Below the pieces are notes generated by a model. The model was not told where the DNA came from. It did no database searches and saw only the letters and a list, made by a program, of their open reading frames with translations. A DNA stretch of 42,951 bases from contig CAZIEA010000004.1 in the NCBI GenBank assembly GCA_964538495.1, positions 4,262-47,212 of the forward strand. The letters are read 5' to 3'. The translations under genes and the position numbers were made by a program. Within the stretch, counting starts at the first letter, position 1, and each line of letters opens with the position of its first letter. Origin of the DNA: an uncultured bacterium. Its GTDB lineage: Bacteria > Auribacterota > Erginobacteria > Erginobacterales > DAOSXE01. Positions 1-42,951 of this stretch are shown in pieces.

Positions 1-3000
1 AACATCCGACATTAGTGGGGGCGGTGTTGTCGATGATGAAGCGCCCGCTCGCGCTCGCCACCGCCGGGTCGGCGTCGTCGGAAACCCGGACCTGGTAGGT
101 GCTCCCGTCCGGGTAGGCGGAGGTGTCCCAGCCAGGCCAGGTGAGGGTGTCCCAGGCCACTCCGGAGGCGATGGCGAGCCAGGAAGTCCCGTTGGTGGCA
201 TAGTCCAGGCTGACGGTGTCGCCCCCGCCCCAGCCCTCCCCGATGGCCAGCCAGGACAAATCGTGCGCCCCGCTCCACTTCTCGGCCCCGAAGGCGCCCC
301 CGTAAGGGGTGATCAGGAAGAGGGAGTCGAGCGAGGAGCGCGAGGCCTCTTCCATCCCCCCGTAGGCCCCCTGGTTGACCCTCTGCCCGTTGGGGAAGGT
401 TTCCTCCCCGTAGTCGTCGTAGGGGCTGCCGGAGTTGAGGGCGGGGCTGTCGGAAGCGTCGGCGGCCCAACTCCCGAAGTGGTAGGACCCCTCGGTGCTT
501 CGGGGATGGAAATCGTCGTCGGCCCCATGCTTTCCGCCTAAAATTCCATCCGCTCCGGGCGGGTCCGCGAAGAGCGGATCCGCGCTCAGGCTGTGTTGGT
601 CCTGGCGGCTGGCAATTTGCCAGTCGGTTAAAGTAGCCCGGGGAAGCCCCCAGAATCCAACCCCGCCTCCCCCGGTGACATAGAGGTTATTGAAGTTGGA
701 AAACTGGCTTGAGGTCGAGATGAAGTAGAGACCGTAGACGCTTGTGCTCTCTGCCCAGACCGTATTGTTTTTTACCGTGCATCCCGGCGCGTTGATAGAG
801 AGTTCGTAACTGGAGTTTCCATAAAGCGTGTTGTTGGCTATGACGCTTGGGCTTCCCGCGAAGGCGGCCCCCCCGCCCGAGTTGCCGTAAATCAGATTGC
901 GCTTGAAAACCGAGGACGAGGTTGAAAAGGAAACTCCGGTTCGCTCGTTGGAGTATATGGCATTCCCGGAAACCTCTGCCGAATTGGAGCCGGCGGCCGC
1001 CAAACCGAAGTGGTTGAGGAATATGGCATTCCCGTCCACGGAGAGGCCCGGGCAATTTGCCGCTTGCAAGCCGGAGTGAGTGCTCCCCGGGGCCGGGTAT
1101 CCGTAATTCATGCCTATCAGGTTCCCGGCAACGGTTAGGGAAACACAATCGTCAAAGATGATACCGTGGGTAATATTTCCAGTTATGGAGTTATCACGAA
1201 CGACTACCTGAGAGCCCCCTTCTCCCCTGATTCCCGCCCCTCCTCCGCCCACTCCTCCGGCGGAACTCTGCCCGTTCCAGGATACTTCGGATTCTCTGAT
1301 CGCTACGCCTTGAACTTGTTCCATCCTTAACCCGTAGTCCAAAGCGGCCGCCAAGGTTATTCCCGCCAACTCAAGGTAGCTGGTTCGATTCAAGTAGATT
1401 CCGGTATTTGCCTGTCCCATTCCGGAGAGAAGAGAGCGGTTGGAGGACCCGGTCAGGAAGATCGACCCGGCCGGGCTCCCGGAGTCGGGGAGCCCGATCT
1501 CGACCGCGGTCGCCAGGGGATATATTCCGGTATCAATATAGACGGTGTCGCCCGGTTCCAGGTCCACGAGGTCTATGAGATTCTTCAAAGTCCGCTTGGG
1601 TCGGGAGGGGAGGGCCCCGCTGTAGGAGTCGCTTCCCGTGGTGGTGGTATAAACGTCGTCCAGGACCCCGGTGTCGTTGACCCAGTAGTTAATCCCGGGG
1701 GCGCCGGGGGAGCGGGAGGCTTGGTAGGTGTTGCCGTAAGCTCCCAGGTTGATCCTGCCTCCCTTGGGGGAGGTTTCGTAGGGGCAGGGGAAAGCCGGGT
1801 CCCCGGCGTCGATACCGGGCGAGGTCAGGAGATCGCTGTCGGTCCAATTGGCCCAACTCACCCAGCGTCCGGCCGGGCTGAGCAGGTGGTAGTCGGAACC
1901 AGCCGCGGCAAAGAGCGGGTCAACGCTCAGGCTGTTGGCGTCCTGCAGGGCCGCCCCCTGCCAGGAAGCCAGGTCGGGGGCGTCCCCGCCCCAGTAGCCC
2001 AGTACCGCCGGGGCGGGCCCAAGGAGGTTGTTGTAATCGGAAAGGAAGCCGTTTTCGCTCCCCGCGTCCACGTAGACCCCATAGGCCCCAGCGGCCACGG
2101 CCCAAAGGATGTTGTTGCGCAGATAGCTGTGGGGGGCGTTCAGGCAGAAAACTTCCCCCAGGGTGTTGTTATAGGAGGTGACGTTGACTACCCGGTTCCC
2201 CTCGCCCCCGGACAAACTTGCTCCCGCCCCGGAATTGCCGTCGAGGACGAAATTGAACAGGGTATTGGCGTTGCCGGTGACCTGGATCCCGTCGCCCCCG
2301 TGATTCCAGGAGCGGCCCCGGCGGACGGTGTTGTTGTCCCCGGAAACCAGCAACCCCGCCCCGGTGGCCCGGGTGAAGGAGATATTGTCCAGTTCGACAT
2401 AATCTCCTTCCAGGAGCAGGCAGTTCTCGAAGAGGTTGCCCGCGTCCAGGATCACGCCTGCCCCGGTTCCGGCGATCCGGACCGGGTAGTAGGCCGAGCC
2501 CGAATCCGGGGCGGCTACGGTCAGGGGGGCGGCCAGGACATAGGTCCCGGCATTGACGTAGACGGTGTCGCCCGGCTCGAGGTCCCGGTTGGCCAGGATC
2601 CAGCGTAGGCCGGTGGTGGCGCTTTCGATATTGGTTGCCCGCCAGACCGCGGAGGTGGAAAAGACCCCGTAACCGTCGGTGTCGGCGGTGAACCCGCAGA
2701 ACGGGCTTACGTTTTCGATCTCGTCCCGGGCCTTGACCCGCCAGTAGTAGGTGCTTCCGGCGGCGAGATTGGGCGCCCACATGCTCCAAGCGATCCATCC
2801 CGAGTTAATCAACCCGGAGGTGAAAGCGGGCGAATCGGCGACCTGGAAATAGTAGGGGAGGGGATGGAGCCCGACCAGGGCGTCCAGGGCAGTCAGCGCG
2901 CGCAGGGGGACATAGGAAGGCAGCCCTGTTTCCCCGTCTTCAGGGAGGAAGACCCCGACGTTGGCGGGGGGGGTGTTGTCGATGGTGAAGGTTCCGCTTC

Positions 3001-6000
3001 CCGCTCTCAGCCCGCCCGGCTCGCTCACCAAGATCTGGTAACTGTTTCCGTCGGCCACCGAGATGGTGCTCCAGTCGGGGTAGATCTGGGTGGGATAAGT
3101 TTCGGTGGAGATGGTGAAAAAGGCCGAACCGTCGGTGGTGTACTCCACCACCAGGAGATCCCCCGGGACCCAATCTTCCCCCACCGCCAGCCAGCGGATG
3201 TTCTGGAGTCCGTTCCACTTTTCCCCTCCCACCGGTTCCACCATGGCCAGGGTCTTGGTGCTGGCCAGGGAGGCCTGGTAGGTGCCCCCGTAGGCCCCGA
3301 TGTTGATGCGGCCGCCGTTGGGCTCGGGCTCCGGGGTATAGTCGCTTCCGGCGGGATGGAAGACCCGGGTCCCGGCCGGGTAGGAGCCGTCCACGCCGGT
3401 GGCGCCGACCAGGAGGTCCCCGCTCTTCCCGGTATAGGAGATGAAATCGCCCGCGATGTCGGTGGTATCAAGCTGGTCGGGAAAGTTGGTCGCGTCGGTT
3501 AATTCCAGGAAGGTCGAAGCGGAAGTGACGGGCTGGGCCAGGTAGGAGTCGGCGCTGTAGATCTGGCCCAGGTTCAGGCCGGGGCTGGCGTTGGTGTCGG
3601 CGCTCCAGAGCCCCTCGTGGTAGCTCCCCAGCGGGCTCTGGAGGTGGAAGTCTATCCCGGGGGCGACGAAAACCGGGTTGAGGTTGAGGCTGGCCCCGTC
3701 CTGCCCGCTGGCCGCCCGCCAGAGGTCGAAGGTGGACCGTTTCCCCCCCCAGTAGCCGATGTCCGCTCCGCCGGTGGCATAGAGAATATTGTAGTTGGAG
3801 GAAATGCCGATGCCGGTCGCGCCCGCATAGAAAGCGTAATTTCCCGTCTGGTGGGCCCAGAGGACGTTGTTGACGACGAGACTGCGGTTCGAAACGTTGG
3901 AGACGCTGAGTTCGCCCCCGTTTTTATAGCAAGTGTTGCTGATGATTCTCCCGTCCGGGCAGGAGCCGACCAGTATAATTCCATAGCCAGCGTTTCCGTG
4001 GACGGTATTGTGAGAGACCGAAGGGCCGGTCGTGATGTTGATGGAAATCCCCGCGTTCGAGTTTGCGCGGAGGGTATTTCCCGTTATGATGGCGCGGCTG
4101 CATTGGTACAGGTAAAAGCCGTTGATGTTTTCCCGAGCGGTGTTGTTTCTGAAGGTCCCCGACGAAACCTGCCAGGCGTATAACCCGTTTACCGCGTTGG
4201 CGTAAAAGAGGTTTTCGCTAATCAGGTTTGCCCCGGAAAGGTTGTAGAGATACGCTCCCGTTCCCAGATTGGCAAAAGAGGTGTTCCCCCGGAAGGTCGA
4301 GGAGTTCGGGTTGAAGAGATGAAATCCGTTGCTGCTGTTGTGTTCGGAGCGGTTCCCCTCTAAAAGCGATCCCGTGCCTCCGGAAAGGTAAACTCCTGCG
4401 CCGTAGTTATAGGAGAAAGAGTTTTTGCTCAAGACGACGGAGGAAGAACTCCCGGAAAACCCGTTTGACCCGCTGCCCCTGATTACGGAATCAGCCAGGG
4501 AACAGTTGGAGGAACTGGTTATGGAAACGGCATTGGCGGAAGCGTTGAATATCCAAAGCCGGTCGAGGTTGATGAAGCCCTTCCCTGAGATGGAAATGCA
4601 GGTTGGGACCACGCCCTCGATATCCAGGATCGAGGTATTGGGGGAACCGGCGATGGTGATCGGCTGTCCCGCCGTTCCCGCGGCCGGAATGCTTATAGTG
4701 GAGGTGACCGGGTAAAGTCCGGTGTCGAGATAGACCGTGTCCCCCGGCAGCATCGTGTAATTGGCAAAGACCGCTCCCAGGGAGTCCAGGGGGGAAGATG
4801 GATTCAGCCCGTCGTGGTCAGGCCAGGGGAGGCCCCCGGTGGAACAGTAGTAGTCCCACTCGGTGTCGGCGTCGTTGACATAAAAGTTGCGCCCGGCCAC
4901 TCCCGGGGAACGGGAGGCCTGCACGGTGTTGCCGTAGGCCCCCAGGTTGATCCGGCCGCCGTTGGGACCCGATTCCAGGGCGTAGGTGGAGAAGGGGTTG
5001 CCCCGGTCCACCCCGGGGGAGGTCTGGGTGTCGAGGGCCCAGGAAACCCCGTTCCAGCGCCCGCCCGCGCTCAGGAGGTGAAAATCGTCCGCCCCCGGCG
5101 CGAAGAGGGGATCCCGGCTCAAGCCGCTTTGGTCCTGTAAACTGGCCCCGGTCCACTCCGAGAACGTGGCCAGGGTCTCGGAGTTCCAGTAGCCGATCAA
5201 ACCGCCGGAGTCGGCGTAGAGGTCGTTGTAGTCGGAAGAGAATTCCACCTGGCTCGCGCTTTCCACATAGAGGGCGACTTTTTCCGCCCCCGTAGCCCAG
5301 AGGATGTTGTTGAGGAGCCCGCAGTGAGTGGAGCCGACCGGGTGGTAAGGGGCGGGGGGGATGTCGTCTGCGAGAAAGACTTCCTGCGTCCCGTTGCGGG
5401 CGCAGGAGTTGTTTTCGATGACGGAGTAATGAGAGGCGAAAAGGTGGATTCCGGCCAGGGAGTTGTCGTAAACCCGCATGTTCCGGATGGTGGTGTAGTC
5501 TCCGGTGACCTCAATCCCGTCGCCCCCGTTGGAGAAACTCGCCCCGTACTGCAGGCTGTTGTGGTCCCCGGAGATAAGCACGCCGCTGGAGACGGCGTTG
5601 GTGAAGGCGAAGTTCTCCACCTGGTAGTAATCGCCGCTGACGGTCAAACAGTGGTCGTGAATTCCCCCGGCGTCGAGCAGAACCTCGCCACCGTAGCCGG
5701 TGATCCGGACCGGGGCCTCCTCGGAGCCCTGGTCGGCGGGGCCGAACTCGAGCGGGGAGGAGAGGCTGTAAGCCCCGGCGTCCACATAGACGATGTCCCC
5801 GGGGTTGAGTTCGACATTGTCCAGAATCCAGCGCAAGCCCACGGTCTCGGACTCAATGTCGAGGGCGTGGTAAACCCCTAAGGTTCGGAATGACCAGTAG
5901 GTTCCGGGCGCGTCGGCGTCCCCGCAGAAGCCGCGCTCGTTGACGGGGTCGGCGCTGTCGCGGGCGTTGACCCGCCAGTAGTAGGTGGTGTTGGGGGTGA

Positions 6001-9000
6001 GGGCCGGGTGCCAGGTGGGCAGTTCCCGCCAGCCCGAGTTCTGCACGGCCGGTGAGTTGAAAAGCGGGGAGGTGTCGATCTGGAAGTAGTAGGGCTCGGT
6101 ATTGAGTCCGGCGGGCGAATCGGAGGCAATGAGAGCCGTCAGGGTGGTGGAGACGGGTTCCCGGGGACTCCCGTCGGCGGGAAGGCGGCAGCCGACATTG
6201 ATGGGAGGGGTATTGTCCACGATGAAGAAGCCGCTGATGTCTTCGGTAAAGAAAGCCGGTCCGCCGGGAGAGGAGATCTTGACGCGGTAGTCGGTGTTGT
6301 CGCCGGCGGCCGACAAGGTGTTCCAGCTCGAGTAGGTTCCGGTGATGTAGGAGAGACCGGAGGTGATTTCGAAGAAGGAAACTCCGTTCGTGGTGTATTC
6401 CAGGCGCACCGTGTCGGCGGGGAGCCAGCCGTCCCCGTGGGAGGACCAGGCAATCTCGTGGCTCCGGCTCCACTTCTCGGTCCCCCAGGGGCTGCCCAGG
6501 GGAGAGGAGAGGGAGAGAGTCTTCAGGCCGGATCGGGAGGCCTCGGAGGTGTTCCCATAGGTCCCGATGTTTATTCTCCCCCCGTTGGGGGAGAGTTCCA
6601 GGGAATAGTCGTTATCCGGGTTGCCCTTGTTCAGGCCGGGGCTGTTGACCGCGTCCACGACCCATTTTCCGTTCAGGAACCTTCCTTCCGTGCTCCGGAG
6701 GTGGAAATCCCCGCCGGCGGGGTCGTAGAAAAGTGGATTGGCGGAGACTCCGTGGCCGTCTTGTCTGCTGGCGTTGCGCCAGGCCTCGAAAGTGGATCGA
6801 GCCGCTCCCCAGAAGGCCAGGTCGGCCCCGCTCAGGACGTAATAGAGGTTGTAATCGGCGGTGTGGCCGTGGGCCGAGGGACTGGGGGTTTGGAAGTAAA
6901 GCCCGGTATTTCCCGCTCCCTCGACCCAGAAGATGTTGTTGGAAAACTCCGTGTTGTAGGTGCTGTTGATTACGTACACGGCCCGGGTCGTATTCCGGTA
7001 GAAGACATTGTTCCTGATTTGCAGGTTATTGCAGGCGGTCAGGTAGATCCCGATGCCGGTTATTTCCCGGAGCAGGTTGTTGGCCAGCAGGCAGTCATTC
7101 GAGGTGTCGAGCGAGATGCCGGTATTCCCCGCGCAGGTGTTTCCGGAGACGGTTTGATTGTGGTTGCGGTAGAGCCGGATCCCGCTGGTGGCGTTGGCGG
7201 CGACTTGGTTGTTGATTATCGTGGCCGGCGACCAGTAACAGTAGATTCCGCTTCCGCCGTTAGAGAGGCAGGAGTTGTCCTGGATGAGATGGCCGCCGCC
7301 GCCCGAGTAAATGTATATCCCCTGCCCGGAGTTTTCCGAGACGGTGTTCCCCTTGATTTGCGCGGTCGCCCCCAGGTAAAAGTAAATGCCGTGGCTCTGG
7401 TTATCCTGGACTATGTTCTCCTTGAGTTCGGGATAGTCCGTGCTCTGGTTGCAGTAAATCCCGGCGCCTTTGTTGAGGAGGACCTGTGTGTCGCGGATTA
7501 GCGTGCGCTTGGACTCGGAAACGTAGATGCCGTTGTCCCCGGAAGTGGTGACGCGGCAGCCGGAAATGGACAGATAGTCCGACCGGTAGACAGTAACTCC
7601 CGCCTGCCCCGCGTTGATGAACTGAAACCCGTTCAGGGATACGTAAGGGGCGGAGCTTACCCCGAGGCAGTAAGCCAGGGTGCCGCCGCCGTCGAGAACG
7701 CTGCCTTCCGGAGAACCGGTCAGGGTAATCGGATTGTCGGCGCTGCCCGTCCCCCTGATGATCAGCAGGGCCGACGGCGTGTAAAGGCCGGTGTCCACGA
7801 AGACCGAGTCTCCCGCGGTCAGGGTGTAGTGATCCAGCACCGCCTCCACGGAGTCGAGCGGGCTGGCGGGGCTCAAGCCGTTGTGGGCGGGCCAGGGGAG
7901 GCCGGAGGTGGAGCAGAAGTAATCGTATTCGACGGAAGAATCGTTGACGTAGAAGTTGCGCCCGGTCTTGCCCGGGGCGCGGGAGGCTCCCGGGGTGTTG
8001 CCGTAGGCGCCCAGGTTGACCCTGCCCCCGTTGGGGGCGGTCTCCAGGCCGTAAGGGGAAGCGGGGTCCCCCCGGTCCAGCCCCGGGGAGTTGCTCCCGT
8101 CCGCGCTCCAGCCGAAACCGGGTTTCCAGCTTCCGGTGGTGCTCTGGAGCCGGTAGTTGCCGCCCCCGACGAAGAGGGGGTTGGCACTGATGCTGTCGGC
8201 GTCTCCCCCGGAGGCCCCGGTCCAGGCCGCGAAAGCGGCTTGGGTGGCGGAATTCCAGTAGCCGACCGAGGCGGGGGCGGTGGCAAAAAGGTCGTTGTAG
8301 TCGGAATCGAAGCCGGCCTGGCTCTCGGGTTCGACGAAGATCGCGATCTGCCCCCCGGTCCCGGTTGCCCAGGCGATGTTGTTGCGCAGCACGGCGTAGC
8401 TGGAGCCGTTCAAGCCGGTGTCTTCCAGGTGGATTTCCCGGGTTCCGTTATTGGCGCAGGTGTTGTTGGTCAGTTCGGAGGAGTAGCTGGAAATCAGGCG
8501 GATACCGGAGAGAGTGTTGTTGTGGACAAGCATATTGCGGATGATGGTGTAGTCGCCGCTGGTCTCGATTCCAGAGCCGCCGTTCAGGAAAGACCTTCCT
8601 CCCTGGAGGGTGACGTGGTCGCCCTCGATTCGGATGCCGCTGTCGGTGGCGCCGGTAAAGGCGAAGTTCTCGACCTGGAACCAGTCCCCGGTCACCCGCA
8701 GGCAGTTGAGGGCGGTCCCGTTGCCGTCCAGGAGGACTTCCCCGTTCAAGCCCACGATCCGGACCGGGGAACCCTCCGCCCCCTCGTCGGCGGGGGAGAG
8801 GAGCATCGGCTCGCTCAGGGTGTAGCTTCCCGGGGCGACATAGACGATATCCCCCTGGGAAAGATCGTGGTTCTGCAGGATCCAGCGCAAGCCGTCGGTG
8901 GTCGCGGTGGCTTCGCTCGGCTCCACCGTGAGGGCGTGGTAGATACTTTGGGTCCGGAAGTAGCGGTAGGTCCCCGGAGAAGTGGTTTCCGCCTGGAACT

Positions 9001-11335
9001 CGCTCACGTTGGGCGGGTCGCAATCATCTCTTCCCCGGACCTGCCAGTAGTAGGTGGTGTTGGAACTCAGATTTACGGTCCAAAGGTTGTTGACGATCCA
9101 GCCGGAGGTGAGCAGGTCGGCCGAGGCGAAGCTGGGGTCGGTGTCCACTCGGAAGTAGTAGGGTTGGCTGTTGAGCCCGGCCGGGGAGTCGTTGATTTCC
9201 CGGGCTACCAGGGTGGTAAGGCGGGAGACTCCCACCGCCCCGTCGGCCGGGCTGGAGCATCCGACATTGGCGGGAGGGGTATTGTCCGCCGTCATGATTC
9301 CGCTCCGGATCTCGGCGGCCCGGGGGGAAGAGCCGGCGCTGTGCTCGAACCGGATCCGGCCCGTCCCGGAATCGGAACTGGAAGCCGTGTTCCATTCGTA
9401 GGGGGATGAATCCCAGGCGATTCCGCTGGCCAGGGAGATCCAGCTCACCGAGTCGGTGGAATAGGAGATGGATAAGGTATCCGCTCCCGTCCAGCCGTCC
9501 CCGAAAGTCCGCCAGGAAATATCGTGAACCCCGCTCCACTTCTCCCCGGCCAGGGGGTGGCCCAGGGGGGAGTCCAGAAAAAGACTGCGCCGGCTGGATT
9601 TGGAAGCCTCCGGGGTGTTCGCATAAGCGCCTATGTTTACCCTCCCCCCGTTCGGGTCCGGTTCCCAACTGAAGTCCGCGCTGGCCGGCTGGACCACCAG
9701 GGCGCTGGTGGCGTGGGCGAACGCCGCGCCGGTGCACCCGACCAGGGAACTCCCGGAAATTCCGGTATAGCCGATGAAATCTCCTTCCACTTCCACCCAA
9801 TTCCGGCTGGTCGCGAAACCTACGGAACTGGAGAGCGGAATAATCGTGGTTTTGGGGTTTACTGCCCCGGTTAGGGCGGCCTCGGCCAGGCCGGCGAACC
9901 CGGCATTTAAGGCCGGGCTATCCTCGCTGTCCTCATACCAGGAGCCTTCCGCGTATCTGCCTTCGGTGCTCTGGAGATGAAAATCATACCCGGCTGGGTC
10001 GAAGAAGAGCGGGTCGCCGGTGAAGCTGTGGCCGTCCAGCCCGCTGCCTAATATCCAACTCCTTAAATCGGAGTAAGATATGGTTTGTTTCCAGACCCCG
10101 ACTATAGCCCCCCCGATGGGGTTGATCAGGTTGAAGTCGGAAATGCAGTCGCGCTTGTCGGAATTGATGTCGTTATACTTGAACGCGAACTTGCCGGACC
10201 CATCGGGTTGAATGATGTTTCCGAAGACTCGGACTGAGGCGGTGTTGTCGTAAAAATAAATTCCCGACCCTCTTTCCAGGACGTTTTGCGTGACGAGGAC
10301 GTATTTGGGATAGTAAAGGGCTATGCACCCTGTCTCAGCCACGATAACCGTCCTGGAAATCACGATATTTTCGCCTTGGGATATCACGGCCCCCGCCGTG
10401 TTCCCGATAAGCGCGCACAGGTCGATGTGAACATTGTTGGAAAGAGAGGTGCTGATTCCCCTGGTGTTATTCCGGGCCGAACTGTATTCGATCCTGATAT
10501 TGTTTGAATTCGCGAGGGCGATCCCATCCTCGGCGTTTCCCGTTGCCGTCAGGGCGTAAAGCGCGCAGTAGGGGTTTGCCTGGAGGCGGATCCCGTGTGC
10601 GGGAGATGACTGGGCCGTGAAATGCGCCAGTTCCAGGTAGTAGCTTCCGTTAAAATGCAGGCAGGAACTTGAAGAAGGCAGATTTTCTCCTGAAAATACG
10701 GTCCCGTTCGGCGACCCGGCAAAACACAGGTTGGCGGAAGCACCGCCGTGGTCGGATGACGTGAGATAAATCCGCTCGGGCAACGCCCAATACCCGGTGT
10801 CTACGTAAACCACGTCGCCCGTCCCCAGGACGTAACCGTCGATGATGGACTGCAGGTTCCACTTGGGGGCGGCGGGGGAAAGCCCGGAGTTGGCGTTGTC
10901 GCCGATGGCGGTGCAATAGACGTCGTCGGTGAGGGAGGTATCGTTGACGAAGTAGGCGGTCCCGATTACCGGGTTATTGAGCGCGAAATACCAGCCGCTC
11001 TGGTCGGAAACCCCGGGGTCGCCGGTTTTGCTGATCCGCACCTTGTAGTTGCCGTTGGGGAGGGTGGTGGTGTACCAGCGGAATTTTTGTAAATCGTAGG
11101 GGAGATTGACTGCGATCCGGGTGTAGGAAAATTCGTCCGTGGTCCATTCCAGGTCCACCTGGTCCCCGGCGGACCAGCCCGAGGTGGAGGTGCTCCAGGA
11201 GATCTCGGCCGCCCCGCGCCAGGAGAGCCCGTCGGTGTTGGGGGAAATCAGCGCCACCGTCTGGGCGGCGGCGAGCCCGCCCGTCAGGAGCAGGAGCAGA
11301 ACCGCGAAAACGGCCCTCGAACCGTGGTTCTTCAA
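1..11335 (-). CDS. giant secreted right-handed parallel beta-helix repeat protein (at least 3,778 aa; 3' end lies beyond the left edge)
   Basis: Absent from the ORF track because it has no stop in the window. The minus frame whose codon first bases fall at position = 1 mod 3 is the only frame with no listed ORF fragment across 1-11.3 kb. Hand translation from TTG at 11335 (GAAAGGA 5 nt upstream) gives MKNHGSRAVFAVLLLLLTGGLAAAQTV, a signal peptide. Downstream are repeated motifs: IDNTPPxNVGC, TTYYWxVxARD, LRWILxNxxLxPGDxVYV, NFYVND...GDxVYxDTGxY, PbH1-like N-rich turns, and DPLF..DFHLxS..SPGxDxG..PNGGRINLGAYGNT. Frame spot-checked by hand at 11221-11335, 6181-6240 and 5761-5880. Confidence 0.85.
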   Translation of the reverse strand, partial: MKNHGSRAVFAVLLLLLTGGLAAAQTVALISPNTDGLSWRGAAEISWSTSTSGWSAGDQVDLEWTTDEFSYTRIAVNLPYDLQKFRWYTTTLPNGNYKVRISKTGDPGVSDQSGWYFALNNPVIGTAYFVNDTSLTDDVYCTAIGDNANSGLSPAAPKWNLQSIIDGYVLGTGDVVYVDTGYWALPERIYLTSSDHGGASANLCFAGSPNGTVFSGENLPSSSSCLHFNGSYYLELAHFTAQSSPAHGIRLQANPYCALYALTATGNAEDGIALANSNNIRIEYSSARNNTRGISTSLSNNVHIDLCALIGNTAGAVISQGENIVISRTVIVAETGCIALYYPKYVLVTQNVLERGSGIYFYDNTASVRVFGNIIQPDGSGKFAFKYNDINSDKRDCISDFNLINPIGGAIVGVWKQTISYSDLRSWILGSGLDGHSFTGDPLFFDPAGYDFHLQSTEGRYAEGSWYEDSEDSPALNAGFAGLAEAALTGAVNPKTTIIPLSSSVGFATSRNWVEVEGDFIGYTGISGSSLVGCTGAAFAHATSALVVQPASADFSWEPDPNGGRVNIGAYANTPEASKSSRRSLFLDSPLGHPLAGEKWSGVHDISWRTFGDGWTGADTLSISYSTDSVSWISLASGIAWDSSPYEWNTASSSDSGTGRIRFEHSAGSSPRAAEIRSGIMTADNTPPANVGCSSPADGAVGVSRLTTLVAREINDSPAGLNSQPYYFRVDTDPSFASADLLTSGWIVNNLWTVNLSSNTTYYWQVRGRDDCDPPNVSEFQAETTSPGTYRYFRTQSIYHALTVEPSEATATTDGLRWILQNHDLSQGDIVYVAPGSYTLSEPMLLSPADEGAEGSPVRIVGLNGEVLLDGNGTALNCLRVTGDWFQVENFAFTGATDSGIRIEGDHVTLQGGRSFLNGGSGIETSGDYTIIRNMLVHNNTLSGIRLISSYSSELTNNTCANNGTREIHLEDTGLNGSSYAVLRNNIAWATGTGGQIAIFVEPESQAGFDSDYNDLFATAPASVGYWNSATQAAFAAWTGASGGDADSISANPLFVGGGNYRLQSTTGSWKPGFGWSADGSNSPGLDRGDPASPYGLETAPNGGRVNLGAYGNTPGASRAPGKTGRNFYVNDSSVEYDYFCSTSGLPWPAHNGLSPASPLDSVEAVLDHYTLTAGDSVFVDTGLYTPSALLIIRGTGSADNPITLTGSPEGSVLDGGGTLAYCLGVSSAPYVSLNGFQFINAGQAGVTVYRSDYLSISGCRVTTSGDNGIYVSESKRTLIRDTQVLLNKGAGIYCNQSTDYPELKENIVQDNQSHGIYFYLGATAQIKGNTVSENSGQGIYIYSGGGGHLIQDNSCLSNGGSGIYCYWSPATIINNQVAANATSGIRLYRNHNQTVSGNTCAGNTGISLDTSNDCLLANNLLREITGIGIYLTACNNLQIRNNVFYRNTTRAVYVINSTYNTEFSNNIFWVEGAGNTGLYFQTPSPSAHGHTADYNLYYVLSGADLAFWGAARSTFEAWRNASRQDGHGVSANPLFYDPAGGDFHLRSTEGRFLNGKWVVDAVNSPGLNKGNPDNDYSLELSPNGGRINIGTYGNTSEASRSGLKTLSLSSPLGSPWGTEKWSRSHEIAWSSHGDGWLPADTVRLEYTTNGVSFFEITSGLSYITGTYSSWNTLSAAGDNTDYRVKISSPGGPAFFTEDISGFFIVDNTPPINVGCRLPADGSPREPVSTTLTALIASDSPAGLNTEPYYFQIDTSPLFNSPAVQNSGWRELPTWHPALTPNTTYYWRVNARDSADPVNERGFCGDADAPGTYWSFRTLGVYHALDIESETVGLRWILDNVELNPGDIVYVDAGAYSLSSPLEFGPADQGSEEAPVRITGYGGEVLLDAGGIHDHCLTVSGDYYQVENFAFTNAVSSGVLISGDHNSLQYGASFSNGGDGIEVTGDYTTIRNMRVYDNSLAGIHLFASHYSVIENNSCARNGTQEVFLADDIPPAPYHPVGSTHCGLLNNILWATGAEKVALYVESASQVEFSSDYNDLYADSGGLIGYWNSETLATFSEWTGASLQDQSGLSRDPLFAPGADDFHLLSAGGRWNGVSWALDTQTSPGVDRGNPFSTYALESGPNGGRINLGAYGNTVQASRSPGVAGRNFYVNDADTEWDYYCSTGGLPWPDHDGLNPSSPLDSLGAVFANYTMLPGDTVYLDTGLYPVTSTISIPAAGTAGQPITIAGSPNTSILDIEGVVPTCISISGKGFINLDRLWIFNASANAVSITSSSNCSLADSVIRGSGSNGFSGSSSSVVLSKNSFSYNYGAGVYLSGGTGSLLEGNRSEHNSSNGFHLFNPNSSTFRGNTSFANLGTGAYLYNLSGANLISENLFYANAVNGLYAWQVSSGTFRNNTARENINGFYLYQCSRAIITGNTLRANSNAGISINITTGPSVSHNTVHGNAGYGIILVGSCPDGRIISNTCYKNGGELSVSNVSNRSLVVNNVLWAHQTGNYAFYAGATGIGISSNYNILYATGGADIGYWGGKRSTFDLWRAASGQDGASLNLNPVFVAPGIDFHLQSPLGSYHEGLWSADTNASPGLNLGQIYSADSYLAQPVTSASTFLELTDATNFPDQLDTTDIAGDFISYTGKSGDLLVGATGVDGSYPAGTRVFHPAGSDYTPEPEPNGGRINIGAYGGTYQASLASTKTLAMVEPVGGEKWNGLQNIRWLAVGEDWVPGDLLVVEYTTDGSAFFTISTETYPTQIYPDWSTISVADGNSYQILVSEPGGLRAGSGTFTIDNTPPANVGVFLPEDGETGLPSYVPLRALTALDALVGLHPLPYYFQVADSPAFTSGLINSGWIAWSMWAPNLAAGSTYYWRVKARDEIENVSPFCGFTADTDGYGVFSTSAVWRATNIESATTGLRWILANRDLEPGDTVYVNAGTYVLAAPLTVAAPDSGSAYYPVRIAGTGAGVILDAGNLFENCLLLEGDYVELDNISFTRATGAGLLVSGDNNTVRRGRSWNHGGDGIQVTGNANTLFNFVLDGNSGAGASLSGGEGNRVVNVTSYNNTLGEVFCLNAPHSYLRNNILWAVAAGAYGVYVDAGSENGFLSDYNNLLGPAPAVLGYWGGDAPDLASWQGAALQDANSLSVDPLFAAAGSDYHLLSPAGRWVSWANWTDSDLLTSPGIDAGDPAFPCPYETSPKGGRINLGAYGNTYQASRSPGAPGINYWVNDTGVLDDVYTTTTGSDSYSGALPSRPKRTLKNLIDLVDLEPGDTVYIDTGIYPLATAVEIGLPDSGSPAGSIFLTGSSNRSLLSGMGQANTGIYLNRTSYLELAGITLAAALDYGLRMEQVQGVAIRESEVSWNGQSSAGGVGGGGAGIRGEGGSQVVVRDNSITGNITHGIIFDDCVSLTVAGNLIGMNYGYPAPGSTHSGLQAANCPGLSVDGNAIFLNHFGLAAAGSNSAEVSGNAIYSNERTGVSFSTSSSVFKRNLIYGNSGGGAAFAGSPSVIANNTLYGNSSYELSINAPGCTVKNNTVWAESTSVYGLYFISTSSQFSNFNNLYVTGGGGVGFWGLPRATLTDWQIASRQDQHSLSADPLFADPPGADGILGGKHGADDDFHPRSTEGSYHFGSWAADASDSPALNSGSPYDDYGEETFPNGQRVNQGAYGGMEEASRSSLDSLFLITPYGGAFGAEKWSGAHDLSWLAIGEGWGGGDTVSLDYATNGTSWLAIASGVAWDTLTWPGWDTSAYPDGSTYQVRVSDDADPAVASASGRFIIDNTAPTNVGC

Positions 11336-11437
11336 GGTGATCCTTTCGCTGGGGGCCGGTGGTTTTCCGGCGCCGATTTGTCCCGGATTGGAGCGGTTTA
11401 AATACGGCCTGATTCGGTTACAGCCTTCCTTATTATG

Positions 11438-11466
11438 TTTATACCCGATAACCGTTCCTAAATCAA
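11438..11466 (-). promoter_or_regulatory. candidate sigma70-type promoter for the giant gene
   Basis: On the minus strand: TTGATT (11466-11461), a 17-nt spacer, then TATAAA (11443-11438), about 100 nt upstream of the TTG start. Sequence match only. Confidence 0.25.
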
Positions 11467-11594
11467 CTGACAAAAGGGCCTTTTTTCCCCCTCCGGCGGG
11501 ACTTGCGGGGTCCATCAGGCCCGGGCGCACTTCTCCTTATAAATTAGACTTCCTTCCCTGCCTCTTTGTTTAATCTATATGAACTGCCGCCGCA

Positions 11595-11831
11595 TTCACA
11601 TGTAGACATGTAGGGCATGTAGAAAATCAAATGCTGTCCACAGATTTCACAGATTTAAACTTCATGTTCTTCATGTCCTTCATGGTGAGAAAAGCAGGCT
11701 GAAGGAACTCACACCCCATACCCCATGCCTCATACCCCATTACACGGATTACTGATTACGGATTACGTTTGGTTTTCCTGATTCCTGACTCCTGTTTCCC
11801 GACCCTATGCTCTATGCCCTATGCTCTATGC
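11595..11831. repeat. mosaic of short tandem word repeats in the divergent intergenic region
   Basis: In order: CATGTAG x3 block (11595-11626), CACAGATTT x2 (11635-11656), TTCATGTYC x3 (11660-11685), GGCTGAAG, CATACCCC-type x3 (11712-11740), GGATTAC/TGATTAC x3 (11744-11767), TCCTGAY x3 (11775-11794), CTATGCYC x4 (11803-11831). The same words recur in at least 14 other intergenic regions of this window. Confidence 0.9.
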
Positions 11832-11870
11832 TTAAATGTAAGCGCTATCGCCAATTTTCCCATGACCGGC

Positions 11871-11876
11871 TATAAT
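11871..11876 (+). promoter_or_regulatory. perfect TATAAT hexamer 8 nt upstream of the ATG at 11885 (possible leaderless transcript)
   Basis: TATAAT lies at 11871-11876. No Shine-Dalgarno sequence between it and the ATG, and the -35 region is poor (TCGCCA). Confidence 0.2.
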
Positions 11877-11884
11877 TCCCCGAA

Positions 11885-13513
11885 ATGACCGGCCAAACCG
11901 AAAAGACCGTCTCGCCGCTGGATTCCGCCAGCCTGGATATACTCAAGTTCATCCTGGCGCTGCTGCTGGTGGTGCTGGCCTGGGTGGGTTATTACGCCCG
12001 CCACTACGAGGGGCTGTCCCTGATAGATTCCCTGGACACCGCTCAGGTCGCCCAGAACCTGGCCCAGGGCCGGGGTTTCGTCAGCAATTTTCTCCGCCCG
12101 GTGACGCTGGCGGCTTTTCCGGGAACCGGACCTCTCCCGGATTTCTATAATCCCCCGGCCCAGGTCCTTCTTCTGGGGGGGCTTTTCCGCCTCTTCGGGG
12201 CCCGGGGCCTGGTCGTGATCGGCTCCTCCCTGGTCTGGGGGTTGCTGGGGGCCCTGGGGGTTTTCGCCCTGGCTTGGCGTCGTCTCGGCTATCGCTGGGG
12301 CTTGCTCGCGCTGTTGCTCGTCGGCCTGGCCCCGGGAACGATCGAGATTTCCTTTTCCGGGCTCGGGGTCGCCTTTTCCGGGTTGCTTCTGCTGATTTTT
12401 TTCTCCCTCCTGGCCCGGGAAAGCCGGCCGGGGGCCGTCATCCTGGCTGCCTTGGGGGCAACCTGGGGGCTGCTGGCCCTGAACGATTTTGTTTTCGCCG
12501 TTCTCTCCCCCCTGGCTGTTTTTTTAATCTGGCGGCCGGACCGGGACCGGAAGTCAGCCGGGATTTTCGCCCTGGCGGCCTTCCTGGTTGTCCTCCCCTG
12601 GCTGCTCCGGAACCTGCTGGTCGCCGGAAATCCCCTGGCGTCCCTGCGCTGGGCGGAGTTCTATTCCTGGACCAGGAGCCTGCCCGGGAACCGGGTTTTC
12701 CGCGACCCGGCCTGGGCGGCGGGGATGGTCTCGCCCGGGGAGATCCCGGAAAAGTTTCTGGTCTTCGGGCGGCTGATGAACCCCTACTGGGTCGCCCTGG
12801 GCGGGCTCCCGGTCTTGGGGCTTTACCTGCTTTCCCTCTTCGTCTCCCCCCGTCCCGGTCGCTTCGGGCAGGCTTCCCGGCTGGTGGGCCTGCTGCTGGC
12901 GGTGGCTTCGGTCAAGGTCGTCCTTTTCGACCCCAACTCCTTCGGGAGCCTGCTGGCGTTTTACCCGGTCCTGGCCCTGGCGGCGCTGGATTTTCTCGCC
13001 TCCCGGCTTCCGGTTGCCGCCCCTTTCCGCCGCCGGAAAAGAGCCGCGGTGTCGGCGGCCGTGTTAGCCGCGGTCTGCCTGCCCGGCCTGGCTTCCGCCT
13101 ATCTTGGCCTGGGGGAGGGCCGGTATTTTCCTCCCGTCCTGGACCGGGCCGCCCGGGAAAACCTTGCCGCCGGATCGGTTTCCCGGAGCATCCGGGAGCT
13201 GGTCAAGCCCGACGAGACCGTGATCTCAGATTCTCCCTGGGTTGTGGCCTGGTTCACGGGGCGATCTTCCCTCTGGATCCCTTGGGAACTTTCCCAGGTC
13301 CGGGAACTGAGGGAGCAGCGGCCCTTGCTTGACTTCCTTCACCTTACCCCGATGATTCATCGCTATCCCCCCGGGGAGAGCCCCGGCCCCTGGCAGGAAA
13401 TCTACTCCTCCGGCCGGGTTCCGGCCTGGCTTGGCTTCGAGAAGGGGATCATCCTGCCCGGGCAGGAGACGCTCCTGGGTTCCCGCGTCTTCGAGCGCCT
13501 TGACCTCGAGTAG
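11885..13513 (+). CDS. GT-C fold polytopic membrane glycosyltransferase (ArnT/PMT-like)
   Basis: 542 aa with many TM helices. N-terminal loop DSLDTAQVAQNLAQGRGF...PDFYNPPAQVLLLGGLFRLFG resembles the first periplasmic loop motif of GT-C enzymes. Family assigned by eye only. Confidence 0.7.
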   Translation: MTGQTEKTVSPLDSASLDILKFILALLLVVLAWVGYYARHYEGLSLIDSLDTAQVAQNLAQGRGFVSNFLRPVTLAAFPGTGPLPDFYNPPAQVLLLGGLFRLFGARGLVVIGSSLVWGLLGALGVFALAWRRLGYRWGLLALLLVGLAPGTIEISFSGLGVAFSGLLLLIFFSLLARESRPGAVILAALGATWGLLALNDFVFAVLSPLAVFLIWRPDRDRKSAGIFALAAFLVVLPWLLRNLLVAGNPLASLRWAEFYSWTRSLPGNRVFRDPAWAAGMVSPGEIPEKFLVFGRLMNPYWVALGGLPVLGLYLLSLFVSPRPGRFGQASRLVGLLLAVASVKVVLFDPNSFGSLLAFYPVLALAALDFLASRLPVAAPFRRRKRAAVSAAVLAAVCLPGLASAYLGLGEGRYFPPVLDRAARENLAAGSVSRSIRELVKPDETVISDSPWVVAWFTGRSSLWIPWELSQVRELREQRPLLDFLHLTPMIHRYPPGESPGPWQEIYSSGRVPAWLGFEKGIILPGQETLLGSRVFERLDLE

Positions 13514-13522
13514 GCGCTACGG

Positions 13523-13566
13523 TTCACATGTAGGCATGTAGAGCATGTAGCGCAACTACATGTGAA
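13523..13566. repeat. palindromic CATGTAG block just after the stop codon
   Basis: TTCACATGTAG-22 nt-CTACATGTGAA, with perfect 11-bp arms. Starts 10 nt after the stop at 13511-13513. Confidence 0.85.
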
Positions 13567-13573
13567 TTTATAC

Positions 13574-13602
13574 TTGACGTCGCCGGAGGGGAAAATTAGG
13601 AT
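13574..13602 (+). promoter_or_regulatory. candidate sigma70 promoter for the export operon
   Basis: TTGACG (13574-13579), a 17-nt spacer, TAGGAT (13597-13602), about 50 nt upstream of the ATG at 13654. Confidence 0.3.
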
Positions 13603-13653
13603 TCAGCATTCGGGCCCGGGCCATGTTTCTGCCTGGCCCGCGCCGAACCGAAA

Positions 13654-15120
13654 ATGGAGTATGATTTCATGTATCCCAGGACATTGACGGGGTTGGTAAT
13701 TTTTCTGTTATTGGGCTTGGGGCCCGACGCCACCCGCGCCGCCGAGGACACCGAAGCGCAGGAAGCCGTCGTCCTGGAAATTATCGAAGAAGAAACGGCC
13801 TTGCGGGAAGCCGCCGGGGAACAGATCGCCCCGGTTCCGGAAGAAGAGGGCGCCCCGGTGCCTGCCCGGCCCGCCCAGAGGGCCCGCTACTTCTACCGCA
13901 GGGGGCTGGAAGCCTACGATTCGGGGGACTGGAAAGGGGCGATCGCCAACCTCGATCAGGTGGTGGCGATCAACCCCTCCTACCGGCGGGCCGACTATTA
14001 CCGCAGGGAGGCCTGGAACCTGGCGGCGGCGTCCGTCCCCGCCGGGGCCGAGGCGGAGATCCTGGTCGAGGACCTCCGGGCCGAGTTCGAACGGGGCCGC
14101 GCTTCCCTGCGCGCGGAGGATTACGCCGCCGCGGTGGTTTCTTTCCAGACCGTGCTCCAGGTCAACCCTTCCCACCGGGAGGCCCGGAATCTCCTGGGCG
14201 AAGCCCGGCTCAAGCTGGAAAAACGCTCCCTGGCCGAGGAAGAGTCCCTGGCCCAGGAACTTGTCAAGGAAGAGATCGAGCTCCGGCAGACGGCCCAGTC
14301 GGAAGAGGACGAAGCTCTCCGCCGGGCCTACGACGAGGGACGCACCGCCCTGGAGCGGGGGGAGTTGGAGGCGGCGGAGGCGAGTTTCACCGAGATCCGT
14401 CGGAAGCGGGGCGATTACCGCCGGGGCGACTATTTCCTGCGCCGGATCGACCGCGAGATTCAGGCCAAGCACGAGGCGGACCTGGCTCTCAGCGACCGGG
14501 AGGCGATCCGGCAATACACCCTGGGCCCGGACGATGTGGTCCGGGTGGTGGTGCGCAACCACCCCGAATTCAGTTTCGGCGCCCGGATCGAGGAAGGAGG
14601 GGAACTCGTCATCCCCCTCACCAACGAGATCATCCAGGCCGACGGCCTGACCCGGGACGAGCTGGCCGAACTCCTGCGCCAGCGGATCGCGGCCTACATT
14701 GACGACCCCTTCGTCAAGGTCTTCATTACCAACTACGGGAGCAAGAAGTTCTACGTCCTCCAGCCCGAAGGGGGCGGGTCGGAATACATCATGAGCAAGG
14801 CCAACATGACCCTCTGGGACTGCATGTTCCTGGCCGGGATCCCGATGCTCGACGATGCCGCCCTGCGCCGGATTCAGGTCATTCCCCCCCATCCCACCCA
14901 TCCCACCCACCGCTGGATCAACGTTTACGCCATGCTCTACCAGGGCAAGATGAAGGACAACATCCGCATCGAGCCCGGGACCATCATCTACTACCCGATG
15001 CTGGTGATCGACAAGTTCAGCATGATCGTGGAGAAGATCACCAAGCCGATCTCCGACCTGGCCAGCCTGGGAAGCTCCTACGAGGAGTGGGACAGCTTCC
15101 GCAAGAAGTACCTGAGGTGA
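13654..15120 (+). CDS. polysaccharide export protein (Poly_export/Wza-like domain) with a long N-terminal helical/TPR-like extension
   Basis: Signal-like N-terminus LTGLVIFLLLGLGPDATRAA. The C-terminal half has YTLGPDDVVRVVVRNHPEFSF...GGELVIPLTNEIIQADGLTRDELAELLRQRIAAYIDDPFVKVFITNYGSKKFYVLQ, a classic Poly_export motif. The ATG at 13669 has a better-placed GGAG, so the start is uncertain by 5 codons. Confidence 0.8.
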   Translation: MEYDFMYPRTLTGLVIFLLLGLGPDATRAAEDTEAQEAVVLEIIEEETALREAAGEQIAPVPEEEGAPVPARPAQRARYFYRRGLEAYDSGDWKGAIANLDQVVAINPSYRRADYYRREAWNLAAASVPAGAEAEILVEDLRAEFERGRASLRAEDYAAAVVSFQTVLQVNPSHREARNLLGEARLKLEKRSLAEEESLAQELVKEEIELRQTAQSEEDEALRRAYDEGRTALERGELEAAEASFTEIRRKRGDYRRGDYFLRRIDREIQAKHEADLALSDREAIRQYTLGPDDVVRVVVRNHPEFSFGARIEEGGELVIPLTNEIIQADGLTRDELAELLRQRIAAYIDDPFVKVFITNYGSKKFYVLQPEGGGSEYIMSKANMTLWDCMFLAGIPMLDDAALRRIQVIPPHPTHPTHRWINVYAMLYQGKMKDNIRIEPGTIIYYPMLVIDKFSMIVEKITKPISDLASLGSSYEEWDSFRKKYLR

Positions 15121-15125
15121 GGCCG

Positions 15126-15280
15126 GCGGATCGCCGTTCCTACGGAACGGCTTGCAGTATCGTCACTCCTGGCGGAGTGACTTGCAGGATCGTCTCGACT
15201 GCGTCGAGACTTGTAGTATCGTCCCTCGCCTTGCTCGGGACTTGCGGTATCGCCGCTCCCTTGAGGGGAGCGGCTTGCAA
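15126..15280 (+). repeat. hairpin-unit array 1 (5 units, forward orientation)
   Basis: Units of 29-30 nt: head TTGYRGTATC followed by GCCGTTCC-tac-GGAACGGC, GTCACTCC-tggc-GGAGTGAC, GTCTCGAC-tgc-GTCGAGAC, GTCCC..GGGAC and GCCGCTCCC-ttga-GGGGAGCGGC. Begins 6 nt after the stop at 15120. Confidence 0.9.
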
Positions 15281-15330
15281 CTTTAGGCCTTATGCCCTAT
15301 GCTTTCATAGGCTGAAGGACCCGACGCTGC

Positions 15331-15566
15331 ATTCACATGTAGACATGTAGGACATGTAGAAAGGCTGAAGATTTTTTTCACAGTTTAACCGCGAATCCAA
15401 GGGCCACGGATCACGGATCACTGATTACGGATTACGATTTTCCCTGAACCCTGAACCCTGTATCCTGGGTTTCGACGGATTACGGATCACTGATTACGGA
15501 TTACGATTTTTCCTGAACCCAGACCCCTGAACGCAACCTACATGTTCTACATGTCTACATGTGAAT
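15331..15566. repeat. MITE-like 236-bp unit bounded by 29-nt inverted CATGTAG blocks
   Basis: ATTCACATGTAGACATGTAGGACATGTAG (15331-15359) matches the reverse complement of 15538-15566 at 28 of 29 positions. The interior holds only word repeats (GGCTGAAG, GGATYAC x8, CCTGAAC x4) and has no coding capacity. Confidence 0.8.
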
Positions 15567-15577
15567 AGGCGACGCGG

Positions 15578-17239
15578 ATGGTAGAGCCGATCACAATGAC
15601 GATCCGGAGCACGGCCCGGAGCTATCTCGAGGTCGTGTTCCACCGCAAGATGCTGATCGTGATCCCGGTCATCTTCGGGACCCTGATCGCCTGGGGCTAC
15701 AGCTTCACGGTCGCCCCGATGTATCAAAGTTCGGCCATCATCCAGGTGGCGGAAAAAGCCCGGGAAAACCCCTTCATCAAGGGCGCGGCCATGTCCACCC
15801 CCCTCTCCGCCCGGATCGGGGCCGTCATCCAGATGGTGAAAAGCCGCAACACCATCGAGGAGGTAATCAAGGAACTGGACTTGGCCCGCAATATCCGGAG
15901 TCCGGGGGAATATAATCGTCTGGTCAACGATCTCCGCGCCAACATCACGGTAAGTATCCGCCGCGATAATTTCATCGAGGTCTCCTGCTCCTACCCCACC
16001 GCCCAGGAAACCCGGGACATCGTCAACTCCATCACCCGCAAGATCATCAAACAGAACCTGGAGAGCCAGGAACTCGAAACCGAAACGGGCATCGAATATC
16101 TTAACAACGAGATTGAACTCTATAAACGCAAGCTGGAGGAAAACGAGGATCAGATTCAGAAATTCCGCGAAGCCAACGCGGAATATCTCCCGGAAGAGCT
16201 TTCCACCAGGATCTACAATACCTTGACCTGGACCGATCCCTATTCCGGAGAAGAGCAAGCCCCTCCTTTCAATGAGGAAGCGCTCCGCCGGACCGATCCC
16301 GGCGGCGTGTTGGGATTTCAGGCCCGCTACCAGAGTTACAGCACTGCTCTTCTCAACCAGGGCCGCGAATTGAAGTCCATGCAGAAGAAACGCGCCTCCC
16401 TGATCGGCCAGATGGAGGGTGAGGATGAGTTCGTCCTCACCCAGCGGGTCAGCGAGACCAGCCCGGTGATCCGGAGCCTGCGGGGGGAACTGACCCAGAA
16501 GCAGATCGAGCTGGCCCGGCTCAAGGTGGACGCCACCGAGGACCATCCCATGGTCCAGCGCCTGACCCGGGAAATCTCCAACATTCAGGATTCCATCCGG
16601 TCGGCGGCCGAGCAGTCGGTCCGGGAAGAGACCACCGCGCTCAACCCCATCTACCAGGCGATCCGGATGGAGTTGAGCCGGATAGATTCCGATATCGAGT
16701 CCCTCAAAGAGCAGATCGAGATCACCTCGCAGATGGCCGACGAGGCCTTCCTCCGTCTCCAGCAGGTTCCCCAGATCCAGAAAGAGATCACTCGCTTGCA
16801 GAGGGAATCCGCCATCCTGAGCCAGAGATACACCAATTTGATCGCCGCTCGGGAAAGGGCCTATATTTCCCGGCGGCTGGAACTCCAGGAGCGGGGGACC
16901 AAATTCAACATCATCGACGACGCTCAGGTCCCGCTCAAGCCTTTCAAGCCCAACCGCGGCTTGATCGTGATCGCCGGTTTTTTCGCCGGCTTGGTCCTGG
17001 GCGGGGCCCTGGTGGTCCTGGCCGAGGTGACCGATCACTCCTTCGAGGAGGCCAACCAGCTCCGGGAGTTCCTCCCCGTGCCCATGCTGGGGGCGGTGAG
17101 CCAGATCGTCACCCCGGAAGAGAAGGCTTTCGTTGCCGCGAAAAAGCGGCTGGGGTTCCTGGGCCTGGGCATTTTCGTGGTCCTGGTGGTTCTGGTGGCC
17201 ATCGTGGTCATGATCTTCGGACCCGGGGGGCAGGGATGA
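15578..17239 (+). CDS. polysaccharide co-polymerase / chain-length determinant (Wzz/GumC-type, PCP)
   Basis: 553 aa. N-terminal TM after SYLEVVFHRKMLIVIPVIFGTLIAWGYSF, a long coiled-coil periplasmic region, and C-terminal TM helices. Its stop overlaps the next start (ATGA at 17236-17239). Confidence 0.85.
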   Translation: MVEPITMTIRSTARSYLEVVFHRKMLIVIPVIFGTLIAWGYSFTVAPMYQSSAIIQVAEKARENPFIKGAAMSTPLSARIGAVIQMVKSRNTIEEVIKELDLARNIRSPGEYNRLVNDLRANITVSIRRDNFIEVSCSYPTAQETRDIVNSITRKIIKQNLESQELETETGIEYLNNEIELYKRKLEENEDQIQKFREANAEYLPEELSTRIYNTLTWTDPYSGEEQAPPFNEEALRRTDPGGVLGFQARYQSYSTALLNQGRELKSMQKKRASLIGQMEGEDEFVLTQRVSETSPVIRSLRGELTQKQIELARLKVDATEDHPMVQRLTREISNIQDSIRSAAEQSVREETTALNPIYQAIRMELSRIDSDIESLKEQIEITSQMADEAFLRLQQVPQIQKEITRLQRESAILSQRYTNLIAARERAYISRRLELQERGTKFNIIDDAQVPLKPFKPNRGLIVIAGFFAGLVLGGALVVLAEVTDHSFEEANQLREFLPVPMLGAVSQIVTPEEKAFVAAKKRLGFLGLGIFVVLVVLVAIVVMIFGPGGQG

Positions 17240-18075
17240 GCTGGGGAAAGACAAATCGAGGCGGGAAGCCCCGGACGGGCCTGGGCAAGGTCCGGGAATA
17301 CCTCCAGGAGAAGAAAAGCGGGATCGTCGAGGAGATCAGCTCCCTGACCTACGTCACCAAGCCCCGAATGCCCGGGGTCGGGCTCGACCCCCGGGTGGTG
17401 TCCCGCAGCGATCCCCAGAGCCACATCGCCGAGCAATACCGCTCGATCCGGACCAACCTCAGTTCCCTCTTCCCGGAGCCGAAGCCCCGGGCCTTTCTTT
17501 TCACCAGCGCCCTCCGGGGGGAGGGGAAGTCCGTCACCTCCGCCAACCTGGGGGCGGTTTTCGCCGACGAGATGGATAAGAAGGTGGTCCTGGTGGACGC
17601 CGACATGCGCAAGCCCTCCCAGCATAAAATCGTCGGGATGGAAAAGAGCCCCGGCTTATCGGAGATTCTTTCCGGCCGGGCCGAACTCGATGAGGTCCTG
17701 GACCGGGTAAAATTCGGAAACCTGCACGTGATCCTGAGCGGGGAGCCCCCGGCCAAGCCTTCGGAACTGCTGGGCTCGGAGCGGATGGAGAACTTGCTTT
17801 GCCGGCTCAAGGAGACCTTCGACTACATCATCTTCGACATCGCCCCCATCCTGGCCGTGACCGACGCCGGGGTCCTGGGCAAGTTCCTGGACGGCTCCAT
17901 CCTGGTGGTCCGGGCCGGGAAGACCCAGGCGGTGGACGTCGAGCGGGCCTACTCGCTGCTTTTGGAGGCGAACGCCAACCCGATCGGGAGTATCCTCACC
18001 GGGGTGGTGACCTACATCCCCTACTACCTCTACCGCTACCGCTACATGTATTCCCATAATTACTACACCACTTGA
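17236..18075 (+). CDS. CpsD/CapB-type bacterial tyrosine autokinase (BY-kinase)
   Basis: Walker A LRGEGKSVTS, Walker A' VVLVDADMRKP, Walker B DYIIFDIAP. C-terminal tyrosine cluster YIPYYLYRYRYMYSHNYYTT. Confidence 0.9.
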   Translation: MSWGKTNRGGKPRTGLGKVREYLQEKKSGIVEEISSLTYVTKPRMPGVGLDPRVVSRSDPQSHIAEQYRSIRTNLSSLFPEPKPRAFLFTSALRGEGKSVTSANLGAVFADEMDKKVVLVDADMRKPSQHKIVGMEKSPGLSEILSGRAELDEVLDRVKFGNLHVILSGEPPAKPSELLGSERMENLLCRLKETFDYIIFDIAPILAVTDAGVLGKFLDGSILVVRAGKTQAVDVERAYSLLLEANANPIGSILTGVVTYIPYYLYRYRYMYSHNYYTT

Positions 18076-18082
18076 GCATTCC

Positions 18083-18298
18083 TGCCTTGTGTGTTCCCCG
18101 GCCTTGTTGTTGTTATCGGAGTTCAGGCTGAAGGCTGAAGACTGAAGTCTGACGGCCCCGCCGCACCGATTGAACCGCGAATCTCGCGAATCCCCACAAA
18201 TCAAAGCGACGGATTACGGATCACTGATTACGGTTTGACCCTATGCTCTATGCCCTATGCTCTATGCTTAACAACGACAACGAATCGGGAACAAGAAC
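18083..18298. repeat. word-repeat mosaic including a 74-nt conserved module
   Basis: CCTTGTKGTT words, GGCTGAAG x4 (18125-18152), module 18160-18233 (70 of 74 identical to 23550-23623), CTATGCYC x4, then CGACAA words up to the ATG at 18299. Confidence 0.9.
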
Positions 18299-19330
18299 AT
18301 GAAGATACTGATCACGGGGGGAGCGGGATTCATCGGCTCTAACGCCGCCGCCCGGGCCCTGGCCCGGGGCGACGAAGTCACCGTCCTGGACGACCTTTCC
18401 CGGGCGGGGACTGCTCTCAACCTGAAATGGCTCCGGAGCCTGGGGAAGTTCCGCTTCGAGAAGATCGATATCCGCGACTACCGGCCTCTGCGGGAGCTCC
18501 TGGCGGAAGGGAAGTTCGACGCCATCTACCATCTCGCCGCCCAGGTGGCGGTGACCACCTCGGTGTCCGACCCCCGGACCGACTTCGAGATCAACGCCCT
18601 GGGGACCTTTAACCTCCTGGAGGCGGCCCGCGAGACCTCCCAGGACGGGGCTATCCTCTTCTCCTCCACCAACAAGGTCTACGGGAACCTCGAGGACATG
18701 CCGGTGGTGGAACGCCCGACCCGTTACGCCTTTTCCGGGGAAAAGGCCGCCGTCTCCGAGGAACAGCCCCTCGACTTCCATTCCCCTTACGGTTGTTCCA
18801 AGGGCGCCGCCGACCAGTACGTCCGGGACTACGCCCGCATTTACGGCCTTAAGACCGCGGTCCTGCGCCAGTCCTGCATTTACGGCCCCCGCCAGTTCGG
18901 GATCGAGGACCAGGGCTGGGTGGCTTGGTTCGTGATCGCCGCCCTGACCGGTCGCCCGATCACCGTTTACGGGGACGGCAAGCAGGTCCGGGACATCCTC
19001 TACATGGACGACCTCCTCGATGCCTTCGACCTCGCCGCCGCCAAGATCTCCAATTGCGCCGGGAGCGTCTTCAACCTCGGCGGCGGCCAAGCCAACACCC
19101 TTTCGCTCCTGGAGTTCTTCGGAATTCTGGAAAATCTGCTGGGCCGGAAGATCGAATACGCCTTTTCCGACTGGCGCCCGGGGGACCAGAAGATCTACGT
19201 CAGCGACATCGCCCGGGCCCGGAGTGCGTTGGGATGGAGTCCCCGGGTTTCGCCCCCGGAAGGCATTAAGCGCCTTTACGATTGGGTTTCCGAAAACATA
19301 CTTCTGATCGGGAAAGCCCTCGAGGCATAA
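18299..19330 (+). CDS. NAD-dependent epimerase/dehydratase (extended SDR, CDP-paratose 2-epimerase-like)
   Basis: MKILITGGAGFIGSN Rossmann motif and SPYGCSKGAADQY catalytic YxxxK. 343 aa. Confidence 0.85.
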   Translation: MKILITGGAGFIGSNAAARALARGDEVTVLDDLSRAGTALNLKWLRSLGKFRFEKIDIRDYRPLRELLAEGKFDAIYHLAAQVAVTTSVSDPRTDFEINALGTFNLLEAARETSQDGAILFSSTNKVYGNLEDMPVVERPTRYAFSGEKAAVSEEQPLDFHSPYGCSKGAADQYVRDYARIYGLKTAVLRQSCIYGPRQFGIEDQGWVAWFVIAALTGRPITVYGDGKQVRDILYMDDLLDAFDLAAAKISNCAGSVFNLGGGQANTLSLLEFFGILENLLGRKIEYAFSDWRPGDQKIYVSDIARARSALGWSPRVSPPEGIKRLYDWVSENILLIGKALEA

Positions 19331-19424
19331 CCGCTTCTTCGGCCCGGATGGTTTGGTTTAAATGTTGCCTTTGCCTAATCAAAATCGGGGCAATTCAGCC
19401 GGTTCGCGTCCGGGCGGCCCTTTT

Positions 19425-20159
19425 ATGTCCGTCATCATTCCCGCCCGGAACGAGGAGCATAATGTCGAAAAGACGTGCCGGGCCGTTGCCGGCGAATTCA
19501 AGGCCCATGGAATCGAAGACTGCGAAATACTCCTGGTAAACGATCACAGTTCGGACAAAACGCTCGAGACGCTCGCCCAGCTCAGCCGTTCGCTGCCGGG
19601 GGTGAGATACGTCGACAATGACGGCAGCCCCGGTTTCGGGATGGCGGTCCGCCTCGGGCTGGAGAAATCCCGCGGCGAAACGGTTTGCATCATGATGGCC
19701 GACCTCTCCGACTCGCCTTCCGACCTCCGCCGGTATTATGACGAGCTCCAGCGCGGGGCCGAGTGCGTGTTCGGCTCGCGTTTCATCAAGGGCTCCAGGA
19801 TATCCGGCTATCCTTTCCCCAAGTTGGTCTTGAACCGTTCGGTCAACTGGCTCATAAAACTGGTGTTCAAAATCCCCCATAATGACATTACCAATGCGTT
19901 CAAAGCCTATCGCCGCGAGGTTATTTCGGGAGTGAGCCCGCTCTTGTCGCACCATTTCAATTTGACGGTTGAGCTTCCCTTGAAAGCGATAGTCCGCGGC
20001 TACCGCTATACTACGGTTCCGATCTCATGGACTAACAGGGTGGAAGGGATTTCCAAACTGAAGATTAAGGAAATGGGCAGCCGCTACCTGTTCATCATCT
20101 TGTACGTTTGGCTGGAGAAACTTCTTTCGCGCGGCGATTACCGGCGACGGGGCGTGTAG
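19425..20159 (+). CDS. family 2 glycosyltransferase (polyprenol-phosphate sugar synthase-like)
   Basis: Start trimmed to the ATG at 19425 (MSVIIPARNEEHNV...LLVNDHSSD). C-terminal hydrophobic segment YLFIILYVWLEKLL. The TAG stop (20157-20159) lies inside the TGTAGTATC head of array 2. Confidence 0.8.
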   Translation: MSVIIPARNEEHNVEKTCRAVAGEFKAHGIEDCEILLVNDHSSDKTLETLAQLSRSLPGVRYVDNDGSPGFGMAVRLGLEKSRGETVCIMMADLSDSPSDLRRYYDELQRGAECVFGSRFIKGSRISGYPFPKLVLNRSVNWLIKLVFKIPHNDITNAFKAYRREVISGVSPLLSHHFNLTVELPLKAIVRGYRYTTVPISWTNRVEGISKLKIKEMGSRYLFIILYVWLEKLLSRGDYRRRGV

Positions 20160-20335
20160 TATCGTCGCTCCCGCGGAGCCGCATGTAGTATCGTCGCTCC
20201 TGCGGAGCGACTTGTAGTATCGTCGCTCCTGCGGAGCGACTTGTAGTATCGCCGCTTCTGCGAAGCGGCTTGCAGTATCGTCGCTCCTGCGGAGCGACTT
20301 GTAGTATCGCCGCTCCCCTGGAGCGGCTTGTAACA
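20157..20335 (+). repeat. hairpin-unit array 2 (6 units of 29 nt, forward)
   Basis: TTGTAGTATC followed by GTCGCTCC-tgc-GGAGCGAC (x3-4), GCCGCTTC-tgc-GAAGCGGC and GCCGCTCC-cct-GGAGCGGC. The period is a strict 29 nt. Confidence 0.95.
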
Positions 20336-20363
20336 GCAGCCTTAATTGTTGGATTATGGGGTC

Positions 20364-20756
20364 ATGAAATTCAAGTATGAGGAGCTCGAGATCTGGAAGG
20401 TGGCTCTGAACATGGCCAGGGTCGTTTTTGCGATATTGAAGAAATATCCGGACGACGAGAAATTCGGTCTGGTTTCTCAAGGCCGGAGGGCGGTGGTATC
20501 CATAGCCCTGAACATATCCGAGGGCAGCGGCAGGAAAACCAACAGGGATTTTTCGGTTTTCATCAACCGGGCATTATCTTCGTTGCAGGAGACGGATGCG
20601 GTTTTAAAGATCGGCCTGGCGATGCAGTACATCAGGGATGCCGACTACGCCGAGGCGGATCCTTTGTTGAAAGAAGAGTATTTCAAGTTGATTGCCTTCG
20701 ACAAAAAACTGCGTGAAGACCTTACATACGTGCGCGGCTACAGTTCCCTGAAGTAA
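20364..20756 (+). CDS. four-helix-bundle protein (23S rRNA intervening-sequence protein / Avd-like family)
   Basis: MKFKYEELEIWKVALNMARVVFAILKKYPDDEKFGLVSQGRRAVVSIALNISEGSGR...LSSLQETDAVLKI matches the family signature (ExW, QxRRAxxSIxxNIAEG) as I remember it. GC is visibly lower than in the neighbouring genes. Confidence 0.8.
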   Translation: MKFKYEELEIWKVALNMARVVFAILKKYPDDEKFGLVSQGRRAVVSIALNISEGSGRKTNRDFSVFINRALSSLQETDAVLKIGLAMQYIRDADYAEADPLLKEEYFKLIAFDKKLREDLTYVRGYSSLK

Positions 20757-20782
20757 ACTCTTCAACTCCGAGGATTGCGGCT

Positions 20783-20937
20783 TGCAAGGCCGCCGGAGGC
20801 GGCCGATACTACAAGCCCCGAGCGAAGCGAGCGGCGATACGACAAGTCCCGAGCAGGGCGAGGGACGATACGACAAGCCCCGACGCAAGTCGGGGCGATA
20901 CGGCAAGCCTTGAGCAGGGCGAGGGGCGATACGACAG
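20783..20937 (-). repeat. hairpin-unit array 4 (5 units, reverse orientation)
   Basis: Hairpin followed by GATACKACAAG, e.g. GGCCGCC-ggag-GCGGCC, GTCCCGAG-caggg-CGAGGGAC, GCCCCGAC-gcaa-GTCGGGGC. It is inverted relative to array 2 across the four-helix-bundle gene. Confidence 0.9.
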
Positions 20938-20957
20938 TTTTCAACCGGGAGAAAAAA

Positions 20958-21761
20958 ATGGACCAGTTATCCGAGTTGGAAAGCAAGAGCATCTACATTA
21001 TCCGGGAGGCCTACTACCAGTTCAAGGACATCGCGGCCCTCTGGTCGATCGGGAAGGATTCCACCACCCTGATCCACCTCTGCCGCAAGGCCTTTTACGG
21101 GGAAGTCCCCTTCCCGATGATGCACATCGACACCGGCTACAAGTTCCCGGAGATGTACCGTTTTCGGGACGAATACGCCAAGAAGTGGGGGATCCGGCTG
21201 ATCGTGACCCGCAACGAGGAGGCGATTGCCGCCGGGATGGGCCCTAACGTGGGGGAGAAGCTCGCCTGCTGCAACCAGCTCAAGACCAACGCCCTGAAAC
21301 TGGGGATCGCCAAGCACGGTTTCAAGGCTTTGCTCCTGGGCATCCGGCGCGACGAGCACGGGATCCGGGCCAAGGAGCGCTATTTCTCCCCCCGCAACGA
21401 GCAGTTTCAGTGGGACTACGAGAACCAGCCCCCGGAGCTCTGGGACCAGTACAAGTCCAAGGCCGCCGACGAGGAGCACATCCGGGTCCACCCTCTCCTG
21501 CACTGGACCGAGCTCAATATCTGGGAATACGTGAAACGGGAGAATCTGCCCATCACCGAGCTCTACTTCGCCAAAAACGGCAAGCGCTTCCGCTCCATCG
21601 GCTGCGTGCCCTGCTGCTCCCCGGTGGAATCCGAGGCCGACACCATCGACAAGATCATCGAGGAACTCAAGACCACCAAGGTCTCCGAGCGCGCCGGCCG
21701 CGCCCAGGACAAGGAGTCGGTGACGACCATGCAAAAACTCCGGGCCCTCGGCTACATGTAA
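20958..21761 (+). CDS. cysD: sulfate adenylyltransferase subunit 2
   Basis: Start trimmed to the ATG at 20958 (GGGAGA 8 nt upstream). The track's N-terminal extension runs through array 4. PP-loop WSIGKDSTTL and C-terminal ERAGRAQDKE...MQKLRALGYM. Confidence 0.9.
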   Translation: MDQLSELESKSIYIIREAYYQFKDIAALWSIGKDSTTLIHLCRKAFYGEVPFPMMHIDTGYKFPEMYRFRDEYAKKWGIRLIVTRNEEAIAAGMGPNVGEKLACCNQLKTNALKLGIAKHGFKALLLGIRRDEHGIRAKERYFSPRNEQFQWDYENQPPELWDQYKSKAADEEHIRVHPLLHWTELNIWEYVKRENLPITELYFAKNGKRFRSIGCVPCCSPVESEADTIDKIIEELKTTKVSERAGRAQDKESVTTMQKLRALGYM

Positions 21762-21813
21762 CCGCGTAACCACATAACCACTAATCTCGCTAATCCTCGC
21801 TAAAGGGAAAGCG

Positions 21814-22218
21814 ATGTGTCTACTGTATAAAGAGGAGGTGTACAAGCTAATCGGTGCGGCCATGGAAGTTTATAACTTGCTGGGCAATGGGTTCTTGGAA
21901 TCCGTGTACCAGGAAGCTTTGGAATATGAGTTGGATTTGAGAGGAATCCCTTATAAAGCCCAAGAGATGTTGCAGATCAAGTATAAGGACAAGATGCTTG
22001 AACATGCCTATAAGGCGGATCTGGTTCTTATGGATAAAATTATCGTGGAATTGAAAGCTATGGAAAAATTAGGCAGGAATGAGAAGGCGCAGATCATTAA
22101 TTATCTCAAGGCAACCAACCTTGAATTAGGGGTGTTGATAAATTTTGGGGCTAAGAACGATCTCGAATGGAAGAGAATGATATTGTCAAAAAACATGCCG
22201 TTAGAACCGGAAGTATAG
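21814..22218 (+). CDS. GxxExxY protein (PD-(D/E)XK nuclease-like small protein)
   Basis: LGNGFLESVYQEALEYEL...YKADLVLMDKIIVELKAME...AQIINYLKATNLELGVLINFG carries the GxxExxY motif and a D..ExK core. Clearly AT-richer than the flanking cysD and cysN. Confidence 0.8.
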   Translation: MCLLYKEEVYKLIGAAMEVYNLLGNGFLESVYQEALEYELDLRGIPYKAQEMLQIKYKDKMLEHAYKADLVLMDKIIVELKAMEKLGRNEKAQIINYLKATNLELGVLINFGAKNDLEWKRMILSKNMPLEPEV

Positions 22219-22290
22219 ATTGGTGCAGATTTGCGAGATTGGCGGTTAAAAAGCGGCGAGAAAAACCATAAAAATTAGCGGAGAAAAATC

Positions 22291-23532
22291 ATGAATAATC
22301 TTAGGTTTGTGATGGTGGGCCACGTGGACCACGGGAAGTCGACCTTGATCGGACGCCTTCTCTACGACACCGAGTCCCTGCCCCCGGACAAGATGGAGGA
22401 AATCCGGACCGCCTCCCAGGAGCAGGGAAGGGACGTCGAGTTTGCCTACGTGATGGACCACCTGGAGGAGGAGCGGGCGCGCAACATCACCATCGACACC
22501 GCCCAGACCTTCTTCCGGACCCCGCGCCGGGAATACGTGATCATCGACGCTCCCGGGCACAAGGAGTTCCTGAAAAACATGATCACGGGCGCCTCCCAGG
22601 CTGAAGCCGCGGTCCTGATCGTGGACGCCGCCGAGGGAGTGCGGGAGCAGACCCAGCGCCACGCCTTCATGATCGACATGCTCGGGCTGGAGCAGCTCAT
22701 CGTGGTGGTCAACAAGATGGACCAGGTCGGCTACGGGCAAAAGCGGTTCGAGCAGGTTAAGAGTAACCTCAACGAGTTCCTGGGCAAGGTCAACCTGAAA
22801 CCGACCTACGTCATCCCGATCTCGGCCAAGAACGGCGAGAACGTTTCCAACCGCTCCCAAAACATGCCCTGGTACACGGGGGTGACCTTCCTGGAGGGGC
22901 TCGATTCTTTCGTCAACCTGCCCTCCTCCCTGGAAAAGCCGCTGCGCTTCCCGGTCCAACTCGTGCACGAGATTGCCGGGGAAAAAGTCCTGATGGGCCG
23001 GGTCGAGGCCGGGCGGCTCCGCCGGGGCGGGGAGATCGTCTTTCTGCCTTCCGGGAAGAAGGCGAAGGTGAAAAATATCCTCGAGTTCGGGACCAAGGGG
23101 AAAGAAGAAGCCTCCGCCGGGGAGTCCGCCGGCATCGTCCTGGATCAAGCGCTCCCGGTGGGGCGGGGCGAGGTGGGGGCCGAACCGGGCCAGGAGCCGC
23201 CTTCGGCCGACCGTTTCGCGGCTTCCGTGTTCTGGATGTCGCCGGCGCCCTTCCGGATGGGGGAGAAGATCCTGCTGCGGGTGGCCACTGAGGAAGTCCC
23301 CGCCGAGATCGAAACCATCGCGGAGCGGATGGATTCCTCGACCCTGGAGATCCTCCAAAGGGGCGCTTCCGTCCTCAACGACACCGAGGCCGGGGAGGTG
23401 ACGATCCGGACCTCTCGCCCCGTGGTGGTGGAGTCCTTCTACAAGACCAAGGAGCTGGGGCGCTTCGTCCTGGTCCGGCGCAACGACGTCGTCGCCGGCG
23501 GCATCATTGCCCATAGCGTGCGCCGGTCGTAG
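22291..23532 (+). CDS. cysN: sulfate adenylyltransferase subunit 1 (GTPase), no fused APS-kinase domain
   Basis: GHVDHGKSTL (G1), DAPGH (G3), NKMD (G4). 413 aa, so too short to include a CysC fusion. Confidence 0.9.
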   Translation: MNNLRFVMVGHVDHGKSTLIGRLLYDTESLPPDKMEEIRTASQEQGRDVEFAYVMDHLEEERARNITIDTAQTFFRTPRREYVIIDAPGHKEFLKNMITGASQAEAAVLIVDAAEGVREQTQRHAFMIDMLGLEQLIVVVNKMDQVGYGQKRFEQVKSNLNEFLGKVNLKPTYVIPISAKNGENVSNRSQNMPWYTGVTFLEGLDSFVNLPSSLEKPLRFPVQLVHEIAGEKVLMGRVEAGRLRRGGEIVFLPSGKKAKVKNILEFGTKGKEEASAGESAGIVLDQALPVGRGEVGAEPGQEPPSADRFAASVFWMSPAPFRMGEKILLRVATEEVPAEIETIAERMDSSTLEILQRGASVLNDTEAGEVTIRTSRPVVVESFYKTKELGRFVLVRRNDVVAGGIIAHSVRRS

Positions 23533-23533
23533 C

Positions 23534-23660
23534 GCAGGGCTTCAGCCCTGCCGCACTGATTGAACCGCGAATCTCGCGAATCCACACAAATCAAAGCGAC
23601 GGATTACTGATCACTGATCACGGATTACGTTGGTTCTCCTGAACCCTGAACCCTGAACCC
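23534..23660. repeat. hairpin plus 74-nt module plus CCTGAAC words
   Basis: GCAGGGC-ttca-GCCCTGC (23534-23551) sits 2 nt after the cysN stop and occurs inverted at 41035-41052. Module 23550-23623 duplicates 18160-18233. CCTGAAC x3 at 23638-23660. Confidence 0.9.
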
Positions 23661-23665
23661 TCCGG

Positions 23666-24859
23666 TTGTATAGGCAGCTTGTCATCACGGTCGCGGCGGC
23701 GGCGGCGATCTACTCGGCCTGGCGGGTCTTTCCCGTCCTGGACGGGAAAGAGCAGTACGACTTCCGGACCTATTACTGGGCCGCCGCCGCCTTGGAGAAG
23801 GCCCTCGACCCCTACGAGGTCGCATCCCTCCGGGAAGTCTCCGGCCGCCCGATCTTTTTGACCTACATTTATCCCCCCTATACTCTGGGGCTGTTCCGGC
23901 CCCTGGTGCGGCTGGGGTACTCCCGGGCCTACGGGCTGTTTTTCGGGCTCAAGCTCGTTGCCCTCGGTTTCCTGATCCTGATCTGGGCCCGGGTCGTCCC
24001 GACGGGAAGACGGGGACTCTGGGCCGTGGCGGTCACCGCCCTGCTCGGCTACAAGGGCGCGGCCTTGCGGGACCTGGTCGCGGGGAATCTCTCGATTTTC
24101 GAGCAGGTCCTGATCTGGGGCGGGATCTGCCTGCTCCTGCGCGGCCGGGCCCTCCCGGGCGGGATCGTCCTCTTTCTCTCCGGAACGGTAAAGCTGGTGA
24201 CCTTGGCCCTGGGCCCGCTGGTTTTCGTGATCGGCCGCCGCCGCCGGGATCTCTTTCTCTGGCTGGGTCTCACGGCCGCCGCCGGCTTGCTGGTCCTGGG
24301 TTCCTATTTTTCCCGGCCGGGGGCCTGGCGTAGCTTTTATTCCTCGATGACCAAAGTCTCCTTTTTCGAGACCGGGGATCTCAACCCCAGCTCCCTGGCT
24401 TTCCTCAAGGACGTATCCGGGCGGCTGGGGGCGGGGGCAACATTTCCGGTTGTCACTTATGCGTTCTGGTCCGCCCTGGTCCTGGCGGCCTGGTTTTGGG
24501 CGTTCCGGAAGACCTTCGCTTCCGCGGACCGGCTCCCCATGGTTTACCTGACCGTCCTGGCCTATGTCCTGGTCTCCCCCAAGATGAAGGATTATTCCCT
24601 GCTTATCGCCGCCCTCCCGACCCTGCACGCGATCTGCGCGGTCCTGCCCGGGCGCTGGCGGCTGTTCGGCTGCGCCCTGCTCTGGATTCCCCTCTTCCCC
24701 TACCAGGGGTTATTGCTGGCCGCCGGGACGTTTTTCCTCCTCCTGCTCTGGGTCCGGCTTCACCGGGGCGATCCTGGGGCCAAGCTGGCCTCCTGCCTCG
24801 ATCCCCTCGAGTTCCTGAAAGACTGTCGGATCGACCCTCGCTGTGCTCGGGACTTGTAG
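23666..24859 (+). CDS. polytopic membrane glycosyltransferase, GT87/DUF2029-like (polyprenol-phosphate-mannose-dependent type)
   Basis: TTG start. DFRTYYWAAAALEKALDPYE...YIYPPYTLGLFRPL and AGNLSIFEQVL...GTVKLVTLALGP resemble DUF2029 motifs. The last ~12 codons and the TAG stop (24857-24859) lie in hairpin array 3. Confidence 0.65.
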   Translation: MYRQLVITVAAAAAIYSAWRVFPVLDGKEQYDFRTYYWAAAALEKALDPYEVASLREVSGRPIFLTYIYPPYTLGLFRPLVRLGYSRAYGLFFGLKLVALGFLILIWARVVPTGRRGLWAVAVTALLGYKGAALRDLVAGNLSIFEQVLIWGGICLLLRGRALPGGIVLFLSGTVKLVTLALGPLVFVIGRRRRDLFLWLGLTAAAGLLVLGSYFSRPGAWRSFYSSMTKVSFFETGDLNPSSLAFLKDVSGRLGAGATFPVVTYAFWSALVLAAWFWAFRKTFASADRLPMVYLTVLAYVLVSPKMKDYSLLIAALPTLHAICAVLPGRWRLFGCALLWIPLFPYQGLLLAAGTFFLLLLWVRLHRGDPGAKLASCLDPLEFLKDCRIDPRCARDL

Positions 24860-25116
24860 TATCGTCCCTCGCCTTGCTCGGAACTTGCCGCATCGCCGCG
24901 CCTCCCGGCGCGGCTTGCATCCCTATGCTCTATGCCCTATGCTTAAAAACTACAGGCTGAAGACTGAAGACTGAAGGCTGAAGGAACCGACGCCGCATTT
25001 CACATGTAGGCATGTAGGACATGTAGGTAAATTCGAAATTCAAATCCCCGAAACTCTCGCGCATTCTGGATTCTGAATTCTGACTCCTGACTCCTGTTTT
25101 TAAAAACCCTGAACCC
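24823..25116. repeat. hairpin array 3 (3 units, forward) followed by a word mosaic
   Basis: Hairpins GACCCTCG..CTCGGGAC, GTCCC..GGAAC and GCCGCGCC-tccc-GGCGCGGC. Then CTATGCYC x3, GRCTGAAG x4, a CATGTAG x3 block (24998-27), TTCGAAAT words, TYCTGA x5 and CCTGAAC. Confidence 0.9.
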
Positions 25117-25131
25117 ACACAAGGAGAGAAG

Positions 25132-25386
25132 ATGAAGGCAATGAGACAAGCTGCGTTTCTGGCGGCGGTGCTGGGGCTTTGCCACCTCCTGGCGCCGTCG
25201 CCCGCCCAGGCTTACCTGGATCCGGGCACGGGGAGCTACCTGTTCCAGATCCTGATCGCGGGCCTGGTCGGCGGCCTCTTCGCCCTCAAGCTCTTCTGGA
25301 AGCAGATCAAGGACTTCTTTCAGAAACTGTTCGGAAAGGGTGCGGATCGGGGAGGGAGTGACGAGACCCCCAGGAAATCCGAGTAA
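25132..25386 (+). CDS. small membrane protein (signal peptide, YLDPGTGS motif, one TM helix)
   Basis: Strong RBS AAGGAGAG 5 nt upstream. MKAMRQAAFLAAVLGLCHLLAPSPAQA then YLDPGTGSYLFQILIAGLVGGLFALKLFW. From memory, the motif resembles the YIGPGAGF N-termini of some alkaline-phosphatase-family proteins. Confidence 0.55.
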   Translation: MKAMRQAAFLAAVLGLCHLLAPSPAQAYLDPGTGSYLFQILIAGLVGGLFALKLFWKQIKDFFQKLFGKGADRGGSDETPRKSE

Positions 25387-25445
25387 AGGAAAAATTCGAA
25401 TTTGTTTCGAGTTTCGTCATTCGAATTTCGAATTTAAATCTGGAA
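25387..25445. repeat. TTCGAA-type palindromic word repeats
   Basis: AAATTCGAATTT, GTTTCGAGTTTCG and ATTCGAATTTCGAATTT. A related string occurs at 40750-40785. Confidence 0.8.
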
Positions 25446-25455
25446 TTTACCGGAT

Positions 25456-26844
25456 ATGAAAAACGACATACTTCCCTCCTCGTTCCGGGATCCGAGCGGA
25501 TTTCTGTTCCGGCGGGACGGCGTCCTCTACCGCCAGCTCAACGAGGGCTGCCGCGAGGATTACGAACTTCTCTTCTCCTCCGGGCTTTACGGGGAACTGG
25601 CGGGGGCGGGGCTCCTGGTAGAGCACGAGGAGACCGAGCCCGCCCTGGCGCCTTTGCCCGGGGCCTTCAAGGTCATTCGTCCGGAGATTGTGCCGTTTGT
25701 TTCCTATCCTTACGAATGGTGCTTCGGGCAGCTCAAGGACGCGGCCCTGGCCACCCTCGAAATCCAGAAGAAGGCCCTGGCCCGCGGGCTGGTCCTCAAG
25801 GACGCCAGCGCCTACAACATCCAGTTTCTCTGCGGCCGTCCTGTCCTCATCGACACCCTCTCCTTCGCCTGCTACCAGGAAGGGGAACCCTGGGTTGCCT
25901 ACCGCCAGTTCTGCCAGCACTTCCTGGCCCCCCTGGCCTTGGCGGCGCGGACGGACATCCGGTTGCTCCGGTTGCAGCGCGAATATATCGACGGGATCCC
26001 GCTTGACCTGGCTTCGAGGCTCCTGCCCGGGAGCACCCGGTTCAAGTTCGGGCTTCTCTCCCACCTCCACCTGCACGGGCGCAGCCAGGTCCGCCACGCC
26101 GCCGGTTCGGTCCGGCCCTCTCCGAGCCGTCGGGTCTCTAAGCTGGCCCTGCGCGGGCTCGTCGACAGCCTGGAATCGGCCGTGAAGGGCTTAATCTGGA
26201 ACCCTGCCGGCACCGAATGGGGGGGGTATTACGGGGACACCAACTATTCGGAAGAGGCGATGGCGAGCAAGCGGGAAATCGTGGGCCGTTTCCTGGACGA
26301 TTCCCGCCCCGCGACGGTCTGGGACCTGGGCGGGAACACCGGGGAGTTTTCCCGCCTCGCCGCGGAGCGGGGGGCCTTTACGGTCTGTTGCGACGTCGAC
26401 CCCGCCGCGGTGGAAAAGTGCTATATGGTGGAGAAGAATAACGGCAGCGGGAACCTCCTGCCCCTGGTGATGGACCTGACCAGTCCCAGCCCCGCCCTGG
26501 GCTGGGCCGGGCGGGAGCGGGATTCGCTCGCGGAGAGGGGCCCCTGCGGCCTGGTGATGGCCCTGGCCCTGGTCCACCACCTGGCCATCTCCAACAACGT
26601 TTCCCTCCCGCTGATCGCCCGGTATTTCGCCGGCCTGGGGCGGGACCTGATCGTGGAGTTCATCCCCAAGGAGGATTCCCAGGTGCAAAGGTTGCTCGCC
26701 ACCCGGGAGGACGTCTTTCCCCATTACACCCGGGAGGGCTTCGAGCAGGCCTTCGGCGAGCGCTTCGCCATCCGCGCCCGGGAGATGGTCCGAGACTCTC
26801 TTCGGGAGATCTACCTGATGAGTCCGGCGGGGGAGGGGGCTTGA
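25456..26844 (+). CDS. class I SAM-dependent methyltransferase with a ~250-aa uncharacterised N-terminal domain
   Basis: C-terminal half has VWDLGGNTGEFSRLAAERGA..VCCDVDP (motif I) and LVMALALVHHL. N-terminus is SFRDPSGFLFRRDGVLYRQL. Confidence 0.75.
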   Translation: MKNDILPSSFRDPSGFLFRRDGVLYRQLNEGCREDYELLFSSGLYGELAGAGLLVEHEETEPALAPLPGAFKVIRPEIVPFVSYPYEWCFGQLKDAALATLEIQKKALARGLVLKDASAYNIQFLCGRPVLIDTLSFACYQEGEPWVAYRQFCQHFLAPLALAARTDIRLLRLQREYIDGIPLDLASRLLPGSTRFKFGLLSHLHLHGRSQVRHAAGSVRPSPSRRVSKLALRGLVDSLESAVKGLIWNPAGTEWGGYYGDTNYSEEAMASKREIVGRFLDDSRPATVWDLGGNTGEFSRLAAERGAFTVCCDVDPAAVEKCYMVEKNNGSGNLLPLVMDLTSPSPALGWAGRERDSLAERGPCGLVMALALVHHLAISNNVSLPLIARYFAGLGRDLIVEFIPKEDSQVQRLLATREDVFPHYTREGFEQAFGERFAIRAREMVRDSLREIYLMSPAGEGA

Positions 26845-28418
26845 AAAAGCTCCACGGCTGGCATCCGCTTCTTTTCGCGGCTTTTCCCGTCCTCTCCCTC
26901 TATGGGCTCAATTTTCACAAGGTCGCCTTCCGCGAGGCCGCGCCCTTCCTGGTCTTGAGCCTGGGGGCAACCCTGGGTCTCTGGCTGGTTCTTTCCCTGG
27001 CGCTGCGGAATCGTTTCCGGGGGGGGCTTTTGGTTTCGCTGGCCTTGGCGCTGTTTTTTTCCTACGGCCACGCCTACCGAATGCTGGAAGGGGCGGGCTT
27101 CCGGGTCGGGAACCTGGTGGTGGGAGAAAACAAGATTCTCCTGGTCCTCTGGGCCGTTCTGCTCGGGCTGGGGGTGTTTCTGGTCCTGAAAAAGCGCGGG
27201 GATTTCCCGCGCCTGACCCGGTTTCTCGACCTTGTTTCCGCGGTCCTGGTCCTCCTGCCCCTGCTCACGATCGGCCGCGGTCTGCTCGATTCGTCGGGAG
27301 GGGCCGCCCGCGCCGCCGGAGGGGAGCCGGTCCCGGCTCTTCGGGAGGGCGGAGCGCGCCCCGATATTTACTATCTGATCCTGGACGGGTACGGTTCGAG
27401 CGAGGTTTTGCGGGAGTTCTACGGCTTCGACAACCGCGAATTCCTCGATTACCTGAAATCCCGCGGTTTCTACGTGGCGGAGCAAAGCCGCAGCAACTAC
27501 TCCTCTACCACTTTCTCCCTTCCTTCCGCCCTCAATATGGAATACATCAACCCCGTGGCCGAGCGAATGGGCCCGGACGCCCAGGACGTCAGCCCGATGG
27601 TGGAGATGACCCAGGACCACCAGGTGGCCGCTTTCCTGAAGGTGCAGGGGTATCGTTACGTCCACGTTTCCAGCGCCGGCTTCTGGATGTCCAAGCGGAA
27701 CCGGAACGCCGACTGGAACCTGGAATGCCGGCGCGGGGGCGAGTTCCAGACCAACCTGGTGATGAGCAGCCTGCTGCGGATATTCAGCGACCGCTACGGG
27801 GCCATAGACCGGGAGCGGGTCCTGAACGCCTTTGCCGCCATCCCCCGGATCCGGGAAAATATCGAGGGGCCCCGCTTTGTCTTCGCCCATTTTCTCATTC
27901 CCCATCCCCCCTACATCTTCGCCGCCGACGGGGGCAAGATTCTCCAGACCGGGATGCCGGAGTTTTTCGAGTTGCGGGGCTGGCAGATGAAGGACCGCTA
28001 CCTGGACCAGATCAGGTTCACCAACTCCAAGGTCAAAGAACTGCTGGAAAGCCTGCTGGCCGATCCCGATTATTCCCCCGTTGTTGTCATCCAGGCCGAC
28101 CACGGCCCGGCCTCGACCGACGAATGGAAGAATCCGAGTGAACGGATGCTCCGGGAAAGGCTGGGAATCCTGAACGCCTACTTCGTCCCCGGGCCGATCC
28201 GCGACCGGCTTTATCCCTCCATCACTCCGGTTAACAGCTTCCGCCTGATCCTGGGCGGCCTCTTCGGGGCCGATCTTCCCCTCCTGGAAGATCGGAGCTA
28301 TTTTTCCAGTTACGACCGGCTTTACGACCTGGCCGATGTTACGGATCTCCTTACGGCTGACGAAGAGGATTCGGACTACGATTACGACAACGACAACGAT
28401 AGTGAGCAGAATCTGTGA
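26841..28418 (+). CDS. membrane-anchored alkaline-phosphatase-superfamily transferase (sulfatase/LTA-synthase-like)
   Basis: TTG start overlapping the previous stop (TTGA), preceded by GGGGAGGGGG. About 5 N-terminal TM helices, then PDIYYLILDGYGS...FVFAHFLIPHPPYIF. The acidic tail DEEDSDYDYDNDNDSEQNL is encoded by GATTAC/CGACAA/AATCTGTG words. Confidence 0.7.
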   Translation: MKKLHGWHPLLFAAFPVLSLYGLNFHKVAFREAAPFLVLSLGATLGLWLVLSLALRNRFRGGLLVSLALALFFSYGHAYRMLEGAGFRVGNLVVGENKILLVLWAVLLGLGVFLVLKKRGDFPRLTRFLDLVSAVLVLLPLLTIGRGLLDSSGGAARAAGGEPVPALREGGARPDIYYLILDGYGSSEVLREFYGFDNREFLDYLKSRGFYVAEQSRSNYSSTTFSLPSALNMEYINPVAERMGPDAQDVSPMVEMTQDHQVAAFLKVQGYRYVHVSSAGFWMSKRNRNADWNLECRRGGEFQTNLVMSSLLRIFSDRYGAIDRERVLNAFAAIPRIRENIEGPRFVFAHFLIPHPPYIFAADGGKILQTGMPEFFELRGWQMKDRYLDQIRFTNSKVKELLESLLADPDYSPVVVIQADHGPASTDEWKNPSERMLRERLGILNAYFVPGPIRDRLYPSITPVNSFRLILGGLFGADLPLLEDRSYFSSYDRLYDLADVTDLLTADEEDSDYDYDNDNDSEQNL

Positions 28419-28463
28419 AAATCCGTGAAATTTGCGGAAAGTAGTAAGCAAAAGGAGAATGAG

Positions 28464-29777
28464 ATGAGAGTCGTGATGATCGGCCTGGACGGTTTTCCCT
28501 TCACCCTGGCCGAAAAGTTGATCGCCGAGGGGACGATGCCGAACTTGGGCGCCCTGCGGGAGAGGGGCTGTCTGCGGCAGATGGACTCGATCTATCCCAC
28601 CGTCTCCAACGTGGCCTGGACTTCCTACATGACCGGGAAAAACCCGGGCGGATTCGGGGTCTTCGGGTTTGCCGAGCTCACGGAGAAATTCGAACTCTTC
28701 ATCCCCAACTCGAAGGACTGCCGGGCTAAGACCATTCAGGAACTTATTTCCGCCTCCGGGAAAAAAGTGATCTCCCTGGGGGTCCCCGGCACCTATCCCC
28801 CCCGGGAGGTGGACGGGATCAACGTCGGGGGGTTTCTCAGCCCTTCCCTGGAGAAGGGGGTTTATCCGCTTTCGGCGCTGCCGAAACTGCGCGAGACCGG
28901 CTACCTCCTCGACATCGACCCGATGAAGGCTCGGGAATCCCTGGAACTGCTCAAGGAGGAGAATTTGAGGGTTTTCCAGGGAAGGGTGAAGACCTTGCTG
29001 AGGCTCTGGGACACGGAGCCCTGGGATTACCTGGCCATCCACTTCATGGACACCGACCGGATGATGCACTTCATGTTCAAGTACATCGACCCCGAGGGGG
29101 AGGGGGGGGAGAACCGGGACTACTGCCGGGACTTCTTCCGGAAGATCGACGACATGATCGCTCAGGCGGCGGGGAAACTCGACCCCGAAACCCGTCTCTT
29201 CGTCCTTTCCGACCACGGGTTCTGCCGCATCCGTAAGGAAGTCCAGCTTAACCGCTGGCTCCAGGACCGGGGGTATTTGACCTTCTCCCGGCCCCCGGCT
29301 CACGACCTTGACTTCGATTCGGTCTCTCCTCAGGCCCGGGCCCTCGCCCTGGTCCCGGGCAAGATCCACATCCTCCGGGAAGGCAGGTTCTGCCGGGGCG
29401 GGGTCAAGGCGGCGGAATACGAGGATTTCCGCGACGAGCTCGTCCGCAAGCTGGGGACCCTGACCGAGGCGGGGCGCCCAGTCTGCCGGAAGATCTTCAA
29501 GCGGGAGGAGGTCCTGCGCGGACCTTACGCCGGGGAGGGGCCAGACATCGTCATCGACCCCCACGACGGCTACGACTTCAAGGCCGGCCTGAAAAAGAGC
29601 GTGATTTTCGAGACCGGCCCCATCAGCGGGATGCATACCCAGCACGACGCCCTGCTCTACATCTCGGGCGTGTCGGAATTACCCAAGCGCCCCGTGGTTT
29701 ACGACGTGACCCCCACCATCCTCAAGACCCTCGGCATTCCGATTCCCGCCGACTTCGACGGAGTCTCCCTTGTGTAG
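28464..29777 (+). CDS. alkaline phosphatase family protein (type I phosphodiesterase/nucleotide pyrophosphatase-like)
   Basis: Start trimmed to the ATG at 28464 (AAAGGAGAA 5 nt upstream). MRVVMIGLDGFPF...DSIYPTVSNVAWTSYMTGKNPGGFG..., later LSDHGF and GMHTQHD. The TAG stop overlaps the start of a reverse CTATGC block. Confidence 0.8.
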   Translation: MRVVMIGLDGFPFTLAEKLIAEGTMPNLGALRERGCLRQMDSIYPTVSNVAWTSYMTGKNPGGFGVFGFAELTEKFELFIPNSKDCRAKTIQELISASGKKVISLGVPGTYPPREVDGINVGGFLSPSLEKGVYPLSALPKLRETGYLLDIDPMKARESLELLKEENLRVFQGRVKTLLRLWDTEPWDYLAIHFMDTDRMMHFMFKYIDPEGEGGENRDYCRDFFRKIDDMIAQAAGKLDPETRLFVLSDHGFCRIRKEVQLNRWLQDRGYLTFSRPPAHDLDFDSVSPQARALALVPGKIHILREGRFCRGGVKAAEYEDFRDELVRKLGTLTEAGRPVCRKIFKREEVLRGPYAGEGPDIVIDPHDGYDFKAGLKKSVIFETGPISGMHTQHDALLYISGVSELPKRPVVYDVTPTILKTLGIPIPADFDGVSLV

Positions 29778-29950
29778 CATAGAGCATAGGGCATAGAGCA
29801 TGTTCTACATGCCTACATGTGAATGGCGGCAAGCCGCTCCGGAGGAGCGGCGATACTACAAGTCCCGAGCACAGCGAGGGACGATACTACAAGCCGCTTC
29901 GTAGAAGCGGCGATACTGCAAGTCACTCCGTCAGGAGTGACGATACGACA
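29774..29950 (-). repeat. reverse CTATGC block, reverse CATGTAG block and hairpin array 5 (4 units, reverse)
   Basis: GCATAGRG x3 (29777-29798) and CTACATG x3 (29799-29824). Then GCCGCTCC-gga-GGAGCGGC, GTCCCGAG..CGAGGGAC, GCCGCTTC-gta-GAAGCGGC and GTCACTCC-gtca-GGAGTGAC, each followed by GATACKRCAAG. Confidence 0.9.
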
Positions 29951-29954
29951 GAGA

Positions 29955-31478
29955 ATGGGGATGGGAAGATTCTTCCAGATATATGGCTTCTTGTCCTGCG
30001 CCTGCGTCCTCTACTTCTGCTGGAACCAGGCCAAGGGGGACCGCTTCCGCAAGGCCCTCCCGCTCTGTTTTCTCGCCTCTTTTCTCTTCATTACCATCCA
30101 GTTCAAATCCCTCTCCATCCCTCTCCTTACCTACCTGACCATCGGGCTGCTCGGGATTCCCGCCATCTTCTACGGGCTGCTCTTCCGTTACGAGGTCCTG
30201 CTCATTGTTGCCGCGCTCTATGTGCCCCACAATGCCATCCTCCCGGCCACGTTCGGCGGTCTCTTCAAGGCCTTCAACGGGACCAACATCGTCATCGGGG
30301 CGCTTTTCCTGGGGATGCTGTTCGGGAACAAGGGCGAGGGGAAAGTTTATTCGTCGAAGTCTCCGGCCAATGCCCTGGTCTGGATTTTTGTCGGGATGGT
30401 GATACTGGCTTTTTTGCGCGGGTATCTTTTCTGGGGCGGGGGCTATTTCGGGAACATGCTGCAGAATGTCTGGCGTTTTCTTTCTCCGATGATCCTCTTC
30501 TTCATTTTCGTGCGCCGCCTCCCCGACCGGGGGGCGATCCGGGTGGTGTCGGGAGTCCTGATGATCGTGGCGATAATGGGGATCTACCTGGGAATCCTGG
30601 AGTGGGTGGAACTGGGCTTCGGGACCTATTCCACTTTCAAGCGCCGCCTGGGCGGGCTGAACAAGCATCCCAATGTCTTTGGGGCTTTTATCGCCTATTA
30701 TCTCGGGCTTTTCTGGGGCCAGATTCTGGTCAACTGGCGTCGCTTCGACGCGAAACTGCTGCTTTTCCCCTTTCTGATGGGCTTGAGGGTGATGCTCCCC
30801 ACTAATTCCCGTGGGGCTTGGATCTCCCTGCCCCCGGCCTTGGCCGCGGTGACCTTCTTTCGGAACAAGCTGCTGCTCCCGATTCTCGGGGTTCTGGCCG
30901 TCATTCCCTTTGTCCTCAACCCGGCATTGGTTCCGGAGACCATCCAGTATCGGTTTCAGGATGCGGTGACCCTGGAGGAGCGCGACGAGATCTATGCCCA
31001 GGCCGGGGGAGGCATAGCGGTAGCCTACGAGACCCAATCCATCAGCATTCGAAACCGGGCTAACATACTTGAAGGCGGGTTGAAGGCTTGGCTGCTCAAT
31101 CCATTTTTCGGACACGGTTACGGCTCTTTCATTTACGCCTTGCGGCAGGCCACCGACGGAGAGGTGCAGGGTTCGGCTCATAACGGCTGGCTGGATTTGC
31201 TGGTGACAATGGGCGGGATCTGCGTGGGGAGCCTTTTTATAGTTTTCGGTTATTTTATGTACTGCGGCTGGTGGGTCTATCGGCACGAGACCAACGGCTA
31301 TCTCAAGGGCCTGGCCCTGGGCTACACCGGGTGCGTCCCGGCCATCATCGTGGCCAACCTGACCGGCCAACGCATCGACCACGTGGACCTGACCGCGATT
31401 TTCTGGATGCTTTCTGCCTGCATCGTCAAGCTCCGCAATATCAATCTCCAGGAAATGCGGGAGCGGGGCGAGATCTGA
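29955..31478 (+). CDS. O-antigen ligase / Wzy-like polymerase family membrane protein
   Basis: Start trimmed to the ATG at 29955; the track's first 44 codons are translated hairpin array. Polytopic, with NSRGAWISLPPALAAV, GHGYGSF and HNGWLDLLVTMG (Wzy_C-like). Confidence 0.8.
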   Translation: MGMGRFFQIYGFLSCACVLYFCWNQAKGDRFRKALPLCFLASFLFITIQFKSLSIPLLTYLTIGLLGIPAIFYGLLFRYEVLLIVAALYVPHNAILPATFGGLFKAFNGTNIVIGALFLGMLFGNKGEGKVYSSKSPANALVWIFVGMVILAFLRGYLFWGGGYFGNMLQNVWRFLSPMILFFIFVRRLPDRGAIRVVSGVLMIVAIMGIYLGILEWVELGFGTYSTFKRRLGGLNKHPNVFGAFIAYYLGLFWGQILVNWRRFDAKLLLFPFLMGLRVMLPTNSRGAWISLPPALAAVTFFRNKLLLPILGVLAVIPFVLNPALVPETIQYRFQDAVTLEERDEIYAQAGGGIAVAYETQSISIRNRANILEGGLKAWLLNPFFGHGYGSFIYALRQATDGEVQGSAHNGWLDLLVTMGGICVGSLFIVFGYFMYCGWWVYRHETNGYLKGLALGYTGCVPAIIVANLTGQRIDHVDLTAIFWMLSACIVKLRNINLQEMRERGEI

Positions 31479-31525
31479 AAAATCAGGAAACAGGATTCAG
31501 GATACAGGAAACAGGAGAGTATGCC
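31479..31525 (-). repeat. reverse TCCTGW word run
   Basis: ATCAGGAAACAGGATTCAGGATACAGGAAACAGGAG is the reverse complement of the TCCTGA/TCCTGT word family. Confidence 0.8.
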
Positions 31526-31560
31526 CCATGCTTCGTGAACGCCATTCGGCGGGATTAGAT

Positions 31561-32229
31561 ATGAACGAATCCGGCCGGAAATATTTTGACGCCTGCTATC
31601 CCGATTATGATGCCCAGAATAAGCCGGCAAAAATATCGTTTTACCTGAACCTTGTGCGCCGATATGTGCGGGAGGGAGAGGACATTTTCGAGTTGGGGGT
31701 CGGCTTGGGGAAATTTATCCGGGCCGCCCAAGGCTGCTACAAGGTTTCCGGCTGCGACCCCAATGGTTATGCAGTCGCCGAAACCAGCCGGATGACGCCG
31801 GCAGCCAGGATATTTACCGGATCTTTTGAGACTATCCAATGCGTTTCTGCCCCGGCGGCCGTTGTTTCCTGGGATGTTCTGGAACACGTGCCGGAGCTGA
31901 ACCGGGCGCTTCAGGCAATACGCAGCCGGCTCGCTCCCGGCGGGATTCTGATTGCCGTGGTCCCGGTTTATGACGGCCCGCTTGGCTGGCTGGTCGGTTT
32001 GTTGGATCGCGATCCGACCCATGTCTGGAAGCGTTCACGCCGCTGGTGGTATAATATGATAAAAGAAAGCGGATTTGAATTGATTGAACATGGCGGCATA
32101 CTCAGAAAAATGCTTTTCGGCAAGTGCTACCTGCATTGGACTCGCCCGCGGTGGATCTGGCGCTGGGCCGGCAGCGCCGTCTATTTTGCGGCCCGAAAAA
32201 CCGAAATTAAGGAACTTCCGAACAAGTGA
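31561..32229 (+). CDS. class I SAM-dependent methyltransferase
   Basis: Start trimmed to the ATG at 31561. IFELGVGLGKF (motif I), VVSWDVLEHVP, LAPGGILIAVVP. Confidence 0.8.
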   Translation: MNESGRKYFDACYPDYDAQNKPAKISFYLNLVRRYVREGEDIFELGVGLGKFIRAAQGCYKVSGCDPNGYAVAETSRMTPAARIFTGSFETIQCVSAPAAVVSWDVLEHVPELNRALQAIRSRLAPGGILIAVVPVYDGPLGWLVGLLDRDPTHVWKRSRRWWYNMIKESGFELIEHGGILRKMLFGKCYLHWTRPRWIWRWAGSAVYFAARKTEIKELPNK

Positions 32230-32259
32230 CACGGCCAATGAAATAAGCTTGGATTCCGG

Positions 32260-33819
32260 GTGGGGAAACTGACCCGCTACTTCTTTGCTCCACTATTATT
32301 CGACATGAGACCACAGAATATAATTTTTCGTATTATTCCTGTCGCCGTCGTAATGTTTGGGGCTCTCTTAGTGCCCCGCTGTACTCAAAAAATACTATAC
32401 TTTGTCAGCTCTGATGGATCGATCGCGGACACGACAAAACTTTTAATATCGCTCATCGGGGCTTGTTGTATAGCGGGTGGAGTTATTTTATGGTTTGCCT
32501 TGGTCAAGACGGATGTCTTTAGAGGGATTATAGAAAAAATATATCATGCTATCGGAATGCCCGGTAAAACATCCTGGGCCGCGGCAATATTTATTTCGGC
32601 TTTTCTCTTGCGCTTGGTGTGGGTTTTGGCCTTGCCTCTGAGACAGGTTTCCGATTTCGCCGAATACGATGCGATAAGTTGGCAGTTGGCGTCGGGGACG
32701 AGCATAATGTCTCCTGAAATCACCGCCGGCCGGCCCCCGGGTTATCCGTTTTTCCTTTCATTGATTTATCGTGTATCCGGGCACAATCAAATGCCGGCGA
32801 AAATTGCCAATTGTTTTCTGGGGGCGATCTTGTGCATTGCGACCTATGCGCTCATAAGGGAAATTTCCGGCGAGCGCCTGGCGCGGATTACGTCGCTATT
32901 GACGGTAGTGCATCCGACGCTTGTCCTGAGCGTGACAATGCTCGCGACGGAGCATCTGTTCGCGCCGTTGTTGCTGGCGGCGCTATGGCTGTATGTCCGG
33001 TCCTGGAGGGATGATTCGTTTACGGCATTGCTCGCCAGTGCGGCCGTTATGGGGATCGCGTGCCTGGTGAGGCCGTCAATATATTTATTGCCGATAGCAT
33101 TGGCGCTATGGGTATTTGTGTGTTTGAAAAGCAGCGCTTCGAGGATATTCCTCAAGTCCCTCATTTTCCTGGCAATCTATGGGTTGGTCATATTCCCGTG
33201 GCAATGGCGAAATCAGAGAATCTTCGGCAACTGGGGAATTATGGGGACAAATATGGGGGTGGCGTTTTATTTCAGCGTTACGCCGGATTTTAATGAATTC
33301 GTTCGCTTTACGGAGAAAACCAGTGCCGAATCCGCCAACGAGTACGAAGCCGACAGGGTAATATTCCGACGGGGTCTGGAGGTGGCGAAGAGTGATCCGG
33401 GATATTATCTGAAGAAGTTGGCATTTTGGAGATTTCGCCGCACGTTTATAAGTCCCCCCGAGTGGCTGTGCGAATATAATCTACAAGATACCGGTTGGAG
33501 CCGGGAAAAAGCGGCCGTGGCCTACGGAATGATATTGGTTGGATCGGGAGCGGTCCACGGAATTGTCTCAATCCTGGCTCTAGTTGGAGCTATTGCGGGT
33601 TGGCGGCGGAGCAAGTATAACTCGATGCTTCTGCTGTTTGTGGCTTACCACGCGGCTTTGCTGATAGTATCCCCCGGTTCGCCTCGCTATAGGTATCCTT
33701 TAGTGCCCATATACTGTTACTTTGCCGTGCTTGGCCTGAAGTGGACGATTGAGCGATTAAGGTCACGGGAGACGCGAAAAAACGGGCCTTGGCTTTTGAA
33801 GGAGAACCGAGATGATTAA
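32260..33819 (+). CDS. GT-C fold glycosyltransferase (PMT_2/ArnT-like)
   Basis: LRQVSDFAEYDAISWQLASG...GRPPGYPFFLSLIYRVSG...AKIANCFLGAI resembles the ArnT/PMT_2 family loop. Polytopic. GTG start at 32260, or ATG at 32305. Lies in a visibly lower-GC segment. Confidence 0.75.
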   Translation: MGKLTRYFFAPLLFDMRPQNIIFRIIPVAVVMFGALLVPRCTQKILYFVSSDGSIADTTKLLISLIGACCIAGGVILWFALVKTDVFRGIIEKIYHAIGMPGKTSWAAAIFISAFLLRLVWVLALPLRQVSDFAEYDAISWQLASGTSIMSPEITAGRPPGYPFFLSLIYRVSGHNQMPAKIANCFLGAILCIATYALIREISGERLARITSLLTVVHPTLVLSVTMLATEHLFAPLLLAALWLYVRSWRDDSFTALLASAAVMGIACLVRPSIYLLPIALALWVFVCLKSSASRIFLKSLIFLAIYGLVIFPWQWRNQRIFGNWGIMGTNMGVAFYFSVTPDFNEFVRFTEKTSAESANEYEADRVIFRRGLEVAKSDPGYYLKKLAFWRFRRTFISPPEWLCEYNLQDTGWSREKAAVAYGMILVGSGAVHGIVSILALVGAIAGWRRSKYNSMLLLFVAYHAALLIVSPGSPRYRYPLVPIYCYFAVLGLKWTIERLRSRETRKNGPWLLKENRDD

Positions 33820-34549
33820 CATTGTGCTGCCGGCACTGAACGAGGCCGATTCGATCGGGGGCCTCCTGCAGTGGTTCATAGACGCCTTTGAAGAAGAAAC
33901 GATCAAATGGAAGGTGATCCTGGTGGATGACGGGAGCACCGACGGGACGGCGGATGTCGCGTTATCTTTCCGGGACCGGATCGAGCTTGATATTGTCGGG
34001 CATCCGCGGAATCTCGGTTTGGCCGAGGCCCTCAAGACCGGTTTGCTCAGGGCGGTGGAACTGGCGGGGGACAAGGACATCATCATAACGATGGATTCCG
34101 ACGGGACCCATCTTCCCGGGCTTGTCATAAGGATGATCCGGCTGATCAAGGAGGGAAATGATATCATAATTGCTTCCAGATACCGGGCCGGCGCCAGAGT
34201 GAAGGGCGTGAGTTTGTTCCGCCGGTCATTGAGCCGCGGGGCGGCGTTATTGTGCAAATGCGTATTCCCAATCCACGGTGTTCGCGATTACACTTGCGGA
34301 TATAGGGCTTACAGGGCGAGGTTAATTAAAAAAGCCCTTGAGGACTACGGCGGCGAGATCATATCGGAAACCGGGTTTTCCTGTATGGTCGATCTTCTAC
34401 TCAAACTCAGCCGATATGATCCTATAATCTGCGAAGTGCCCTTGGTGTTGCGTTACGATTTAAAAGCGGGCCCGAGCAAGATGAACGTGAGGAAAACGAT
34501 ATTCGATACATTGCGCTTGCTTTGCCGCCGACGCTTGGGGATGAAATAA
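33812..34549 (+). CDS. family 2 glycosyltransferase, dolichyl/polyprenyl-phosphate mannose synthase-like
   Basis: AGGAGAA RBS. MINIVLPALNEADSIG...VILVDDGSTDGT...ITMDSDGTH. Overlaps the previous gene by 8 nt. Confidence 0.85.
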   Translation: MINIVLPALNEADSIGGLLQWFIDAFEEETIKWKVILVDDGSTDGTADVALSFRDRIELDIVGHPRNLGLAEALKTGLLRAVELAGDKDIIITMDSDGTHLPGLVIRMIRLIKEGNDIIIASRYRAGARVKGVSLFRRSLSRGAALLCKCVFPIHGVRDYTCGYRAYRARLIKKALEDYGGEIISETGFSCMVDLLLKLSRYDPIICEVPLVLRYDLKAGPSKMNVRKTIFDTLRLLCRRRLGMK

Positions 34550-34626
34550 AGACGGAAAATCCATGCTTGATCAGAATAAACTTACGCGCCCGGCCGTTCT
34601 TTTGCCGGGGAGGCTATGTTGATAAA

Positions 34627-35409
34627 ATGAATTTTTTCTCTCTTGTCGTGCCGACATTCAACGAGAAAGACAATATTCTGCCTTTACTGGGAGAGTTAAA
34701 AAATGTTTTGAGTGGTTTGGGCATGGGCTATGAAATAATAGTCGTAGATGACGATAGCCCGGATTTGACCTGGCAAGTGGTCCAGGATGCTCTCCCCGAC
34801 TTTGCTGAGGTGAAGTTGATCCGGCGCATTAACAAAAGAGGTTTGGCTACGGCTGTGGTTGACGGGTGGAAAGATTCCTCGGGAAACATACTGGGAGTGA
34901 TTGATGGAGACTGCCAACATGATCCCGGGGTATTGAAGAATTTGCTGGAAGCTATACGCGGGGGAAGCGCCGATATTGTGCTGGCGTCGAGAAGGGTAAG
35001 CGGCGGCGGTTTGGGCCGGTGGGGTTGGGGCAGGAGGATGATTTCTAAAACAGCGACCTTGATGGCGCAATTGATTCTGCCGGTGACCCTGAGGAAAATA
35101 TCCGATCCGATGACCGGCTATTTTGCATTCAGGAAGGAGGTTGTGGATATTGATGCATTGAATCCGATGGGCTACAAAATCTCTATTGAAGTGCTAGCCC
35201 AGCGAAAAAAATCCAGGGTCAAGGAAGTTCCCTTGGTTTTTAGAACCCGACAAGCCGGAGACAGTAAAATCGGTAAACAGGTATACGTTGAGTTTGTCAA
35301 GCATCTGCTCAAAATATGCCGGGCGACTGGGGAATGGAAGAAATCCCCGGTGCTGGTCGGAGCGATTATAGTGATTTTAGCGGTTATCTTTACTATGGCG
35401 TTGATGTGA
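34627..35409 (+). CDS. family 2 glycosyltransferase, polyprenol-phosphate mannose synthase-like with C-terminal TM
   Basis: Start trimmed to the ATG at 34627. MNFFSLVVPTFNEKDNI...IIVVDDDSPDLTW...RGLATAVVDGW...DGDCQHDP. C-terminal VLVGAIIVILAVIF. Confidence 0.85.
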   Translation: MNFFSLVVPTFNEKDNILPLLGELKNVLSGLGMGYEIIVVDDDSPDLTWQVVQDALPDFAEVKLIRRINKRGLATAVVDGWKDSSGNILGVIDGDCQHDPGVLKNLLEAIRGGSADIVLASRRVSGGGLGRWGWGRRMISKTATLMAQLILPVTLRKISDPMTGYFAFRKEVVDIDALNPMGYKISIEVLAQRKKSRVKEVPLVFRTRQAGDSKIGKQVYVEFVKHLLKICRATGEWKKSPVLVGAIIVILAVIFTMALM

Positions 35410-35447
35410 TCAAGGGATTCGGCGGAGTCCTTCCGGGAGATAAAAAG

Positions 35448-36419
35448 ATGAACAAGCCGATAGAACTCTCGGTCATCGCCCCCTTGTATAATGAAGAGTC
35501 TTGCATCGCGGGCAACGTGGAGCGTTTTCTTTCCGCTCTGCGGGGGTTCGGCGGGGAATGGGAACTGATCCTGGTCAACGACGGGAGCACCGATTCCTCC
35601 CTGGAAAAGCTGCGGCCTTATGCGCAGAAAGAGCCCCGGATCGTCCTGGCCAGCTACGAGGTCAACCGGGGCCGGGGCTACGCCCTCCGGCAGGGCTTTG
35701 CCCGGGCCCGGGGCCGCTACATCGTCACCACCGAGTCCGACCTTTCCTGGGGGGAGGGGATCGTCCTGAGCCTTTACGGGGAACTGAAGCGGACGGGGCT
35801 GGATGTCGTGATCGCCTCTCCCTACCGGGAAGGAGGGAAACTGGAGAACATTCCCCTGAAAAGGGCGTTTCTCAGCCGATTCGGCAACAAGCTCCTCACC
35901 GCCTCGGTTCCGGCCGACCTGACGATGCTGAGCGGGATGACCCGGGGCTACCGGGCCGAGGTAATCAGGGCGCTCGACCTGGAATCGGACGGGAAGGAGA
36001 TCCACCTGGAAATCGTAGCTAAGTGCCTGGCCCTGGGCTACCGGATCGGGGAGATTCCGGCCGTTCTCAGGTGGGAAAAGCCTATTGCCGGGAAGCAGGT
36101 CCGCCAGTCCAAGTTCCACTCCCGCAAGCTCATCCTCAGTCACCTGGCTTTTTCCTTCTACCAGAAACCGATGTTGATTTTCGGGGCGGCGGGGGCCGTG
36201 ATGGTCCTGGGCGGTCTCGCCCTGGCCGTTTTGTTCGCCGTGCAGTTCTTGCTGCGCACCCTTTACCCGACTCGCCCGATCTATCTGCTGATGGTGATCC
36301 TGCTGGTGGCCGGGATACAGATGCTCAGTTTCGGGTTCCTGGCCAACCAGCTCGGGAGCCTCAAGCGCGACATCTACCGGCTCCAGCGTTCGGTCAAGGA
36401 AAAGCGGGGAGGGTTATAG
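35448..36419 (+). CDS. family 2 glycosyltransferase, GtrB-like (two C-terminal TM helices)
   Basis: Start trimmed to the ATG at 35448 (GGGAGA upstream). LSVIAPLYNEESCI...LILVNDGSTDSS. C-terminal MLIFGAAGAVMVLGGLALAV and IYLLMVILLVAGIQMLSFGFL. Confidence 0.85.
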   Translation: MNKPIELSVIAPLYNEESCIAGNVERFLSALRGFGGEWELILVNDGSTDSSLEKLRPYAQKEPRIVLASYEVNRGRGYALRQGFARARGRYIVTTESDLSWGEGIVLSLYGELKRTGLDVVIASPYREGGKLENIPLKRAFLSRFGNKLLTASVPADLTMLSGMTRGYRAEVIRALDLESDGKEIHLEIVAKCLALGYRIGEIPAVLRWEKPIAGKQVRQSKFHSRKLILSHLAFSFYQKPMLIFGAAGAVMVLGGLALAVLFAVQFLLRTLYPTRPIYLLMVILLVAGIQMLSFGFLANQLGSLKRDIYRLQRSVKEKRGGL

Positions 36420-36443
36420 ATGGTATGAGGTTTGGGGTGTGAG

Positions 36444-37277
36444 ATGAGGAACTGGAGATATGCCGCCGGGCGCCTTTTCCCCACCGTTCGAGGCTTTGTC
36501 CGGTGCATTGTTCGCTCTCCCCGGATTGCCCGGCAGGTTTTTTCCGCCTCCCTTCATTACGCCCTGACCGGGCGGATGTCCTCTGCGGTCGTCGTCGAGA
36601 AAGGCTACCGTATCGAAGACCCCAAGGAGCTGGTGGGTTACTTGGCCCACTTTGTCGAGGAAGAGGTCGAAGCCCGGGAATGGCTTATCCCTTTCCGACG
36701 GGCCCAAGCCCCTGTCTGCCTGGACGTGGGCGGCCACGCGGGCATCTTTTCCCTCAAACTGCTTTGCGAGAACCCGGCCGCGCTGGTTTATGCCTTCGAG
36801 CCCCAGCCCGACCTCGCCCGCAAGGCTTCCCAGGCTCTTGCTTCCGAAAGCTCCAGGTATCGCTGTTTCCCCCTGGCCGTCTCCGACGCGCCCGGGAAGA
36901 CCAGGCTTTACCGGGATTCGATAGACAACTCCCAGGCCAGCCTGGAACGGAGCTGGCGGCCGGAAGCGGAGGAGGTCCTGGAAGTCGAGACGGTTACGCT
37001 CGACGCGGCGGCCGCCGACCTGGGGAACATATTTCTTCTGAAAATAGATGTCGAGGGGCACGAGGCCAGGGTTTTAGCGGGGGGGAAGGGAACCCTGAAG
37101 CGCACCCGTTTCGTCCTGGTGGAGATACTTTCGGAAGAAAGTCTGCGCCGCTGCCGGTCCATTTTAGGACCCGGGTGGAAGGAGAAAAAGATCGGGCGGG
37201 GGGATTATCTTTTCGAGGCCAAAACGACTGTCGTATCGTCACTCCCGGCGGAGAGCAATTCACATGTAGGCATGTAG
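36444..37277 (+). CDS. FkbM family methyltransferase
   Basis: CLDVGGHAGIFSL...AFEPQP...KIDVEGHEARVL. The last ~17 codons (TTVVSSLPAESNSHVGM) are a degenerate hairpin unit plus a CATGTAG block, and the TAG stop at 37275-37277 is inside that block. Confidence 0.8.
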   Translation: MRNWRYAAGRLFPTVRGFVRCIVRSPRIARQVFSASLHYALTGRMSSAVVVEKGYRIEDPKELVGYLAHFVEEEVEAREWLIPFRRAQAPVCLDVGGHAGIFSLKLLCENPAALVYAFEPQPDLARKASQALASESSRYRCFPLAVSDAPGKTRLYRDSIDNSQASLERSWRPEAEEVLEVETVTLDAAAADLGNIFLLKIDVEGHEARVLAGGKGTLKRTRFVLVEILSEESLRRCRSILGPGWKEKKIGRGDYLFEAKTTVVSSLPAESNSHVGM

Positions 37278-37665
37278 AACATGTAGAAAGGCAAATTCGA
37301 AATCAGAATGACGAAATTCGAAACCGCGTGGTCGTTGTCGTGTTTCGGCATAGAGCATAGGGCATAGGGACGCAACTCCAGGCTGAAGGAACTGCCGCTG
37401 CATTCACATGTAGACATGTAGGGCATGTAGAAAACCAAGAGCATTTTCACGCAAAGACGCAAAGACGCCAAGGAACGGATCGTTCACCAACCTTTTTGCT
37501 CTTGGCGACGGGTTCTGCAAGCCGCGACGACAGGAGCGGCGATACGACAAGTCCCTAGGCGAAGCCGAGGGACGATACTACAAGTTCCGAGCGGAGCGAG
37601 GAACGATACTGCAAGTCATTCCGCAGGAATGACGATACGGCAGTTTTGTTCTGAACCCTGAACCC
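37217..37665. repeat. large repeat mosaic between the FkbM gene and the wecB 3' end
   Basis: Degenerate hairpin unit, CATGTAG block (37259-86), TTCGAAA words, reverse CGACAA and CTATGC words, GGCTGAAGG, 74-nt composite module (37402-37475), ~100-nt module (37448-37550, about 85% identical to 41867-41967), hairpin array 6 (4 units, reverse, 37515-37633), and CCTGAAC x2. Confidence 0.9.
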
Positions 37666-37670
37666 TTCCC

Positions 37671-38735
37671 TTATCCCATATAGCTTTTGATAATTTCCAC
37701 GATGGCCGCCGCGGCTTGCCCGTCGCCGAAGACTGGTTCCGGCGGGGCAGGGGGTTTGGGCAGACGCAGGGCTTGAGCAATCCGCTCCGGGTCCGCCCCG
37801 GCCAGGACGTTCCAGCCCCTCTCGAGCGTCTCCACCCACTCGGTCTCCTCCCGCAGGGTGACGCAGGGCACGCCGAGCAGGTAGGCTTCCTTCTGCACCC
37901 CGCCGGAATCGGTCAGGATCCGGGCGGCGTTCTCCTCCAGCAGGAGCATTTCCAGGTAGCCGCAGGGGGGGACCGGCCGGATGTTGGGGCCCGGTTTCCG
38001 GCCTGACTTGACCAGGGCCGCGGCCGTCCGGGGATGGGCCGGGAAGATGACCGGCAGGTCCGCCCCTTCCAGGGCCCCCAGGATGGCGTTCATTCGCTCG
38101 GGGTCGTCGGTGTTGCCGGCCCGGTGGATCGTGAGTAGGTAGTAACTCCCGCATTCAAGCCCGAACCGGGCGAGGATATCCGCCTTTCCCGCCGCTCTCC
38201 GTCGGCAGCGCAGCAGGATATCGAGCATTACGTCCCCGGTCAGATTGACCCCCTTTACGATCCCTTCCCGCCGGAGGTTTCCCACGGCGGTTTCGGTGGG
38301 GCAGAAGAGCAGCGCCGAGACCTCGTCGGCCAGGACGCGGTTGATCTCCTCGGGCATCTCCCGGTTGAAGCTGCGCAGCCCGGCCTCCACGTGCCCGACG
38401 GGGATATGGAGCTTGGCGGCCGCGAGCGAACCGGCCAGGGTGGAGTTGGTGTCGCCGTAAACCAGGACCAGGTCAGGGGATTCCTCTTCCAAAACTTCCT
38501 CGATCGCCGCCAGCATCCGCCCGGTCTGGAAACCGTGGGAGCCTGAGCCGATGCCGAGGTTGCGGTCGGGCTCCGGGATTTCCAGTTCCCGGAAGAAGAC
38601 CGAAGACATGGCGTCGTCGTAGTGCTGGCCGGTATGAACGAGGATTTCCCGGAAACTTTTGCGCAGCTCTCGGCTGAGGGCGGCGGCCTTGACGAACTGG
38701 GGCCTCGCCCCCACGATCGAGCAGATCTTTTTCAT
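37671..38735 (-). CDS. wecB: UDP-N-acetylglucosamine 2-epimerase (non-hydrolysing)
   Basis: MKKICSIVGARPQFVK...HTGQHYD...YGDTNSTLAG...HVEAGLRSFN. This is the only minus-strand gene in the 11.9-43 kb cluster. Confidence 0.9.
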   Translation of the reverse strand: MKKICSIVGARPQFVKAAALSRELRKSFREILVHTGQHYDDAMSSVFFRELEIPEPDRNLGIGSGSHGFQTGRMLAAIEEVLEEESPDLVLVYGDTNSTLAGSLAAAKLHIPVGHVEAGLRSFNREMPEEINRVLADEVSALLFCPTETAVGNLRREGIVKGVNLTGDVMLDILLRCRRRAAGKADILARFGLECGSYYLLTIHRAGNTDDPERMNAILGALEGADLPVIFPAHPRTAAALVKSGRKPGPNIRPVPPCGYLEMLLLEENAARILTDSGGVQKEAYLLGVPCVTLREETEWVETLERGWNVLAGADPERIAQALRLPKPPAPPEPVFGDGQAAAAIVEIIKSYMG

Positions 38736-38749
38736 CGCTGCTTACCGCT

Positions 38750-38902
38750 ATTCACATGTAGACATGTAGGGCATGTAGAAAACCAAGAGCATTTTCACGC
38801 AAAGGCGCAAAGACGCCAAGGAAAACCAATTTGTCCACAGATTGCACAGATTTTACCTTCATGTTCTTCATGCTCTTCATGGTGAGAAAAGGTAGGCTGA
38901 AG
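38750..38902. repeat. 74-nt composite module followed by a 71-nt module
   Basis: 38750-38823 matches 37402-37475 at 73 of 74 positions (CATGTAG x3 + AACCAAGAGCATTTTCAC + GCAAAGRC x2 + GCCAAGGAA). 38832-38902 is about 90% identical to 11635-11704 (CACAGATT x2, TTCATGYYC x3, GGTGAGAAAAG, GGCTGAAG). Confidence 0.9.
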
Positions 38903-38932
38903 ACCGATTGCCTGGGTTATACTTAATAAACT

Positions 38933-40735
38933 ATGAAGACGTGGCGGTCGCGAACGGACTTGGCCCTGATCGGCTTTTTCGGCCTCTTGTTTCTGGTGAC
39001 GCTGGCCGTCCTGATCGCCGGGCCGGATTCCTTGCTCCGGGCGGTGGGGGTATTTACCCCCGAGCGTGCGGCCAAGGCCGCAAGAATTCTGCGGGTGCTG
39101 GCGGCTTTCTCTTCGGGCGCCTTCCTGTTGGAGCTGACCCGGAGCCGCTGGCGGCATCCGGCGATCTTCCTGCTGGGTTTCAGTTTGGTCCTGCTCGGTT
39201 CCGGACCGGACCTGGGGCACGACCTTCACCTCCATATTTTTCGGTCGGGAGAGGTGCTTTCCGGGTTAAGCGAGGGACAGTTCAATCTCTACCTTTCCCG
39301 CGGAATATTCGAGGGGCGGGGCCTTCCGGTCTTCGTCTATTACCTGAGTTGGCTTTATTTTCCGGCCGCATGCGCGGGAGCAATTGGTCTTGGATTTTTC
39401 TGGGGATTGAAGTTTACGCTCTGGATTCTTTTCCTTCTCCTGGGGATAGGGATGTACCGGTTTTTAAGGCTTTTCGCCGGGCGCGCGGCGGTGTTTCCGG
39501 CGGTTTTTTTCTTTCTTGCTTCCAACTACACGATCGGGAACTTCCTTGCCCGCCTGGCCCTGGCCGAATGCTTTGCCCTGGCCGTCCTGCCCTATGCCGC
39601 CCGCTACCTCCTCAAGACCGTCCGGGATTTCCGGGGCCGGTATTTCTTCCTGGGGGCGGGATTACTGGCCCTGTTGTTCATCTGCCATCCCCTGAGCTTC
39701 ATCAACATTGTCCCCGGGTTGATGGTCTTCGTTCTCCTGGTCCCGGAGGAGGGCTTTGCCGGGGAGGGGTGGGGGAAAAGGATCGGAATTCTGGCGGTGG
39801 TCTCCGGGGCTTGTCTGGCCCTGGGCTCTTTCCGCTGGATCCCGGCCCTGCTCGATGGCAGATTCCTCTACCTGCATCACCATGGGTTTGTCCGCTTTTA
39901 CCCCGAGGAGTACCTTTCCTGGCGCAATTTTCTCAATCCCCTTGATTTTCGGAGCCCCGGACTCCTGCAACTGGGCTGTCTTCTCTGGGCGGTCCGGCGG
40001 GTTTTTCGCCCTGGAGACCGCTGCCGCTCCGGAGACGCGGTTCTCTTGGGATTAATCTTAATCTACGGGCTCTTGACTACCAAGGCCGGGGCGCCGGTTT
40101 GGGATCATTCCGATCTTTTGCGGGCAAACCAGTTTTCCTGGCGCATGCTTGCGCCTTTGCTTTTTTTCGGTGCCGTTCTTTTCGCTCGCATGTGCGAGAT
40201 GGTTTCCTTATCCGGCTGGCGCTCCTGGCTGGGTTTGACTTTACTTCTGCAGGGGTTGTTTTTTCTGGTGTCCCGCCACGAGAACTTTGACGAGGGGATT
40301 TCGGCGCCGTCTTTGCCGGAGAAAGTTGCGGCCTATGCCGTCAAGCACAACGGTTGGGGAATTGATGAGTTCATTCTCCGGCCCGGGGCCTTTCCCACCC
40401 TGGCGGAAAGGGAGATTGCCGGCCCGGCCCCCATTCTGGAAAGCCGGGTCCGGGGGGCGGGGGAGTCCTTGACCCCGGCGCCCATCTCCGCGCCGGGAAT
40501 ATGGGAAATCGAGCGCCACTGGAACCCCCGCTTCGTTGTCTCGGTCGGGGGAGAACCGGTCCCGCTTTTGGCCTCGCCCCGGGGATTGCTGGCGGTCTCC
40601 TTACCGCCGGGAGACTCCAGGGTGGAGATCCTTCTCACCAAGCCCCCTTACGTCCTTATTCCCGAGCTCGTGTCCCTGGCGTTCTTCGTGGGCTTGGTCA
40701 TCTGGGCCCTGGCGGATACCCGCCGCCGGTTGTAG
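38933..40735 (+). CDS. large polytopic membrane protein, PTPS-related/YfhO-like (putative GT-C-type glycosyltransferase)
   Basis: 600 aa. DLGHDLHLHIFRSGEVLSGLSEGQFNLY...GRGLPVFVYYLSWLYFPAA...LKFTLWILFLLLGIGMYRFLR resembles the membrane '6-pyruvoyl-tetrahydropterin synthase-related' domain, from memory. Soluble C-terminal domain and a terminal TM. Confidence 0.55.
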   Translation: MKTWRSRTDLALIGFFGLLFLVTLAVLIAGPDSLLRAVGVFTPERAAKAARILRVLAAFSSGAFLLELTRSRWRHPAIFLLGFSLVLLGSGPDLGHDLHLHIFRSGEVLSGLSEGQFNLYLSRGIFEGRGLPVFVYYLSWLYFPAACAGAIGLGFFWGLKFTLWILFLLLGIGMYRFLRLFAGRAAVFPAVFFFLASNYTIGNFLARLALAECFALAVLPYAARYLLKTVRDFRGRYFFLGAGLLALLFICHPLSFINIVPGLMVFVLLVPEEGFAGEGWGKRIGILAVVSGACLALGSFRWIPALLDGRFLYLHHHGFVRFYPEEYLSWRNFLNPLDFRSPGLLQLGCLLWAVRRVFRPGDRCRSGDAVLLGLILIYGLLTTKAGAPVWDHSDLLRANQFSWRMLAPLLFFGAVLFARMCEMVSLSGWRSWLGLTLLLQGLFFLVSRHENFDEGISAPSLPEKVAAYAVKHNGWGIDEFILRPGAFPTLAEREIAGPAPILESRVRGAGESLTPAPISAPGIWEIERHWNPRFVVSVGGEPVPLLASPRGLLAVSLPPGDSRVEILLTKPPYVLIPELVSLAFFVGLVIWALADTRRRL

Positions 40736-40744
40736 GGGGCTTGT

Positions 40745-41052
40745 TTCGAGTTTCGGGGATTCGAACTTCGAATTTCATTTTAGGACTTATAAGACCCATA
40801 GGACATATACGACCCAGAGGATGGCGCCTTGCCACTCTGTGCTATGCTCTATGCCTGAACCCGGAGCCTCGGCGCTTGACGCTATGCGCTCTGCGCTGCG
40901 CCGATTACGACCACGACCACGAATTAATCCGTGAACGAATCGGTTTTTCTTTGCGTCTTTGCGTCTTTGCGCCTTTGCGTGAAAATGCTCTTGGTTTTCT
41001 ACATGCCCTACATGTCTACATGTGAACACGAGTGGCAGGGCTGAAGCCCTGC
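40745..41052. repeat. repeat mosaic with the inverted copy of the 74-nt composite module
   Basis: TTCGAA words, ATAGGAC/ATAAGAC/ATACGAC words, CTATGC words, GATTACGACCACGACCACGA, CTTTGCGY x4 plus reverse CATGTAG x3 (40950-41026, an inverted copy of 38750-38823 with one extra GCAAAGAC unit), and hairpin GCAGGGC-tgaa-GCCCTGC (41035-41052). Confidence 0.9.
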
Positions 41053-41064
41053 GCTACGACTGAA

Positions 41065-41784
41065 ATGAAACCGCTGGTCCTGATCCCCACTTATAACGAG
41101 GCCGCCAACATCGCCGAGGTGGTCCGCGGAATCCGCGCGGCTTGCCCGGAGGCGGAAGTCCTGGTGGCCGACGACGATTCTCCCGACCGCACCTGGGAGA
41201 TCGTGGAGAAACTCGCCGCCACCGACCCCCGGATCCATCTCCTGCGCCGGATCGGGGACCGGGGCCGGGGCAGGGCGGGCCGGGACGGCTTTCTCTGGGC
41301 GCTGAAAAACGGGTTCGACCGCGTGATCGAGATGGACGGGGATGGGTCCCACCCGCCCGAGGTCCTGCCCCGGCTGCTGGAAGCCTCCGAACACTACGAC
41401 GCGGTCATCGGTTCGCGCTACCTGCCCGGGGGCGGGTCGCTCCGCCAGGGGAAGCACCGGGACCTGATCAGTTCCCTGGCCCGCCGCTATTTGCGGCTCG
41501 TTCTGGGGGTGAAGGTGAGCGACCCCACCTCCGGGTTGCGGCTTTTCCGCGCCTCCGCCCTGGAGGCCATAGACGTCCGTTCGCTCCGGAGCCGCGATCC
41601 CTTTATCGTGACCGAGGTGCTTTACCGCTGCCAGAGGGCGGGCTTGCGGATCGGGGAGGTCCCCTTCGTCTTTCGCGACCGGCTGGCCGGGGAATCCAAA
41701 CTCGGCGGCGGGGGGCTGGTGAAATACCTCTTCCCTGTGCTGAAATTAAGGTTTTCCCGGTTGGATTCACATGTAGACATGTAG
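41065..41784 (+). CDS. family 2 glycosyltransferase, polyprenol monophosphomannose synthase-like
   Basis: Start trimmed to the ATG at 41065. MKPLVLIPTYNEAANI...VLVADDDSPDRTW...RGRGRAGRDGF...EMDGDGSHPP. The C-terminal SHVDM and the TAG stop (41782-41784) lie in a CATGTAG block. Confidence 0.85.
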   Translation: MKPLVLIPTYNEAANIAEVVRGIRAACPEAEVLVADDDSPDRTWEIVEKLAATDPRIHLLRRIGDRGRGRAGRDGFLWALKNGFDRVIEMDGDGSHPPEVLPRLLEASEHYDAVIGSRYLPGGGSLRQGKHRDLISSLARRYLRLVLGVKVSDPTSGLRLFRASALEAIDVRSLRSRDPFIVTEVLYRCQRAGLRIGEVPFVFRDRLAGESKLGGGGLVKYLFPVLKLRFSRLDSHVDM

Positions 41785-42095
41785 GGCATGTAGAAGGGTT
41801 CAGGGTTCGGGGTTCAGGCGCGAAGCGGGGTCGGGATCGGGATCGGTATCGGGCGCGCGTAAGCATCACGCAAAGACGCAGCGACGCCAAGGAACGGATC
41901 GTTCACCAACCTTTTTGCTTTTAGCGGCGGGTTTTGCAAGCCGCTTTCGAAGGAGCGGCGATACCAGGTGCCAAAAAGACGCGCCTCCTGACTCCTGAAT
42001 CCTGACTCCTGTATCCTGGGCTTCCGGACTCTATGCTCTATGCCCTATGCTCTATGCCATAGCCTGAACCCTGAACCCTGAACCCTGAGAACTCC
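41765..42095. repeat. repeat mosaic
   Basis: CATGTAG x3 (41765-41793), reverse CCTGAAC words (GGTTCAGG x3), GGGATCG x3-4, ~100-nt module (41867-41967) ending in a single reverse hairpin unit, TCCTGAY x4, CTATGCYC x4, CCTGAAC x3. Confidence 0.9.
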
Positions 42096-42099
42096 ACCT

Positions 42100-42951
42100 A
42101 TGTTAAAAACCGCGGCTCAGATGGCGGCGATGGCCCCTTCGGCCCTGACTTACCTCTCGGCCTACCGGCGGCTGCGCAAAAGCCAGTGGTGGCCCCGGGA
42201 GGCTGGAGGCCGAGAGGGACCGCAAGCTCGCCGCCCTGGTCAAGTACGCCGCCGAGAAGGTTCCCTACTACCGAAAGGTCTTCCGGGAGGCCGGGATCGA
42301 GCCCGGGAGCATCCGGACCGCCTCGGACCTTCCGCGGCTCCCCGTTCTGGAGAAGAAGACCCTCAACGCCGAGTTCGACAATCTCCTGGCGGAAGGGTTT
42401 CCCCGCCGCCGTCTCCTGCTTTACTCGACCGGGGGCTCGACCGGGCTTCCCACCCGCTTCTGTCACGACGGGTCCGAGATGGCCTGGACCGAGGCTTCGG
42501 TGAATCTTTCCTACACCTGGGCCGGGTATCGCCCGGGGGAGAAGTTCCTCCTGGTGGCCGGGCTCCCGGGGGAGAAATCGAGCCTGGTCGGGCGCATCCG
42601 CCGCCTGCAGGGCCAGCGCAAGATCTCCCTCTTCGGGGCCGGTGAGAAGGAGGTCGCGGAGGCGATGGATTACATCCTCCAACTTCGCCCGGTCGGGATC
42701 AAGGGCTACGTCTCCTGGCTCCGGGTGCTCGCCGGGGAACTGGAGAAACGGGGCGCGCCCTGGCGTCCGAAACACCTGATCGCCTCCTCGGAAAAACTTA
42801 CTCCCGCGGACCGGGCCGCCCTGCGGGCAGGCTTCGGGGTGGAACCCTTCGAGAACTACTCCAGCCGCGAGTTCATGCTCGCCGCCGAGTGCGAAGAGCA
42901 CCGGGGCCTGCACATCGCCGCCGAAAACGTCATCTCGAGACCGTCCGGGAC
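42100..42951 (+). CDS. CapK/PaaK-like adenylate-forming ligase (phenylacetate-CoA ligase / F390 synthetase family), 3' partial, with an apparent frameshift near 42197-42203
   Basis: The frame starting at 42203 is open to the window edge and is therefore absent from the track. It reads LEAERDRKLAALVKYAAEKVPYYRKVFREAGIEPGSIRTASDLPRLPVLEKK...LLYSTGGSTGLPTRF...ENYSSREFMLAAECEEHRGLHIAAEN. The matching N-terminus MLKTAAQ...YRRLRKSQWWPRE is in the frame of the ATG at 42100. Confidence 0.7.

What the first reader, a model, noticed from the sequence alone, without database searches (positions are those of the whole stretch)
1..11335. Open frame of at least 3,778 codons missing from the ORF track: a giant secreted beta-helix protein
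The track lists only shadow ORFs here, up to 526 aa and Arg/Gly/Pro-rich, on both strands. One minus-strand frame has no stop from 11335 to position 1. It starts with a textbook signal peptide (MKNHGSRAVFAVLLLLLTGGLAAAQTV) behind a GAAAGGA RBS and a TTG start. It then reads as coherent beta-helix/Ig-like/FN3-like sequence for 11.3 kb and is still open at the window edge. A single gene covering about 26% of the window, divergent from a glycan-export locus, is a candidate surface adhesin, S-layer-like or polysaccharide-active fibre. Its true length and C-terminal anchor are unknown.
Basis: seen in the sequence. Interest (0 to 1): 0.65.

Follow-up and report, generated by a model that had tools for sequence, protein, structure and literature searches.

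The report
Giant secreted multi-beta-helix surface protein gene
The open frame is real: it is the first ~63% of an ~18-kb gene for a ~6,000-residue secreted protein built of repeated sugar-binding "beta-helix" modules. The gene is conserved in a little-known group of uncultured bacteria and sits next to their slime/capsule-making genes. A very similar protein was described by computer analysis in 2025, so it is interesting but not new in kind.

Summary
Observation confirmed. The minus-strand frame 11335..2 has no stop in 3,778 codons (chance about 6e-46) and GC3 of 0.80, against 0.51-0.55 in the other frames. It is collinear at 50-83% identity with orthologues in three other MAG contigs, with dN/dS about 0.2. 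The ORF track missed it only because ORFs that run off the window edge are not listed.

The protein has a Sec/SPase-I signal peptide, then [beta-sandwich + long beta-helix B], then three full ~1,050-aa super-repeats of [Ig-like, FN3-like, short beta-helix A, long beta-helix B], then the start of a fourth.

Orthologues show the missing end. A full-length relative is 6,076 aa (657 kDa, pI 4.5, no TM segment). It adds a fourth helix A, TSP3-type Ca-binding repeats, two more beta-helices and Pro/Thr linkers. It ends in four DUF5719/ASRT-like domains, which elsewhere accompany cell-wall hydrolases. There is no PEP-CTERM, T9SS, RTX or autotransporter tail.

The divergent EPS-export and GT-C glycosyltransferase neighbourhood is syntenic in the close relatives.

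Best reading: an envelope-tethered, probably glycosylated, polysaccharide-binding or -processing fibre. Whether it is catalytic is unresolved.

A ~6,000-aa Sec-secreted tandem-CASH protein with the same features was reported in silico for Ca. Menyafoubacter/PUNC01 (PMC12057145). This is therefore a new member of a described but uncharacterised kind.

The parts
2..11335 (-). 5' 63% of the giant gene: 3,778 codons, open at the window's left edge; expected full length about 6,000 codons
   Evidence: No stops, GC3 0.80. Collinear orthologues L001/L002/L003. dN/dS about 0.22. The last window residue aligns to aa 3,839 of the 6,076-aa orthologue P0003.
11438..11466 (-). sigma70-like promoter candidate, TTGATT-17 nt-TATAAA, about 100 nt upstream of the start
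   Evidence: Read from the sequence. L001 and L003 carry a TTGACC...TATATATT element in the same upstream region. Consensus match only; not tested.
11341..11347 (-). Shine-Dalgarno-like GAAAGGA, 5 nt before the TTG start (11335-11333)
11261..11335 (-). Sec/SPase-I signal peptide (aa 1-25; n-region K2/R7, h-region AVFAVLLLLLTGGL, c-region AAA|Q); no lipobox Cys
   Evidence: Only hydrophobic segment in the protein. The junction is conserved in orthologues. No signal-peptide predictor was available.
9611..11260 (-). N-terminal unit: beta-sandwich Ig1 (aa 26-122) plus long beta-helix B1 (aa 123-575), with a 72-aa insert (9680-9895) before the C-terminal cap
   Evidence: Self-comparison and module HMMs. 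Alignment A3. The Disaggr_assoc match at aa 439-479 is the cap motif.
6545..9610 (-). Super-repeat 1 (aa 576-1597): Ig2 9287-9610, FN3-like 8951-9286, beta-helix A1 7991-8950, beta-helix B2 6545-7990
   Evidence: AF2 model of B2 has pLDDT 77 and pTM 0.79.
3278..6544 (-). Super-repeat 2 (aa 1598-2686): Ig3 6218-6544, FN3-like 5897-6217, beta-helix A2 4922-5896, beta-helix B3 3278-4921 (73-aa insert at 3347-3565)
   Evidence: This is the most conserved part between species (Ig3 79-83%, FN3 76-84%).
341..3277 (-). Super-repeat 3 (aa 2687-3665): Ig4 2981-3277, FN3-like 2666-2980, beta-helix A3 1721-2665, beta-helix B4 341-1720
2..340 (-). Start of super-repeat 4: Ig5 (32-340) and the first 10 residues of the FN3-like domain (DNTAPTNVGC), cut by the window edge
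   Evidence: Orthologues continue with FN3, helix A4, TSP3 repeats and helix C.
11885..13513 (+). Divergently transcribed 11-TM PMT_2-like (GT-C) glycosyltransferase; candidate glycosylase of the giant protein
   Evidence: Pfam PMT_2 25.3 bits, just under the 26.1 cutoff. 11 TM-like segments. Syntenic in L001-L003. PMT_2 genes also lie next to the gene's 3' end in L012/L013.
13654..18075 (+). EPS export/polymerisation control genes: TPR+Poly_export (Wza-like) 13654-15120, XrtA-type chain-length determinant 15578-17239, tyrosine autokinase 17236-18075
   Evidence: TIGR03007 279.6 bits against a cutoff of 278.85. Syntenic in L001/L003.

Best explanation
Window 11335..2 (minus strand) is the first ~63% of a real ~18-kb gene. 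It encodes a ~6,000-aa (~650 kDa), acidic protein without TM segments that is exported by the Sec pathway.

Shown:
- An SPase-I type signal peptide.
- Seven right-handed parallel (PbH1/CASH) beta-helix domains in the window. They are arranged as [Ig-like, helix B], then 3 x [Ig-like, FN3-like, helix A, helix B], then the start of a fourth unit.
- Each module is orthologous position for position to the same module in relatives, with almost no indels and dN/dS about 0.2.
- Full-length relatives add helix A4, TSP3-type Ca-binding repeats, two more beta-helices, Pro/Thr linkers, two or three ~90-aa repeats, and four C-terminal DUF5719/ASRT-like beta-sandwich domains.
- The gene is divergently paired with an EPS export/biosynthesis locus rich in GT-C glycosyltransferases.

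Inferred:
- After Sec export the protein stays attached to the cell envelope through the C-terminal DUF5719-like array. In other proteins this module accompanies SpoIID, NlpC/P60, amidase, SLH and GH18 domains.
- It is O-glycosylated by the adjacent PMT_2-type enzymes.
- It projects a long segmented fibre whose beta-helix grooves bind polysaccharide chains multivalently and may cleave or modify them. The most likely target is the cell's own, possibly sulfated, EPS made by the neighbouring locus, so that the protein organises or remodels the capsule or matrix.

Whether any helix is catalytic is not resolved.
For: - Real gene: no stops, GC3 0.80; collinear orthologues at 50-83% identity, 0-7 gapped positions per module; dN/dS 0.22 overall; 0.12-0.19 in Ig3/FN3_2.
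- Fold: Beta_helix 400 bits, NosD 256 bits; AF2 pLDDT 77; PL6, PL9, GH136, tailspike, AlgE/AlgG and RbmB neighbours, TM 0.4-0.53.
- Architecture.
- Length and tail. P0003 is 6,076 aa; L012 and L013 terminate; the estimate for the window protein is about 6,015 aa.
- No TM segment and pI 4.5.
- C-terminal array: homologues carry PF18986 together with PF08486, PF00877, PF01520, PF00395, PF00704 or PF00082.
- Context: Wza-like, Wzc-like, GT2s, Wzy_C, CysD/N, WecB; synteny in L001-L003 although the neighbours are only 34-63% identical.
- GT-C association: (PMT_2/GT-C genes also flank the gene in the distant L012/L013 lineage; four or five polytopic GT-C-like proteins in the window).
- No catabolic genes (transporters, glycoside hydrolases) are seen near the gene in any locus examined.
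Against: - No experiment exists.
- The window itself lacks the C-terminus, so the anchor is inferred from orthologues at 40-75% identity.
- DUF5719 has no demonstrated function. Its 'wall-binding' role is guilt by association, and most of its partners are from monoderm phyla, whereas a Wza-like gene here implies an outer membrane. How a 650-kDa protein would cross that membrane is unknown.
- Synteny with the EPS locus is shown only among fairly close relatives. The upstream side of the gene could not be read in L012/L013.
- The only published reading of what appears to be the same family (PMC12057145) is extracellular catabolism or predation, not self-EPS organisation.
- All structural neighbours are enzymes, so a purely binding role is not favoured by fold alone.
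- The PMT_2 match of the adjacent gene is just below Pfam's cutoff.
Confidence: 0.5

Rival explanations
1. Free or loosely attached extracellular catabolic or 'predatory' multi-enzyme. Each beta-helix would be a polysaccharide lyase or hydrolase (PL6-, pectate-lyase- or disaggregatase-like) that degrades algal or plant cell-wall polymers or the matrix of other cells. This is what was proposed for the ~6,000-aa protein of Ca. Menyafoubacter/PUNC01.
For: Every Foldseek neighbour is a carbohydrate-active enzyme or a phage depolymerase. Pfam gives a Disaggr_assoc match and DUF5123 above its cutoff. The published interpretation of a protein with matching size, signal peptide, tandem CASH domains, a disaggregatase-related region, a CglD-type adhesin domain (TSP3 is among the domains labelled in its Fig. 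6) and disordered regions is catabolic.
Against: There is no sequence-level membership in any characterised lyase, hydrolase or epimerase family. The PDB phmmer search gave 0 hits, a profile of helix A reached only E=0.11 against AlgG, and there is no DPH(D/E) motif. The residues invariant across paralogous modules are mainly Gly, Asn, Asp, Pro, Ser and Trp, concentrated in the N- and C-terminal cap regions, and no recognisable catalytic motif emerges. The coils are very regular 22-23-residue turns without long loops. The neighbouring genes are biosynthetic, not catabolic. Strict position-specific conservation with no indels suits a structural assembly better than a collection of enzymes.
Confidence: 0.3
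2. Purely structural surface layer or sheath protein, like an S-layer or an archaeal CASH surface protein. The beta-helices would be rigid building blocks with no glycan ligand, and the protein would form a protective coat.
For: Large, acidic, rich in Ser, Thr, Asn and Gly, with no TM segment. Module lengths are tightly conserved. GT-C glycosyltransferases lie next door, as for S-layer glycoproteins. PbH1/CASH domains are common in archaeal surface proteins (general knowledge).
Against: No SLH or other known S-layer anchoring domain was found. A single 650-kDa chain with ten beta-helices and flexible Pro/Thr linkers does not look like a lattice-forming unit. The abundance needed for an S-layer is untested.
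Confidence: 0.15
3. Classical secreted adhesin of a known secretion class (TpsA/FHA two-partner, autotransporter/Pmp, RTX/T1SS, PEP-CTERM/exosortase or T9SS cargo).
For: Size and beta-helix content resemble FHA and Pmp adhesins. The neighbouring chain-length determinant matches the XrtA/PEP-CTERM-system model above its cutoff.
Against: There is no TPS domain at the N-terminus. Full-length orthologues have no autotransporter barrel, RTX repeats, PEP-CTERM motif with TM segment, or T9SS C-terminal domain. No exosortase gene was detected in the window.
Confidence: 0.03
4. Not a gene: a chance open frame, a pseudogene or an assembly chimera.
For: High-GC DNA gives long open frames, and the shadow ORFs show this.
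Against: Chance probability is about 6e-46. GC3 is 0.80 only in this frame. Collinear orthologues occur in five independent assemblies. dN/dS is 0.22. Internal DNA repeats are at most 82% identical.
Confidence: 0.01

Closest known systems
~6,000-aa extracellular 'large catabolic protein' of Ca. Menyafoubacter (bin.170_000073) and PUNC01 MAGs GCA_003551625 and GCA_035380285 (Environ Microbiome 2025, PMC12057145)
   Same: About 6,000 aa. Sec/SPI signal peptide and no TM helix. Several tandem CASH beta-helix domains, a disaggregatase-related region, a CglD-type/TSP3 region and disordered linkers. The lineage lies next to Ca. Erginobacter in Auribacterota/PUNC01. Here the nearest named hit is a Ca. 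Erginobacter* protein, and the orthologue tail gives CglD/TSP3 and Pro/Thr-linker features.
   Different: I could not obtain those sequences, so orthology is inferred from the description only. That paper reports PL6, Rhs, internalin and MSCRAMM-type matches that I did not recover with Pfam or NCBIfam on the window protein or the L012 tail. It does not describe the super-repeat anatomy, the DUF5719-like C-terminal array or the EPS/GT-C gene neighbourhood, and it reads the protein as a catabolic or predatory tool.
EPS-locus-encoded single-domain beta-helix enzymes: AlgG/AlgE C5-epimerases, V. cholerae RbmB lyase (PMC11637428), Pantoea WceF (PMC7949094)
   Same: Right-handed parallel beta-helix fold (Foldseek hits to 2pyg, 4nk6 and 9ozd). 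Genetic linkage to an EPS biosynthesis/export locus. Extracytoplasmic location.
   Different: Those are single 40-80 kDa modules with defined catalytic residues. Here there are 7-10 helices in one chain at about 13% identity to them, no DPH(D/E) motif and no significant sequence match.
Unnamed 5,400-6,400-aa multi-beta-helix proteins in metagenomes (P0006-P0037)
   Same: Signal peptide directly followed by a YYVND-type beta-helix start. They hold 12-16 tandem helix-A-like modules with Ig-like spacers, are of similar total length, and share 33-35% identity with the modules here.
   Different: A different arrangement (helix A arrays with no FN3-like domain and no A/B alternation) and a different C-terminus. 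None is named or characterised.
Giant Omnitrophota proteins (Archaeovorin and Dockerin types; bioRxiv 10.1101/2023.11.21.568195)
   Same: Very large predicted surface proteins of uncultured PVC-group bacteria, with carbohydrate-related domains.
   Different: Those reach far greater sizes (the genes are cited as encoding proteins of up to about 85,800 aa). They have antiparallel beta-helix tubules, SecA-helicase and glycosyltransferase domains and multiple TM helices, and lie next to secretion-system loci. None of these features is seen here.
Methanosarcina disaggregatase and archaeal CASH surface proteins (Pfam Disaggr_assoc PF08480)
   Same: PbH1 coils plus the 'DPLF..P..GDFHL' C-terminal cap motif, which matches Disaggr_assoc positions 154-194 (E 7.6e-10). 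A link to matrix polysaccharide.
   Different: Only a 41-residue cap segment matches. The architecture, size and organism are unrelated.

Membership tests
Right-handed parallel beta-helix (PbH1/CASH; Pfam Beta_helix PF13229, NosD PF05048) | Significant match to the repeat models above the curated cutoff | tested here: met
   PF13229 400.1 bits against 25.9 (10 stretches); PF05048 256.1 against 23.6; TIGR03804 66.3 against 19.45.
Right-handed parallel beta-helix (PbH1/CASH) | Three-dimensional beta-helix fold | tested here: met
   The AF2 model of helix B2 has pLDDT 77.4, pTM 0.79 and a core above 90. Foldseek probability is 1.00 to PL6, PL9 and GH136 enzymes, tailspikes and AlgE. The helix A core has pLDDT 70-96.
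NosD (N2O-reductase maturation) proper | Full-length match to TIGR04247 above the cutoff | tested here: not met
   119.9 bits against a cutoff of 300. There is also no nos gene context.
Characterised polysaccharide lyase/hydrolase/epimerase families (PL1/3/6/9, GH28, GH136, AlgG/AlgE) | Sequence-level family membership | tested here: not met
   No Pfam lyase or GH family match. The PDB phmmer search gave 0 hits. The helix A profile against AlgG gave E 0.11.
AlgG/AlgE mannuronan C5-epimerases | Catalytic DPH(D/E) motif | tested here: not met
   No DPH tripeptide anywhere in the 3,778 aa.
Two-partner-secretion adhesin (TpsA/FHA) | N-terminal TPS (Haemagg_act) domain after the signal peptide | tested here: not met
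   No such Pfam or NCBIfam match; the N-terminus is a beta-sandwich followed by a PbH1 helix.
Autotransporter / Pmp (T5aSS) | C-terminal beta-barrel translocator | tested here: not met
   Absent from the tails of orthologues L012, L013 and P0003. The window's own C-terminus lies outside the window.
PEP-CTERM/exosortase cargo | C-terminal PEP motif, TM helix and basic tail; an exosortase gene nearby | tested here: not met
   Orthologues end ...GHATIGIPVRVPGK with no TM segment. No exosortase was found in the window, although the chain-length determinant matches TIGR03007.
T9SS cargo | C-terminal sorting domain (the NCBIfam/TIGRFAM T9SS C-terminal target domain model) | tested here: not met
   No NCBIfam match in the orthologue tail.
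RTX/T1SS giant adhesins (LapA, SiiE type) | No Sec signal peptide; GGxGxD nonapeptide repeats near the C-terminus; many near-identical BIg repeats | tested here: not met
   A Sec signal peptide is present. There are 0 GGxGxD motifs. The repeats are only 35-55% identical and heterogeneous. The Ca-binding repeats in orthologues are of TSP3 type.
PUNC01/Menyafoubacter ~6,000-aa extracellular CASH protein (PMC12057145) | About 6,000 aa, Sec/SPI, no TM segment, tandem CASH domains, disaggregatase-related region, CglD/TSP3 region, disordered linkers | tested here: met
   All these features are seen in the window protein plus its full-length orthologue.
PUNC01/Menyafoubacter ~6,000-aa extracellular CASH protein (PMC12057145) | Sequence orthology to bin.170_000073 or to the GCA_003551625 and GCA_035380285 proteins | not testable with these tools
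DUF5719 (PF18986) C-terminal array | Match to PF18986 | tested here: inconclusive
   The orthologue tail itself gives no PF18986 match in hmmscan. Its homologues at 26-41% identity, with E values from 1e-94 to 1e-24, are annotated PF18986. This part is not within the window.

The most novel reading that the evidence does not exclude
The protein would be neither an enzyme nor an ordinary adhesin. It would be a glycosylated, envelope-anchored molecular scaffold of fixed length. Its position-specific modules (each conserved as an individual, with no indels across species) would each recognise a different feature of the cell's own sulfated EPS. The protein would thus template the thickness or architecture of a capsule in Auribacterota/PUNC01-like bacteria, a protein-organised capsule without a known counterpart.
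Probability: 0.12. Interest if true: 0.65.

Novelty: new member of a known kind. Interest (0 to 1): 0.35.

Why it matters
The finding shows that an ORF track which drops edge-truncated frames can hide the largest gene in a window, here 26% of it.

Biologically, a ~650-kDa secreted protein under purifying selection is a large investment for a small-genome, uncultured PVC-group bacterium. The Ca. Menyafoubacter MAG reported with a matching ~6,000-aa protein is about 1.6 Mb at 63% completeness. The protein is therefore likely to be central to how these cells interact with polysaccharides, whether their own capsule or matrix or those of algae and other cells.

This analysis adds three things to the one published in-silico description:
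- the exact module anatomy;
- a DUF5719-like C-terminal array as the probable envelope anchor;
- a conserved EPS-export/GT-C neighbourhood that points to envelope biogenesis rather than catabolism.

These give testable alternatives for an uncharacterised family with hundreds of relatives in metagenomes.

Tried and rejected
- A homology search with all 3,778 aa timed out.
- Word-indexed searches with the N-terminal 600 aa and with a helix-A profile returned only 2 and 7 hits. The orthologues in MAGs L001-L003 are evidently not in that protein collection. The index-free HMMER search was what revealed the family.
- PDB sequence searches gave nothing usable. In the orthologue tail, the one significant hit (8zvk_A, 'AaBgIC', E 1.6e-10, over 64 residues) was not followed up, and a marginal TM1070 hit (E 0.79) was the only other match.
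- AF2 of Ig-FN3-helix A with a 4-row alignment was poor outside the helix core (pLDDT 52), so the Ig/FN3 assignment stays weak. Pfam on the spacer domains alone gave only sub-threshold matches.
- PHROGs gave only generic tailspike matches, and nothing for the 72-aa inserts.
- A PEP-CTERM/exosortase link was considered because TIGR03007 passes its cutoff. It was rejected for lack of a PEP-CTERM tail and of an exosortase gene.
- NosD, TpsA, autotransporter, RTX and T9SS memberships were all rejected (see the membership table).
- Rfam and tRNA scans of the window found nothing.
- 'The neglected giants' paper does not mention beta-helix proteins, and no paper mentions DUF5719.
- The Ace Lake Auribacterota paper does not mention such a protein.
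- The contig could not be extended directly.
Full report
OBSERVATION

Translating the minus strand from 11335 gives 3,778 codons without a stop, down to base 2. From base composition a stop is expected every ~37 codons, so the chance of such a run is about 6e-46. The other five frames hold 30-179 stops. GC at codon positions 1/2/3 is 0.55/0.51/0.80 in this frame. In the frames that hold the listed 'shadow' ORFs (for example 7829..9409 +, 526 aa), the 0.80 falls on position 1 or 2. The ORF lister omits ORFs that run off the source, which is why the gene was missing from the track.

The start is a TTG at 11335 with GAAAGGA 5 nt upstream. Upstream in-frame starts exist (ATG 11515 among them). They lie upstream of a sigma70-like TTGATT-17-TATAAA at 11466-11438, and L001/L003 carry a TTGACC...TATATATT element in the same upstream region. 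All orthologue N-termini begin with a short signal peptide that ends ...A/G-x-A/G|Q-[ST][IV]xL[IL]SPNT. The only hydrophobic stretch in the protein is aa 5-32.

ANATOMY

Self-comparison, motif positions and module HMMs give the following layout:
- signal peptide, aa 1-25;
- Ig-like domain, aa 26-122;
- long beta-helix B1, aa 123-575;
- three super-repeats of about 1,020-1,090 aa (aa 576-1597, 1598-2686 and 2687-3665), each made of an Ig-like domain (~105 aa), an FN3-like domain ('DNTPPxNVGC...YYWxV', ~108 aa), a short beta-helix A (~320 aa) and a long beta-helix B (460-550 aa);
- Ig5 and the first 10 residues of the next FN3-like domain at the window edge.

Paralogous modules are 27-55% identical. 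At the DNA level the repeats are only 60-82% alike, so the repeats are old and not an assembly artefact.

Each helix starts with a 'YFVND...GLSPxxP...GDxVYxDTG' cap. It ends with 'DPLFxxPxxxDFHLxS...SPxLNxG...PNGGRxNxGAYGNT'. The first part of that ending is what Pfam calls Disaggr_assoc.

B1 and B3 carry a 72-73-aa insert before the final cap (9680-9895 and 3347-3565). No family matches it.

Pfam gives Beta_helix 400 bits, NosD 256 bits and DUF5123 41.8 bits against a cutoff of 35.1. NCBIfam NosD and beta_helix_1 are below their cutoffs.

The AF2 model of B2 is a regular right-handed beta-helix (pLDDT 77, pTM 0.79). Its Foldseek neighbours are GH136 lacto-N-biosidases, PL6 chondroitinase B and alginate lyases, PL9 Pel9A, phage tailspikes, and AlgE4/AlgG (TM 0.4-0.53, about 13% identity).

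The Ig-FN3-A1 model is reliable only in the helix core, which finds the same kinds of neighbours, including RbmB. The Ig/FN3 labels rest on sub-threshold Pfam matches and on predicted beta strands.

RELATIVES AND THE MISSING END

A genome scan found three MAG contigs with collinear orthologues: L001, L002 ('PVC group bacterium') and L003. Identity is 50-83% per 200-aa chunk.

Per-module identity to the two closer relatives (L001, L003) is 70-84% for the internal Ig, FN3 and helix A modules and 57-67% for helix B. The more distant L002 is lower (58-76% and 43-64%), and the N-terminal Ig1 is only 51-56% in all three. Only 0-7 positions per module are gapped. dN/dS against L003 is 0.22 overall. 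The giant protein is at least as conserved as its neighbours, which are 34-63% identical.

In all three loci the frame is still open after about 4,700 aa, at the limit of the fetched flank. Past aa 3,778 they continue with FN3, helix A4, TSP3-type Ca-binding repeats and a further Pmp-like beta-helix.

A metagenome scan with that tail found L012 and L013, where the gene ends. After two TSP3 + helix C units come:
- Pro/Thr-rich linkers;
- two or three ~90-aa 'DFYYRD...YYSIGW' repeats;
- four ~115-aa 'WYLPEGAT..FDEYI.I.NP' domains, ending ...GHxTIGIPVxTExK.

The index-free HMMER search of 1.84 billion representatives found 9,638 relatives at E<=1e-3 and 407 at E<=1e-30. Among them is one full-length orthologue, P0003, with the same architecture: 6,076 aa, 657 kDa, pI 4.5 and no TM segment.

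Alignment offsets predict about 6,015 aa for the window protein, about 6,170 for L012 and about 6,055 for L013.

The tail has no Pfam or NCBIfam match to autotransporter, T9SS or PEP-CTERM models. Its homologues carry DUF5719 (PF18986). In those homologues DUF5719 is fused to SpoIID, NlpC/P60, amidase_3, SLH, GH18, subtilase and GDSL domains, that is, to extracellular enzymes acting on the wall. A marginal ASRT match fits a small-ligand or sugar-binding beta-sandwich. That link to ASRT function is from my memory of the ASRT literature and was not tested here.

The nearest named hit is a partial Ca. Erginobacter* protein, P0001, with 40% identity and the same N-terminal architecture. It belongs to the PVC-group phylum Ca. 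Auribacterota.

CONTEXT

All genes to the right of the giant gene, except a minus-strand WecB gene (37671-38735), are on the plus strand and form an EPS locus:
- an 11-TM PMT_2-like GT-C;
- a TPR+Poly_export (Wza-like) protein;
- an XrtA-type chain-length determinant (TIGR03007, just above its cutoff);
- a tyrosine autokinase;
- an epimerase/dehydratase;
- several GT2 glycosyltransferases;
- CysD/CysN;
- GT87;
- a sulfatase-family and a phosphodiesterase-family protein;
- Wzy_C;
- methyltransferases;
- a second PMT_2;
- WecB.

The first five genes are syntenic and divergent from the giant gene in L001 and L003, and partly in L002.

In the distant L012/L013 lineage the genes just beyond the 3' end are two 10-TM proteins, one of them PMT_2.

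No exosortase, transporter or glycoside hydrolase gene is seen near the gene in any locus.

MECHANISM

Shown: Sec signal, multi-PbH1 architecture, strong purifying selection with fixed module lengths, and a conserved biosynthetic/GT-C neighbourhood.

Inferred:
- The C-terminal DUF5719-like array tethers the protein to an envelope glycan or to peptidoglycan.
- The adjacent GT-C enzymes glycosylate the protein or its linkers.
- The beta-helices bind polysaccharide multivalently and perhaps process it.

I put 0.5 on an envelope-tethered fibre coupled to the cell's own EPS. I put 0.3 on the published catabolic/predatory reading, 0.15 on a purely structural coat, and little on classical adhesin classes or an artefact.

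Catalysis is unresolved. There is no sequence membership in any characterised enzyme family and no DPH(D/E) motif. The invariant residues across paralogues are mainly Gly, Asn, Asp, Pro, Ser and Trp, concentrated in the cap regions, and form no recognisable catalytic motif. Fold neighbours, however, are all enzymes.

COMPARISON WITH WHAT IS KNOWN

A 2025 paper on Lake Dziani Dzaha MAGs reports a protein that fits this family feature for feature. It is ~6,000 aa, Sec/SPI-secreted and TM-less. It has tandem CASH beta-helices, a disaggregatase-related region, a CglD-type/TSP3 region and disordered segments. It comes from Ca. Menyafoubacter, which branches close to Ca. Erginobacter. 'Very similar proteins' occur in two PUNC01 MAGs. 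The authors interpret it as an extracellular catabolic or predatory protein.

I could not obtain those sequences, so orthology is not verified.

The giant Omnitrophota proteins are a different kind.

A separate set of about 30 unnamed 5,400-6,400-aa proteins is made of 12-16 helix-A-like modules. This shows that tandem PbH1 giants are widespread and uncharacterised.

VERDICT

The gene is a new member of an in-silico-described but experimentally uncharacterised kind of giant secreted CASH/beta-helix protein.

Interest is moderate to low (0.35). The gene is solid, and the anatomy, the probable anchor and the conserved context are new details. The kind is known, and the function remains inferential.

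Noticed in passing
window 11598-11832 (intergenic, between the giant gene and the divergent GT-C gene): A back-to-back chain of seven different short tandem repeats, with units of 7-9 nt and 2-4 copies each: ACATGTAG(G), CACAGATTT, CTTCATGTC, ACCCCAT, ACGGATT, TTCCTGA, CTATGCT. The equivalent region of L003 has GGGTTCA x4. This recalls cyanobacterial STRR heptamer arrays (from memory). The function is unknown; the array might be regulatory or prone to slippage.
   Followed up: partly
window 11885-13513, 23666-24859, 32260-33819, 38933-40735; L012 17732-21052; L013 17339-20683: An unusual concentration of polytopic GT-C-type membrane glycosyltransferases around the giant gene in two diverged lineages: PMT_2 x2, GT87, and an 11-TM ORF with a marginal PTPS_related match. 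This suggests the giant protein is a glycoprotein.
   Followed up: partly
window 20775-23532 and 26841-29777: CysD/CysN (sulfate adenylyltransferase) lie inside the EPS locus together with sulfatase-family and type I phosphodiesterase-family proteins. This hints at a sulfated or otherwise decorated EPS. No sulfotransferase was identified.
   Followed up: no
window 15578-17239: The chain-length determinant passes the XrtA/PEP-CTERM-system equivalog cutoff (279.6 against 278.85 bits). Neither an exosortase gene nor a PEP-CTERM protein was found in the window.
   Followed up: partly
window about 31000-35000: GC drops to 0.51-0.53, against 0.60-0.64 elsewhere, over the methyltransferase, PMT_2 and GT2 genes. 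This is typical of a horizontally exchanged variable part of glycan loci.
   Followed up: no
window 20346-20756: A gene for a 23S rRNA intervening-sequence protein (PF05635, 91 bits) is embedded in the EPS locus.
   Followed up: no
window 9680-9895 and 3347-3565 (aa 481-552 and 2591-2663): A 72-73-aa insert ('...GDFI.YTG.SG..LVG.TG...') lies between the DFHL motif and the final cap of helices B1 and B3 only. It is conserved in P0001 and P0003. There is no Pfam or PHROG match.
   Followed up: partly
L012 about 14400-15200; P0003 aa about 5390-5590: Two or three ~90-aa Trp/Tyr-rich repeats ('DFYYRD..YYSIGW..W.DI..P..RWY..W..WTYH.TE.QYLE') sit between Pro/Thr linkers in the full-length orthologues. 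There is no family match.
   Followed up: no
P0006-P0037: About 30 unnamed metagenomic proteins of 5,400-6,400 aa consist of a signal peptide plus 12-16 tandem helix-A-like modules with Ig-like spacers and a distinct C-terminus. This is a second, larger family of ~6,000-aa multi-beta-helix proteins of unknown taxonomy and function.
   Followed up: partly

Follow-up and report, generated by a model that had tools for sequence, protein, structure and literature searches.

The BIME elements of E. coli, the NIME elements of Neisseria and the BOX elements of S. pneumoniae are intergenic mosaics of a few modules, which occur in a preferred order and in variable subsets and copy numbers. The STRR heptamer repeats of cyanobacteria, whose canonical words are CCCCAGT, TTGGTCA and CAACAGT, were reportedly described by Mazel in 1990. 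Intergenic heptamer tandem repeats have been described in cyanobacteria, Xanthomonas and Beggiatoaceae (PMC4679880, PMC4692102), with separate accounts of GGGNATC heptamer repeats (Rehm 2015, PMC4692102) and of the TAACTGA direct repeats of marine Beggiatoaceae (MacGregor 2015, PMC4679880). For single-word heptamer repeats translational or other regulation has been proposed, but not established (PMC4679880; PMC4692102; bioRxiv 10.1101/2022.06.06.494920), while REP and REPIN elements go together with RAYT (Y1 HUH) transposases (PMC3116915, PMC3733652).

We analyzed a stretch of bacterial DNA of 42,951 nucleotides (the window). A Pfam scan of its open reading frames shows it to be a sugar-polymer cluster for polysaccharide synthesis, with PMT_2, Poly_export/TPR, Wzz/GNVR, a tyrosine-kinase-like ATPase, an SDR epimerase, GT2, CysD/CysN, GT87, a sulfatase, a phosphodiesterase, Wzy, methyltransferases and a UDP-GlcNAc 2-epimerase. 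A giant minus-strand ORF (<1-11530), which runs off the left end of the window, precedes the cluster. A sequence-only reading had listed 14 regions built from a shared vocabulary of short words, in 2-4 copies and both orientations. Tandem Repeats Finder, our own array detector and direct reading of all 14 regions agree with this description: each region contains tandem words of 6-9 nt (arrays of period 6-10 by Tandem Repeats Finder), and the 237-bp stretch at 11595-11831 does string eight of them together (Table 1). Of the 14 words named in that reading, 13 occur in at least two adjacent copies by regex; TTCGAA(A/T)T forms only an imperfect array at 25394-25435. The words are also confined to intergenic DNA, as claimed: of the period 7-9 arrays that our detector picked up, only one does not lie outside genes.

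With corrected gene calls the non-coding DNA of the window amounts to 3,694 bp (8.6%), of which the listed blocks take up 2,222 bp (60%), and coverage rises to 80% once neighboring arrays of 29-31-bp REP-like palindromes are counted. Spacers longer than 100 bp consist of 67-99% repeat, with the exception of 13514-13653 (31%), and the block at 18083-18298 takes up 97% of the kinase-epimerase spacer. Spacers of ~30-70 bp are free of repeats, save for one of 49 bp that is filled by a reversed J array. In this cluster, intergenic DNA is essentially repeats.

The vocabulary comprises ~15 words of 6-9 nt, which we denote by letters: A (RCTGAAG), B (CATGTAG), C (CGCAAAGR), D (CACAGATT), E (CTTCATGNN), F (GGGTTCA), G (GGGATC-type hexamers), H (CACGGATT/ACTGATT), I (CTATGCY), J (TCCTGAY), K (CGCGAATC), L (TTCGAA-type words), M (CAYRCCCC) and P. 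Sixteen word families were set by regex for counts in a corpus of related DNA of 572 kb (121 sequences from ~10 assemblies), in which genes were called by a simple GC3-based ORF caller; presence of the CATGTAG triplet was the condition for entering the corpus, which biases any statistic that includes B. With these regexes the corpus yields more than 1,200 arrays, while shuffled sequence gives 0-6 for each family, and word counts stand far above shuffle expectation in the window as well, where the 28-nt triple-CATGTAG motif TTCACATGTAGRCATGTAGRRCATGTAG has 10 exact matches against 0.00 expected (100 shuffles). The most diagnostic unit is a fixed 28-mer, TTCACATGTAG-R-CATGTAG-RR-CATGTAG, and not a free repeat.

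Table 1. Word blocks and associated REP-like arrays in the window. Letters denote word families; rev, reversed; x, copies.
Coordinates	Strand	Content	Basis or context
11595-11831	+	B (CATGTAG x3, 11599-11622)-D (CACAGATTT x2)-E (CTTCATGYY x3)-single A (GGCTGAAG)-M (CAYRCCCC x3-4)-H (ACKGATT x3)-J (TYCTGAY x3)-I (CTATGCY x4)	sequence, Tandem Repeats Finder
13523-13566	+	minimal unit: B triplet, then short inverted CTACATGTGAA; begins 10 nt past stop codon	
15288-15568	.	I-single A-linker-B(+)-K-H-F(rev)-H-F(rev)-B(-)	
18083-18298	+	hexamer remnant-A x4-K (CGCGAATC x2)-H x4-I x4-hexamer CGACAA	
23534-23660	+	GTAG-tagged hairpin GCAGGGCTTCAGCCCTGC-K x2-H x4-F(rev) (CCTGAAC x3)	
24920-25116	+	I x3-A x4-linker-B x3-TTCGAA words-J x5-F(rev)	after REP-like array 24824-24918
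25387-25445	.	imperfect array of TTCGAA-type words (family L)	Tandem Repeats Finder, sequence
29774-29824	-	I(rev) x4, then B(rev) x2 + TGAAT	then REP-like array 29830-29950
31479-31525	-	J(rev) (CAGGAWW x5), up to next start codon	
37259-37475	+	B-TTCGAA words-hexamers-I(rev)-single A-linker-B-C (CGCAAAGA x3)	
37648-37665	+	F(rev) (CCTGAAC x2), adjoins end of minus-strand epimerase gene	
38750-38902	+	canonical chain B-C-D-E-A, 20 nt from start codon of divergent gene	
40745-41052	-	reverse chain: TTCGAA words, 18-bp repeat, I, hexamers, C(rev) x4, B(rev) x3, hairpin GCAGGGCTGAAGCCCTGC	
41765-42095	+	B-F (GGGTTCA x3)-G (GGGATC-type hexamers)-C-~90 bp shared with 37447-37525-J-I-F(rev)	
15151-15263	+	tandem 29-31-bp GTAG-headed REP-like palindromes (CTTGTAGTATCG + 7-8-bp stem)	associated feature
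20155-20332, 20799-20936, 24824-24918, 29830-29950, 37516-37647		further REP-like arrays	

The sequence-only reading held that the words are joined in varying order, by shuffling at the level of single words and not as copies of one element; neither part is supported by the comparison of blocks. Of the array pairs within corpus blocks, 676 keep to the order A-B-F-G-C-D-E-P-M-K-J-H-I-F(rev), compared with 55 that break it; without A and B, the families used to split cycles, the ratio is ~293 to 55, and the exceptions are mostly forward skips, as deletion derivatives predict. Neighboring arrays are co-oriented in 509 cases against 73. A is followed by B in 77 of 101 transitions, C by D in 21 of 34, D by E in 43 of 97 and E by A in 35 of 65; B also leads to C, F, A or D, E to P, F to G and then C, and K to J and then H or I. 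Unique sequence is preserved along with the words. Each position of the upstream linker GGAAC-YGCCGCC-NCATTCA is 70-90% conserved, and most of 136 oriented CATGTAG triplets share this linker and one of a few downstream continuations, the 28-nt triplet itself being the most conserved part (>90% per position).

Self-comparison of the window recovers segments of 30-80 bp, consisting of one to three arrays with their unique linkers, at 92-100% identity. Thus, 37402-37475 recurs at 38750-38823 (98.6% identical) and on the minus strand at 41026-40961, 18155-18233 recurs at 23545-23623 (the K-H segment of block 23534-23660, 94% identical), and 11635-11694 recurs at 38832-38891. Copy numbers are narrow, with three copies in 170 of 201 B arrays, a peak at four for A and 2-4 copies in the other families. 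The variants within an A array stand in the fixed order G,G,A,G (GGCTGAAG-GCTGAAG-ACTGAAG-GCTGAAG), and the internal variant order is identical between distant copies of an array, CCCTATGCTCTATGCCCTATGCTCTATGC being found at four sites, for example. Given the identical variant order and the narrow copy numbers, independent slippage at each site is no explanation. Taken together, the order, the co-orientation, the linkers and the recurring multi-module segments indicate that the blocks are different subsets of one ordered, partly cyclic composite. With its modules in a preferred order, in variable subsets and in intergenic positions, this composite behaves as a mosaic intergenic element, and the blocks are best read as copies of a lineage-specific composite intergenic repeat with STRR-like sub-repeats and a BIME/NIME-like mosaic structure. 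The earlier impression of an unrecognized repeat class holds for the composite, of which we found no description for this lineage (nor any literature on such repeats in Competibacter), but not for the general class of heptamer tandem repeats, which is already described.

When array orientation is set against the genes, as the earlier reading had proposed, it follows the nearer gene boundary. Chain heads lie ~20 nt from a gene end and are turned towards a stop codon in 66 cases and towards a start codon in 30; where a spacer has a single chain, the median distance between its head and one gene is 26 nt (19 nt at stops), and the tail ends a median of 49 nt short of the other. Plus-oriented A/B arrays are centered at a relative spacer position of 0.33 and minus-oriented ones at 0.68 (p = 2.6e-18), and this pattern is alike in tandem, divergent and convergent spacers. 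Orientation switches are of the +- type 11 times and of the -+ type once, i.e. two chains in one spacer meet tail to tail; among 107 spacers with at least two core arrays, a single chain is present in 96 and a pair of chains in +- arrangement in 10, with one case of -+- and no case of -+. Arrays are sparsest in divergent, promoter-bearing spacers (5.0 per kb vs 7.3-7.9). Preference for the 3' ends of genes and avoidance of divergent spacers are the known pattern of REP/BIME-type selfish repeats. The symmetrical tracking of the nearer gene boundary points to an orientation rule set at the level of DNA rather than of the transcript.

The same proximity to genes is the main attraction of a cis-regulatory code, in which the arrays would be multivalent protein-binding sites, on DNA or RNA, that control transcription, mRNA processing or translation; we regard this as the strongest competitor, although an unlikely one. 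Arrays abut stop and start codons, and for three window genes the stop codon lies inside a block: the TAG of gene 28425-29777 falls within the CTATGC-type array of block 29774-29824, and direct reading shows that gene 36432-37277 and ORF 41032-41784 both end on the TAG of the second CATGTAG unit, in blocks 37259-37475 and 41765-42095 respectively. In co-directional spacers, 80-90% of the arrays of families A, C, E, H and P run in the direction of the genes and their transcription (A 42:7, E 28:6), and sense-strand CCTGAAC is found at a relative position of 0.85, just upstream of start codons, where it is conserved between strains. The narrow copy number, the conservation of some spacers at or above the level of third codon positions, and the precedent of Beggiatoaceae TAACTGA and Nostoc heptamers (PMC4679880; bioRxiv 10.1101/2022.06.06.494920) are in keeping with such a code. 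However, array orientation tracks the nearer gene boundary whatever the direction of the gene, and the co-orientation with transcription is explained by the fixed array order together with the preference of chain heads for stop codons. A code of more than 15 word families would call for a large number of binders, strains with genes 92-94% identical show a wholesale exchange of spacer interiors, and the arrays show neither gene-function specificity nor a promoter, terminator or Rfam signal.

Sigma-70 promoters and intrinsic terminators are not enriched and lie outside the blocks, save for a weak terminator-like hit at 40752-40772. Predicted promoters are found in the unique DNA between block and gene, such as TCGCCA-17-TATAAT at 11848-11876. 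The block concerned, 11595-11831, lies in the spacer from which the giant minus-strand ORF and the gene at 11885 diverge, and has no significant fold (z -1.3). Across the whole window no Rfam family reached its gathering threshold (two sub-threshold hits with E 0.3-0.8 fall in 36.9-42.3 kb), and no tRNA or tmRNA was found. A sigma-54 or ECF promoter in the A-B linker (GG-N10-GC or GGAAC) was rejected, as inspection by eye gave only 4/6 and 3/5 consensus positions, and so was a G-quadruplex of the kind considered for GGGNATC repeats, the window arrays having no four-run motif. Stop codons interrupt nearly all six reading frames of the blocks, which speaks against protein coding. A CRISPR array does not fit either: the units between linkers are repeated words common to many loci, no Cas domain was found by Pfam among the window ORFs, and there is no Rfam hit. 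Restriction sites (ACATGT, TTCGAA, TCGCGA, CTGAAG) do occur inside words, but 6-bp palindromes are present in only 3-4 of ~15 words. The triplet has no match in viral contigs, where phage carriage was sought.

Related contigs show how the spacers change between strains. A scan of a genome collection with the 28-mer recovered a contig titled as a Ca. Competibacteraceae MAG (L001) that has the vocabulary and linker of the window, down to an identical internal variant order in its ACGGATT array; judging from the title of this one MAG, the host lineage is probably Competibacteraceae-like Gammaproteobacteria. The window epimerase is 100% identical to a protein on Logan contig L003 and falls into the same 90% cluster as one on JGI contig L006. 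An exact-sequence look-up of the epimerase as delimited by our gene call found no record, and homologues of CysD carried no taxonomic information. Scanning metagenomes with the triplet brought up 112 stretches, the majority of them from the sample in which L006 was found. Two syntenic, more distant contigs, L004 and L005 (74-77% amino-acid identity, GC 49%), have spacers full of tandem words that are partly new and partly shared with the window (AGGGTTC, CTTCATGTT, CACAGATT, TTACTGA).

Between the window and L006, whose genes are 92-94% identical, gene-proximal arrays are kept (CCTGAAC x3 before GT87, CCCTATGCTCTATGCCCTATGC after GT87, CGACAA hexamers before the epimerase), while spacer interiors are completely different. 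In place of the A-K-H-I center at 18083-18298, L006 has a RAYT (Y1_Tnp) gene between GC-rich REP hairpin doublets, and the whole is nested within 33-nt inverted arms of hexamer words that are 91-96% complementary. A second RAYT gene, on L091, is flanked only by REP hairpins; in both contigs the hairpins are thus the immediate flanks, with word arrays at most an outer layer. No RAYT gene was found in the window. Between L004 and L005, three spacers align with 0.87-0.95 identity, compared with 0.79-0.88 for the third codon positions of the genes beside them. The indels by which these spacers differ comprise a single heptamer, a double unit of 26 bp, a module of 50 bp and a linker-plus-array unit of 52 bp; two further spacers are essentially replaced. 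Indels of units and of modules mean that the blocks change at two levels. The persistence of some spacers is compatible with constraint or with homogenization against other copies.

Several words are alike. E (CTTCATG) is nearly the reverse complement of B, since E reversed reads CATGAAG, compared with CATGTAG for B and RCTGAAG for A; D resembles H, and J resembles F(rev) (CCCTGAA). On these likenesses the vocabulary reduces to a few superfamilies, as would be expected from duplication, divergence and homogenization within arrays. In minimum-energy folds the B triplet pairs with the E triplet in 29 of 29 B...E segments (mean z -2.2), with a duplex energy of -20.3 kcal/mol against -10.1 +/- 3.0 in controls; the two examples in the window reach z values of only -1.5 and -1.75. 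Near reverse-complement pairs (B/E, F/F(rev), B/B(rev)) thus predict that part of the chain can form an imperfect hairpin. Strong foldbacks are limited to two window blocks: at 15264-15577 (z -5.7) the two B triplets form a 29-nt inverted repeat (15331-15359/15538-15566, 97% complementary), and at 41765-42095 (z -4.6) F and F(rev) form 25-nt arms (96% complementary). The other seven of the nine large window spacers are without inverted arms of at least 14 nt, and word-rich spacers fold only slightly better than word-free ones (z -1.5 vs -0.9). With so few foldbacks and so small a shift, the hairpin potential is partial and not defining, and a model of whole spacers as foldbacks was rejected.

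These observations bear on a second alternative, that the chains derive from a MITE or foldback-type transposon in which the triple CATGTAG (TTCACATGTAG...) would serve as a terminal inverted repeat with multiple transposase-binding sites; the interior would be variable and most copies one-ended decay products. The strong conservation of the 28-nt triplet, the outward-facing TTCA ends of inverted triplet pairs (6:1 and 11:1), the near-perfect pair in block 15288-15568, the minimal 44-bp version at 13523-13566 and the word arrays that form outer inverted arms around the L006 RAYT gene are all as such an element would have them. We nevertheless think it improbable. The triplet is not a fixed end, because the A array and linker lie outside it in most copies, and chains begin with B, A, D or K. 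Only seven of 43 neighboring triplet pairs are inverted (36 are direct), and what they enclose is varied; these varied contents and ends that are not fixed weaken the uniform MITE model in particular. No target-site duplication was seen at the solo or minimal copies inspected, the differences between the window and L006 are replacements and not clean insertions, no transposase was found associated with the triplet, and both the long inverted arms and the overall folding shift are too limited, as set out above.

More speculative still is the idea of a genome-wide punctuation cassette, in which ordered, polar word arrays recognized by protein or RNA would sit at gene ends and be maintained by dedicated machinery, for example an HUH/RAYT-type enzyme that might act on GTAG-containing words. 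If this long shot were true, the cassette would supply stop codons, mark operon boundaries and set the fate of intercistronic mRNA, a multi-word regulatory grammar without a described bacterial counterpart. Independent microsatellites, which would arise in situ by local polymerase slippage favoring 7-nt units with no copying between loci, are very improbable: many large GC-rich genomes do contain an excess of heptamer SSRs (Mrazek 2007, as cited in PMC4679880 and PMC4692102) and single units are gained or lost between L004 and L005, but words, variant order, unique linkers and neighbor order are common to more than 100 loci, and copy numbers are bounded at 2-4 and not broadly distributed. An assembly artefact of chimeric low-complexity joins is excluded for practical purposes, because the modules are present in more than 100 contigs from ~10 independent assemblies or samples; a short-read contig (L003) does break inside 18241-18298, as repeats often cause, but identical modules are found in NCBI, JGI, ENA and Logan assemblies of different samples, and the window and L006 carry the same arrays at orthologous positions.

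On balance we lean towards a non-autonomous, largely selfish mosaic repeat, copied in segments of several modules and altered by slippage and indels. In this mosaic repeat, a module is a short tandem array (a 6-9 nt word in 2-4 copies) with a conserved unique linker, and modules form an ordered, polar series with the core (RCTGAAG)n-GGAAC-YGCCGCC-NCATTCA-(CATGTAG)3-...-(CGCAAAGR)n-(CACAGATT)n-(CTTCATGNN)n, after which the series repeats. Since spacers carry different subsets of this series, they look like its internal deletions or duplications. The units recurring between spacers are multi-module segments and not single words, and afterwards blocks gain or lose individual units as well as entire modules. 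Such DNA, selfish or neutral for the most part, may have enlarged the spacers and been tolerated best downstream of genes, like REP/BIME elements. It may have spread by recombination or gene conversion between spacers, or through a trans-acting enzyme. The only candidate enzymes seen are the REP-associated Y1 (RAYT) transposases of the lineage, whose link to the words is weak: the GTAG inside CATGTAG and the single mismatch between that word and the REP head CTTGTAG, together with the nesting in L006, are a lead and not a result. Defined element termini, target-site duplications and an autonomous master copy were not found. Against a selfish or neutral character, the retained gene-proximal arrays and the well-conserved spacers of L004 and L005 would be in keeping with a selected function as well.

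Cyanobacteria, Xanthomonas and giant sulfur bacteria have for decades been seen to carry intergenic heptamer repeats. This lineage is an unusually rich case, with ~15 words, a measurable grammar, polarity towards gene ends and turnover at the level of strains, and it makes origin (copying or slippage), mobility (the REP/RAYT link) and function (3'-end or intercistronic roles) testable with existing wastewater metagenomes and metatranscriptomes. In practical terms, the blocks break short-read assemblies of Competibacteraceae and mislead ORF callers, and they could serve as strain markers.

Among known systems, the mosaic organization is closest to that of BIME, NIME and BOX elements, which likewise are found next to REP-type palindromes and preferentially downstream of genes. 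Their modules are unique motifs or palindromes of 20-150 bp, unlike the short tandem arrays seen here, and we know of no obvious sequence resemblance to the present words, the comparison being one of descriptions. Eukaryotic foldback transposons have inverted arms of tandem short sub-repeats; they belong to a different domain of life, and the foldback-like arms at 15288-15568, at 41765-42095 and in the L006 spacer resemble them by analogy only. REP/REPIN systems share with the present locus GTAG-tagged palindromes in the same spacers, RAYT genes in relatives (L006, L091) and some hairpin-forming word pairs. REP elements are palindromic, however, and the word arrays are mostly direct repeats; only the 29-31-bp arrays and the GCAGGGCTTCAGCCCTGC hairpins have the form of a 20-40 bp imperfect GTAG/CGTC palindrome.

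The TAACTGA system of marine Beggiatoaceae agrees in its gammaproteobacterial host and in being a heptamer in 2-6 copies, intergenic and near start codons, and near-variants of its word are present here as ACTGATT/TTACTGA (for example TTACTGATCACTGA at 23604, and TTACTGA x3.6 in L005). Neither the window nor any of the 120 loci contains an exact TAACTGA tandem; the closest match in the window has two mismatches. The system was described as essentially one word, with related heptamers rarely repeated, and as oriented forward just upstream of start codons (PMC4679880), whereas chain heads here favor stops over starts by more than two to one. STRR and other heptamer SSRs are the nearest relatives of the arrays themselves. 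As in those repeats, tandem 7-nt units occur in few copies per array and in several word families per genome, ~90% intergenic, often within tens of nucleotides of the upstream ORF and at locations conserved between strains; the head-to-tail arrays, with units within the 5-11 nt range of the class, are longer than chance would give and strongly enriched between genes. No family found here corresponds to the canonical cyanobacterial words, and the host is a different lineage. STRR and heptamer SSRs have been described as single-word arrays, whereas at least 15 words are chained here in a preferred order, with linkers and polarity, into chains that make up most of the intergenic DNA. This ordered chaining is best read as a new variation on the known heptamer repeats.

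The word chains, in which short tandemly repeated words are strung in a preferred order, share intergenic spacers with palindromic repeats of other kinds. The REP-like arrays are of a GTAG-tagged REP type, and every unit in them combines CTTGTAGTATCG as its head with a stem of 7-8 bp. These arrays and the word chains occur in common spacers, frequently in an order that runs from the gene stop through a REP array and then a CTATGC array to A (RCTGAAG array) and B (CATGTAG triplet). In a third palindrome type the loop and half-stem together spell word A exactly (GGCTGAAG); this palindrome can take the place of the A array, ahead of either the triplet or the K array, a further word array of the same series.

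Two syntenic but more distant loci of lower GC content (49%), L004 and L005, carry very regular arrays of up to 7.9 copies with 97% identity, in which each 55-58-bp unit is formed by a constant AAAGGGGCCGAGGTAGGGG linker and a word triplet that varies. Additional 32-bp palindromic arrays (AAAGTGACACAGACATTCCTGTCTGTGAGCCC) are present in both loci. The arrays of L004 and L005 are another dialect of the repeat architecture of the window. Outside these relatives, a plain long microsatellite of the word CATGTAGG is found in an unrelated contig, and solo triplets are present in other genomes (L002/L054 and L035/L060); the range of the word therefore extends beyond the Competibacteraceae-like lineage.

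Features of the window and of compared loci.
Feature	Location	Strand	Details
Giant single ORF	window 1-11530	minus	>3,800 aa; GC3 0.80; extends past left end of window
Promoter-like TCGCCA-17-TATAAT	window 11848-11884		perfect TATAAT box, ending just 8 nt upstream of ATG at 11885
REP-like tandem arrays	window 15151-15263, 20155-20332, 20799-20936, 24824-24918, 29830-29950, 37516-37647		29-31-bp units
23S_rRNA_IVP mini-gene	window 20346-20756	+	four-helix-bundle protein; PF05635, 5.8e-26
PDDEXK_3 mini-gene	window 21814-22218	+	nuclease-fold protein; PF13366, 3e-41
Third palindrome type	window 23534-23551, 41035-41052; also L074, L091		(GTCGTAGC)GCAGGGCTTCAGCCCTGC
Unannotated 84-aa ORF	window 25132-25386	+	flanked by two word blocks
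Low-GC island	window 31500-35400		GC 50-57% vs about 60%; methyltransferase, PMT_2 protein, two GT2 genes
Regular tandem arrays	L004 11749-12209, 13560-13858, 15149-15336; L005 11653-12049, 14719-14986		55-58-bp units
(CATGTAGG)n microsatellite	L064 2090-2283		Ga0105052 contig; low GC (44%)

The proximity of the TATAAT box to the ATG at 11885 suggests that this gene is transcribed as a leaderless mRNA or with a very short leader. For several genes located downstream of blocks, no Shine-Dalgarno sequence is obvious. The 84-aa ORF has a good one (AAGGAGAG) and a hydrophobic N-terminus, with no Pfam match.

The low-GC island looks like a recently acquired cassette, with the matching interval in the relative L053 spanning about 1.9 kb vs about 4 kb. 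Spacers within the island are short and free of word blocks. Beta_helix, NosD and Disaggr_assoc domains were identified in the 843 residues scanned of the giant ORF; a 6,021-aa protein occupies the equivalent position in L005.

Two mini-genes lie among the biosynthetic genes; REP-like arrays stand on either side of the 23S_rRNA_IVP mini-gene, and CysD and CysN enclose the PDDEXK_3 mini-gene. Additional copies of both families are found within the corresponding cluster of L004, L005 and L007. Cyanobacteria and Bacteroidetes, the phyla in which heptamer repeats are well known, are likewise rich in both families.

Follow-up and report, generated by a model that had tools for sequence, protein, structure and literature searches.

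The best-described repeats of the kind analysed here are the REPs of REP/RAYT systems (REPtrons; in group 3, for example, SMAG of Stenotrophomonas), short, extragenic, GC-rich palindromes that number hundreds per genome, occur as complementary stem variants, vary between strains and sometimes overlap gene ends. Their hairpins have either perfect 8-bp stems with 3-4-nt loops or a conserved mismatch (PMC8266576, PMC3733652); perfect 8-bp stems with 3-nt loops are found in group 3 and the conserved stem mismatch is required in group 2 (PMC8266576). The arrays described below resemble REPs in these respects, with a copy number that is probably high. REPs are typically arranged as inverted pairs, and head-tail dimers either do not occur or are under-represented (PMC3733652). 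BIMEs alternate REP and iREP orientation with two types of linker (PMC8266576). Both the enterobacterial BIMEs and the intergenic mosaic elements of Neisseria (dRS3/RS arrays) share with our arrays that palindromes alternate with linkers or short repeat modules in strain-variable mosaics. Likewise, the VNTR loci formed by SMAG REPs in Stenotrophomonas maltophilia consist of tandem, intergenic REP-type hairpins with strain-variable copy number (PMC2613905). Further likenesses exist to the ends of IS200/IS605 elements and to PATEs, where imperfect hairpins with conserved short sequences at their foot are recognised as single-stranded DNA, and to CRISPR, in which conserved and variable segments alternate with a regular period of about 30 nt.

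Nevertheless, the arrays depart from each of these systems. A fixed 10-nt linker connects their units head to tail, and orientation is uniform within each array instead of being dominated by inverted pairs (BIME/REPIN); that this layout is atypical for REPs, as the original prediction had pointed out, agrees with Di Nocera et al. As in REPtrons, whose palindromes measure 20-50 nt, the units are extragenic palindromes able to form stem-loops, but they lack a conserved tetranucleotide (usually GTAG) directly 5′ of the palindrome on the recognised strand. Of 99 distinct linkers, 41 contain GTAG; where present, it is 4 nt away from the stem, with TATC in between, and on the strand opposite the G-N-A loops, so that the predicted likeness to the REP tetranucleotide is weak. 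A conserved linker and tandem reiteration are present as in BIMEs, but orientation does not alternate: all hairpins of an array point one way, three to five different ones follow a preferred order, and tandem repeats of 7-9 nt surround them. SMAG loci duplicate one hairpin or dimer together with 26-31 bp of arbitrary flank, whereas the arrays carry different, covarying stems and one family-wide linker. In contrast to IS200/IS605 elements and PATEs, array units bound none of the transposase genes encountered and form direct multi-copy strings rather than one left and one right end, although IS200-like elements are present in the lineage (related contigs L093 and L038). Unlike CRISPR, the variable segments are palindromes of 17-23 nt drawn from a small recurring set, the conserved segment measures 10-12 nt, and no cas domains were detected in the window with Pfam. 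Rather than a system of a new kind, the arrays probably represent an unusual, lineage-specific variation on the well-known REP/BIME repeats.

Architecture of the arrays

The window, i.e. the whole 42,951-nt stretch of DNA analysed here, contains 28 units in seven intergenic arrays (5+6+5+3+4+4+1). This number was obtained by splitting the arrays by hand, was borne out by the covariance model R1 and agrees with the predicted figure of about 28. All 28 units are extragenic, as had been proposed, in the sense that they occupy the space between genes or reach into a gene's last codons. The seven predicted loci stood, with the end of A6 moved from 37633 to 37643 and the solo unit from 41925-41967 to 41935-41969. 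Strands below are those carrying the linker as written (top strand).

15123..15279, plus strand: array A1, five units, starting 3 nt past the stop of gene 13654-15120
15123-15151, plus: A1 unit 1, GCCGTTCC/TAC/GGAACGGC
15152-15181, plus: A1 unit 2, GTCACTCC/TGGC
15182-15210, plus: A1 unit 3, GTCTCGAC/TGC
15211-15241, plus: A1 unit 4, internal-loop type, GTCCC-TC-GC-CTT-GC-TC-GGGAC
15242-15274, plus: A1 unit 5, GCCGCTCCC/TTGAG
15275-15279, plus: A1 tail, TTGCA
20154..20332, plus strand: array A2, six units of 29 nt (TRF 6.1 copies, 87% matches)
20154-20182 (degenerate), 20183-20211 and 20212-20240, plus: A2 units 1 to 3
20241-20269 (GCCGCTTC), 20270-20298 and 20299-20327 (GCCGCTCC/CCT), plus: A2 units 4 to 6
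20328-20332, plus: A2 tail, TTGTA
20783..20937, minus strand: array A3, five units
20937-20907 (degenerate), 20906-20877 (GCCCCGAC/TTGC) and 20876-20846 (internal-loop type), minus: A3 units 1 to 3
20845-20815 and 20814-20788 (GGCCGCC/TCC), minus: A3 units 4 and 5
20787-20783, minus: A3 tail
24823..24919, plus strand: array A4, three units
24823-24853 and 24854-24884 (both internal-loop type) and 24885-24914 (GCCGCGCC/TCCC), plus: A4 units
24915-24919, plus: A4 tail, TTGCA
29828..29951, minus strand: array A5, four units
29951-29922 (GTCACTCC/TGAC) and 29921-29893 (GCCGCTTC/TAC), minus: A5 units 1 and 2
29892-29862 (internal-loop type) and 29861-29833 (GCCGCTCC/TCC), minus: A5 units 3 and 4
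29832-29828, minus: A5 tail
37516..37643, minus strand: array A6, four units
37643-37615 (GTCATTCC/TGC) and 37614-37584 (GTTCC internal-loop type), minus: A6 units 1 and 2
37583-37551 (GTCCC-TCGGC type) and 37550-37521 (GCCGC-TCCTGTCGTC-GCGGC), minus: A6 units 3 and 4
37520-37516, minus: A6 tail
37447..37515, minus strand: module adjoining the last A6 hairpin, family D11
41935..41969, minus strand: A7, solo terminal unit, ACCTGGTATC followed by GCCGCT/CCTTCGAA/AGCGGC and TTGCA
41866..41934, minus strand: the same module, here adjoining solo unit A7, family D11

Each unit consists of the 10-nt linker TTGYNGTATC followed by a hairpin, and the arrays are directional. Exact matches to TTGYRGTATC occur 14 times in the window compared with 0.12 expected from shuffles. 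Among the linker columns, only TTG, G6 and ATC plus the flanking G/C are invariant, and linkers without GTAG contain GCAG, GTCG, GCCG or GCGG. The hairpins are 17-23 nt long with stems of 7-10 bp or of 5+2/3 bp. A stem of about 8 bp, predicted for every unit, is present in most of them, but about one third of the window units are of an internal-loop type or degenerate copies without a simple 8-bp stem. The internal-loop type is composed of 5 bp, a conserved TC/TC 2x2 internal loop and another 2-3 bp, as in GTCCC-TC-GC-nnn-GC-TC-GGGAC. TRF reports a period of 29-31 at every multi-unit locus; over all units it varies between 27 and 33 nt, with most values at 29-31, instead of being fixed at 29 nt as originally assumed.

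A normal array comprises three to five different hairpins in a preferred order. It begins with a special first linker, (C/T)TGTCGTATC, and ends with a hairpin of the GCCGC type followed by TTGC. The elementary piece, a GC-rich hairpin between ...ATC and TTG..., is joined head to tail to the next one. Model R1, run with filters off, regained the units of the window arrays, including A7 (25.8 bits, E = 2e-4), and found no significant further copy in the window, the best other match being located inside a gene (E = 0.11). A7 is the counterpart of the last A6 unit plus flank: the 99-nt segments 37447-37545 and 41866-41964 (family D11) share 88% identity, and the GCCGC-type last hairpin therefore belongs to a longer dispersed module. 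The unit order of A6 recurs in five related contigs (L033, L040, L084, L100 and L103). Local duplication is indicated by GTCGCTCC units that recur in A2 (29 nt) and by an additional 61-nt period at A3 detected by TRF (two units).

Stem covariation and strand polarity

The 99 distinct units used to assess covariation came from the window plus about 30 metagenome contigs. The covariation score was 0.52, a value that none of 500 shuffles reached, compared with 0.18 after shuffling, and it dropped to 0.06-0.14 in slid registers. Changes on both sides were found at seven of the eight stem pairs, and 85% of the cells were paired as opposed to 64% in shuffles. Compensatory stem changes, as claimed in the original prediction, are therefore genuine, and the nine stem pairs it had listed are all present and perfectly complementary. 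Among 47 distinct units of the perfect type, 42 retain 8/8 Watson-Crick pairs; these units comprise 11 different stems with up to eight different loops per stem. Stems stay complementary through double changes while loops drift, and wobble intermediates are nearly missing (G.T in 2 of 791 stem cells).

Whole arrays fold more stably than dinucleotide shuffles, with z values from −5.0 to −5.9 for DNA and from −3.9 to −5.9 for RNA (−5.9 and −5.0 in the case of A5). Taken alone, the internal-loop hairpins have only marginal stability as DNA, at −3.4 to −4.8 kcal/mol with z values of about −1 to −1.7, and are more stable as RNA (−7.8 to −10.8 kcal/mol).

The two strands of a unit are not equivalent. 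Loops of 3-4 nt starting with G and ending with A are present on the bottom strand, the complement of the linker as written, in 59 of 99 units and on the top strand in only one, and 58 of the 59 are closed by C:G. Read on the bottom strand, the conserved TC/TC internal loop becomes CGAG/CGAG, and sporadic mismatches (12 C.A versus 2 T.G on the top strand) amount to 12 wobble pairs versus 2. Stable DNA motifs described in the literature include both d(GNA) loops with C:G closure and CGAG blocks (PMC3201870, PMC13037366, PMC10085684). Since C(GNA)G/C(GNNA)G loops and CGAG/CGAG tandem G:A blocks are known to give DNA hairpins of unusual stability, it is most likely the bottom strand that folds, a preference based on published thermodynamics. 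With the available DNA parameter set, the advantage of this strand was 0.4 kcal/mol for internal-loop hairpins and nil for perfect ones. The C(GNA)G loops and CGAG blocks are found on one strand and the linker GTAG on the other.

Dispersal, gene context and transposases of the lineage

About 30 metagenome contigs yielded about 150 units; in these contigs the arrays are found beside ordinary housekeeping genes (151 Pfam families on 112 flanking ORFs). Paralogous copies of whole arrays are present in many intergenic regions unrelated to one another; one and the same order of four hairpins together with a conserved flanking mosaic is repeated in unrelated gene contexts, and the arrays are embedded in larger mosaics of 7-9-nt tandem repeats. 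The same stem types appear in different arrays, and neighbouring units usually have different stems. Between strains, whole units are lost, gained or locally duplicated. The orthologous contig L038, 92-94% identical to the window at the nucleotide level, carries one additional 30-nt unit in A4, has an array at a site where the window has none and lacks A2 and A3. These two arrays are inverted around a small four-helix-bundle gene, their first-unit ends pointing outward, and L038 lacks this entire block. At syntenic loci of relatives with 77-78% CysN identity no units were found; no arrays occur in more distant relatives.

Several arrays come within 3-30 nt of stop or start codons, a position that would also suit a role in transcripts. 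A1, A2, A4 and A6 begin 0-30 nt past stop codons in sense orientation: the TAG in the first A2 linker doubles as the stop codon of gene 19362-20159 and the TAG in the second A4 linker as that of gene 23666-24859, and A6 follows the minus-strand gene 37671-38735, 27 nt downstream of its stop. A3, A5 and A7 are antisense in co-directional gaps; the first-unit end of A3 lies 21 nt upstream of a cysD-like start at 20959 and that of A5 3 nt before an in-frame ATG at 29955 (Wzy_C gene). In the window, three arrays are unambiguously sense, three antisense and one is between convergent genes. Overall, orientation relative to flanking genes is about 50:50 (10 sense, 8 antisense, 6 convergent, 5 divergent). 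Placement at gene ends or starts with co-transcription, as originally proposed, is thus not a rule, and divergent gaps are occupied, too.

A search of Rfam 15, as had been suggested, gave no match in the window at gathering thresholds; at E <= 1 the sole match was an unrelated miRNA model at 36189-36241 (E = 0.7). The hairpins are not intrinsic terminators. They are followed by TTGYNGTATC or TTGCA instead of a T-run, and none of the 21 terminator-like sites in 14900-30100, a number at chance level, falls inside an array. Random orientation, the missing Rfam match and the lack of terminator-like sites in the arrays speak for a repeat at the DNA rather than the RNA level. In this view the arrays are a non-coding repeat and neither a gene nor a known RNA.

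As predicted, the window contains no transposase gene according to Pfam, applied to all plausible genes, and to a RayT profile HMM. In array-bearing related contigs, two Y1 (IS200-like) transposase genes were encountered (L093 3400-3848 and L038 5633-6244; PF01797, E = 4.8e-28; NF033573, 82.7 bits). Both are flanked by (G/A)TAG-CCNCGGGC-GNNA-GCCCGNGG plus GCCCYC-GCA-GRGGGC, not by array units. In this canonical GTAG-hairpin family, which is absent from the window, (G/A)TAG directly adjoins the stem and shares its strand with the GNNA loop. A RAYT-like gene bounded by array units, which the original prediction had proposed to look for, was found neither in the window nor among these two genes. 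Of the proposed GTAG-REP/RAYT reading, the extragenic hairpins hold, but the two Y1 genes encountered adjoin another hairpin family.

Nature of the repeats and rival explanations

We favour the view, to which we assign about an even chance, that the arrays are a lineage-specific REP/BIME-like family of extragenic palindromic repeats at the DNA level that is kept via its single-stranded hairpin form. The single-stranded hairpin would then be the conserved entity, and the 12-nt direct repeats CTTGTAGTATCG probably provide the substrate for gain and loss of whole units. The agent would most plausibly be a structure-specific single-stranded DNA enzyme of the Y1/HUH (IS200/RAYT) type, a candidate only, of which examples are present in the lineage. 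Against this stands, besides the marginal stability of internal-loop hairpins as DNA and the small calculated advantage of the bottom strand, that both Y1 genes seen adjoin a different hairpin family, and that GTAG and the GNNA loop share a strand in that bona fide family but are on opposite strands in array units. Moreover, the stereotyped order of the units and the special units at the array ends suggest that whole arrays and not single units are copied, something for which a REP-type mechanism acting on single hairpins fails to account.

Some transcribed REP hairpins of E. coli have been shown to act in mRNA 3′-end protection, processing or insulation. Strings of independent, stable hairpins that shield the 3′ ends of mRNA, define processing points or insulate cistrons in long operons would likewise explain covarying stems, the z values of the arrays as RNA, the greater RNA stability of internal-loop hairpins and the sense position of A1, A2, A4 and A6 just behind stop codons; with stems that differ along an array, its units would be kept from pairing with one another. 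We consider such a cis-acting RNA structure rather unlikely, given random orientation relative to transcription, arrays in divergent gaps, the antisense position of A3, A5 and A7, the absence of T-runs and terminator-like calls, and the lack of an Rfam family. G.U pairs are the usual intermediates in RNA helices but are nearly missing here, and the arrays vary among strains sharing an operon and are missing in syntenic operons of relatives. If the favoured DNA-level reading applies, effects on transcripts such as 3′-end protection or 5′-UTR structure would be secondary.

The copying of whole arrays with their flanking mosaic, their polarity and the distinct first linker and last hairpin are also compatible with a larger mobile mosaic element, in which the linker (10-12 nt) serves as a repeated protein-binding site, the hairpins as spacers and the first linker, starting with TGT, as the terminus. 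The ends of Tn7- and Mu-type elements carry subterminal transposase sites, the inverted A2/A3 block is missing in L038, and the 99-nt module of A6 and A7 reaches past the last hairpin. However, arrays are not consistently paired in inverted orientation and are elsewhere reversed (L065) or solitary, no target-site duplication borders A2/A3, Pfam detects no DDE transposase in the window, and palindromic spacers kept by double changes are left unexplained, which makes this element distinctly improbable. Sites at which a nucleoid or regulatory protein binds duplex DNA, one linker about every three helical turns, are a very improbable explanation: the linker is the only strongly conserved sequence, its spacing of 29-31 bp approximates three turns of B-DNA and divergent regions containing promoters also harbour arrays, but the period varies from 27 to 33 nt, close strains dispense with arrays, and neither stem covariation nor strand-polar loops would be expected. 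Plain tandem duplication of one hairpin by VNTR-type slippage, free of selection on structure, is hardly credible as the general explanation. It is already contradicted by covariation at seven of eight pairs well above shuffled and slid controls, by neighbouring units with different stems and by stem types shared between arrays, although local duplications of the kind known from SMAG repeats did occur in A2 and A3.

Hairpin arrays and the polarity of their strands

Reading the window unit by unit revealed 28 units in seven arrays, in which GC-rich hairpins alternate with the 10-nt linker TTGYNGTATC.

A1, 15123-15279, + strand, array in sense orientation to the flanking genes
A2, 20154-20332, + strand, array in sense orientation
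A3, 20783-20937, - strand, array in antisense orientation
A4, 24823-24919, + strand, array in sense orientation
A5, 29828-29951, - strand, array in antisense orientation
A6, 37516-37643, - strand, array between convergent genes
A7, 41935-41969, - strand, solo terminal unit in antisense orientation

The pattern TTGYRGTATC matches the window 14 times, with 0.12 matches expected, and TRF assigned the arrays a period of 29-31. Since each array starts with ATC-hairpin and ends with hairpin-TTGCA or hairpin-TTGTA, the linker represents the junction between two units, and the unit is better described as ...(G/T)ATC-hairpin-TTG(Y)A. A covariance model derived from 99 distinct units, run on the window with filters off, recovered the units and no further copies. 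Whole arrays fold far better than shuffles on both strands.

The hairpins belong to types that recur across the window and metagenome loci. The perfect type has an 8-bp stem and a 3-5-nt loop (47 distinct units with 11 different stems, 42 of the 47 without mismatch). In the internal-loop type (41 distinct units and a further 11 variants), 5 bp are separated from another 2 or 3 bp by a TC/TC 2x2 internal loop, which is conserved, and the terminal type, GCCGC-TCCTGTCGTC-GCGGC, shares this TC/TC geometry. A single alignment register fits all of them and discloses compensatory evolution of the hairpins. In this register, seven of the eight stem pairs have changed on both sides, and 85% of cells are paired as compared to 64% in shuffles. 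The covariation score of 0.52 (0.18 when shuffled) was reached by none of 500 shuffles and fell to 0.06-0.14 in slid registers. Loops vary freely over a constant stem, GCCGCGCC for instance being combined with eight different loops. The original prediction, all nine quoted stem pairs of which are present, hinged on stems more complementary than shuffled controls; as the stems clearly exceed these controls, the observation of hairpin arrays stands, while its interpretation was borne out in part only.

The units carry strand-polar motifs, and three asymmetries, in loops, internal loop and mismatches, all point to the bottom strand, i.e. the complement of the linker as written. Loops of 3-4 nt with the form G...A occur on the bottom strand of 59 of the 99 units (58 closed by C:G) versus one of 99 on the top strand. 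On the bottom strand, which reads hairpin-GATACNNCAA, two CGAG motifs face each other in place of the conserved TC/TC internal loop; beside these CGAG-block hairpins stand others such as GTCGCTCC/GCA (stem/loop). Sporadic mismatches on the top strand amount to 12 C.A versus 2 T.G, equivalent to 12 wobble pairs versus 2 on the bottom strand. C:G-closed d(GNA) triloops, GCGNAGC/GCGNNAGC mini-hairpins and tandem sheared G:A CGAG blocks are unusually stable as DNA (PMC3201870, PMC13037366, PMC10085684). The energy model mirrors the asymmetry weakly: the predicted advantage of the bottom strand is 0.4 kcal/mol for internal-loop hairpins and nil for perfect ones with DNA parameters, and about 2 kcal/mol with RNA parameters. 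We infer that the bottom strand is the folded and selected strand, probably as DNA.

Alternatively, the arrays might exist because of a strand-specific function of their RNA. Several arrays adjoin a stop or start codon, two of them providing the stop codon, and transcribed arrays would still form stable hairpins that could influence mRNA ends. As the reason for the existence of the arrays, however, an RNA function is argued against by their random orientation relative to flanking genes (10 sense, 8 antisense, 6 convergent, 5 divergent), by the lack of any Rfam match even at E <= 1, by the near-absence of G.U pairs from the stems and by the lack of T-runs and terminator-like calls inside the arrays, the latter ruling out terminators. 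A CsrA-type sponge was likewise dismissed, GGA being just one among many loop sequences.

Dispersal and turnover of the arrays

Searching metagenomes for two linkers in succession yielded 118 loci, about 30 of which hold true arrays (G+C 0.57-0.67), many from one JGI metagenome. These arrays comprise 3-4 units in a stereotyped syntax: (C/T)TGTCGTATC serves as first linker and TTG(T/C)AGTATC as internal linker, and the last hairpin is nearly always of the GCCGC(G/T)CC type, followed by TTGC or TTGG. An identical order of four hairpins was found in contigs with unrelated flanking genes (Pfam on 112 flanking ORFs, judged by the 25 commonest families among the matches), and the recurring four-hairpin arrays sit in a conserved mosaic of 7-9-nt tandem repeats. 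Thus, entire arrays act like paralogous modules that have been dispersed.

L013, L035, L060, L081 and L108 (Ga0272443/Ga0272444) carry arrays of a sister sub-family. Its first linker reads (A/C)GTAGGATC or CTG(C/T)AGGATC, its first hairpin GTGCCGCC-nnn-GGCGGCAC or, in L060, GCCGCTTC-TGC-GAAGCGGC, and a distinct, poorly pairing last element (GCTCCCGC...) occurs in L035, L060, L081 and L108. Two near-identical array copies lie 190 nt apart in L060.

Unit-level indels and local duplications became apparent by comparison with contig L038, which is orthologous to window 17144-24959 with 92-94% identity. Array A4 has exactly one additional 30-nt unit in L038, the cysN-GT87 gap harbors an array in L038 and other mosaic sequence in the window, and L038 lacks the block 19330-20950 with its GT2 gene, A2, the four-helix-bundle gene and A3. 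Within the window, 29 nt of A2 and 61 nt of A3 are locally duplicated, and A7 duplicates the final unit of A6 along with 99 nt of flank. Syntenic loci of relatives (77-78% CysN identity, G+C 53-55%) contain no units. Taken together, the indels, the duplications and the absence from relatives indicate a young family that is restricted to one lineage and turning over. Loss and duplication of units may be mediated by the 12-nt direct repeats at unit borders.

When a genome collection was scanned for two consecutive linkers, the hits were all due to chance or to an unrelated repeat in Chloroflexi, and a scan of viral contigs for relatives gave none. In the Chloroflexi element, which lies on two MAG contigs (L004 2910-3130, L005 1385-1560), GCGCGGTTTGTAG(TATCG) is repeated in tandem in degenerate form, at variable spacing and without hairpins; the element shares the 11-mer TTGTAGTATCG solely as a result of selection by the search pattern. 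Several contigs end inside arrays, namely L001 (its end corresponding to window 20213), L042, L045, L103 and L116, which suggests that arrays and mosaics fragment short-read assemblies of the organism and is of practical concern.

Transposases and the relation to REP elements

As originally stated for RAYT and other transposases, the window contains no Y1/HUH gene detectable with Pfam or the RayT profile. Array-bearing contigs, though, hold two IS200-like Y1 transposase genes (PF01797 E = 4.8e-28; NCBIfam IS200/IS605 82.7 bits). One (L093 3400-3848) was found by a simple HUH...Y motif scan and the other (L038 5633-6244) by phmmer with the L093 protein; the enterobacterial RayT profile missed both (E = 5.9 and 5.7, respectively). 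Each gene sits between inverted copies of a triplet from another hairpin family, GCCCYC-GCA-GRGGGC / (G/A)TAG-CCNCGGGC-GNNA-GCCCGNGG / GCCCYC-GCA-GRGGGC (L093 3289-3983, L038 5526-6244). Gene-less triplets occupy four further places in L038, including 95-183, 1570-1660 and 1756-1845; the family also occurs at L100 452-1012 and is absent from the window. The Y1 copy in L038 is an insertion relative to window 18118-18271. The genes and their flanking hairpins thus show that the lineage possesses a canonical GTAG-hairpin/Y1 system, active and separate from the array family, and that enzymology of single-strand hairpins exists in these genomes. In the Y1-associated family, GTAG lies on the strand of the GNNA loop, whereas in array units GTAG and the G-N-A loop lie on different strands, which weakens the earlier argument that the GTAG of the linker recalls REP elements. 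That the arrays are transposon ends has a low probability.

To our knowledge, REP-type repeats have been studied almost solely in Proteobacteria, where their signature is usually treated as an inverted doublet with a GTAG tag. In essence, REPs are small extragenic GC-rich palindromes that are strain-variable and either a perfect 8+3+8 or marked by a required stem irregularity (PMC8266576, PMC3733652). Array units have these essentials too but are devoid of two features that define REPs, namely a conserved tetranucleotide directly next to the stem and an organisation in inverted pairs. A third defining feature is a RAYT gene flanked by the repeats themselves; the two Y1 genes of array-bearing contigs have the other hairpin family at their flanks. 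Head-to-tail REP dimers are stated explicitly to be absent or under-represented (PMC3733652). Tandem SMAG loci differ in design from the array units, as they are composed of one hairpin plus arbitrary flank that has been duplicated (PMC2613905). A reading of the arrays as CRISPR was rejected. On account of the shared essentials and the two failing features, we place the arrays with the REP/BIME repeats, as a variant outside the GTAG-REP family. The array family follows REP logic in a deep uncultured lineage, with complementary small hairpins that are extragenic and strain-variable, and coexists with the canonical GTAG-hairpin/Y1-transposase family in the same genomes. Its layout departs from that of REPs in that the strings are directional, the linker is fixed and the DNA-stabilising motifs are strand-polar.

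Selection or copying would act on a single-stranded hairpin, most likely of bottom-strand DNA, with a Y1/HUH-type enzyme as the most plausible agent. A more specific and rather doubtful scenario is that hairpin and linker are the substrate of a putative HUH/Y1-type single-strand enzyme, that the linker is cut on the strand bearing the G-N-A loop and that units are re-inserted at other linkers, the arrays resulting from self-targeted insertion. If true, a deep uncultured lineage would possess a REP-like system that normally yields directional strings of different hairpins instead of inverted doublets. Finding the enzyme would widen the known repertoire of HUH single-strand DNA recognition and show how arrays, rather than doublets, can originate.

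Genomic setting of the window

The 42,951-bp window has a G+C content of 60%. Named proteins of Candidatus Auribacterota and Verrucomicrobiota share just 43-45% identity with an RpoN from array-bearing contigs. Window 2-11536 is part of a giant minus-strand ORF, and the remainder is an exopolysaccharide/PEP-CTERM-type gene cluster located almost entirely on the + strand (by Pfam, Poly_export+TPR, Wzz/GNVR, AAA_31 kinase, epimerases, several GT2, GT87, Wzy_C, PMT_2 and CysD/CysN-like products). Intergenic DNA, calculated from gene coordinates, makes up about 3.7 kb, roughly a quarter of which belongs to the seven arrays (about 875 nt).

Nearly all intergenic regions are a mosaic of 7-9-nt short tandem repeats (11540-11880, 13514-13653, 15280-15577, 18076-18298, 23533-23665, 24920-25131, 29778-29827, 37278-37515, 38736-38932, 40736-41031, 41785-42148). 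The repeat units are ACATGTAG, CTATGCT, AGGCTGA, CCTGAAC, ACGGATT, TCCTGAA, ACGCAAAG and CTTCATG, and a composite module, (AGGCTGA)n-AGGAAC..GCATTCAC(ATGTAGNC)3, occurs 11 times with 0 expected. Mosaic modules also flank metagenome arrays in either orientation. They resemble the cyanobacterial STRR heptamer repeats; a literature search retrieved no relevant account of such a heptamer or hairpin mosaic.

The four-helix-bundle/23S rRNA-IVP gene (20364-20756; PF05635, TIGR02436) lies between A2 and A3, which are inverted about it with their first-unit ends outward. A link of the arrays to this gene was rejected, there being no second IVP copy among the array-bearing loci. A GxxExxY/PD-(D/E)XK_3 gene (21814-22218) separates the cysD-like gene from the cysN-like one. 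It occupies the same place in L126-L128 (58% identity) and is absent from L038 and L129-L131, a patchy, insertion-like distribution.

The giant ORF, a single frame with a GC3 of 0.80, stays open for at least 3845 codons and continues beyond the window start. Its syntenic gene in relatives encodes a protein of 6032-6122 aa, with NosD/beta-helix repeats in L126-L128. Pfam matched none of 14 shorter ORFs in this region (12 to 11573, both strands), two of which, 10650-10916 and 11139-11573, lie partly within or reach past 9917 and 11536. At the other end of the window, the mechanically called minus-strand ORF 42098-42913 is probably not a real gene. A GC3 of 0.85, as in real genes, characterises the + frame 42149-42949, which continues past the window end; if this frame is real, A7 lies antisense within a co-directional gap.

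Follow-up and report, generated by a model that had tools for sequence, protein, structure and literature searches.

The window, by which we mean the whole stretch of 42,951 nt that was analysed, belongs to a fragmented 2.69-Mb metagenome bin of an uncultured bacterium (330 contigs, 62% G+C, 85% complete), referred to below as the source genome. It contains repeated copies of a short block in which the 7-nt word CATGTAG occurs three times, with one nucleotide between the first and second word and two between the second and third. The CATGTAGRCATGTAGRRCATGTAG pattern was matched exactly at ten places in the window, forward at 11599, 13527, 15336, 25003, 37263, 37407, 38755 and 41770 and reverse at 15538 and 40999, and was absent from 100 dinucleotide shuffles. 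Eleven copies had been claimed in a previous sequence-only reading, and all eleven were recovered, one of them in decayed form. This copy (29799-29824, minus strand) has two intact words at 29805-29819 together with TGAAT, and its third word reads CATGCTC. The block repeats its word three times in direct orientation and is not self-complementary. The window also includes a GxxExxY (PF13366/TIGR04256) gene at 21814-22218 on the plus strand, with TAACCNC and TAATCYCGC words at its left and their complements at its right, in what is called an arm-gene-arm design below.

The most elaborate of the block structures is a unit at 15331-15566. Its left arm (15331-15359, plus strand, ATTCACATGTAGACATGTAGGACATGTAG) is composed of an ATTCA prefix and three CATGTAG words parted by the spacers A and GA, the prefix being outside and the words pointing inward, a layout also found in the arms of GxxExxY cassettes. 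The right arm (15538-15566, minus strand; reverse complement ATTCACATGTAGACATGTAGAACATGTAG) is the same block inverted, with the spacers A and AA, and its outer end lies 11 nt ahead of a start codon at 15578. The two arms agree at 28 of 29 positions and enclose exactly 178 bp, just as had been claimed, and their sole mismatch falls in a spacer. The interior (15360-15537) has no gene and is made up of other word arrays, namely GGCTGAAG (15363-15370), CGGATYAC (15406-15437 and 15476-15505) and CCTGAAC (15443-15461 and 15511-15531). A second, tighter structure is the palindrome at 13523-13566 (plus strand), where a block starting 10 nt past the stop codon at 13513 is followed after 5 nt by one inverted word that closes it (CTACATGTGAA); the 11-bp perfect arms ascribed to it (TTCACATGTAG...CTACATGTGAA) were confirmed.

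The remaining copies stand in varied surroundings. The block at 11595-11622 (plus strand) has an inverted triple block of the sister word CATGAAG 37 nt downstream, at 11660-11684 on the minus strand (G000:C4:15921-15945). The copy at 24998-25026 (plus strand) has the prefix ATTTCA and is preceded by a GGCTGAAG array. Two plus-strand copies follow at 37259-37286 and 37403-37430, the latter after GGCTGAAGGAACTGCCGCTGC, the commonest upstream context. The outer end of the copy at 38751-38778 (plus strand) is 15 nt from the start codon of a minus-strand gene (37671-38735), and an inverted CATGAAG block comes after it at 38857-38881. The copy at 40999-41027 is in reverse orientation (minus strand), and that at 41766-41793 (plus strand) overlaps the end of an ORF (41032-41784).

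Abundance and conservation of the block in the source genome

Genome-wide, 446 triple CATGTAG blocks were counted. The majority (n = 377) have 1- and 2-nt spacers and an ATTCA prefix, and the others (n = 69) have two 2-nt spacers and a TTCAAC or ATTCAC prefix. Two-word arrays number 139, and no array of four or more CATGTAG words was found anywhere in the genome. In total the word occurs 1,809 times, compared with about 206 expected from base composition, and among the triple words of the genome it ranks first, followed by CATGAAG, CCTGAAC and CACAGATT. According to crude ORF-based gene calls, 408 blocks lie wholly between genes, 32 overlap the end of one and 6 are internal to one, which on these rough calls places about 99% of blocks outside the body of genes. 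At least one block is present in approximately 19% of all spacers, with similar proportions of tandem (18.5%), divergent (20.2%) and convergent (15.7%) ones. Since a block lies within 100 nt of the contig end in 43 of the 330 contigs, the true number of blocks is higher than 446.

Conservation was assessed via an unbiased search in which as many as 7 mismatches were tolerated. At every position of words 1 and 2 the base is unchanged in 340 or 341 of the 341 copies, and the ATTCA prefix shows 96-98% conservation. In the three spacer positions variation amounts to 27%, 13% and 35%, nearly always within the purines, and the spacer states assort almost independently of one another and of the downstream module. 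The sister block, with three CATGAAG words, two 2-nt spacers and the prefix TCAC, is present in about 209-210 copies, and no block mixing the two words was found among the 446 and 209 pure ones. Most often the CATGTAG block is embedded in the order (GGCTGAAG)n-GGAAC-GCCGCCGC-ATTCA-[block]-AAAACC..., after which come words of the CGCAAAG type.

Block orientation and tandem arrangement

The block had been proposed to form inverted pairs. Such pairing is not the rule, as neighbouring blocks less than 600 bp apart are direct in 82 cases and inverted in 12, but the inverted pairs that do occur face inward in 11 cases and outward in one. Inward is also the orientation of the arms in the gene-bearing cassette. 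The direct pairs arise from macro-units of 126-219 bp in tandem, which are at least 98% identical and each start with a CATGTAG block, while different sequence follows the last block; this arrangement fits an origin of the tandem macro-units by unequal recombination between blocks.

The 11 inward-facing pairs do not resemble one another in their interiors, and they are flanked by the usual upstream module, inverted. For the 236-bp unit at 15331-15566, the only full-length match in the genome is the unit itself, and all others are partial with 65-80% identity; its modules recur elsewhere, and the whole unit does not. Tight inverted forms are rare (9 of 778 arrays), and the palindromic form at 13523 is unique in the genome.

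The orientation of CATGTAG blocks relative to CATGAAG blocks is strict. Where the two are within 300 nt of each other, they are inverted in 185 cases and co-oriented in 5. An inverted CATGWAG array is found no more than 300 nt downstream of 158 of the 446 blocks, which makes the CATGAAG arm the commonest inverted partner of the CATGTAG arm. Between co-directional genes, 174 blocks point the same way as the genes and 63 the opposite way, in agreement with CATGTAG mostly serving as an upstream arm.

Regulatory, coding and other readings of the word

A promoter or terminator was rejected as an explanation, as no sigma-70-like or terminator-like site coincides with the block and occupancy is alike in all spacer types; two promoter-like sites were seen, both beyond the word chains and beside genes. 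A restriction-modification footprint was likewise rejected, given that coding DNA shows no avoidance of CATG (observed/expected 1.06) or ACATGT (1.23). Viral contigs contain no block, which speaks against a phage vector. Nor does a selected hairpin between CATGTAG and inverted CATGAAG blocks account for the data, since the pairing is weakly used in folds (z -1.8 to -2.1) and the spacers of the two block types do not co-vary (p 0.85 and 0.59). No Rfam match was found in the window.

Two further suggestions had been made about the letters of the word. The idea that it acts as a minimal ATG-TAG start-stop pair found no support, and the sister word CATGAAG has no stop. The argument from a GTAG tetranucleotide shared with the heads of the hairpin units fails, as only one of five heads at 15126-15280 is GTAG, the others being GCAG, GCAG, GCGG and GCAA; GTAG is also generally enriched in the source genome (observed/expected 1.8 in coding DNA). 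A link to RAYT enzymes was rejected as well, because the two Y1 (PF01797) genes of the genome, C43 and C46, are each flanked by their own unrelated palindromes.

GxxExxY genes between inverted arms

As a working definition, an arm is an outer prefix (TTCA, TTCAC or GAAC) followed by 2-4 tandem 7-nt words with 1-2-nt spacers, and a cassette is a pair of inverted arms, words inward, about 0-50 nt from a PF13366 gene. With its ATTCA prefix, three CATGTAG words and 1- and 2-nt spacers, the block qualifies as an arm, and the locus C10:30160-30637, with inverted inward arms beside a PF13366 gene, qualifies as a cassette. This locus is one of the 11 inward-facing CATGTAG pairs and encloses a gene of 123 codons (C10:30194-30565) between CATGTAG x3 and CTACATG x3. 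The product belongs to TIGR04256 (E 1.6e-43) and to PF13366, of the PD-(D/E)XK superfamily (E 2.3e-42). It is the only CATGTAG pair to carry a GxxExxY gene, compared with 446 blocks. The notion of the block as a terminal inverted array thus stands at C10:30160-30637, where it brackets a gene, but not for most neighbouring blocks, which are direct repeats.

There are three PF13366 genes in the source genome, each between inverted word-array arms, and all three cassettes are inside operons and co-oriented with them. Besides the C10:30160-30637 gene and the gene of the window, they comprise a paralogue at C10:4482-4914 between CATGAAG x3 and CTTCATG x3 arms. The unit at 15331-15566 resembles them in the type and orientation of its arms and has no gene.

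The short PF05635 genes of the source genome are found between inverted CGGATTAC, ACAGGAG or hairpin-unit arrays. With both PF05635 and GxxExxY genes located between word arrays, the word vocabulary of the spacers is largely the vocabulary of cassette arms. The usual context, in which GGCTGAAG words are followed by CATGTAG, is formed by the arms of two cassette types, side by side.

Arm words and cargo proteins across genomes

Of 41 related genomes, 28 have PF13366 genes, with as many as 15 copies per genome, some of them with stop codons. Each gene was given an arm score, based on the best inverted repeat shared by its two 220-nt flanks. At 25 of 30 PF13366 loci, drawn from 28 genomes of the phylum, the bracketing inverted arms outscore all 100 shuffles. 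Read by eye, these arms have an outer prefix (TTCAC, GAAC or TTAC) and 2-4 tandem inward words, the latter including CGCAAAG, CACAGAG, CGCAGAG, CACGAAG, CACGGAG, CACCAAG, CGGATT..., CCGCGGATT, ACAGGAT and CACGGATT. Metagenomes were searched with a single protein, and among the 74 loci with enough flank 52 show the arm-gene-arm design (proteins 45-66% identical to the CATGTAG-cassette protein). We found no published description of a GxxExxY arm-gene-arm cassette.

None of 104 sampled family loci outside the source genome has CATGTAG arms, so the link between block and nuclease rests on the one local cassette and on the likeness to CATGAAG and CACGAAG arms. A maximum-likelihood tree of 64 proteins shows clustering of the arm word, which requires 31 changes where shuffled labels require a mean of 45.2; none of 200 shuffles came down to this value. 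In this tree the CATGTAG-cassette protein shares a clade with proteins whose arms have the words CATGAAG, CACGAAG and CACAGAG. Two sister proteins, L029 and L031 (support 99/85), have CATGAAG and CACGAAG, respectively, in all six words. That such close sisters differ by one base in all six words indicates that arm and gene are inherited as a unit and that the words of both arms change in concert.

Among 28 family members, the catalytic residues D67 and K79 are invariant and E77 is nearly so, forming an intact D...ExK motif. No relative among solved structures was found by sequence. From the upstream arm to the start codon there are 0-30 nt, and the words of these arms finish with GAG, GGAG or GAAG. 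Direct repeats flanking the cassettes, assessed at 66 arm-gene-arm loci, showed no excess over the control.

Distribution and turnover among related genomes

Across 79 genomes of the phylum, the CATGTAG triple is present in 446 copies in the source genome and in 0-2 copies in the other 78, the 1-2 copies being confined to four genomes of the same order. The CATGAAG triple has about 210 copies in the source genome, 69 in G001, 10 in G013 and 2-3 in three others. The contrast between 446 copies and 0-2 in relatives indicates a recent burst of the CATGTAG arm in the source lineage. By its distribution, the CATGAAG block is older and wider than CATGTAG, and the CATGTAG arm probably derives from the CATGAAG type with the class with two 2-nt spacers as the intermediate.

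An identical block of 24-28 nt also occurs in other families of the order and in one Acidobacteriota genome. Four MAGs, with the labels Acidobacteriota, Halioglobus, Desulfobacteraceae and Competibacteraceae, contain one exact block each. The copy in the Competibacteraceae MAG is at a contig end, with a 95-97% match to a chain of the source genome and no gene homology; the Halioglobus copy is on a 2-kb contig, and the "Desulfobacteraceae" contig is syntenic with the source genome at 50-58% amino-acid identity. Given these problems with the other three MAGs, only the Acidobacteriota case is a clean example of cross-phylum occurrence.

Presence/absence variation of the kind that the sequence-only reading had put forward as a check was found between related genera that differ in the cassette at one orthologous operon site. 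The source genome has the CATGTAG-armed gene at this site. In G001, of the same family, the site is occupied by a decayed CGCAAAG-armed GxxExxY gene and then by a GGCTGAAG-armed PF05635 four-helix-bundle gene; G005 has the GGCTGAAG-armed PF05635 gene only, and G003 has remnants. The spacer of the 15331-15566 unit also differs among genera, as four related ones have other words there and spacers of 140-380 nt compared with 458 nt. An exact-protein look-up found no other assembly of the species.

Discussion

We regard it as rather probable that the CATGTAG block is the arm of a GxxExxY nuclease cassette that has been multiplied without its gene in the source species. The blocks most likely represent what a little-known selfish cassette leaves behind without its gene, and not a classic miniature transposon. 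Such a cassette would have an arm-gene-arm structure, its cargo being a small GxxExxY nuclease of about 125 aa (PF13366, predicted PD-(D/E)XK fold) and its inverted arms each consisting of an outer TTCA or TTCAC prefix and three 7-nt words parted by 1-2 purines. One gene-bearing CATGTAG copy would have survived, and the arm would have multiplied to at least 446 gene-less copies, standing singly, in inward pairs (15331-15566), often with an inverted CATGAAG arm, or in tandem units of 126-219 bp. The other spacer words (GGCTGAAG, CGGATTAC, ACAGGAG, CGCAAAG and the hairpin units) would then represent the arms of sister GxxExxY or PF05635 cassettes.

How the arms have spread is a separate matter. 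The nuclease may read the three phased words of each arm and drive arm copying with or without the gene, and local amplification may proceed through recombination between arms. Spread driven by the nuclease in this manner is, in our estimate, much less probable than the identification of the block as a cassette arm. In operon transcripts, paired arms might moreover fold into a long stem of double-stranded RNA, open to trimming in the manner of 23S rRNA intervening sequences. In a wider proposal, which is possible and which we put forward tentatively, GxxExxY (PF13366) proteins would be the mobilising enzymes of transposase-less elements that cross phyla, each lineage having its own 7-nt word three times per arm and gene-less arms being amplified in trans.

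It is unlikely, in our view, that the blocks are host cis-elements, that is, phased sites of a host protein such as a global regulator, a nucleoid protein or a cold-shock/S1-type RNA binder, with nuclease genes that home into palindromic pairs and thereby turn the arms into split targets. The cassette gene could, from its sequence context, have homed into pre-existing host sites: near-invariant words with variable spacers have the classic look of binding sites, tight gene-free inverted pairs (13523-13566, C20:8434-8528 and C24:11488-11568) may be empty targets, and the blocks exceed the genes by more than 400 to 1. Comparable heptamer arrays also have annotations of this kind, in Geobacter metallireducens as putative sites of a global regulator (PMC2700814) and in Beggiatoaceae as putative sites of post-transcriptional action (PMC4679880). 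A regulon, however, would not be expected to show like occupancy in tandem, divergent and convergent spacers or to have different words in the orthologous spacer of four related genera. The burst-like copy number of the source genome is unlike conserved regulation, and the arm word tracks the tree of the cargo protein across unrelated hosts. A role in RNA is more clearly improbable. Paired arms would here yield stems, trimmed by RNase III, that insulate the operon, the single arms would be leftovers, and the purine-rich upstream arm might act as the ribosome-binding site of the cargo gene. In keeping with this, the three cassettes are co-oriented within operons, the unit at 15331-15566 has a predicted 29-bp stem (-88.7 kcal/mol, z -8.15), blocks between co-directional genes are mostly co-oriented with them, and the upstream arms end close to the start codon with purine-rich words; the Coxiella intervening sequence provides a precedent (PMC4990558). 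On the other hand, a same-word inverted partner is missing for most blocks, CATGTAG/CATGAAG pairing, though frequent, leaves a U-U mismatch in each word and is unaccompanied by spacer co-variation, a quarter of the blocks in co-directional spacers are reversed, and 32 convergent spacers hold blocks.

In view of its fixed architecture, the block is very unlikely to be a functionless microsatellite of the STRR kind, born by slippage and tied to no gene. It is a short non-coding tandem repeat, and cyanobacteria, Beggiatoaceae and Geobacter are known to have heptamer arrays, but its words always number three (446 arrays) or two (139) and never more, the spacer lengths of 1 and 2 nt are fixed and the ATTCA prefix is conserved, its orientation toward CATGAAG blocks is strict, and other families of the order as well as an Acidobacteriota genome contain the identical block of 24-28 nt. 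A classic MITE, a non-autonomous transposon moved by a transposase in trans and leaving target-site duplications, is scarcely credible. The sequence-only reading had taken 15331-15566 for such an element, and the unit does have the expected appearance, being 236 bp long with 28/29 terminal inverted repeats around 178 bp without an ORF; ten further inward-facing pairs exist, and the same-ended, gene-bearing partner at C10:30160-30637 recalls the larger relatives of MITEs. However, no target-site duplications flank the 11 inward-facing pairs, direct pairs dominate (82 versus 12 inverted), and the source genome has no transposase gene with CATGTAG ends, the same-ended partner encoding a predicted PD-(D/E)XK nuclease and the Y1 genes having different palindromes of their own. 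Nor was there a match in viral contigs. As the 236-bp unit is single-copy, lacks target-site duplications and belongs to a set of pairs with mutually unrelated interiors, it is not a multi-copy MITE, and single arms and direct tandems prevail.

The nuclease-cassette reading can be set beside described repeat systems. The nearest described element is the ORF-bearing intervening sequence of 23S rRNA genes, known from Leptospira and Coxiella, the cargo of which is S23p, a four-helix-bundle protein of PF05635 (PMC4990558). Both are small selfish inserts of 400-500 bp with one small gene between inverted arms and a location within a transcription unit, and in both the arms can pair in the transcript (PMC4990558). 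PF05635 genes are moreover found here in the same kind of cassette, even at the same operon site as the CATGTAG cassette. The 23S intervening sequences are located in helix 25 or 45, whereas the present copies lie between protein-coding genes, with no rRNA in the window. The CATGTAG and CATGAAG cargo differs in being a PD-(D/E)XK nuclease, and the arms differ in having three phased 7-nt words and in having been multiplied, gene-less, to hundreds.

REP/REPIN-RAYT systems and the BIMEs of enterobacteria are also comparable, as they consist of a short intergenic repeat in hundreds of copies, often in inverted doublets, with a single-copy enzyme gene flanked by the repeat and mosaics that obey orientation rules. 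Unlike REP/REPIN sequences, the CATGTAG block is not palindromic and its GTAG is not a conserved 5' hairpin head, and unlike RAYT, the gene tied to the block encodes a PD-(D/E)XK nuclease and not a Y1 transposase.

Heptamer words form a third group. STRR heptamer repeats of heterocystous cyanobacteria were reportedly described by Mazel et al. in 1990. Intergenic 7-nt tandem words have been reported since that year, and we know of no explanation for them. Heptamer arrays of unknown function have been listed for Beggiatoaceae (TAACTGA), cyanobacteria and Bacteroidetes (PMC4679880), and heptanucleotide repeats with the word MTYCTGA for Geobacter metallireducens (PMC2700814); no link of the arrays to a gene is made in either paper. 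The Geobacter word is literally found in the window at 25063-25096. The CATGTAG block shares with the STRR, TAACTGA and Geobacter repeats an intergenic location, 7-nt words in 2-6 copies and an occurrence across distant phyla with no known vector. It differs from them in its fixed 1-2-nt spacers, three copies, conserved prefix and partner gene, and its period is 8-9 nt in place of the head-to-tail heptamers of variable copy number.

The source genome represents an extreme case, in which one block occupies a fifth of the spacers alongside a surviving gene-bearing copy that has the same arms. The presence of this same-armed copy makes the link between block and nuclease directly testable. If the link is true, it would define a repeat-plus-enzyme system parallel to REP/RAYT with a different enzyme, and it would account for the poor assembly and unusually long spacers of such genomes. 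If it fails, the blocks would be striking, near-invariant putative protein-binding sites, and their binder would be worth seeking. To our knowledge, the GxxExxY and four-helix-bundle proteins are large families without known function. If GxxExxY proteins do mobilise the arms, they would, together with the PF05635 cassettes, explain the origin of the STRR, TAACTGA and Geobacter "regulator site" repeats, and a very large protein family of unknown function would gain a role.

Cassettes and repeat-associated genes

Different genera carry different cassettes at one orthologous operon site, the one that in the genome containing the window (G000) holds a CATGTAG-armed GxxExxY (PF13366) cassette (C10:30160-30637). 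In G001, of the same family, the corresponding locus (L054, contig C3, about 750-1500 of the locus) contains a GxxExxY gene that is truncated and has arms of the CGCAAAG type, together with a PF05635 gene with GGCTGAAG arms, and in the related genome G005 (L055, contig C1) a PF05635 gene is bounded by long GGCTGAAG arms. The third GxxExxY gene of G000 lies in the window at 21814-22218 (flanks about 21750-22260) within a polysaccharide/sulfate operon, and has inverted arrays on both sides whose words differ from CATGTAG, the left reading TAACCGCG/TAACCACA/TAATCTCGC and the right GCGAGATT/GCGGTTA.

Two Y1_Tnp (IS200/RAYT-like) genes in G000 each have a palindrome of their own on either side, CCGGGGACACAATAC...GTATTGTGTCCCCGG in L011 (C43:9500-10450) and GAGACTAAAAATGC...GCATTTTTAGTCTC in L012 (C46:640-1680). 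These palindromes and their Y1_Tnp genes are separate repeat-enzyme pairs within the genome.

The window also contains, at 25063-25096, an array of the words ATTCTGG, ATTCTGA, ATTCTGA, CTCCTGA and CTCCTG, which matches the heptamer consensus MTYCTGA of Geobacter metallireducens (PMC2700814). Between 32001 and 36000, G+C falls to 0.51-0.54 versus about 0.61 and GC skew is strongly positive; an ORF in this stretch (32260-33819) was missed by codon-based gene calling.

Words in other assemblies and local amplification

An inverted pair of the CATGTAG word without a gene was found in a distant phylum, on a 320-kb contig of an Acidobacteriota MAG (L013, around 44194-44290), where four tandem copies of CATGTAG are followed 24 nt on by the inverted set (CTACATGGCCTACATGCCCGACATG). 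TTCA-CATGTAG and GGCTGAAG words also occur on a contig labeled “uncultured Desulfobacteraceae” (L015, CALNZV010000005.1). This contig shares synteny with G000:C3:46-56 kb, with amino acid identities of 50-58%, and is probably a mislabeled relative of the G000 lineage. The sole CATGTAG block in a MAG labeled Candidatus Competibacteraceae belongs to a CATGTAG/CCTGAAC/CGGATTAC/CTTCATG chain within the final 180 nt of a contig of 23.6 kb (L016, JAWOHQ010000351.1). This terminal chain is 95-97% identical to G000 chains, and the genes of the MAG are unrelated to those of G000 (27-33% amino acid identity); the chain may stem from transfer, from contamination, or from a chimeric end of the contig.

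Within G000, there are tandem arrays of two to four copies of an entire word chain of 126-219 nt, the copies being at least 98% identical and each unit beginning with a CATGTAG block (C12:7830-8504, C53:4635-4978, and C30:10279-10554). These tandem units are recent local amplifications, which have lengthened spacers to about 1 kb.

Follow-up and report, generated by a model that had tools for sequence, protein, structure and literature searches.

A four-helix-bundle gene between inverted repeat arrays upstream of cysD: a probable selfish DNA cassette of the 23S intervening-sequence type

The 23S rRNA intervening sequences (IVSs) of Leptospira and Coxiella carry a gene of the PF05635 family between terminal inverted repeats. 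They are sporadic and horizontally patchy in their spread, are tolerated by the host and are regarded as selfish elements (PMC4990558). In the Coxiella IVS, the repeats that enclose the S23p ORF pair into a stem of 28 bp, at which RNase III cuts (PMC4990558). Insertions in CPR rRNA also carry the PF05635 family, and 23S_rRNA_IVP genes have been reported wedged inside cas operons (PMC3936711). Several other systems are built of short repeats. REP/BIME elements with their RAYT (a Y1 HUH transposase) and the GTAG palindromes of Stenotrophomonas place a short head by a GC-rich palindrome, occur in tandem or inverted clusters near stop codons, and include genes flanked by inverted copies. A REP is an imperfect palindrome of 20-40 nt whose stem foot carries a conserved GTAG head; as far as is known, REPs are species-specific and follow their RAYT. 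In Tn7 and Mu, in the subterminal repeats of En/Spm and Ac, and in MITEs and their autonomous parents, the inverted ends have a short site repeated several times in direct orientation within about 150 bp. Cyanobacterial STRR heptamers and TAACTGA repeats are tandem repeats of 7-9 nt in 2-6 copies, which form mosaics and are horizontally patchy; for the intergenic TAACTGA repeats of Beggiatoaceae, Cyanobacteria and Bacteroidetes, 'no mechanism is evident' (PMC4679880). In the literature searched, mostly outside subscription journals, these repeats are described without a link to four-helix-bundle (4HB) genes, GxxExxY genes or inverted pairs, and no description of flanking arrays around PF05635 or GxxExxY genes was found.

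We analysed a 42,951-nt stretch of DNA (the window) in which a PF05635 gene lies upstream of cysD. The features of this locus are as follows.

19362-20159, + strand: GT2 glycosyltransferase gene, upstream neighbour (PF00535 at 5.8e-23)
20155-20332, + strand: forward array, left end of the cassette, six 29-nt units (TRF and fold predictions)
20333-20363, + strand: spacer from array to start codon, 31 nt (sequence)
20364-20756, + strand: 4HB gene, PF05635 23S_rRNA_IVP / TIGR02436, 130 aa
20787-20937, - strand: reverse array, right end of the cassette, five units of 27-31 nt
20958-21761, + strand: CysD gene, downstream neighbour (NF003587, 5e-109)

TRF reports the forward array with period 29, 6.1 copies, 87% matches and a score of 258, and the reverse array at 20799-20936 with period 31 and 4.5 copies; an extra 27-nt unit at 20787-20813 brings the latter to five. 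The six-unit forward and five-unit reverse arrays of a preliminary description are thereby confirmed, the profile matches establish the GT2 and cysD genes as same-strand neighbours, and the 4HB gene is indeed of low GC content (0.50-0.52 versus 0.60 for the window). The forward units follow the pattern TGTAGTATC-G[7 nt]-loop-[7 nt]C-T, three of the six being identical. Each consists of a head, (T)TG-Y-N-G-TATCG, and an 8-bp palindrome with a 3-nt loop; such stems and loops are predicted in five of the six units and are imperfect in the first (20155). Read on the minus strand, the reverse units begin with TGTCGTATCG, TGCCGTATCG, TGTCGTATCG, TGTCGTATCG and TGTAGTATCG. The right array thus has the head of the left array, reversed, and hairpin bodies unlike those of the left array. 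The tandem repeat head of this 4HB subfamily can be written (TTGCAGTATCG)n. With up to two mismatches, the head GTAGTATCGNCGC occurs 22 times in the window (2.2 expected; at most 11 in any of 100 shuffles). The GT2 gene runs into the first repeat head, which provides its TAG stop (20157-20159). The two arrays are the only repeats around the 4HB gene. Unlike 23S IVSs, the cassette sits in a spacer between protein-coding genes of a polysaccharide/sulfate operon and not in an rRNA helix, and its ends are five to six tandem units, not a single stem. No Rfam family reached its gathering score anywhere in the window, nor was any rRNA found there.

The 31-nt spacer leaves no room for a sigma-70 promoter of the cassette's own. 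A consensus scan found no + strand promoter-like site in 19300-22400, cassette included, + strand terminator-like matches in the cassette were no commoner than in shuffles, and sequence inspection showed no T-tract 3' of the array hairpins; on these grounds we rejected the arrays as an intrinsic terminator or promoter.

The 4HB protein matches TIGR02436 (4e-22, 78.5 bits, cut-off 24) and PF05635 (5e-26, 91.4 bits, cut-off 33.8). Its AF2 model (pLDDT 92.5) has four helices and is an up-down bundle like Xcc0516 and BT_0352. 2GSC (TM 0.85/0.94, rmsd 0.8), 2RLD (TM about 0.74/0.88) and bAvd 4DWL (TM 0.76/0.91) are the best PDB matches, and chains of the DGR RNP cryo-EM structure match as well. With scores above curated cut-offs and a fold matching 2GSC, 2RLD and 4DWL, the earlier assignment to the 23S-IVS/Avd-fold family holds. 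Both 2GSC and 2RLD have five chains in the crystal, and the title of the Xcc0516 paper speaks of five four-helix bundles in one assembly. The protein thus has in common with Avd, the nucleic-acid-binding protein of diversity-generating retroelements (DGRs), its fold and its pentameric relatives. Unlike Avd, to which its sequence is about 10% identical, it gives no match to the PF22296 (bAvd) profile and has no reverse transcriptase in the ORFs scanned. The family comprises about 11,000 clusters at 50% identity (single-sequence search), and to our knowledge it has no known catalytic activity. A check on phage vectors in IMG/VR found no relative of this 4HB subfamily. A scan of the cassette and of the window's 30 main ORFs found no transposase, integrase/recombinase or reverse transcriptase domain; lacking the last, the locus gives no support for a DGR, in line with the earlier view.

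We compared the cysD site among related genomes. The closest relative, L027, has amino acid identities of 98% for cysD, 97% for cysN, 94% for GT87 and 90% for the epimerase (DNA 93-94%). Its site is empty: the epimerase stop is followed by 23 nt and the cysD ATG, without arrays and without a 4HB gene. In L039, 8 nt stand in place of these 23 nt. The preliminary description had proposed a self-contained cassette, and the comparison agrees with it: upstream of cysD the gene and both arrays are present in the window, L001 and L036, neither is present in L027, L028 and L039, and no gene without arrays or arrays without the gene was seen at the site among these relatives. As with a transposon or MITE, this is a discrete element with inverted ends that is present or absent between close relatives. 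Unlike transposons, it encodes no transposase that we could find, its cargo is a 130-aa protein without known catalysis, and no target-site duplication was identifiable at the junctions compared. The polymorphic tract relative to L027 ends on the right at 20950/20951, and the difference also takes in the GT2 gene, which a tblastn map shows to be missing from L027, L028, L039 and L001, and ~110 nt at the 3' end of the epimerase gene. Hence, the difference from L027 could be a homologous-recombination tract and not a transposition.

The arrays belong to the element and not to the host site. Subfamily loci were read at 59-79% identity in hosts of 0.37-0.60 GC (WOR-3, Stahlbacteria and unclassified), and they have in common the head motif TTG-Y-N-G-TATCG. 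In all those with flanks read, the motif G[CT]NG[TG]ATC runs forward upstream and reversed downstream of the gene (counts per locus 6/3/2/2/0/1/3/3/2 upstream-forward and 6/4/3/3/1/5/4/4/4 downstream-reverse); the wrong orientation occurs downstream of L036 only, and the upstream flank of that locus is cut by a contig end. Among more distant 4HB genes (29-47% identity; Bacteroidota, Gemmatimonadales, CPR, Omnitrophota, Cyanobacteria), most have this inverted layout too, with other cores of 7-9 nt, and similar 4HB proteins go with shared cores across hosts. Comparing each upstream flank with its reverse-complemented downstream flank gives a mean of 12 shared 7-mers per locus, versus about 4 in control windows. 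Some 4HB subfamilies have plain 7-9-nt repeats without palindromes, and 4HB genes of Nostoc and Geminocystis plasmids have inverted heptamer arrays on both sides.

The cassettes of the subfamily occupy at least seven unrelated sites in different phyla. In some, cysD or accC follows the cassette; in others, acyl-CoA dehydrogenase genes lie on both sides or the gene of an AMP-binding enzyme precedes it. Distant family members lie between cas6 and cas4 (L110) and between parA and parB. The cassettes are nearly always co-oriented with both neighbours and occupy exactly the interval that separates the upstream gene's stop codon from the next ribosome-binding site (RBS), though some are antisense to both neighbours, or lie between convergent genes and flip. 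We considered the idea that the arrays insulate by stopping all three frames, as TAG/TGA heads at periods not divisible by 3 do in several cassettes only, and dropped it because arrays of GGGAACA, GGGAAAA, GTCGCCA and GGTCACC are free of stops.

The element is gained and lost in one piece, changes by whole-unit insertions and deletions, and can flip in place. Between strains whose 4HB proteins are identical, arrays differ in whole units and one hairpin loop is inverted. The whole cassette, inner array units included, was found in opposite orientations at one site. Here the closest host pair, L113 and L136 (AMP-binding 81%, 4HB 86%), differ in orientation and same-orientation pairs are more distant, which indicates that flips recur and take place in situ. 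Intergenic DNA also contains scattered solo ends and MITE-like derivatives that lack the gene. At L003, positions 4640-4840, four forward and four reverse units stand without an ORF, and the right array is nearly identical to that of a gene-bearing copy 1.3 kb away; a gene-less copy resembling this one lies at 5020-5260 of L005. No single genome looked at showed a recent multi-copy burst of identical full cassettes. In the window itself, array units are not confined to the 4HB gene, solo arrays of the same unit family being present at six other places. A second cassette of the same design is also found.

15130-15285, + strand: solo array, 4-5 units, ~10 nt after the stop of a polysaccharide-export gene (13654-15120)
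21760-22255, + strand: second cassette, GxxExxY / PDDEXK_3 gene between cysD and cysN
24824-24920, + strand: solo array, 3 units, with the TAG stop of the GT87 gene (23666-24859) inside a head
29829-29950, - strand: solo array, 4 units, upstream of the Wzy_C gene, without a 4HB gene
37229-37260, + strand: single unit of the same family
37516-37645, - strand: solo array, 4 units, directly 3' of the UDP-GlcNAc 2-epimerase gene on the minus strand (37671-38735) and oriented in its sense
41940-41967, - strand: solo array of the same unit family

The GxxExxY gene of the second cassette (21814-22218) has a GC content of 0.39 and is bordered by short tandem units in inverted orientation (TAACCAC / TAATCTCGC). 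In GxxExxY cassettes, the inverted ends match almost perfectly over about 30 bp. The array architecture was also found around a toxin-antitoxin pair (L033) and a Y1 transposase gene (L027).

Overall, we consider it probable, with moderate confidence, that 20155-20937 is a discrete selfish mobile DNA cassette of the 23S-IVS type, with the arrays as its cis-acting ends. Its likeness to MITEs and transposons extends to gene-less deletion derivatives, solo ends and nested insertions. The stop-to-RBS position, the co-orientation and the lack of a promoter or terminator of its own suggest that the cassette rides on host transcription and does little harm. The head motif would be a sequence-specific binding site, and a 4HB pentamer probably binds three to six tandem heads per end and joins the ends for recombination or for excision and insertion. 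We propose this because no factor other than 4HB accompanies the motif from phylum to phylum, the crystallised relatives of 4HB are pentameric, and Avd, of the same fold, binds nucleic acid. Since the 4HB protein has no known catalytic fold, breakage and joining would fall to host or trans-acting enzymes. The near-perfect Watson-Crick palindromes between the heads may act on DNA, as hairpins or cruciforms. Among 61 distinct palindrome bodies (439 bp), the unbiased set, G·U pairs make up 1.8% versus 14% in shuffles. In sixteen 8-bp stems, hand-picked for that length and counted at fixed positions, pairing holds at 127 of the 128 places, and 2-4 pair types occur at all but one of the eight positions. 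A near-absence of G·U would also be expected if the hairpins must fold as RNA in both orientations. The presence of unrelated cargo (GxxExxY, toxin-antitoxin, Y1) in the same architecture weakens the inference that the encoded protein reads the arrays, and co-variation of protein and motif can arise from linkage alone.

The arrays might instead exist to pair as RNA. RNase III would then cut the duplex, freeing the 4HB mRNA and splitting or insulating host messages, or the duplex would bring the upstream stop beside the downstream RBS. The Coxiella IVS, with an S23p ORF in a stem cut by RNase III, is a precedent (PMC4990558), and the co-oriented, promoterless cassettes that fill the space from stop to RBS exactly speak for this explanation, as do the near-perfect ends of GxxExxY cassettes. 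The preliminary description had named a fold without long-range pairing as evidence against such a role, and such pairing is present: the MFE fold of 20140-20950 has 77 array-to-array bp (about 80 expected in the ensemble; z-score -9.4), and a fold limited to spans of <=80 nt is 62 kcal/mol weaker than the unrestricted one. As in an IVS, the terminal inverted repeats can form a stem around the ORF, with an interrupted duplex whose longest unbroken helices are of 12, 8, 8 and 7 bp. The complementarity over about 150 nt described earlier stands in part: long-range pairing is predicted, but only the ~12-nt heads match and the hairpin bodies of the two arrays are unrelated. Even in the heads, three of the five downstream copies have a central A/G mismatch when paired with upstream heads. 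Nor is there wobble tolerance: once the downstream array is reverse-complemented, its mismatches to the upstream array include 13 of G·U type and 25 of A·C type, and 60 of the 98 are transversions. Pairing alone does not require an 11-nt head conserved across phyla. Solo arrays of one orientation and gene-less copies persist, and the cassettes that are antisense to both neighbours or flip between convergent genes also speak against it. Sense-strand duplex energies were slightly better in 17 of 27 loci (p = 0.024), a bias that we distrust given that the 200-nt flanks include coding sequence; the analysis by mismatch type, which is cleaner, pointed the opposite way. The earlier proposal that the arrays serve pairing and excision of mRNA is thus not supported: complementarity is confined to the heads, G·U tolerance is lacking, the local stems are almost purely Watson-Crick, solo arrays of one orientation persist, and the changes seen took place in DNA (cassettes present or absent, copies without the gene, gain or loss of whole units, and flips of the complete cassette). 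As array pairing bears no evolutionary signature, RNase III-type excision is possible but unsupported. We therefore hold an RNA-level function of the arrays to be unlikely; RNA processing may possibly be a side effect, as in rRNA IVSs.

Another explanation is a non-mobile regulatory module: acting on the arrays as operators or iteron-like sites, the 4HB protein would control its own expression or the flanking operon at the level of transcription, mRNA stability or translation, and the patchiness would be due to loss and homologous exchange between relatives. Several tandem sites suit an oligomeric binder. The tract that differs from L027 reaches into the epimerase gene, as homologous recombination predicts. 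The cysD-cysN spacer holds differing GxxExxY cassettes in related lineages, like the 'minimal mobile elements' of Neisseria, which are exchanged via flanking homology. However, the presence of the same subfamily at unrelated sites in different phyla calls for illegitimate insertion, and gene-less copies and solo ends have no regulator gene beside them. We find such a module improbable.

The arrays could also be ordinary REP/BIME elements mobilised by a RAYT elsewhere, with the 4HB gene merely lying between two clusters. A GTAG-containing head stands by a GC-rich palindrome (in five of the six upstream units, 4 nt from the stem), the units are single, tandem or inverted, near stop codons and dispersed in the window, near-pure Watson-Crick stems suit a DNA-hairpin substrate, and L027 has a Y1_Tnp gene (1.9e-28) flanked by REPs. 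But that RAYT is flanked by other palindromes (GCCCCCGCAGGGGGC), not by TTGTAGTATCG units, the window ORFs scanned contain no Y1_Tnp, and the gene inside the cassette is 4HB and not a Y1 HUH transposase. GTAG is not conserved in other hosts: GCAG or GTCG replaces it there and in other units, heads in other phyla are mostly GCAG, 4 nt from the stem foot, and some units are without any hairpin. Moreover, the motif follows the 4HB subfamily over hosts of 37-60% GC in a strict forward-upstream/reverse-downstream layout, and other 4HB subfamilies have repeats without palindromes. This makes a REP origin highly improbable. CRISPR-like or TIGR-like guide arrays were rejected: CRISPR arrays have identical repeats of 24-48 nt and unique spacers of similar length, but here the conserved part is about 11 nt and the 18-20-nt 'spacers' are palindromes that recur at other loci.

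Beyond this locus, we put forward, as a tentative idea that we rate as less likely than not, that inverted short-tandem-repeat arrays are the cis ends of a large, undescribed class of small mobile gene cassettes that spans phyla. Their cargo would be PF05635 4HB genes, GxxExxY PD-(D/E)XK genes and occasionally a toxin-antitoxin pair or Y1 transposase. Within its own cassette, the 4HB pentamer would bind the arrays and serve as the mobility or synapsis factor, and rRNA IVSs would be the special case of landing in rRNA. Heptamer or STRR-type mosaics in cyanobacteria, Bacteroidota, Beggiatoaceae and the present organism would be decayed or non-autonomous ends. The units here are of 29-31 nt, unlike STRR heptamers, because a palindrome is inserted between the heads. 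Such a class may explain the origin of puzzling short tandem repeats in bacterial intergenic DNA. If it is real, two puzzles become testable together: the role of the S23p protein and the movement of its element, a question since 1993, and the spread of STRR, TAACTGA and other heptamers. A 4HB protein that is a sequence-programmable binder of tandem motifs could also interest technology.

The cassettes matter for annotation as well. Genes of the 4HB family wedge into cas, acc, cys and par operons and are read as functional partners of their neighbours; the 23S_rRNA_IVP genes reported in cas operons fit cassette insertion, as does L110. An array can provide the stop codon of a host gene or pass for a CRISPR-like or REP array, and the cassettes lead gene callers to fuse ORFs. 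Long '4HB fusion' proteins, considered as hints to function, proved to be read-through into arrays or pilin genes and were uninformative. The window's intergenic DNA is a mosaic of short tandem repeats. A two-unit block like the array at 24824-24920 occurs at another locus of L027 (82.9% over 82 nt).

A gene flanked by inverted hairpin arrays, as reported in the preliminary description, was confirmed upstream of cysD, and the array coordinates given there agree with TRF. The cassette (20155-20937) lies in a polysaccharide-biosynthesis cluster (Wzz/GNVR, tyrosine-kinase-like ATPase, Poly_export, NAD-epimerase, several GT2, GT87, Wzy_C, CysDN) and comprises:

20155-20332, + strand, upstream array (TRF: period 29, 6.1 copies, score 258)
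20364-20756, gene of a four-helix-bundle (4HB) protein matching PF05635/TIGR02436
20799-20936, - strand, TRF part of the downstream array (period 31, 4.5 copies)

The upstream unit is TGTAGTATC-GTCGCTCC-TGC-GGAGCGAC-T, and variants such as GCCGCTTC/GAAGCGGC carry two-sided changes that keep the 8-bp stem. Read on the minus strand, the downstream region holds five units that begin with the same head as the upstream array (TGTCGTATCG three times, TGCCGTATCG and TGTAGTATCG once each); their palindromes are unlike the upstream ones (GCCCCGAC/GTCGGGGC, GGCCGCC/GGCGGCC and a GTCCCTCGCCCTGCTCGGGAC type). The GC content of the 4HB gene is ~9 points under the window mean, and its start codon follows the array after only 31 nt. 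Neither a consensus + strand promoter nor a convincing terminator was found in the cassette. An AF2 model of the protein (pLDDT 92.5) superposes on Xcc0516 (2GSC), BT_0352 (2RLD) and the DGR protein bAvd.

Searching metagenomes with CysD yielded at least 80 loci, which were mapped by tblastn. The closest relative, L027, shares 93–94% DNA identity with the window over the tyrosine-kinase-like, epimerase, cysD, cysN and GT87 genes. Its epimerase stop and cysD start are only 23 nt apart, with no GT2, array or 4HB gene in the gap. L028 is also empty upstream of cysD, and L039 has a compact operon (epimerase-8 nt-cysD-15 nt-cysN). L001 and L036 (cysD 80% and 90% identical) carry arrays and a 4HB gene immediately 5′ of cysD, their 4HB proteins being 75% and 67–68% identical to that of the window; the upstream neighbour in L001 is the epimerase gene, whose TAG stop lies inside the first head. 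At the cysD site of related loci, gene and arrays thus occur together or are both missing, neither being found alone, and the earlier reading of a self-contained cassette is well supported. The tract divergent from L027 extends from 19219 (epimerase 3′ end) to 20950, GT2 included, and may have been transferred by homologous recombination. Missing or replaced in L027 (2900-3030) are the final ~110 nt of the epimerase gene and GT2 in full (window 19219-20159), and we suggest that a more distant donor contributed GT2, with or beside the cassette, by recombination. GC in the GT2 3′ half falls to ~0.50.

We also looked at 4HB homologues elsewhere, running a close-homologue alignment against a single genome for each species (26 loci among the matches listed). 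All eight closest homologues (59–75% identity; WOR-3, Stahlbacteria and unclassified MAGs of 37–59% GC) have (T)TGCAG(T/G)ATC(G) units forward upstream and CGATACTGCAA units reverse downstream, many with palindromes of unrelated sequence. A regular-expression count in the closest loci found no wrongly oriented heads on either side except downstream in L036, and later-fetched loci follow the same rule. The eighteen more distant homologues mostly share the layout with other cores (TGAGATA, TAGACAT, AGTAC, GTCGCCA, GGTCACC, TTGTAGAG, GGGTTAG and others; periods 7–9 nt, 3–9 copies); the exceptions are L013, L020 and L024, with little or no array, and L012 and L015, with repeats in both orientations on each side. 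Plasmid 4HB genes of cultured cyanobacteria fit as well (GGGAACA/TGTTCCC in Nostoc edaphicum, GGGAAAA/TTTTCCC in Geminocystis); pCC7120alpha of Nostoc PCC 7120 has an array downstream only, and the two-sided arrays of Pseudanabaena (L110) are mostly direct. Comparing the upstream flank with the reverse-complemented downstream flank gave on average 12 shared 7-mers per locus, versus ~4 in same-locus control windows. Array cores are common to proteins of one cluster, even from different hosts. As judged from these comparisons, the arrays belong to the 4HB gene and not to the site. Overall, a selfish DNA cassette with the repeat arrays as its ends is the best explanation, in which we place moderate confidence, and recognition of the arrays by a protein would be its main link.

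In another lineage (L051, L053), the cysD-cysN spacer is occupied by another 4HB subfamily (32% identity to the protein of the window) between inverted TAGGGGT/TAGGGAT heptamer arrays. Database "4HB fusion" proteins (P0122, P0183; 320–362 aa, PF05635 plus prepilin N-methylation motif) look like gene-calling read-through from the cassette into a downstream pilin gene, and N-terminally extended 4HB versions probably start within the upstream array.

Excision of the cassette from mRNA, as proposed earlier, is plausible on energy. The predicted array-to-array duplex accounts for 77 pairs in the MFE structure of 20140-20950, besides 47 local array pairs (ensemble expectation ~80 array-to-array pairs), and a ban on pairs spanning >80 nt costs 62 kcal/mol. 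However, sequence evolution gives this proposal no support. The heads are the only sequence common to both arrays, and three of the five downstream heads form the 12-bp head duplex with a central A·G mismatch. When the upstream array is set against the reverse-complemented downstream array in 25 cassettes, the mismatches fall into 60 transversions, 25 of A·C type and 13 compatible with G·U. These evolutionary signals do not point to RNA pairing of the arrays. The local palindromes, by their sequences, are clearly maintained (61 distinct bodies, mean 7.2 pairs versus 4.2 in shuffles); among sixteen 8-bp stems picked by hand, 127/128 positions are paired and 7/8 positions show 2–4 pair types. 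G·U makes up 1.8% of palindrome pairs versus 14% in shuffled controls, which is the look of DNA palindromes and is also expected if hairpins must fold as RNA in both orientations.

Changes at the DNA level were found in several forms. L003 carries a gene-less copy in the next spacer, 1.3 kb from the full cassette, with four forward units followed directly by four reverse units, the ORF gone and the right array almost identical to that of the full copy; L005 has a similar one. At one site, bordered by the gene of an AMP-binding enzyme and a gene of 84 aa, the cassette occurs in either orientation as a whole, inner units too (L113 versus L121; L133 versus L136). Orientation tracks neither host nor 4HB phylogeny: it differs within the closest host pair, L113 and L136 (AMP-binding protein 81%, 4HB 86%), and pairs of like orientation lie further apart, which implies that the cassette has inverted in place more than once. 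L111–L120, with an identical 4HB protein, show whole-unit differences 120 nt upstream and 250 nt downstream of the gene (one unit more upstream in L116, L119 and L120, one fewer downstream in L111), and in L113 a hairpin loop is swapped for its own reverse complement (TTCATTAA to TTAATGAA). A two-unit block lies 3′ of cysN in L027, and a similar one (82.9% over 82 nt) 3′ of the window GT87 gene. Cassette hairpins are also insertion targets for other small elements. Together with the pairing signatures, this behaviour leads us to place the primary constraint on the arrays at the DNA level. By analogy with rRNA intervening sequences (IVSs), where RNase III processing has precedent (PMC4990558), such processing is a possible consequence of insertion.

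One nested element of ~110 nt, with terminal inverted repeats CCTTGTGAAATA ... TATTTCACGGGG, is inserted into the GGCGAGCC stem next to the 3′ end of the 4HB gene, and in L005 occurs in both the gene-bearing and the gene-less cassette:

L005, ~3305-3420 and 5155-5255
L006, ~3395-3500
L111–L120, ~3400-3505

L007 has a different insertion, of ~90 nt, in a hairpin loop of the upstream array.

From a WOR-3 genome of 37% GC to the present one of 60% GC, the 11-nt non-coding head stays conserved in surroundings that all change, and different 4HB subfamilies go with different motifs; this argues for sequence-specific recognition of the heads by something moving with the cassette. The 4HB protein is the only cassette-encoded candidate. 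Crystal structures of its relatives (2GSC, 2RLD) have five chains each, the title of the Xcc0516 paper names an assembly of five four-helix bundles, and Avd, which has the same fold, is a component of a ribonucleoprotein. A 4HB pentamer facing 3–6 tandem head sites would be a natural fit. The case is weakened because unrelated cargo has the same array architecture (GxxExxY/PDDEXK_3 genes, a DinJ/RelE-like pair in L033, a Y1 transposase with its REPs in L027): either every cargo protein reads its own ends, or one trans-acting system reads all.

A GxxExxY/PDDEXK_3 gene (21814-22218, GC 0.39; flanks 21760-22255) separates cysD from cysN in the window, between inverted short tandem units (GTAACCGC GTAACCAC ATAACCAC TAATCTCGC TAATCCTCGC on the left; TAACCGCC AATCTCGC AAATCTGC, as reverse complement, on the right). 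Nearly every occupied cysD-cysN spacer in relatives holds a GxxExxY gene with this architecture, the genes belonging to different subfamilies (38–77% identity), each with its own inverted ends of ~30 bp, made of three tandem 9-10-mers. L027 has a decayed copy, and one direct-repeat case occurs upstream of cysD in L032. In L033 (1520-2190), a DinJ/RelB antitoxin-like and RelE/YafQ toxin-like pair, assigned from sequence alone, lies between epimerase and cysD, bordered by inverted ACAGACGATTG / CAATCGTCTGT. Small selfish genes of several kinds make the spacer 5′ of cysD a hot spot.

Among known systems, we place the window cassette with the selfish elements of IVS type. ORF-bearing rRNA IVSs are its nearest relatives, sharing protein family, inverted termini and patchy distribution, but the cassette lies outside rRNA and has arrays for ends. 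Its behaviour resembles that of a transposon whose ends are multi-site and which has MITE derivatives, except that it encodes no transposase. REP/BIME-RAYT systems (RAYT, REP-associated Y1 transposase) are alike in unit form, but the RAYT test was negative in the window ORFs scanned, and the GTAG is not conserved in other hosts. L027 does carry a RAYT-like IS200-like Y1 transposase 5′ of the epimerase gene (975-1951; PF01797, 1.9e–28), bordered by REP palindromes GCCCCCGCAGGGGGC with GTAG-like tails and enclosed by outer inverted hexamer arrays (CGTAAT/CGTTGT); the corresponding place in the window contains nothing but ~150 nt of repeat modules. For 23S_rRNA_IVP genes reported to lie between cas genes (PMC3936711), cassette insertion fits better than a Cas function, and in L110 a 4HB gene with arrays lies between cas6 and cas4. 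STRR/heptamer intergenic repeats, of unexplained origin (PMC4679880), overlap as a kind with this cassette. The literature searched, of incomplete coverage, held no description of the array architecture.

Heads number 22 in the window versus 2.2 expected, and solo arrays with the same head occur at six further places. Five lie 3′ of a stop codon in the sense orientation of that gene, whose TAG stop is in two cases the TAG of the head; one lies 5′ of a start codon in reverse orientation. Mosaics of short tandem modules fill many of the window intergenic regions read (ACATGTAG x3, ACGGATT x3–4, CTATGCT x4, AGGCTGA x4, CCTGAAC x3–4, CACAGATTT x2, CTTCATG x3, CACGCAAAG x3 and others). Examples, all of 7-9-nt tandem modules, are:

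11598-11832
15335-15562
18125-18268
23565-23661
24923-25096
37262-37472
38754-38881
40781-41023
41769-42088

The intergenic modules have 2–5 copies each, occur in both orientations, and form composite blocks found again at several loci; CACAGATTT, ACGGATTAC and AACCGCGAATCTCGC match end sequences of the GxxExxY cassettes that relatives carry. As a tentative proposal, to which we give rather less credence, the cassette may represent a broad, undescribed mobile-cassette class that would explain these mosaics too.

Seven long + strand ORFs at 1-11000 of the window (e.g. 1721-2608, 6437-7501, 7829-9409) have no Pfam match at E ≤ 1e–4 and a codon-position GC pattern unlike that of the polysaccharide genes; their assignment as coding is uncertain.
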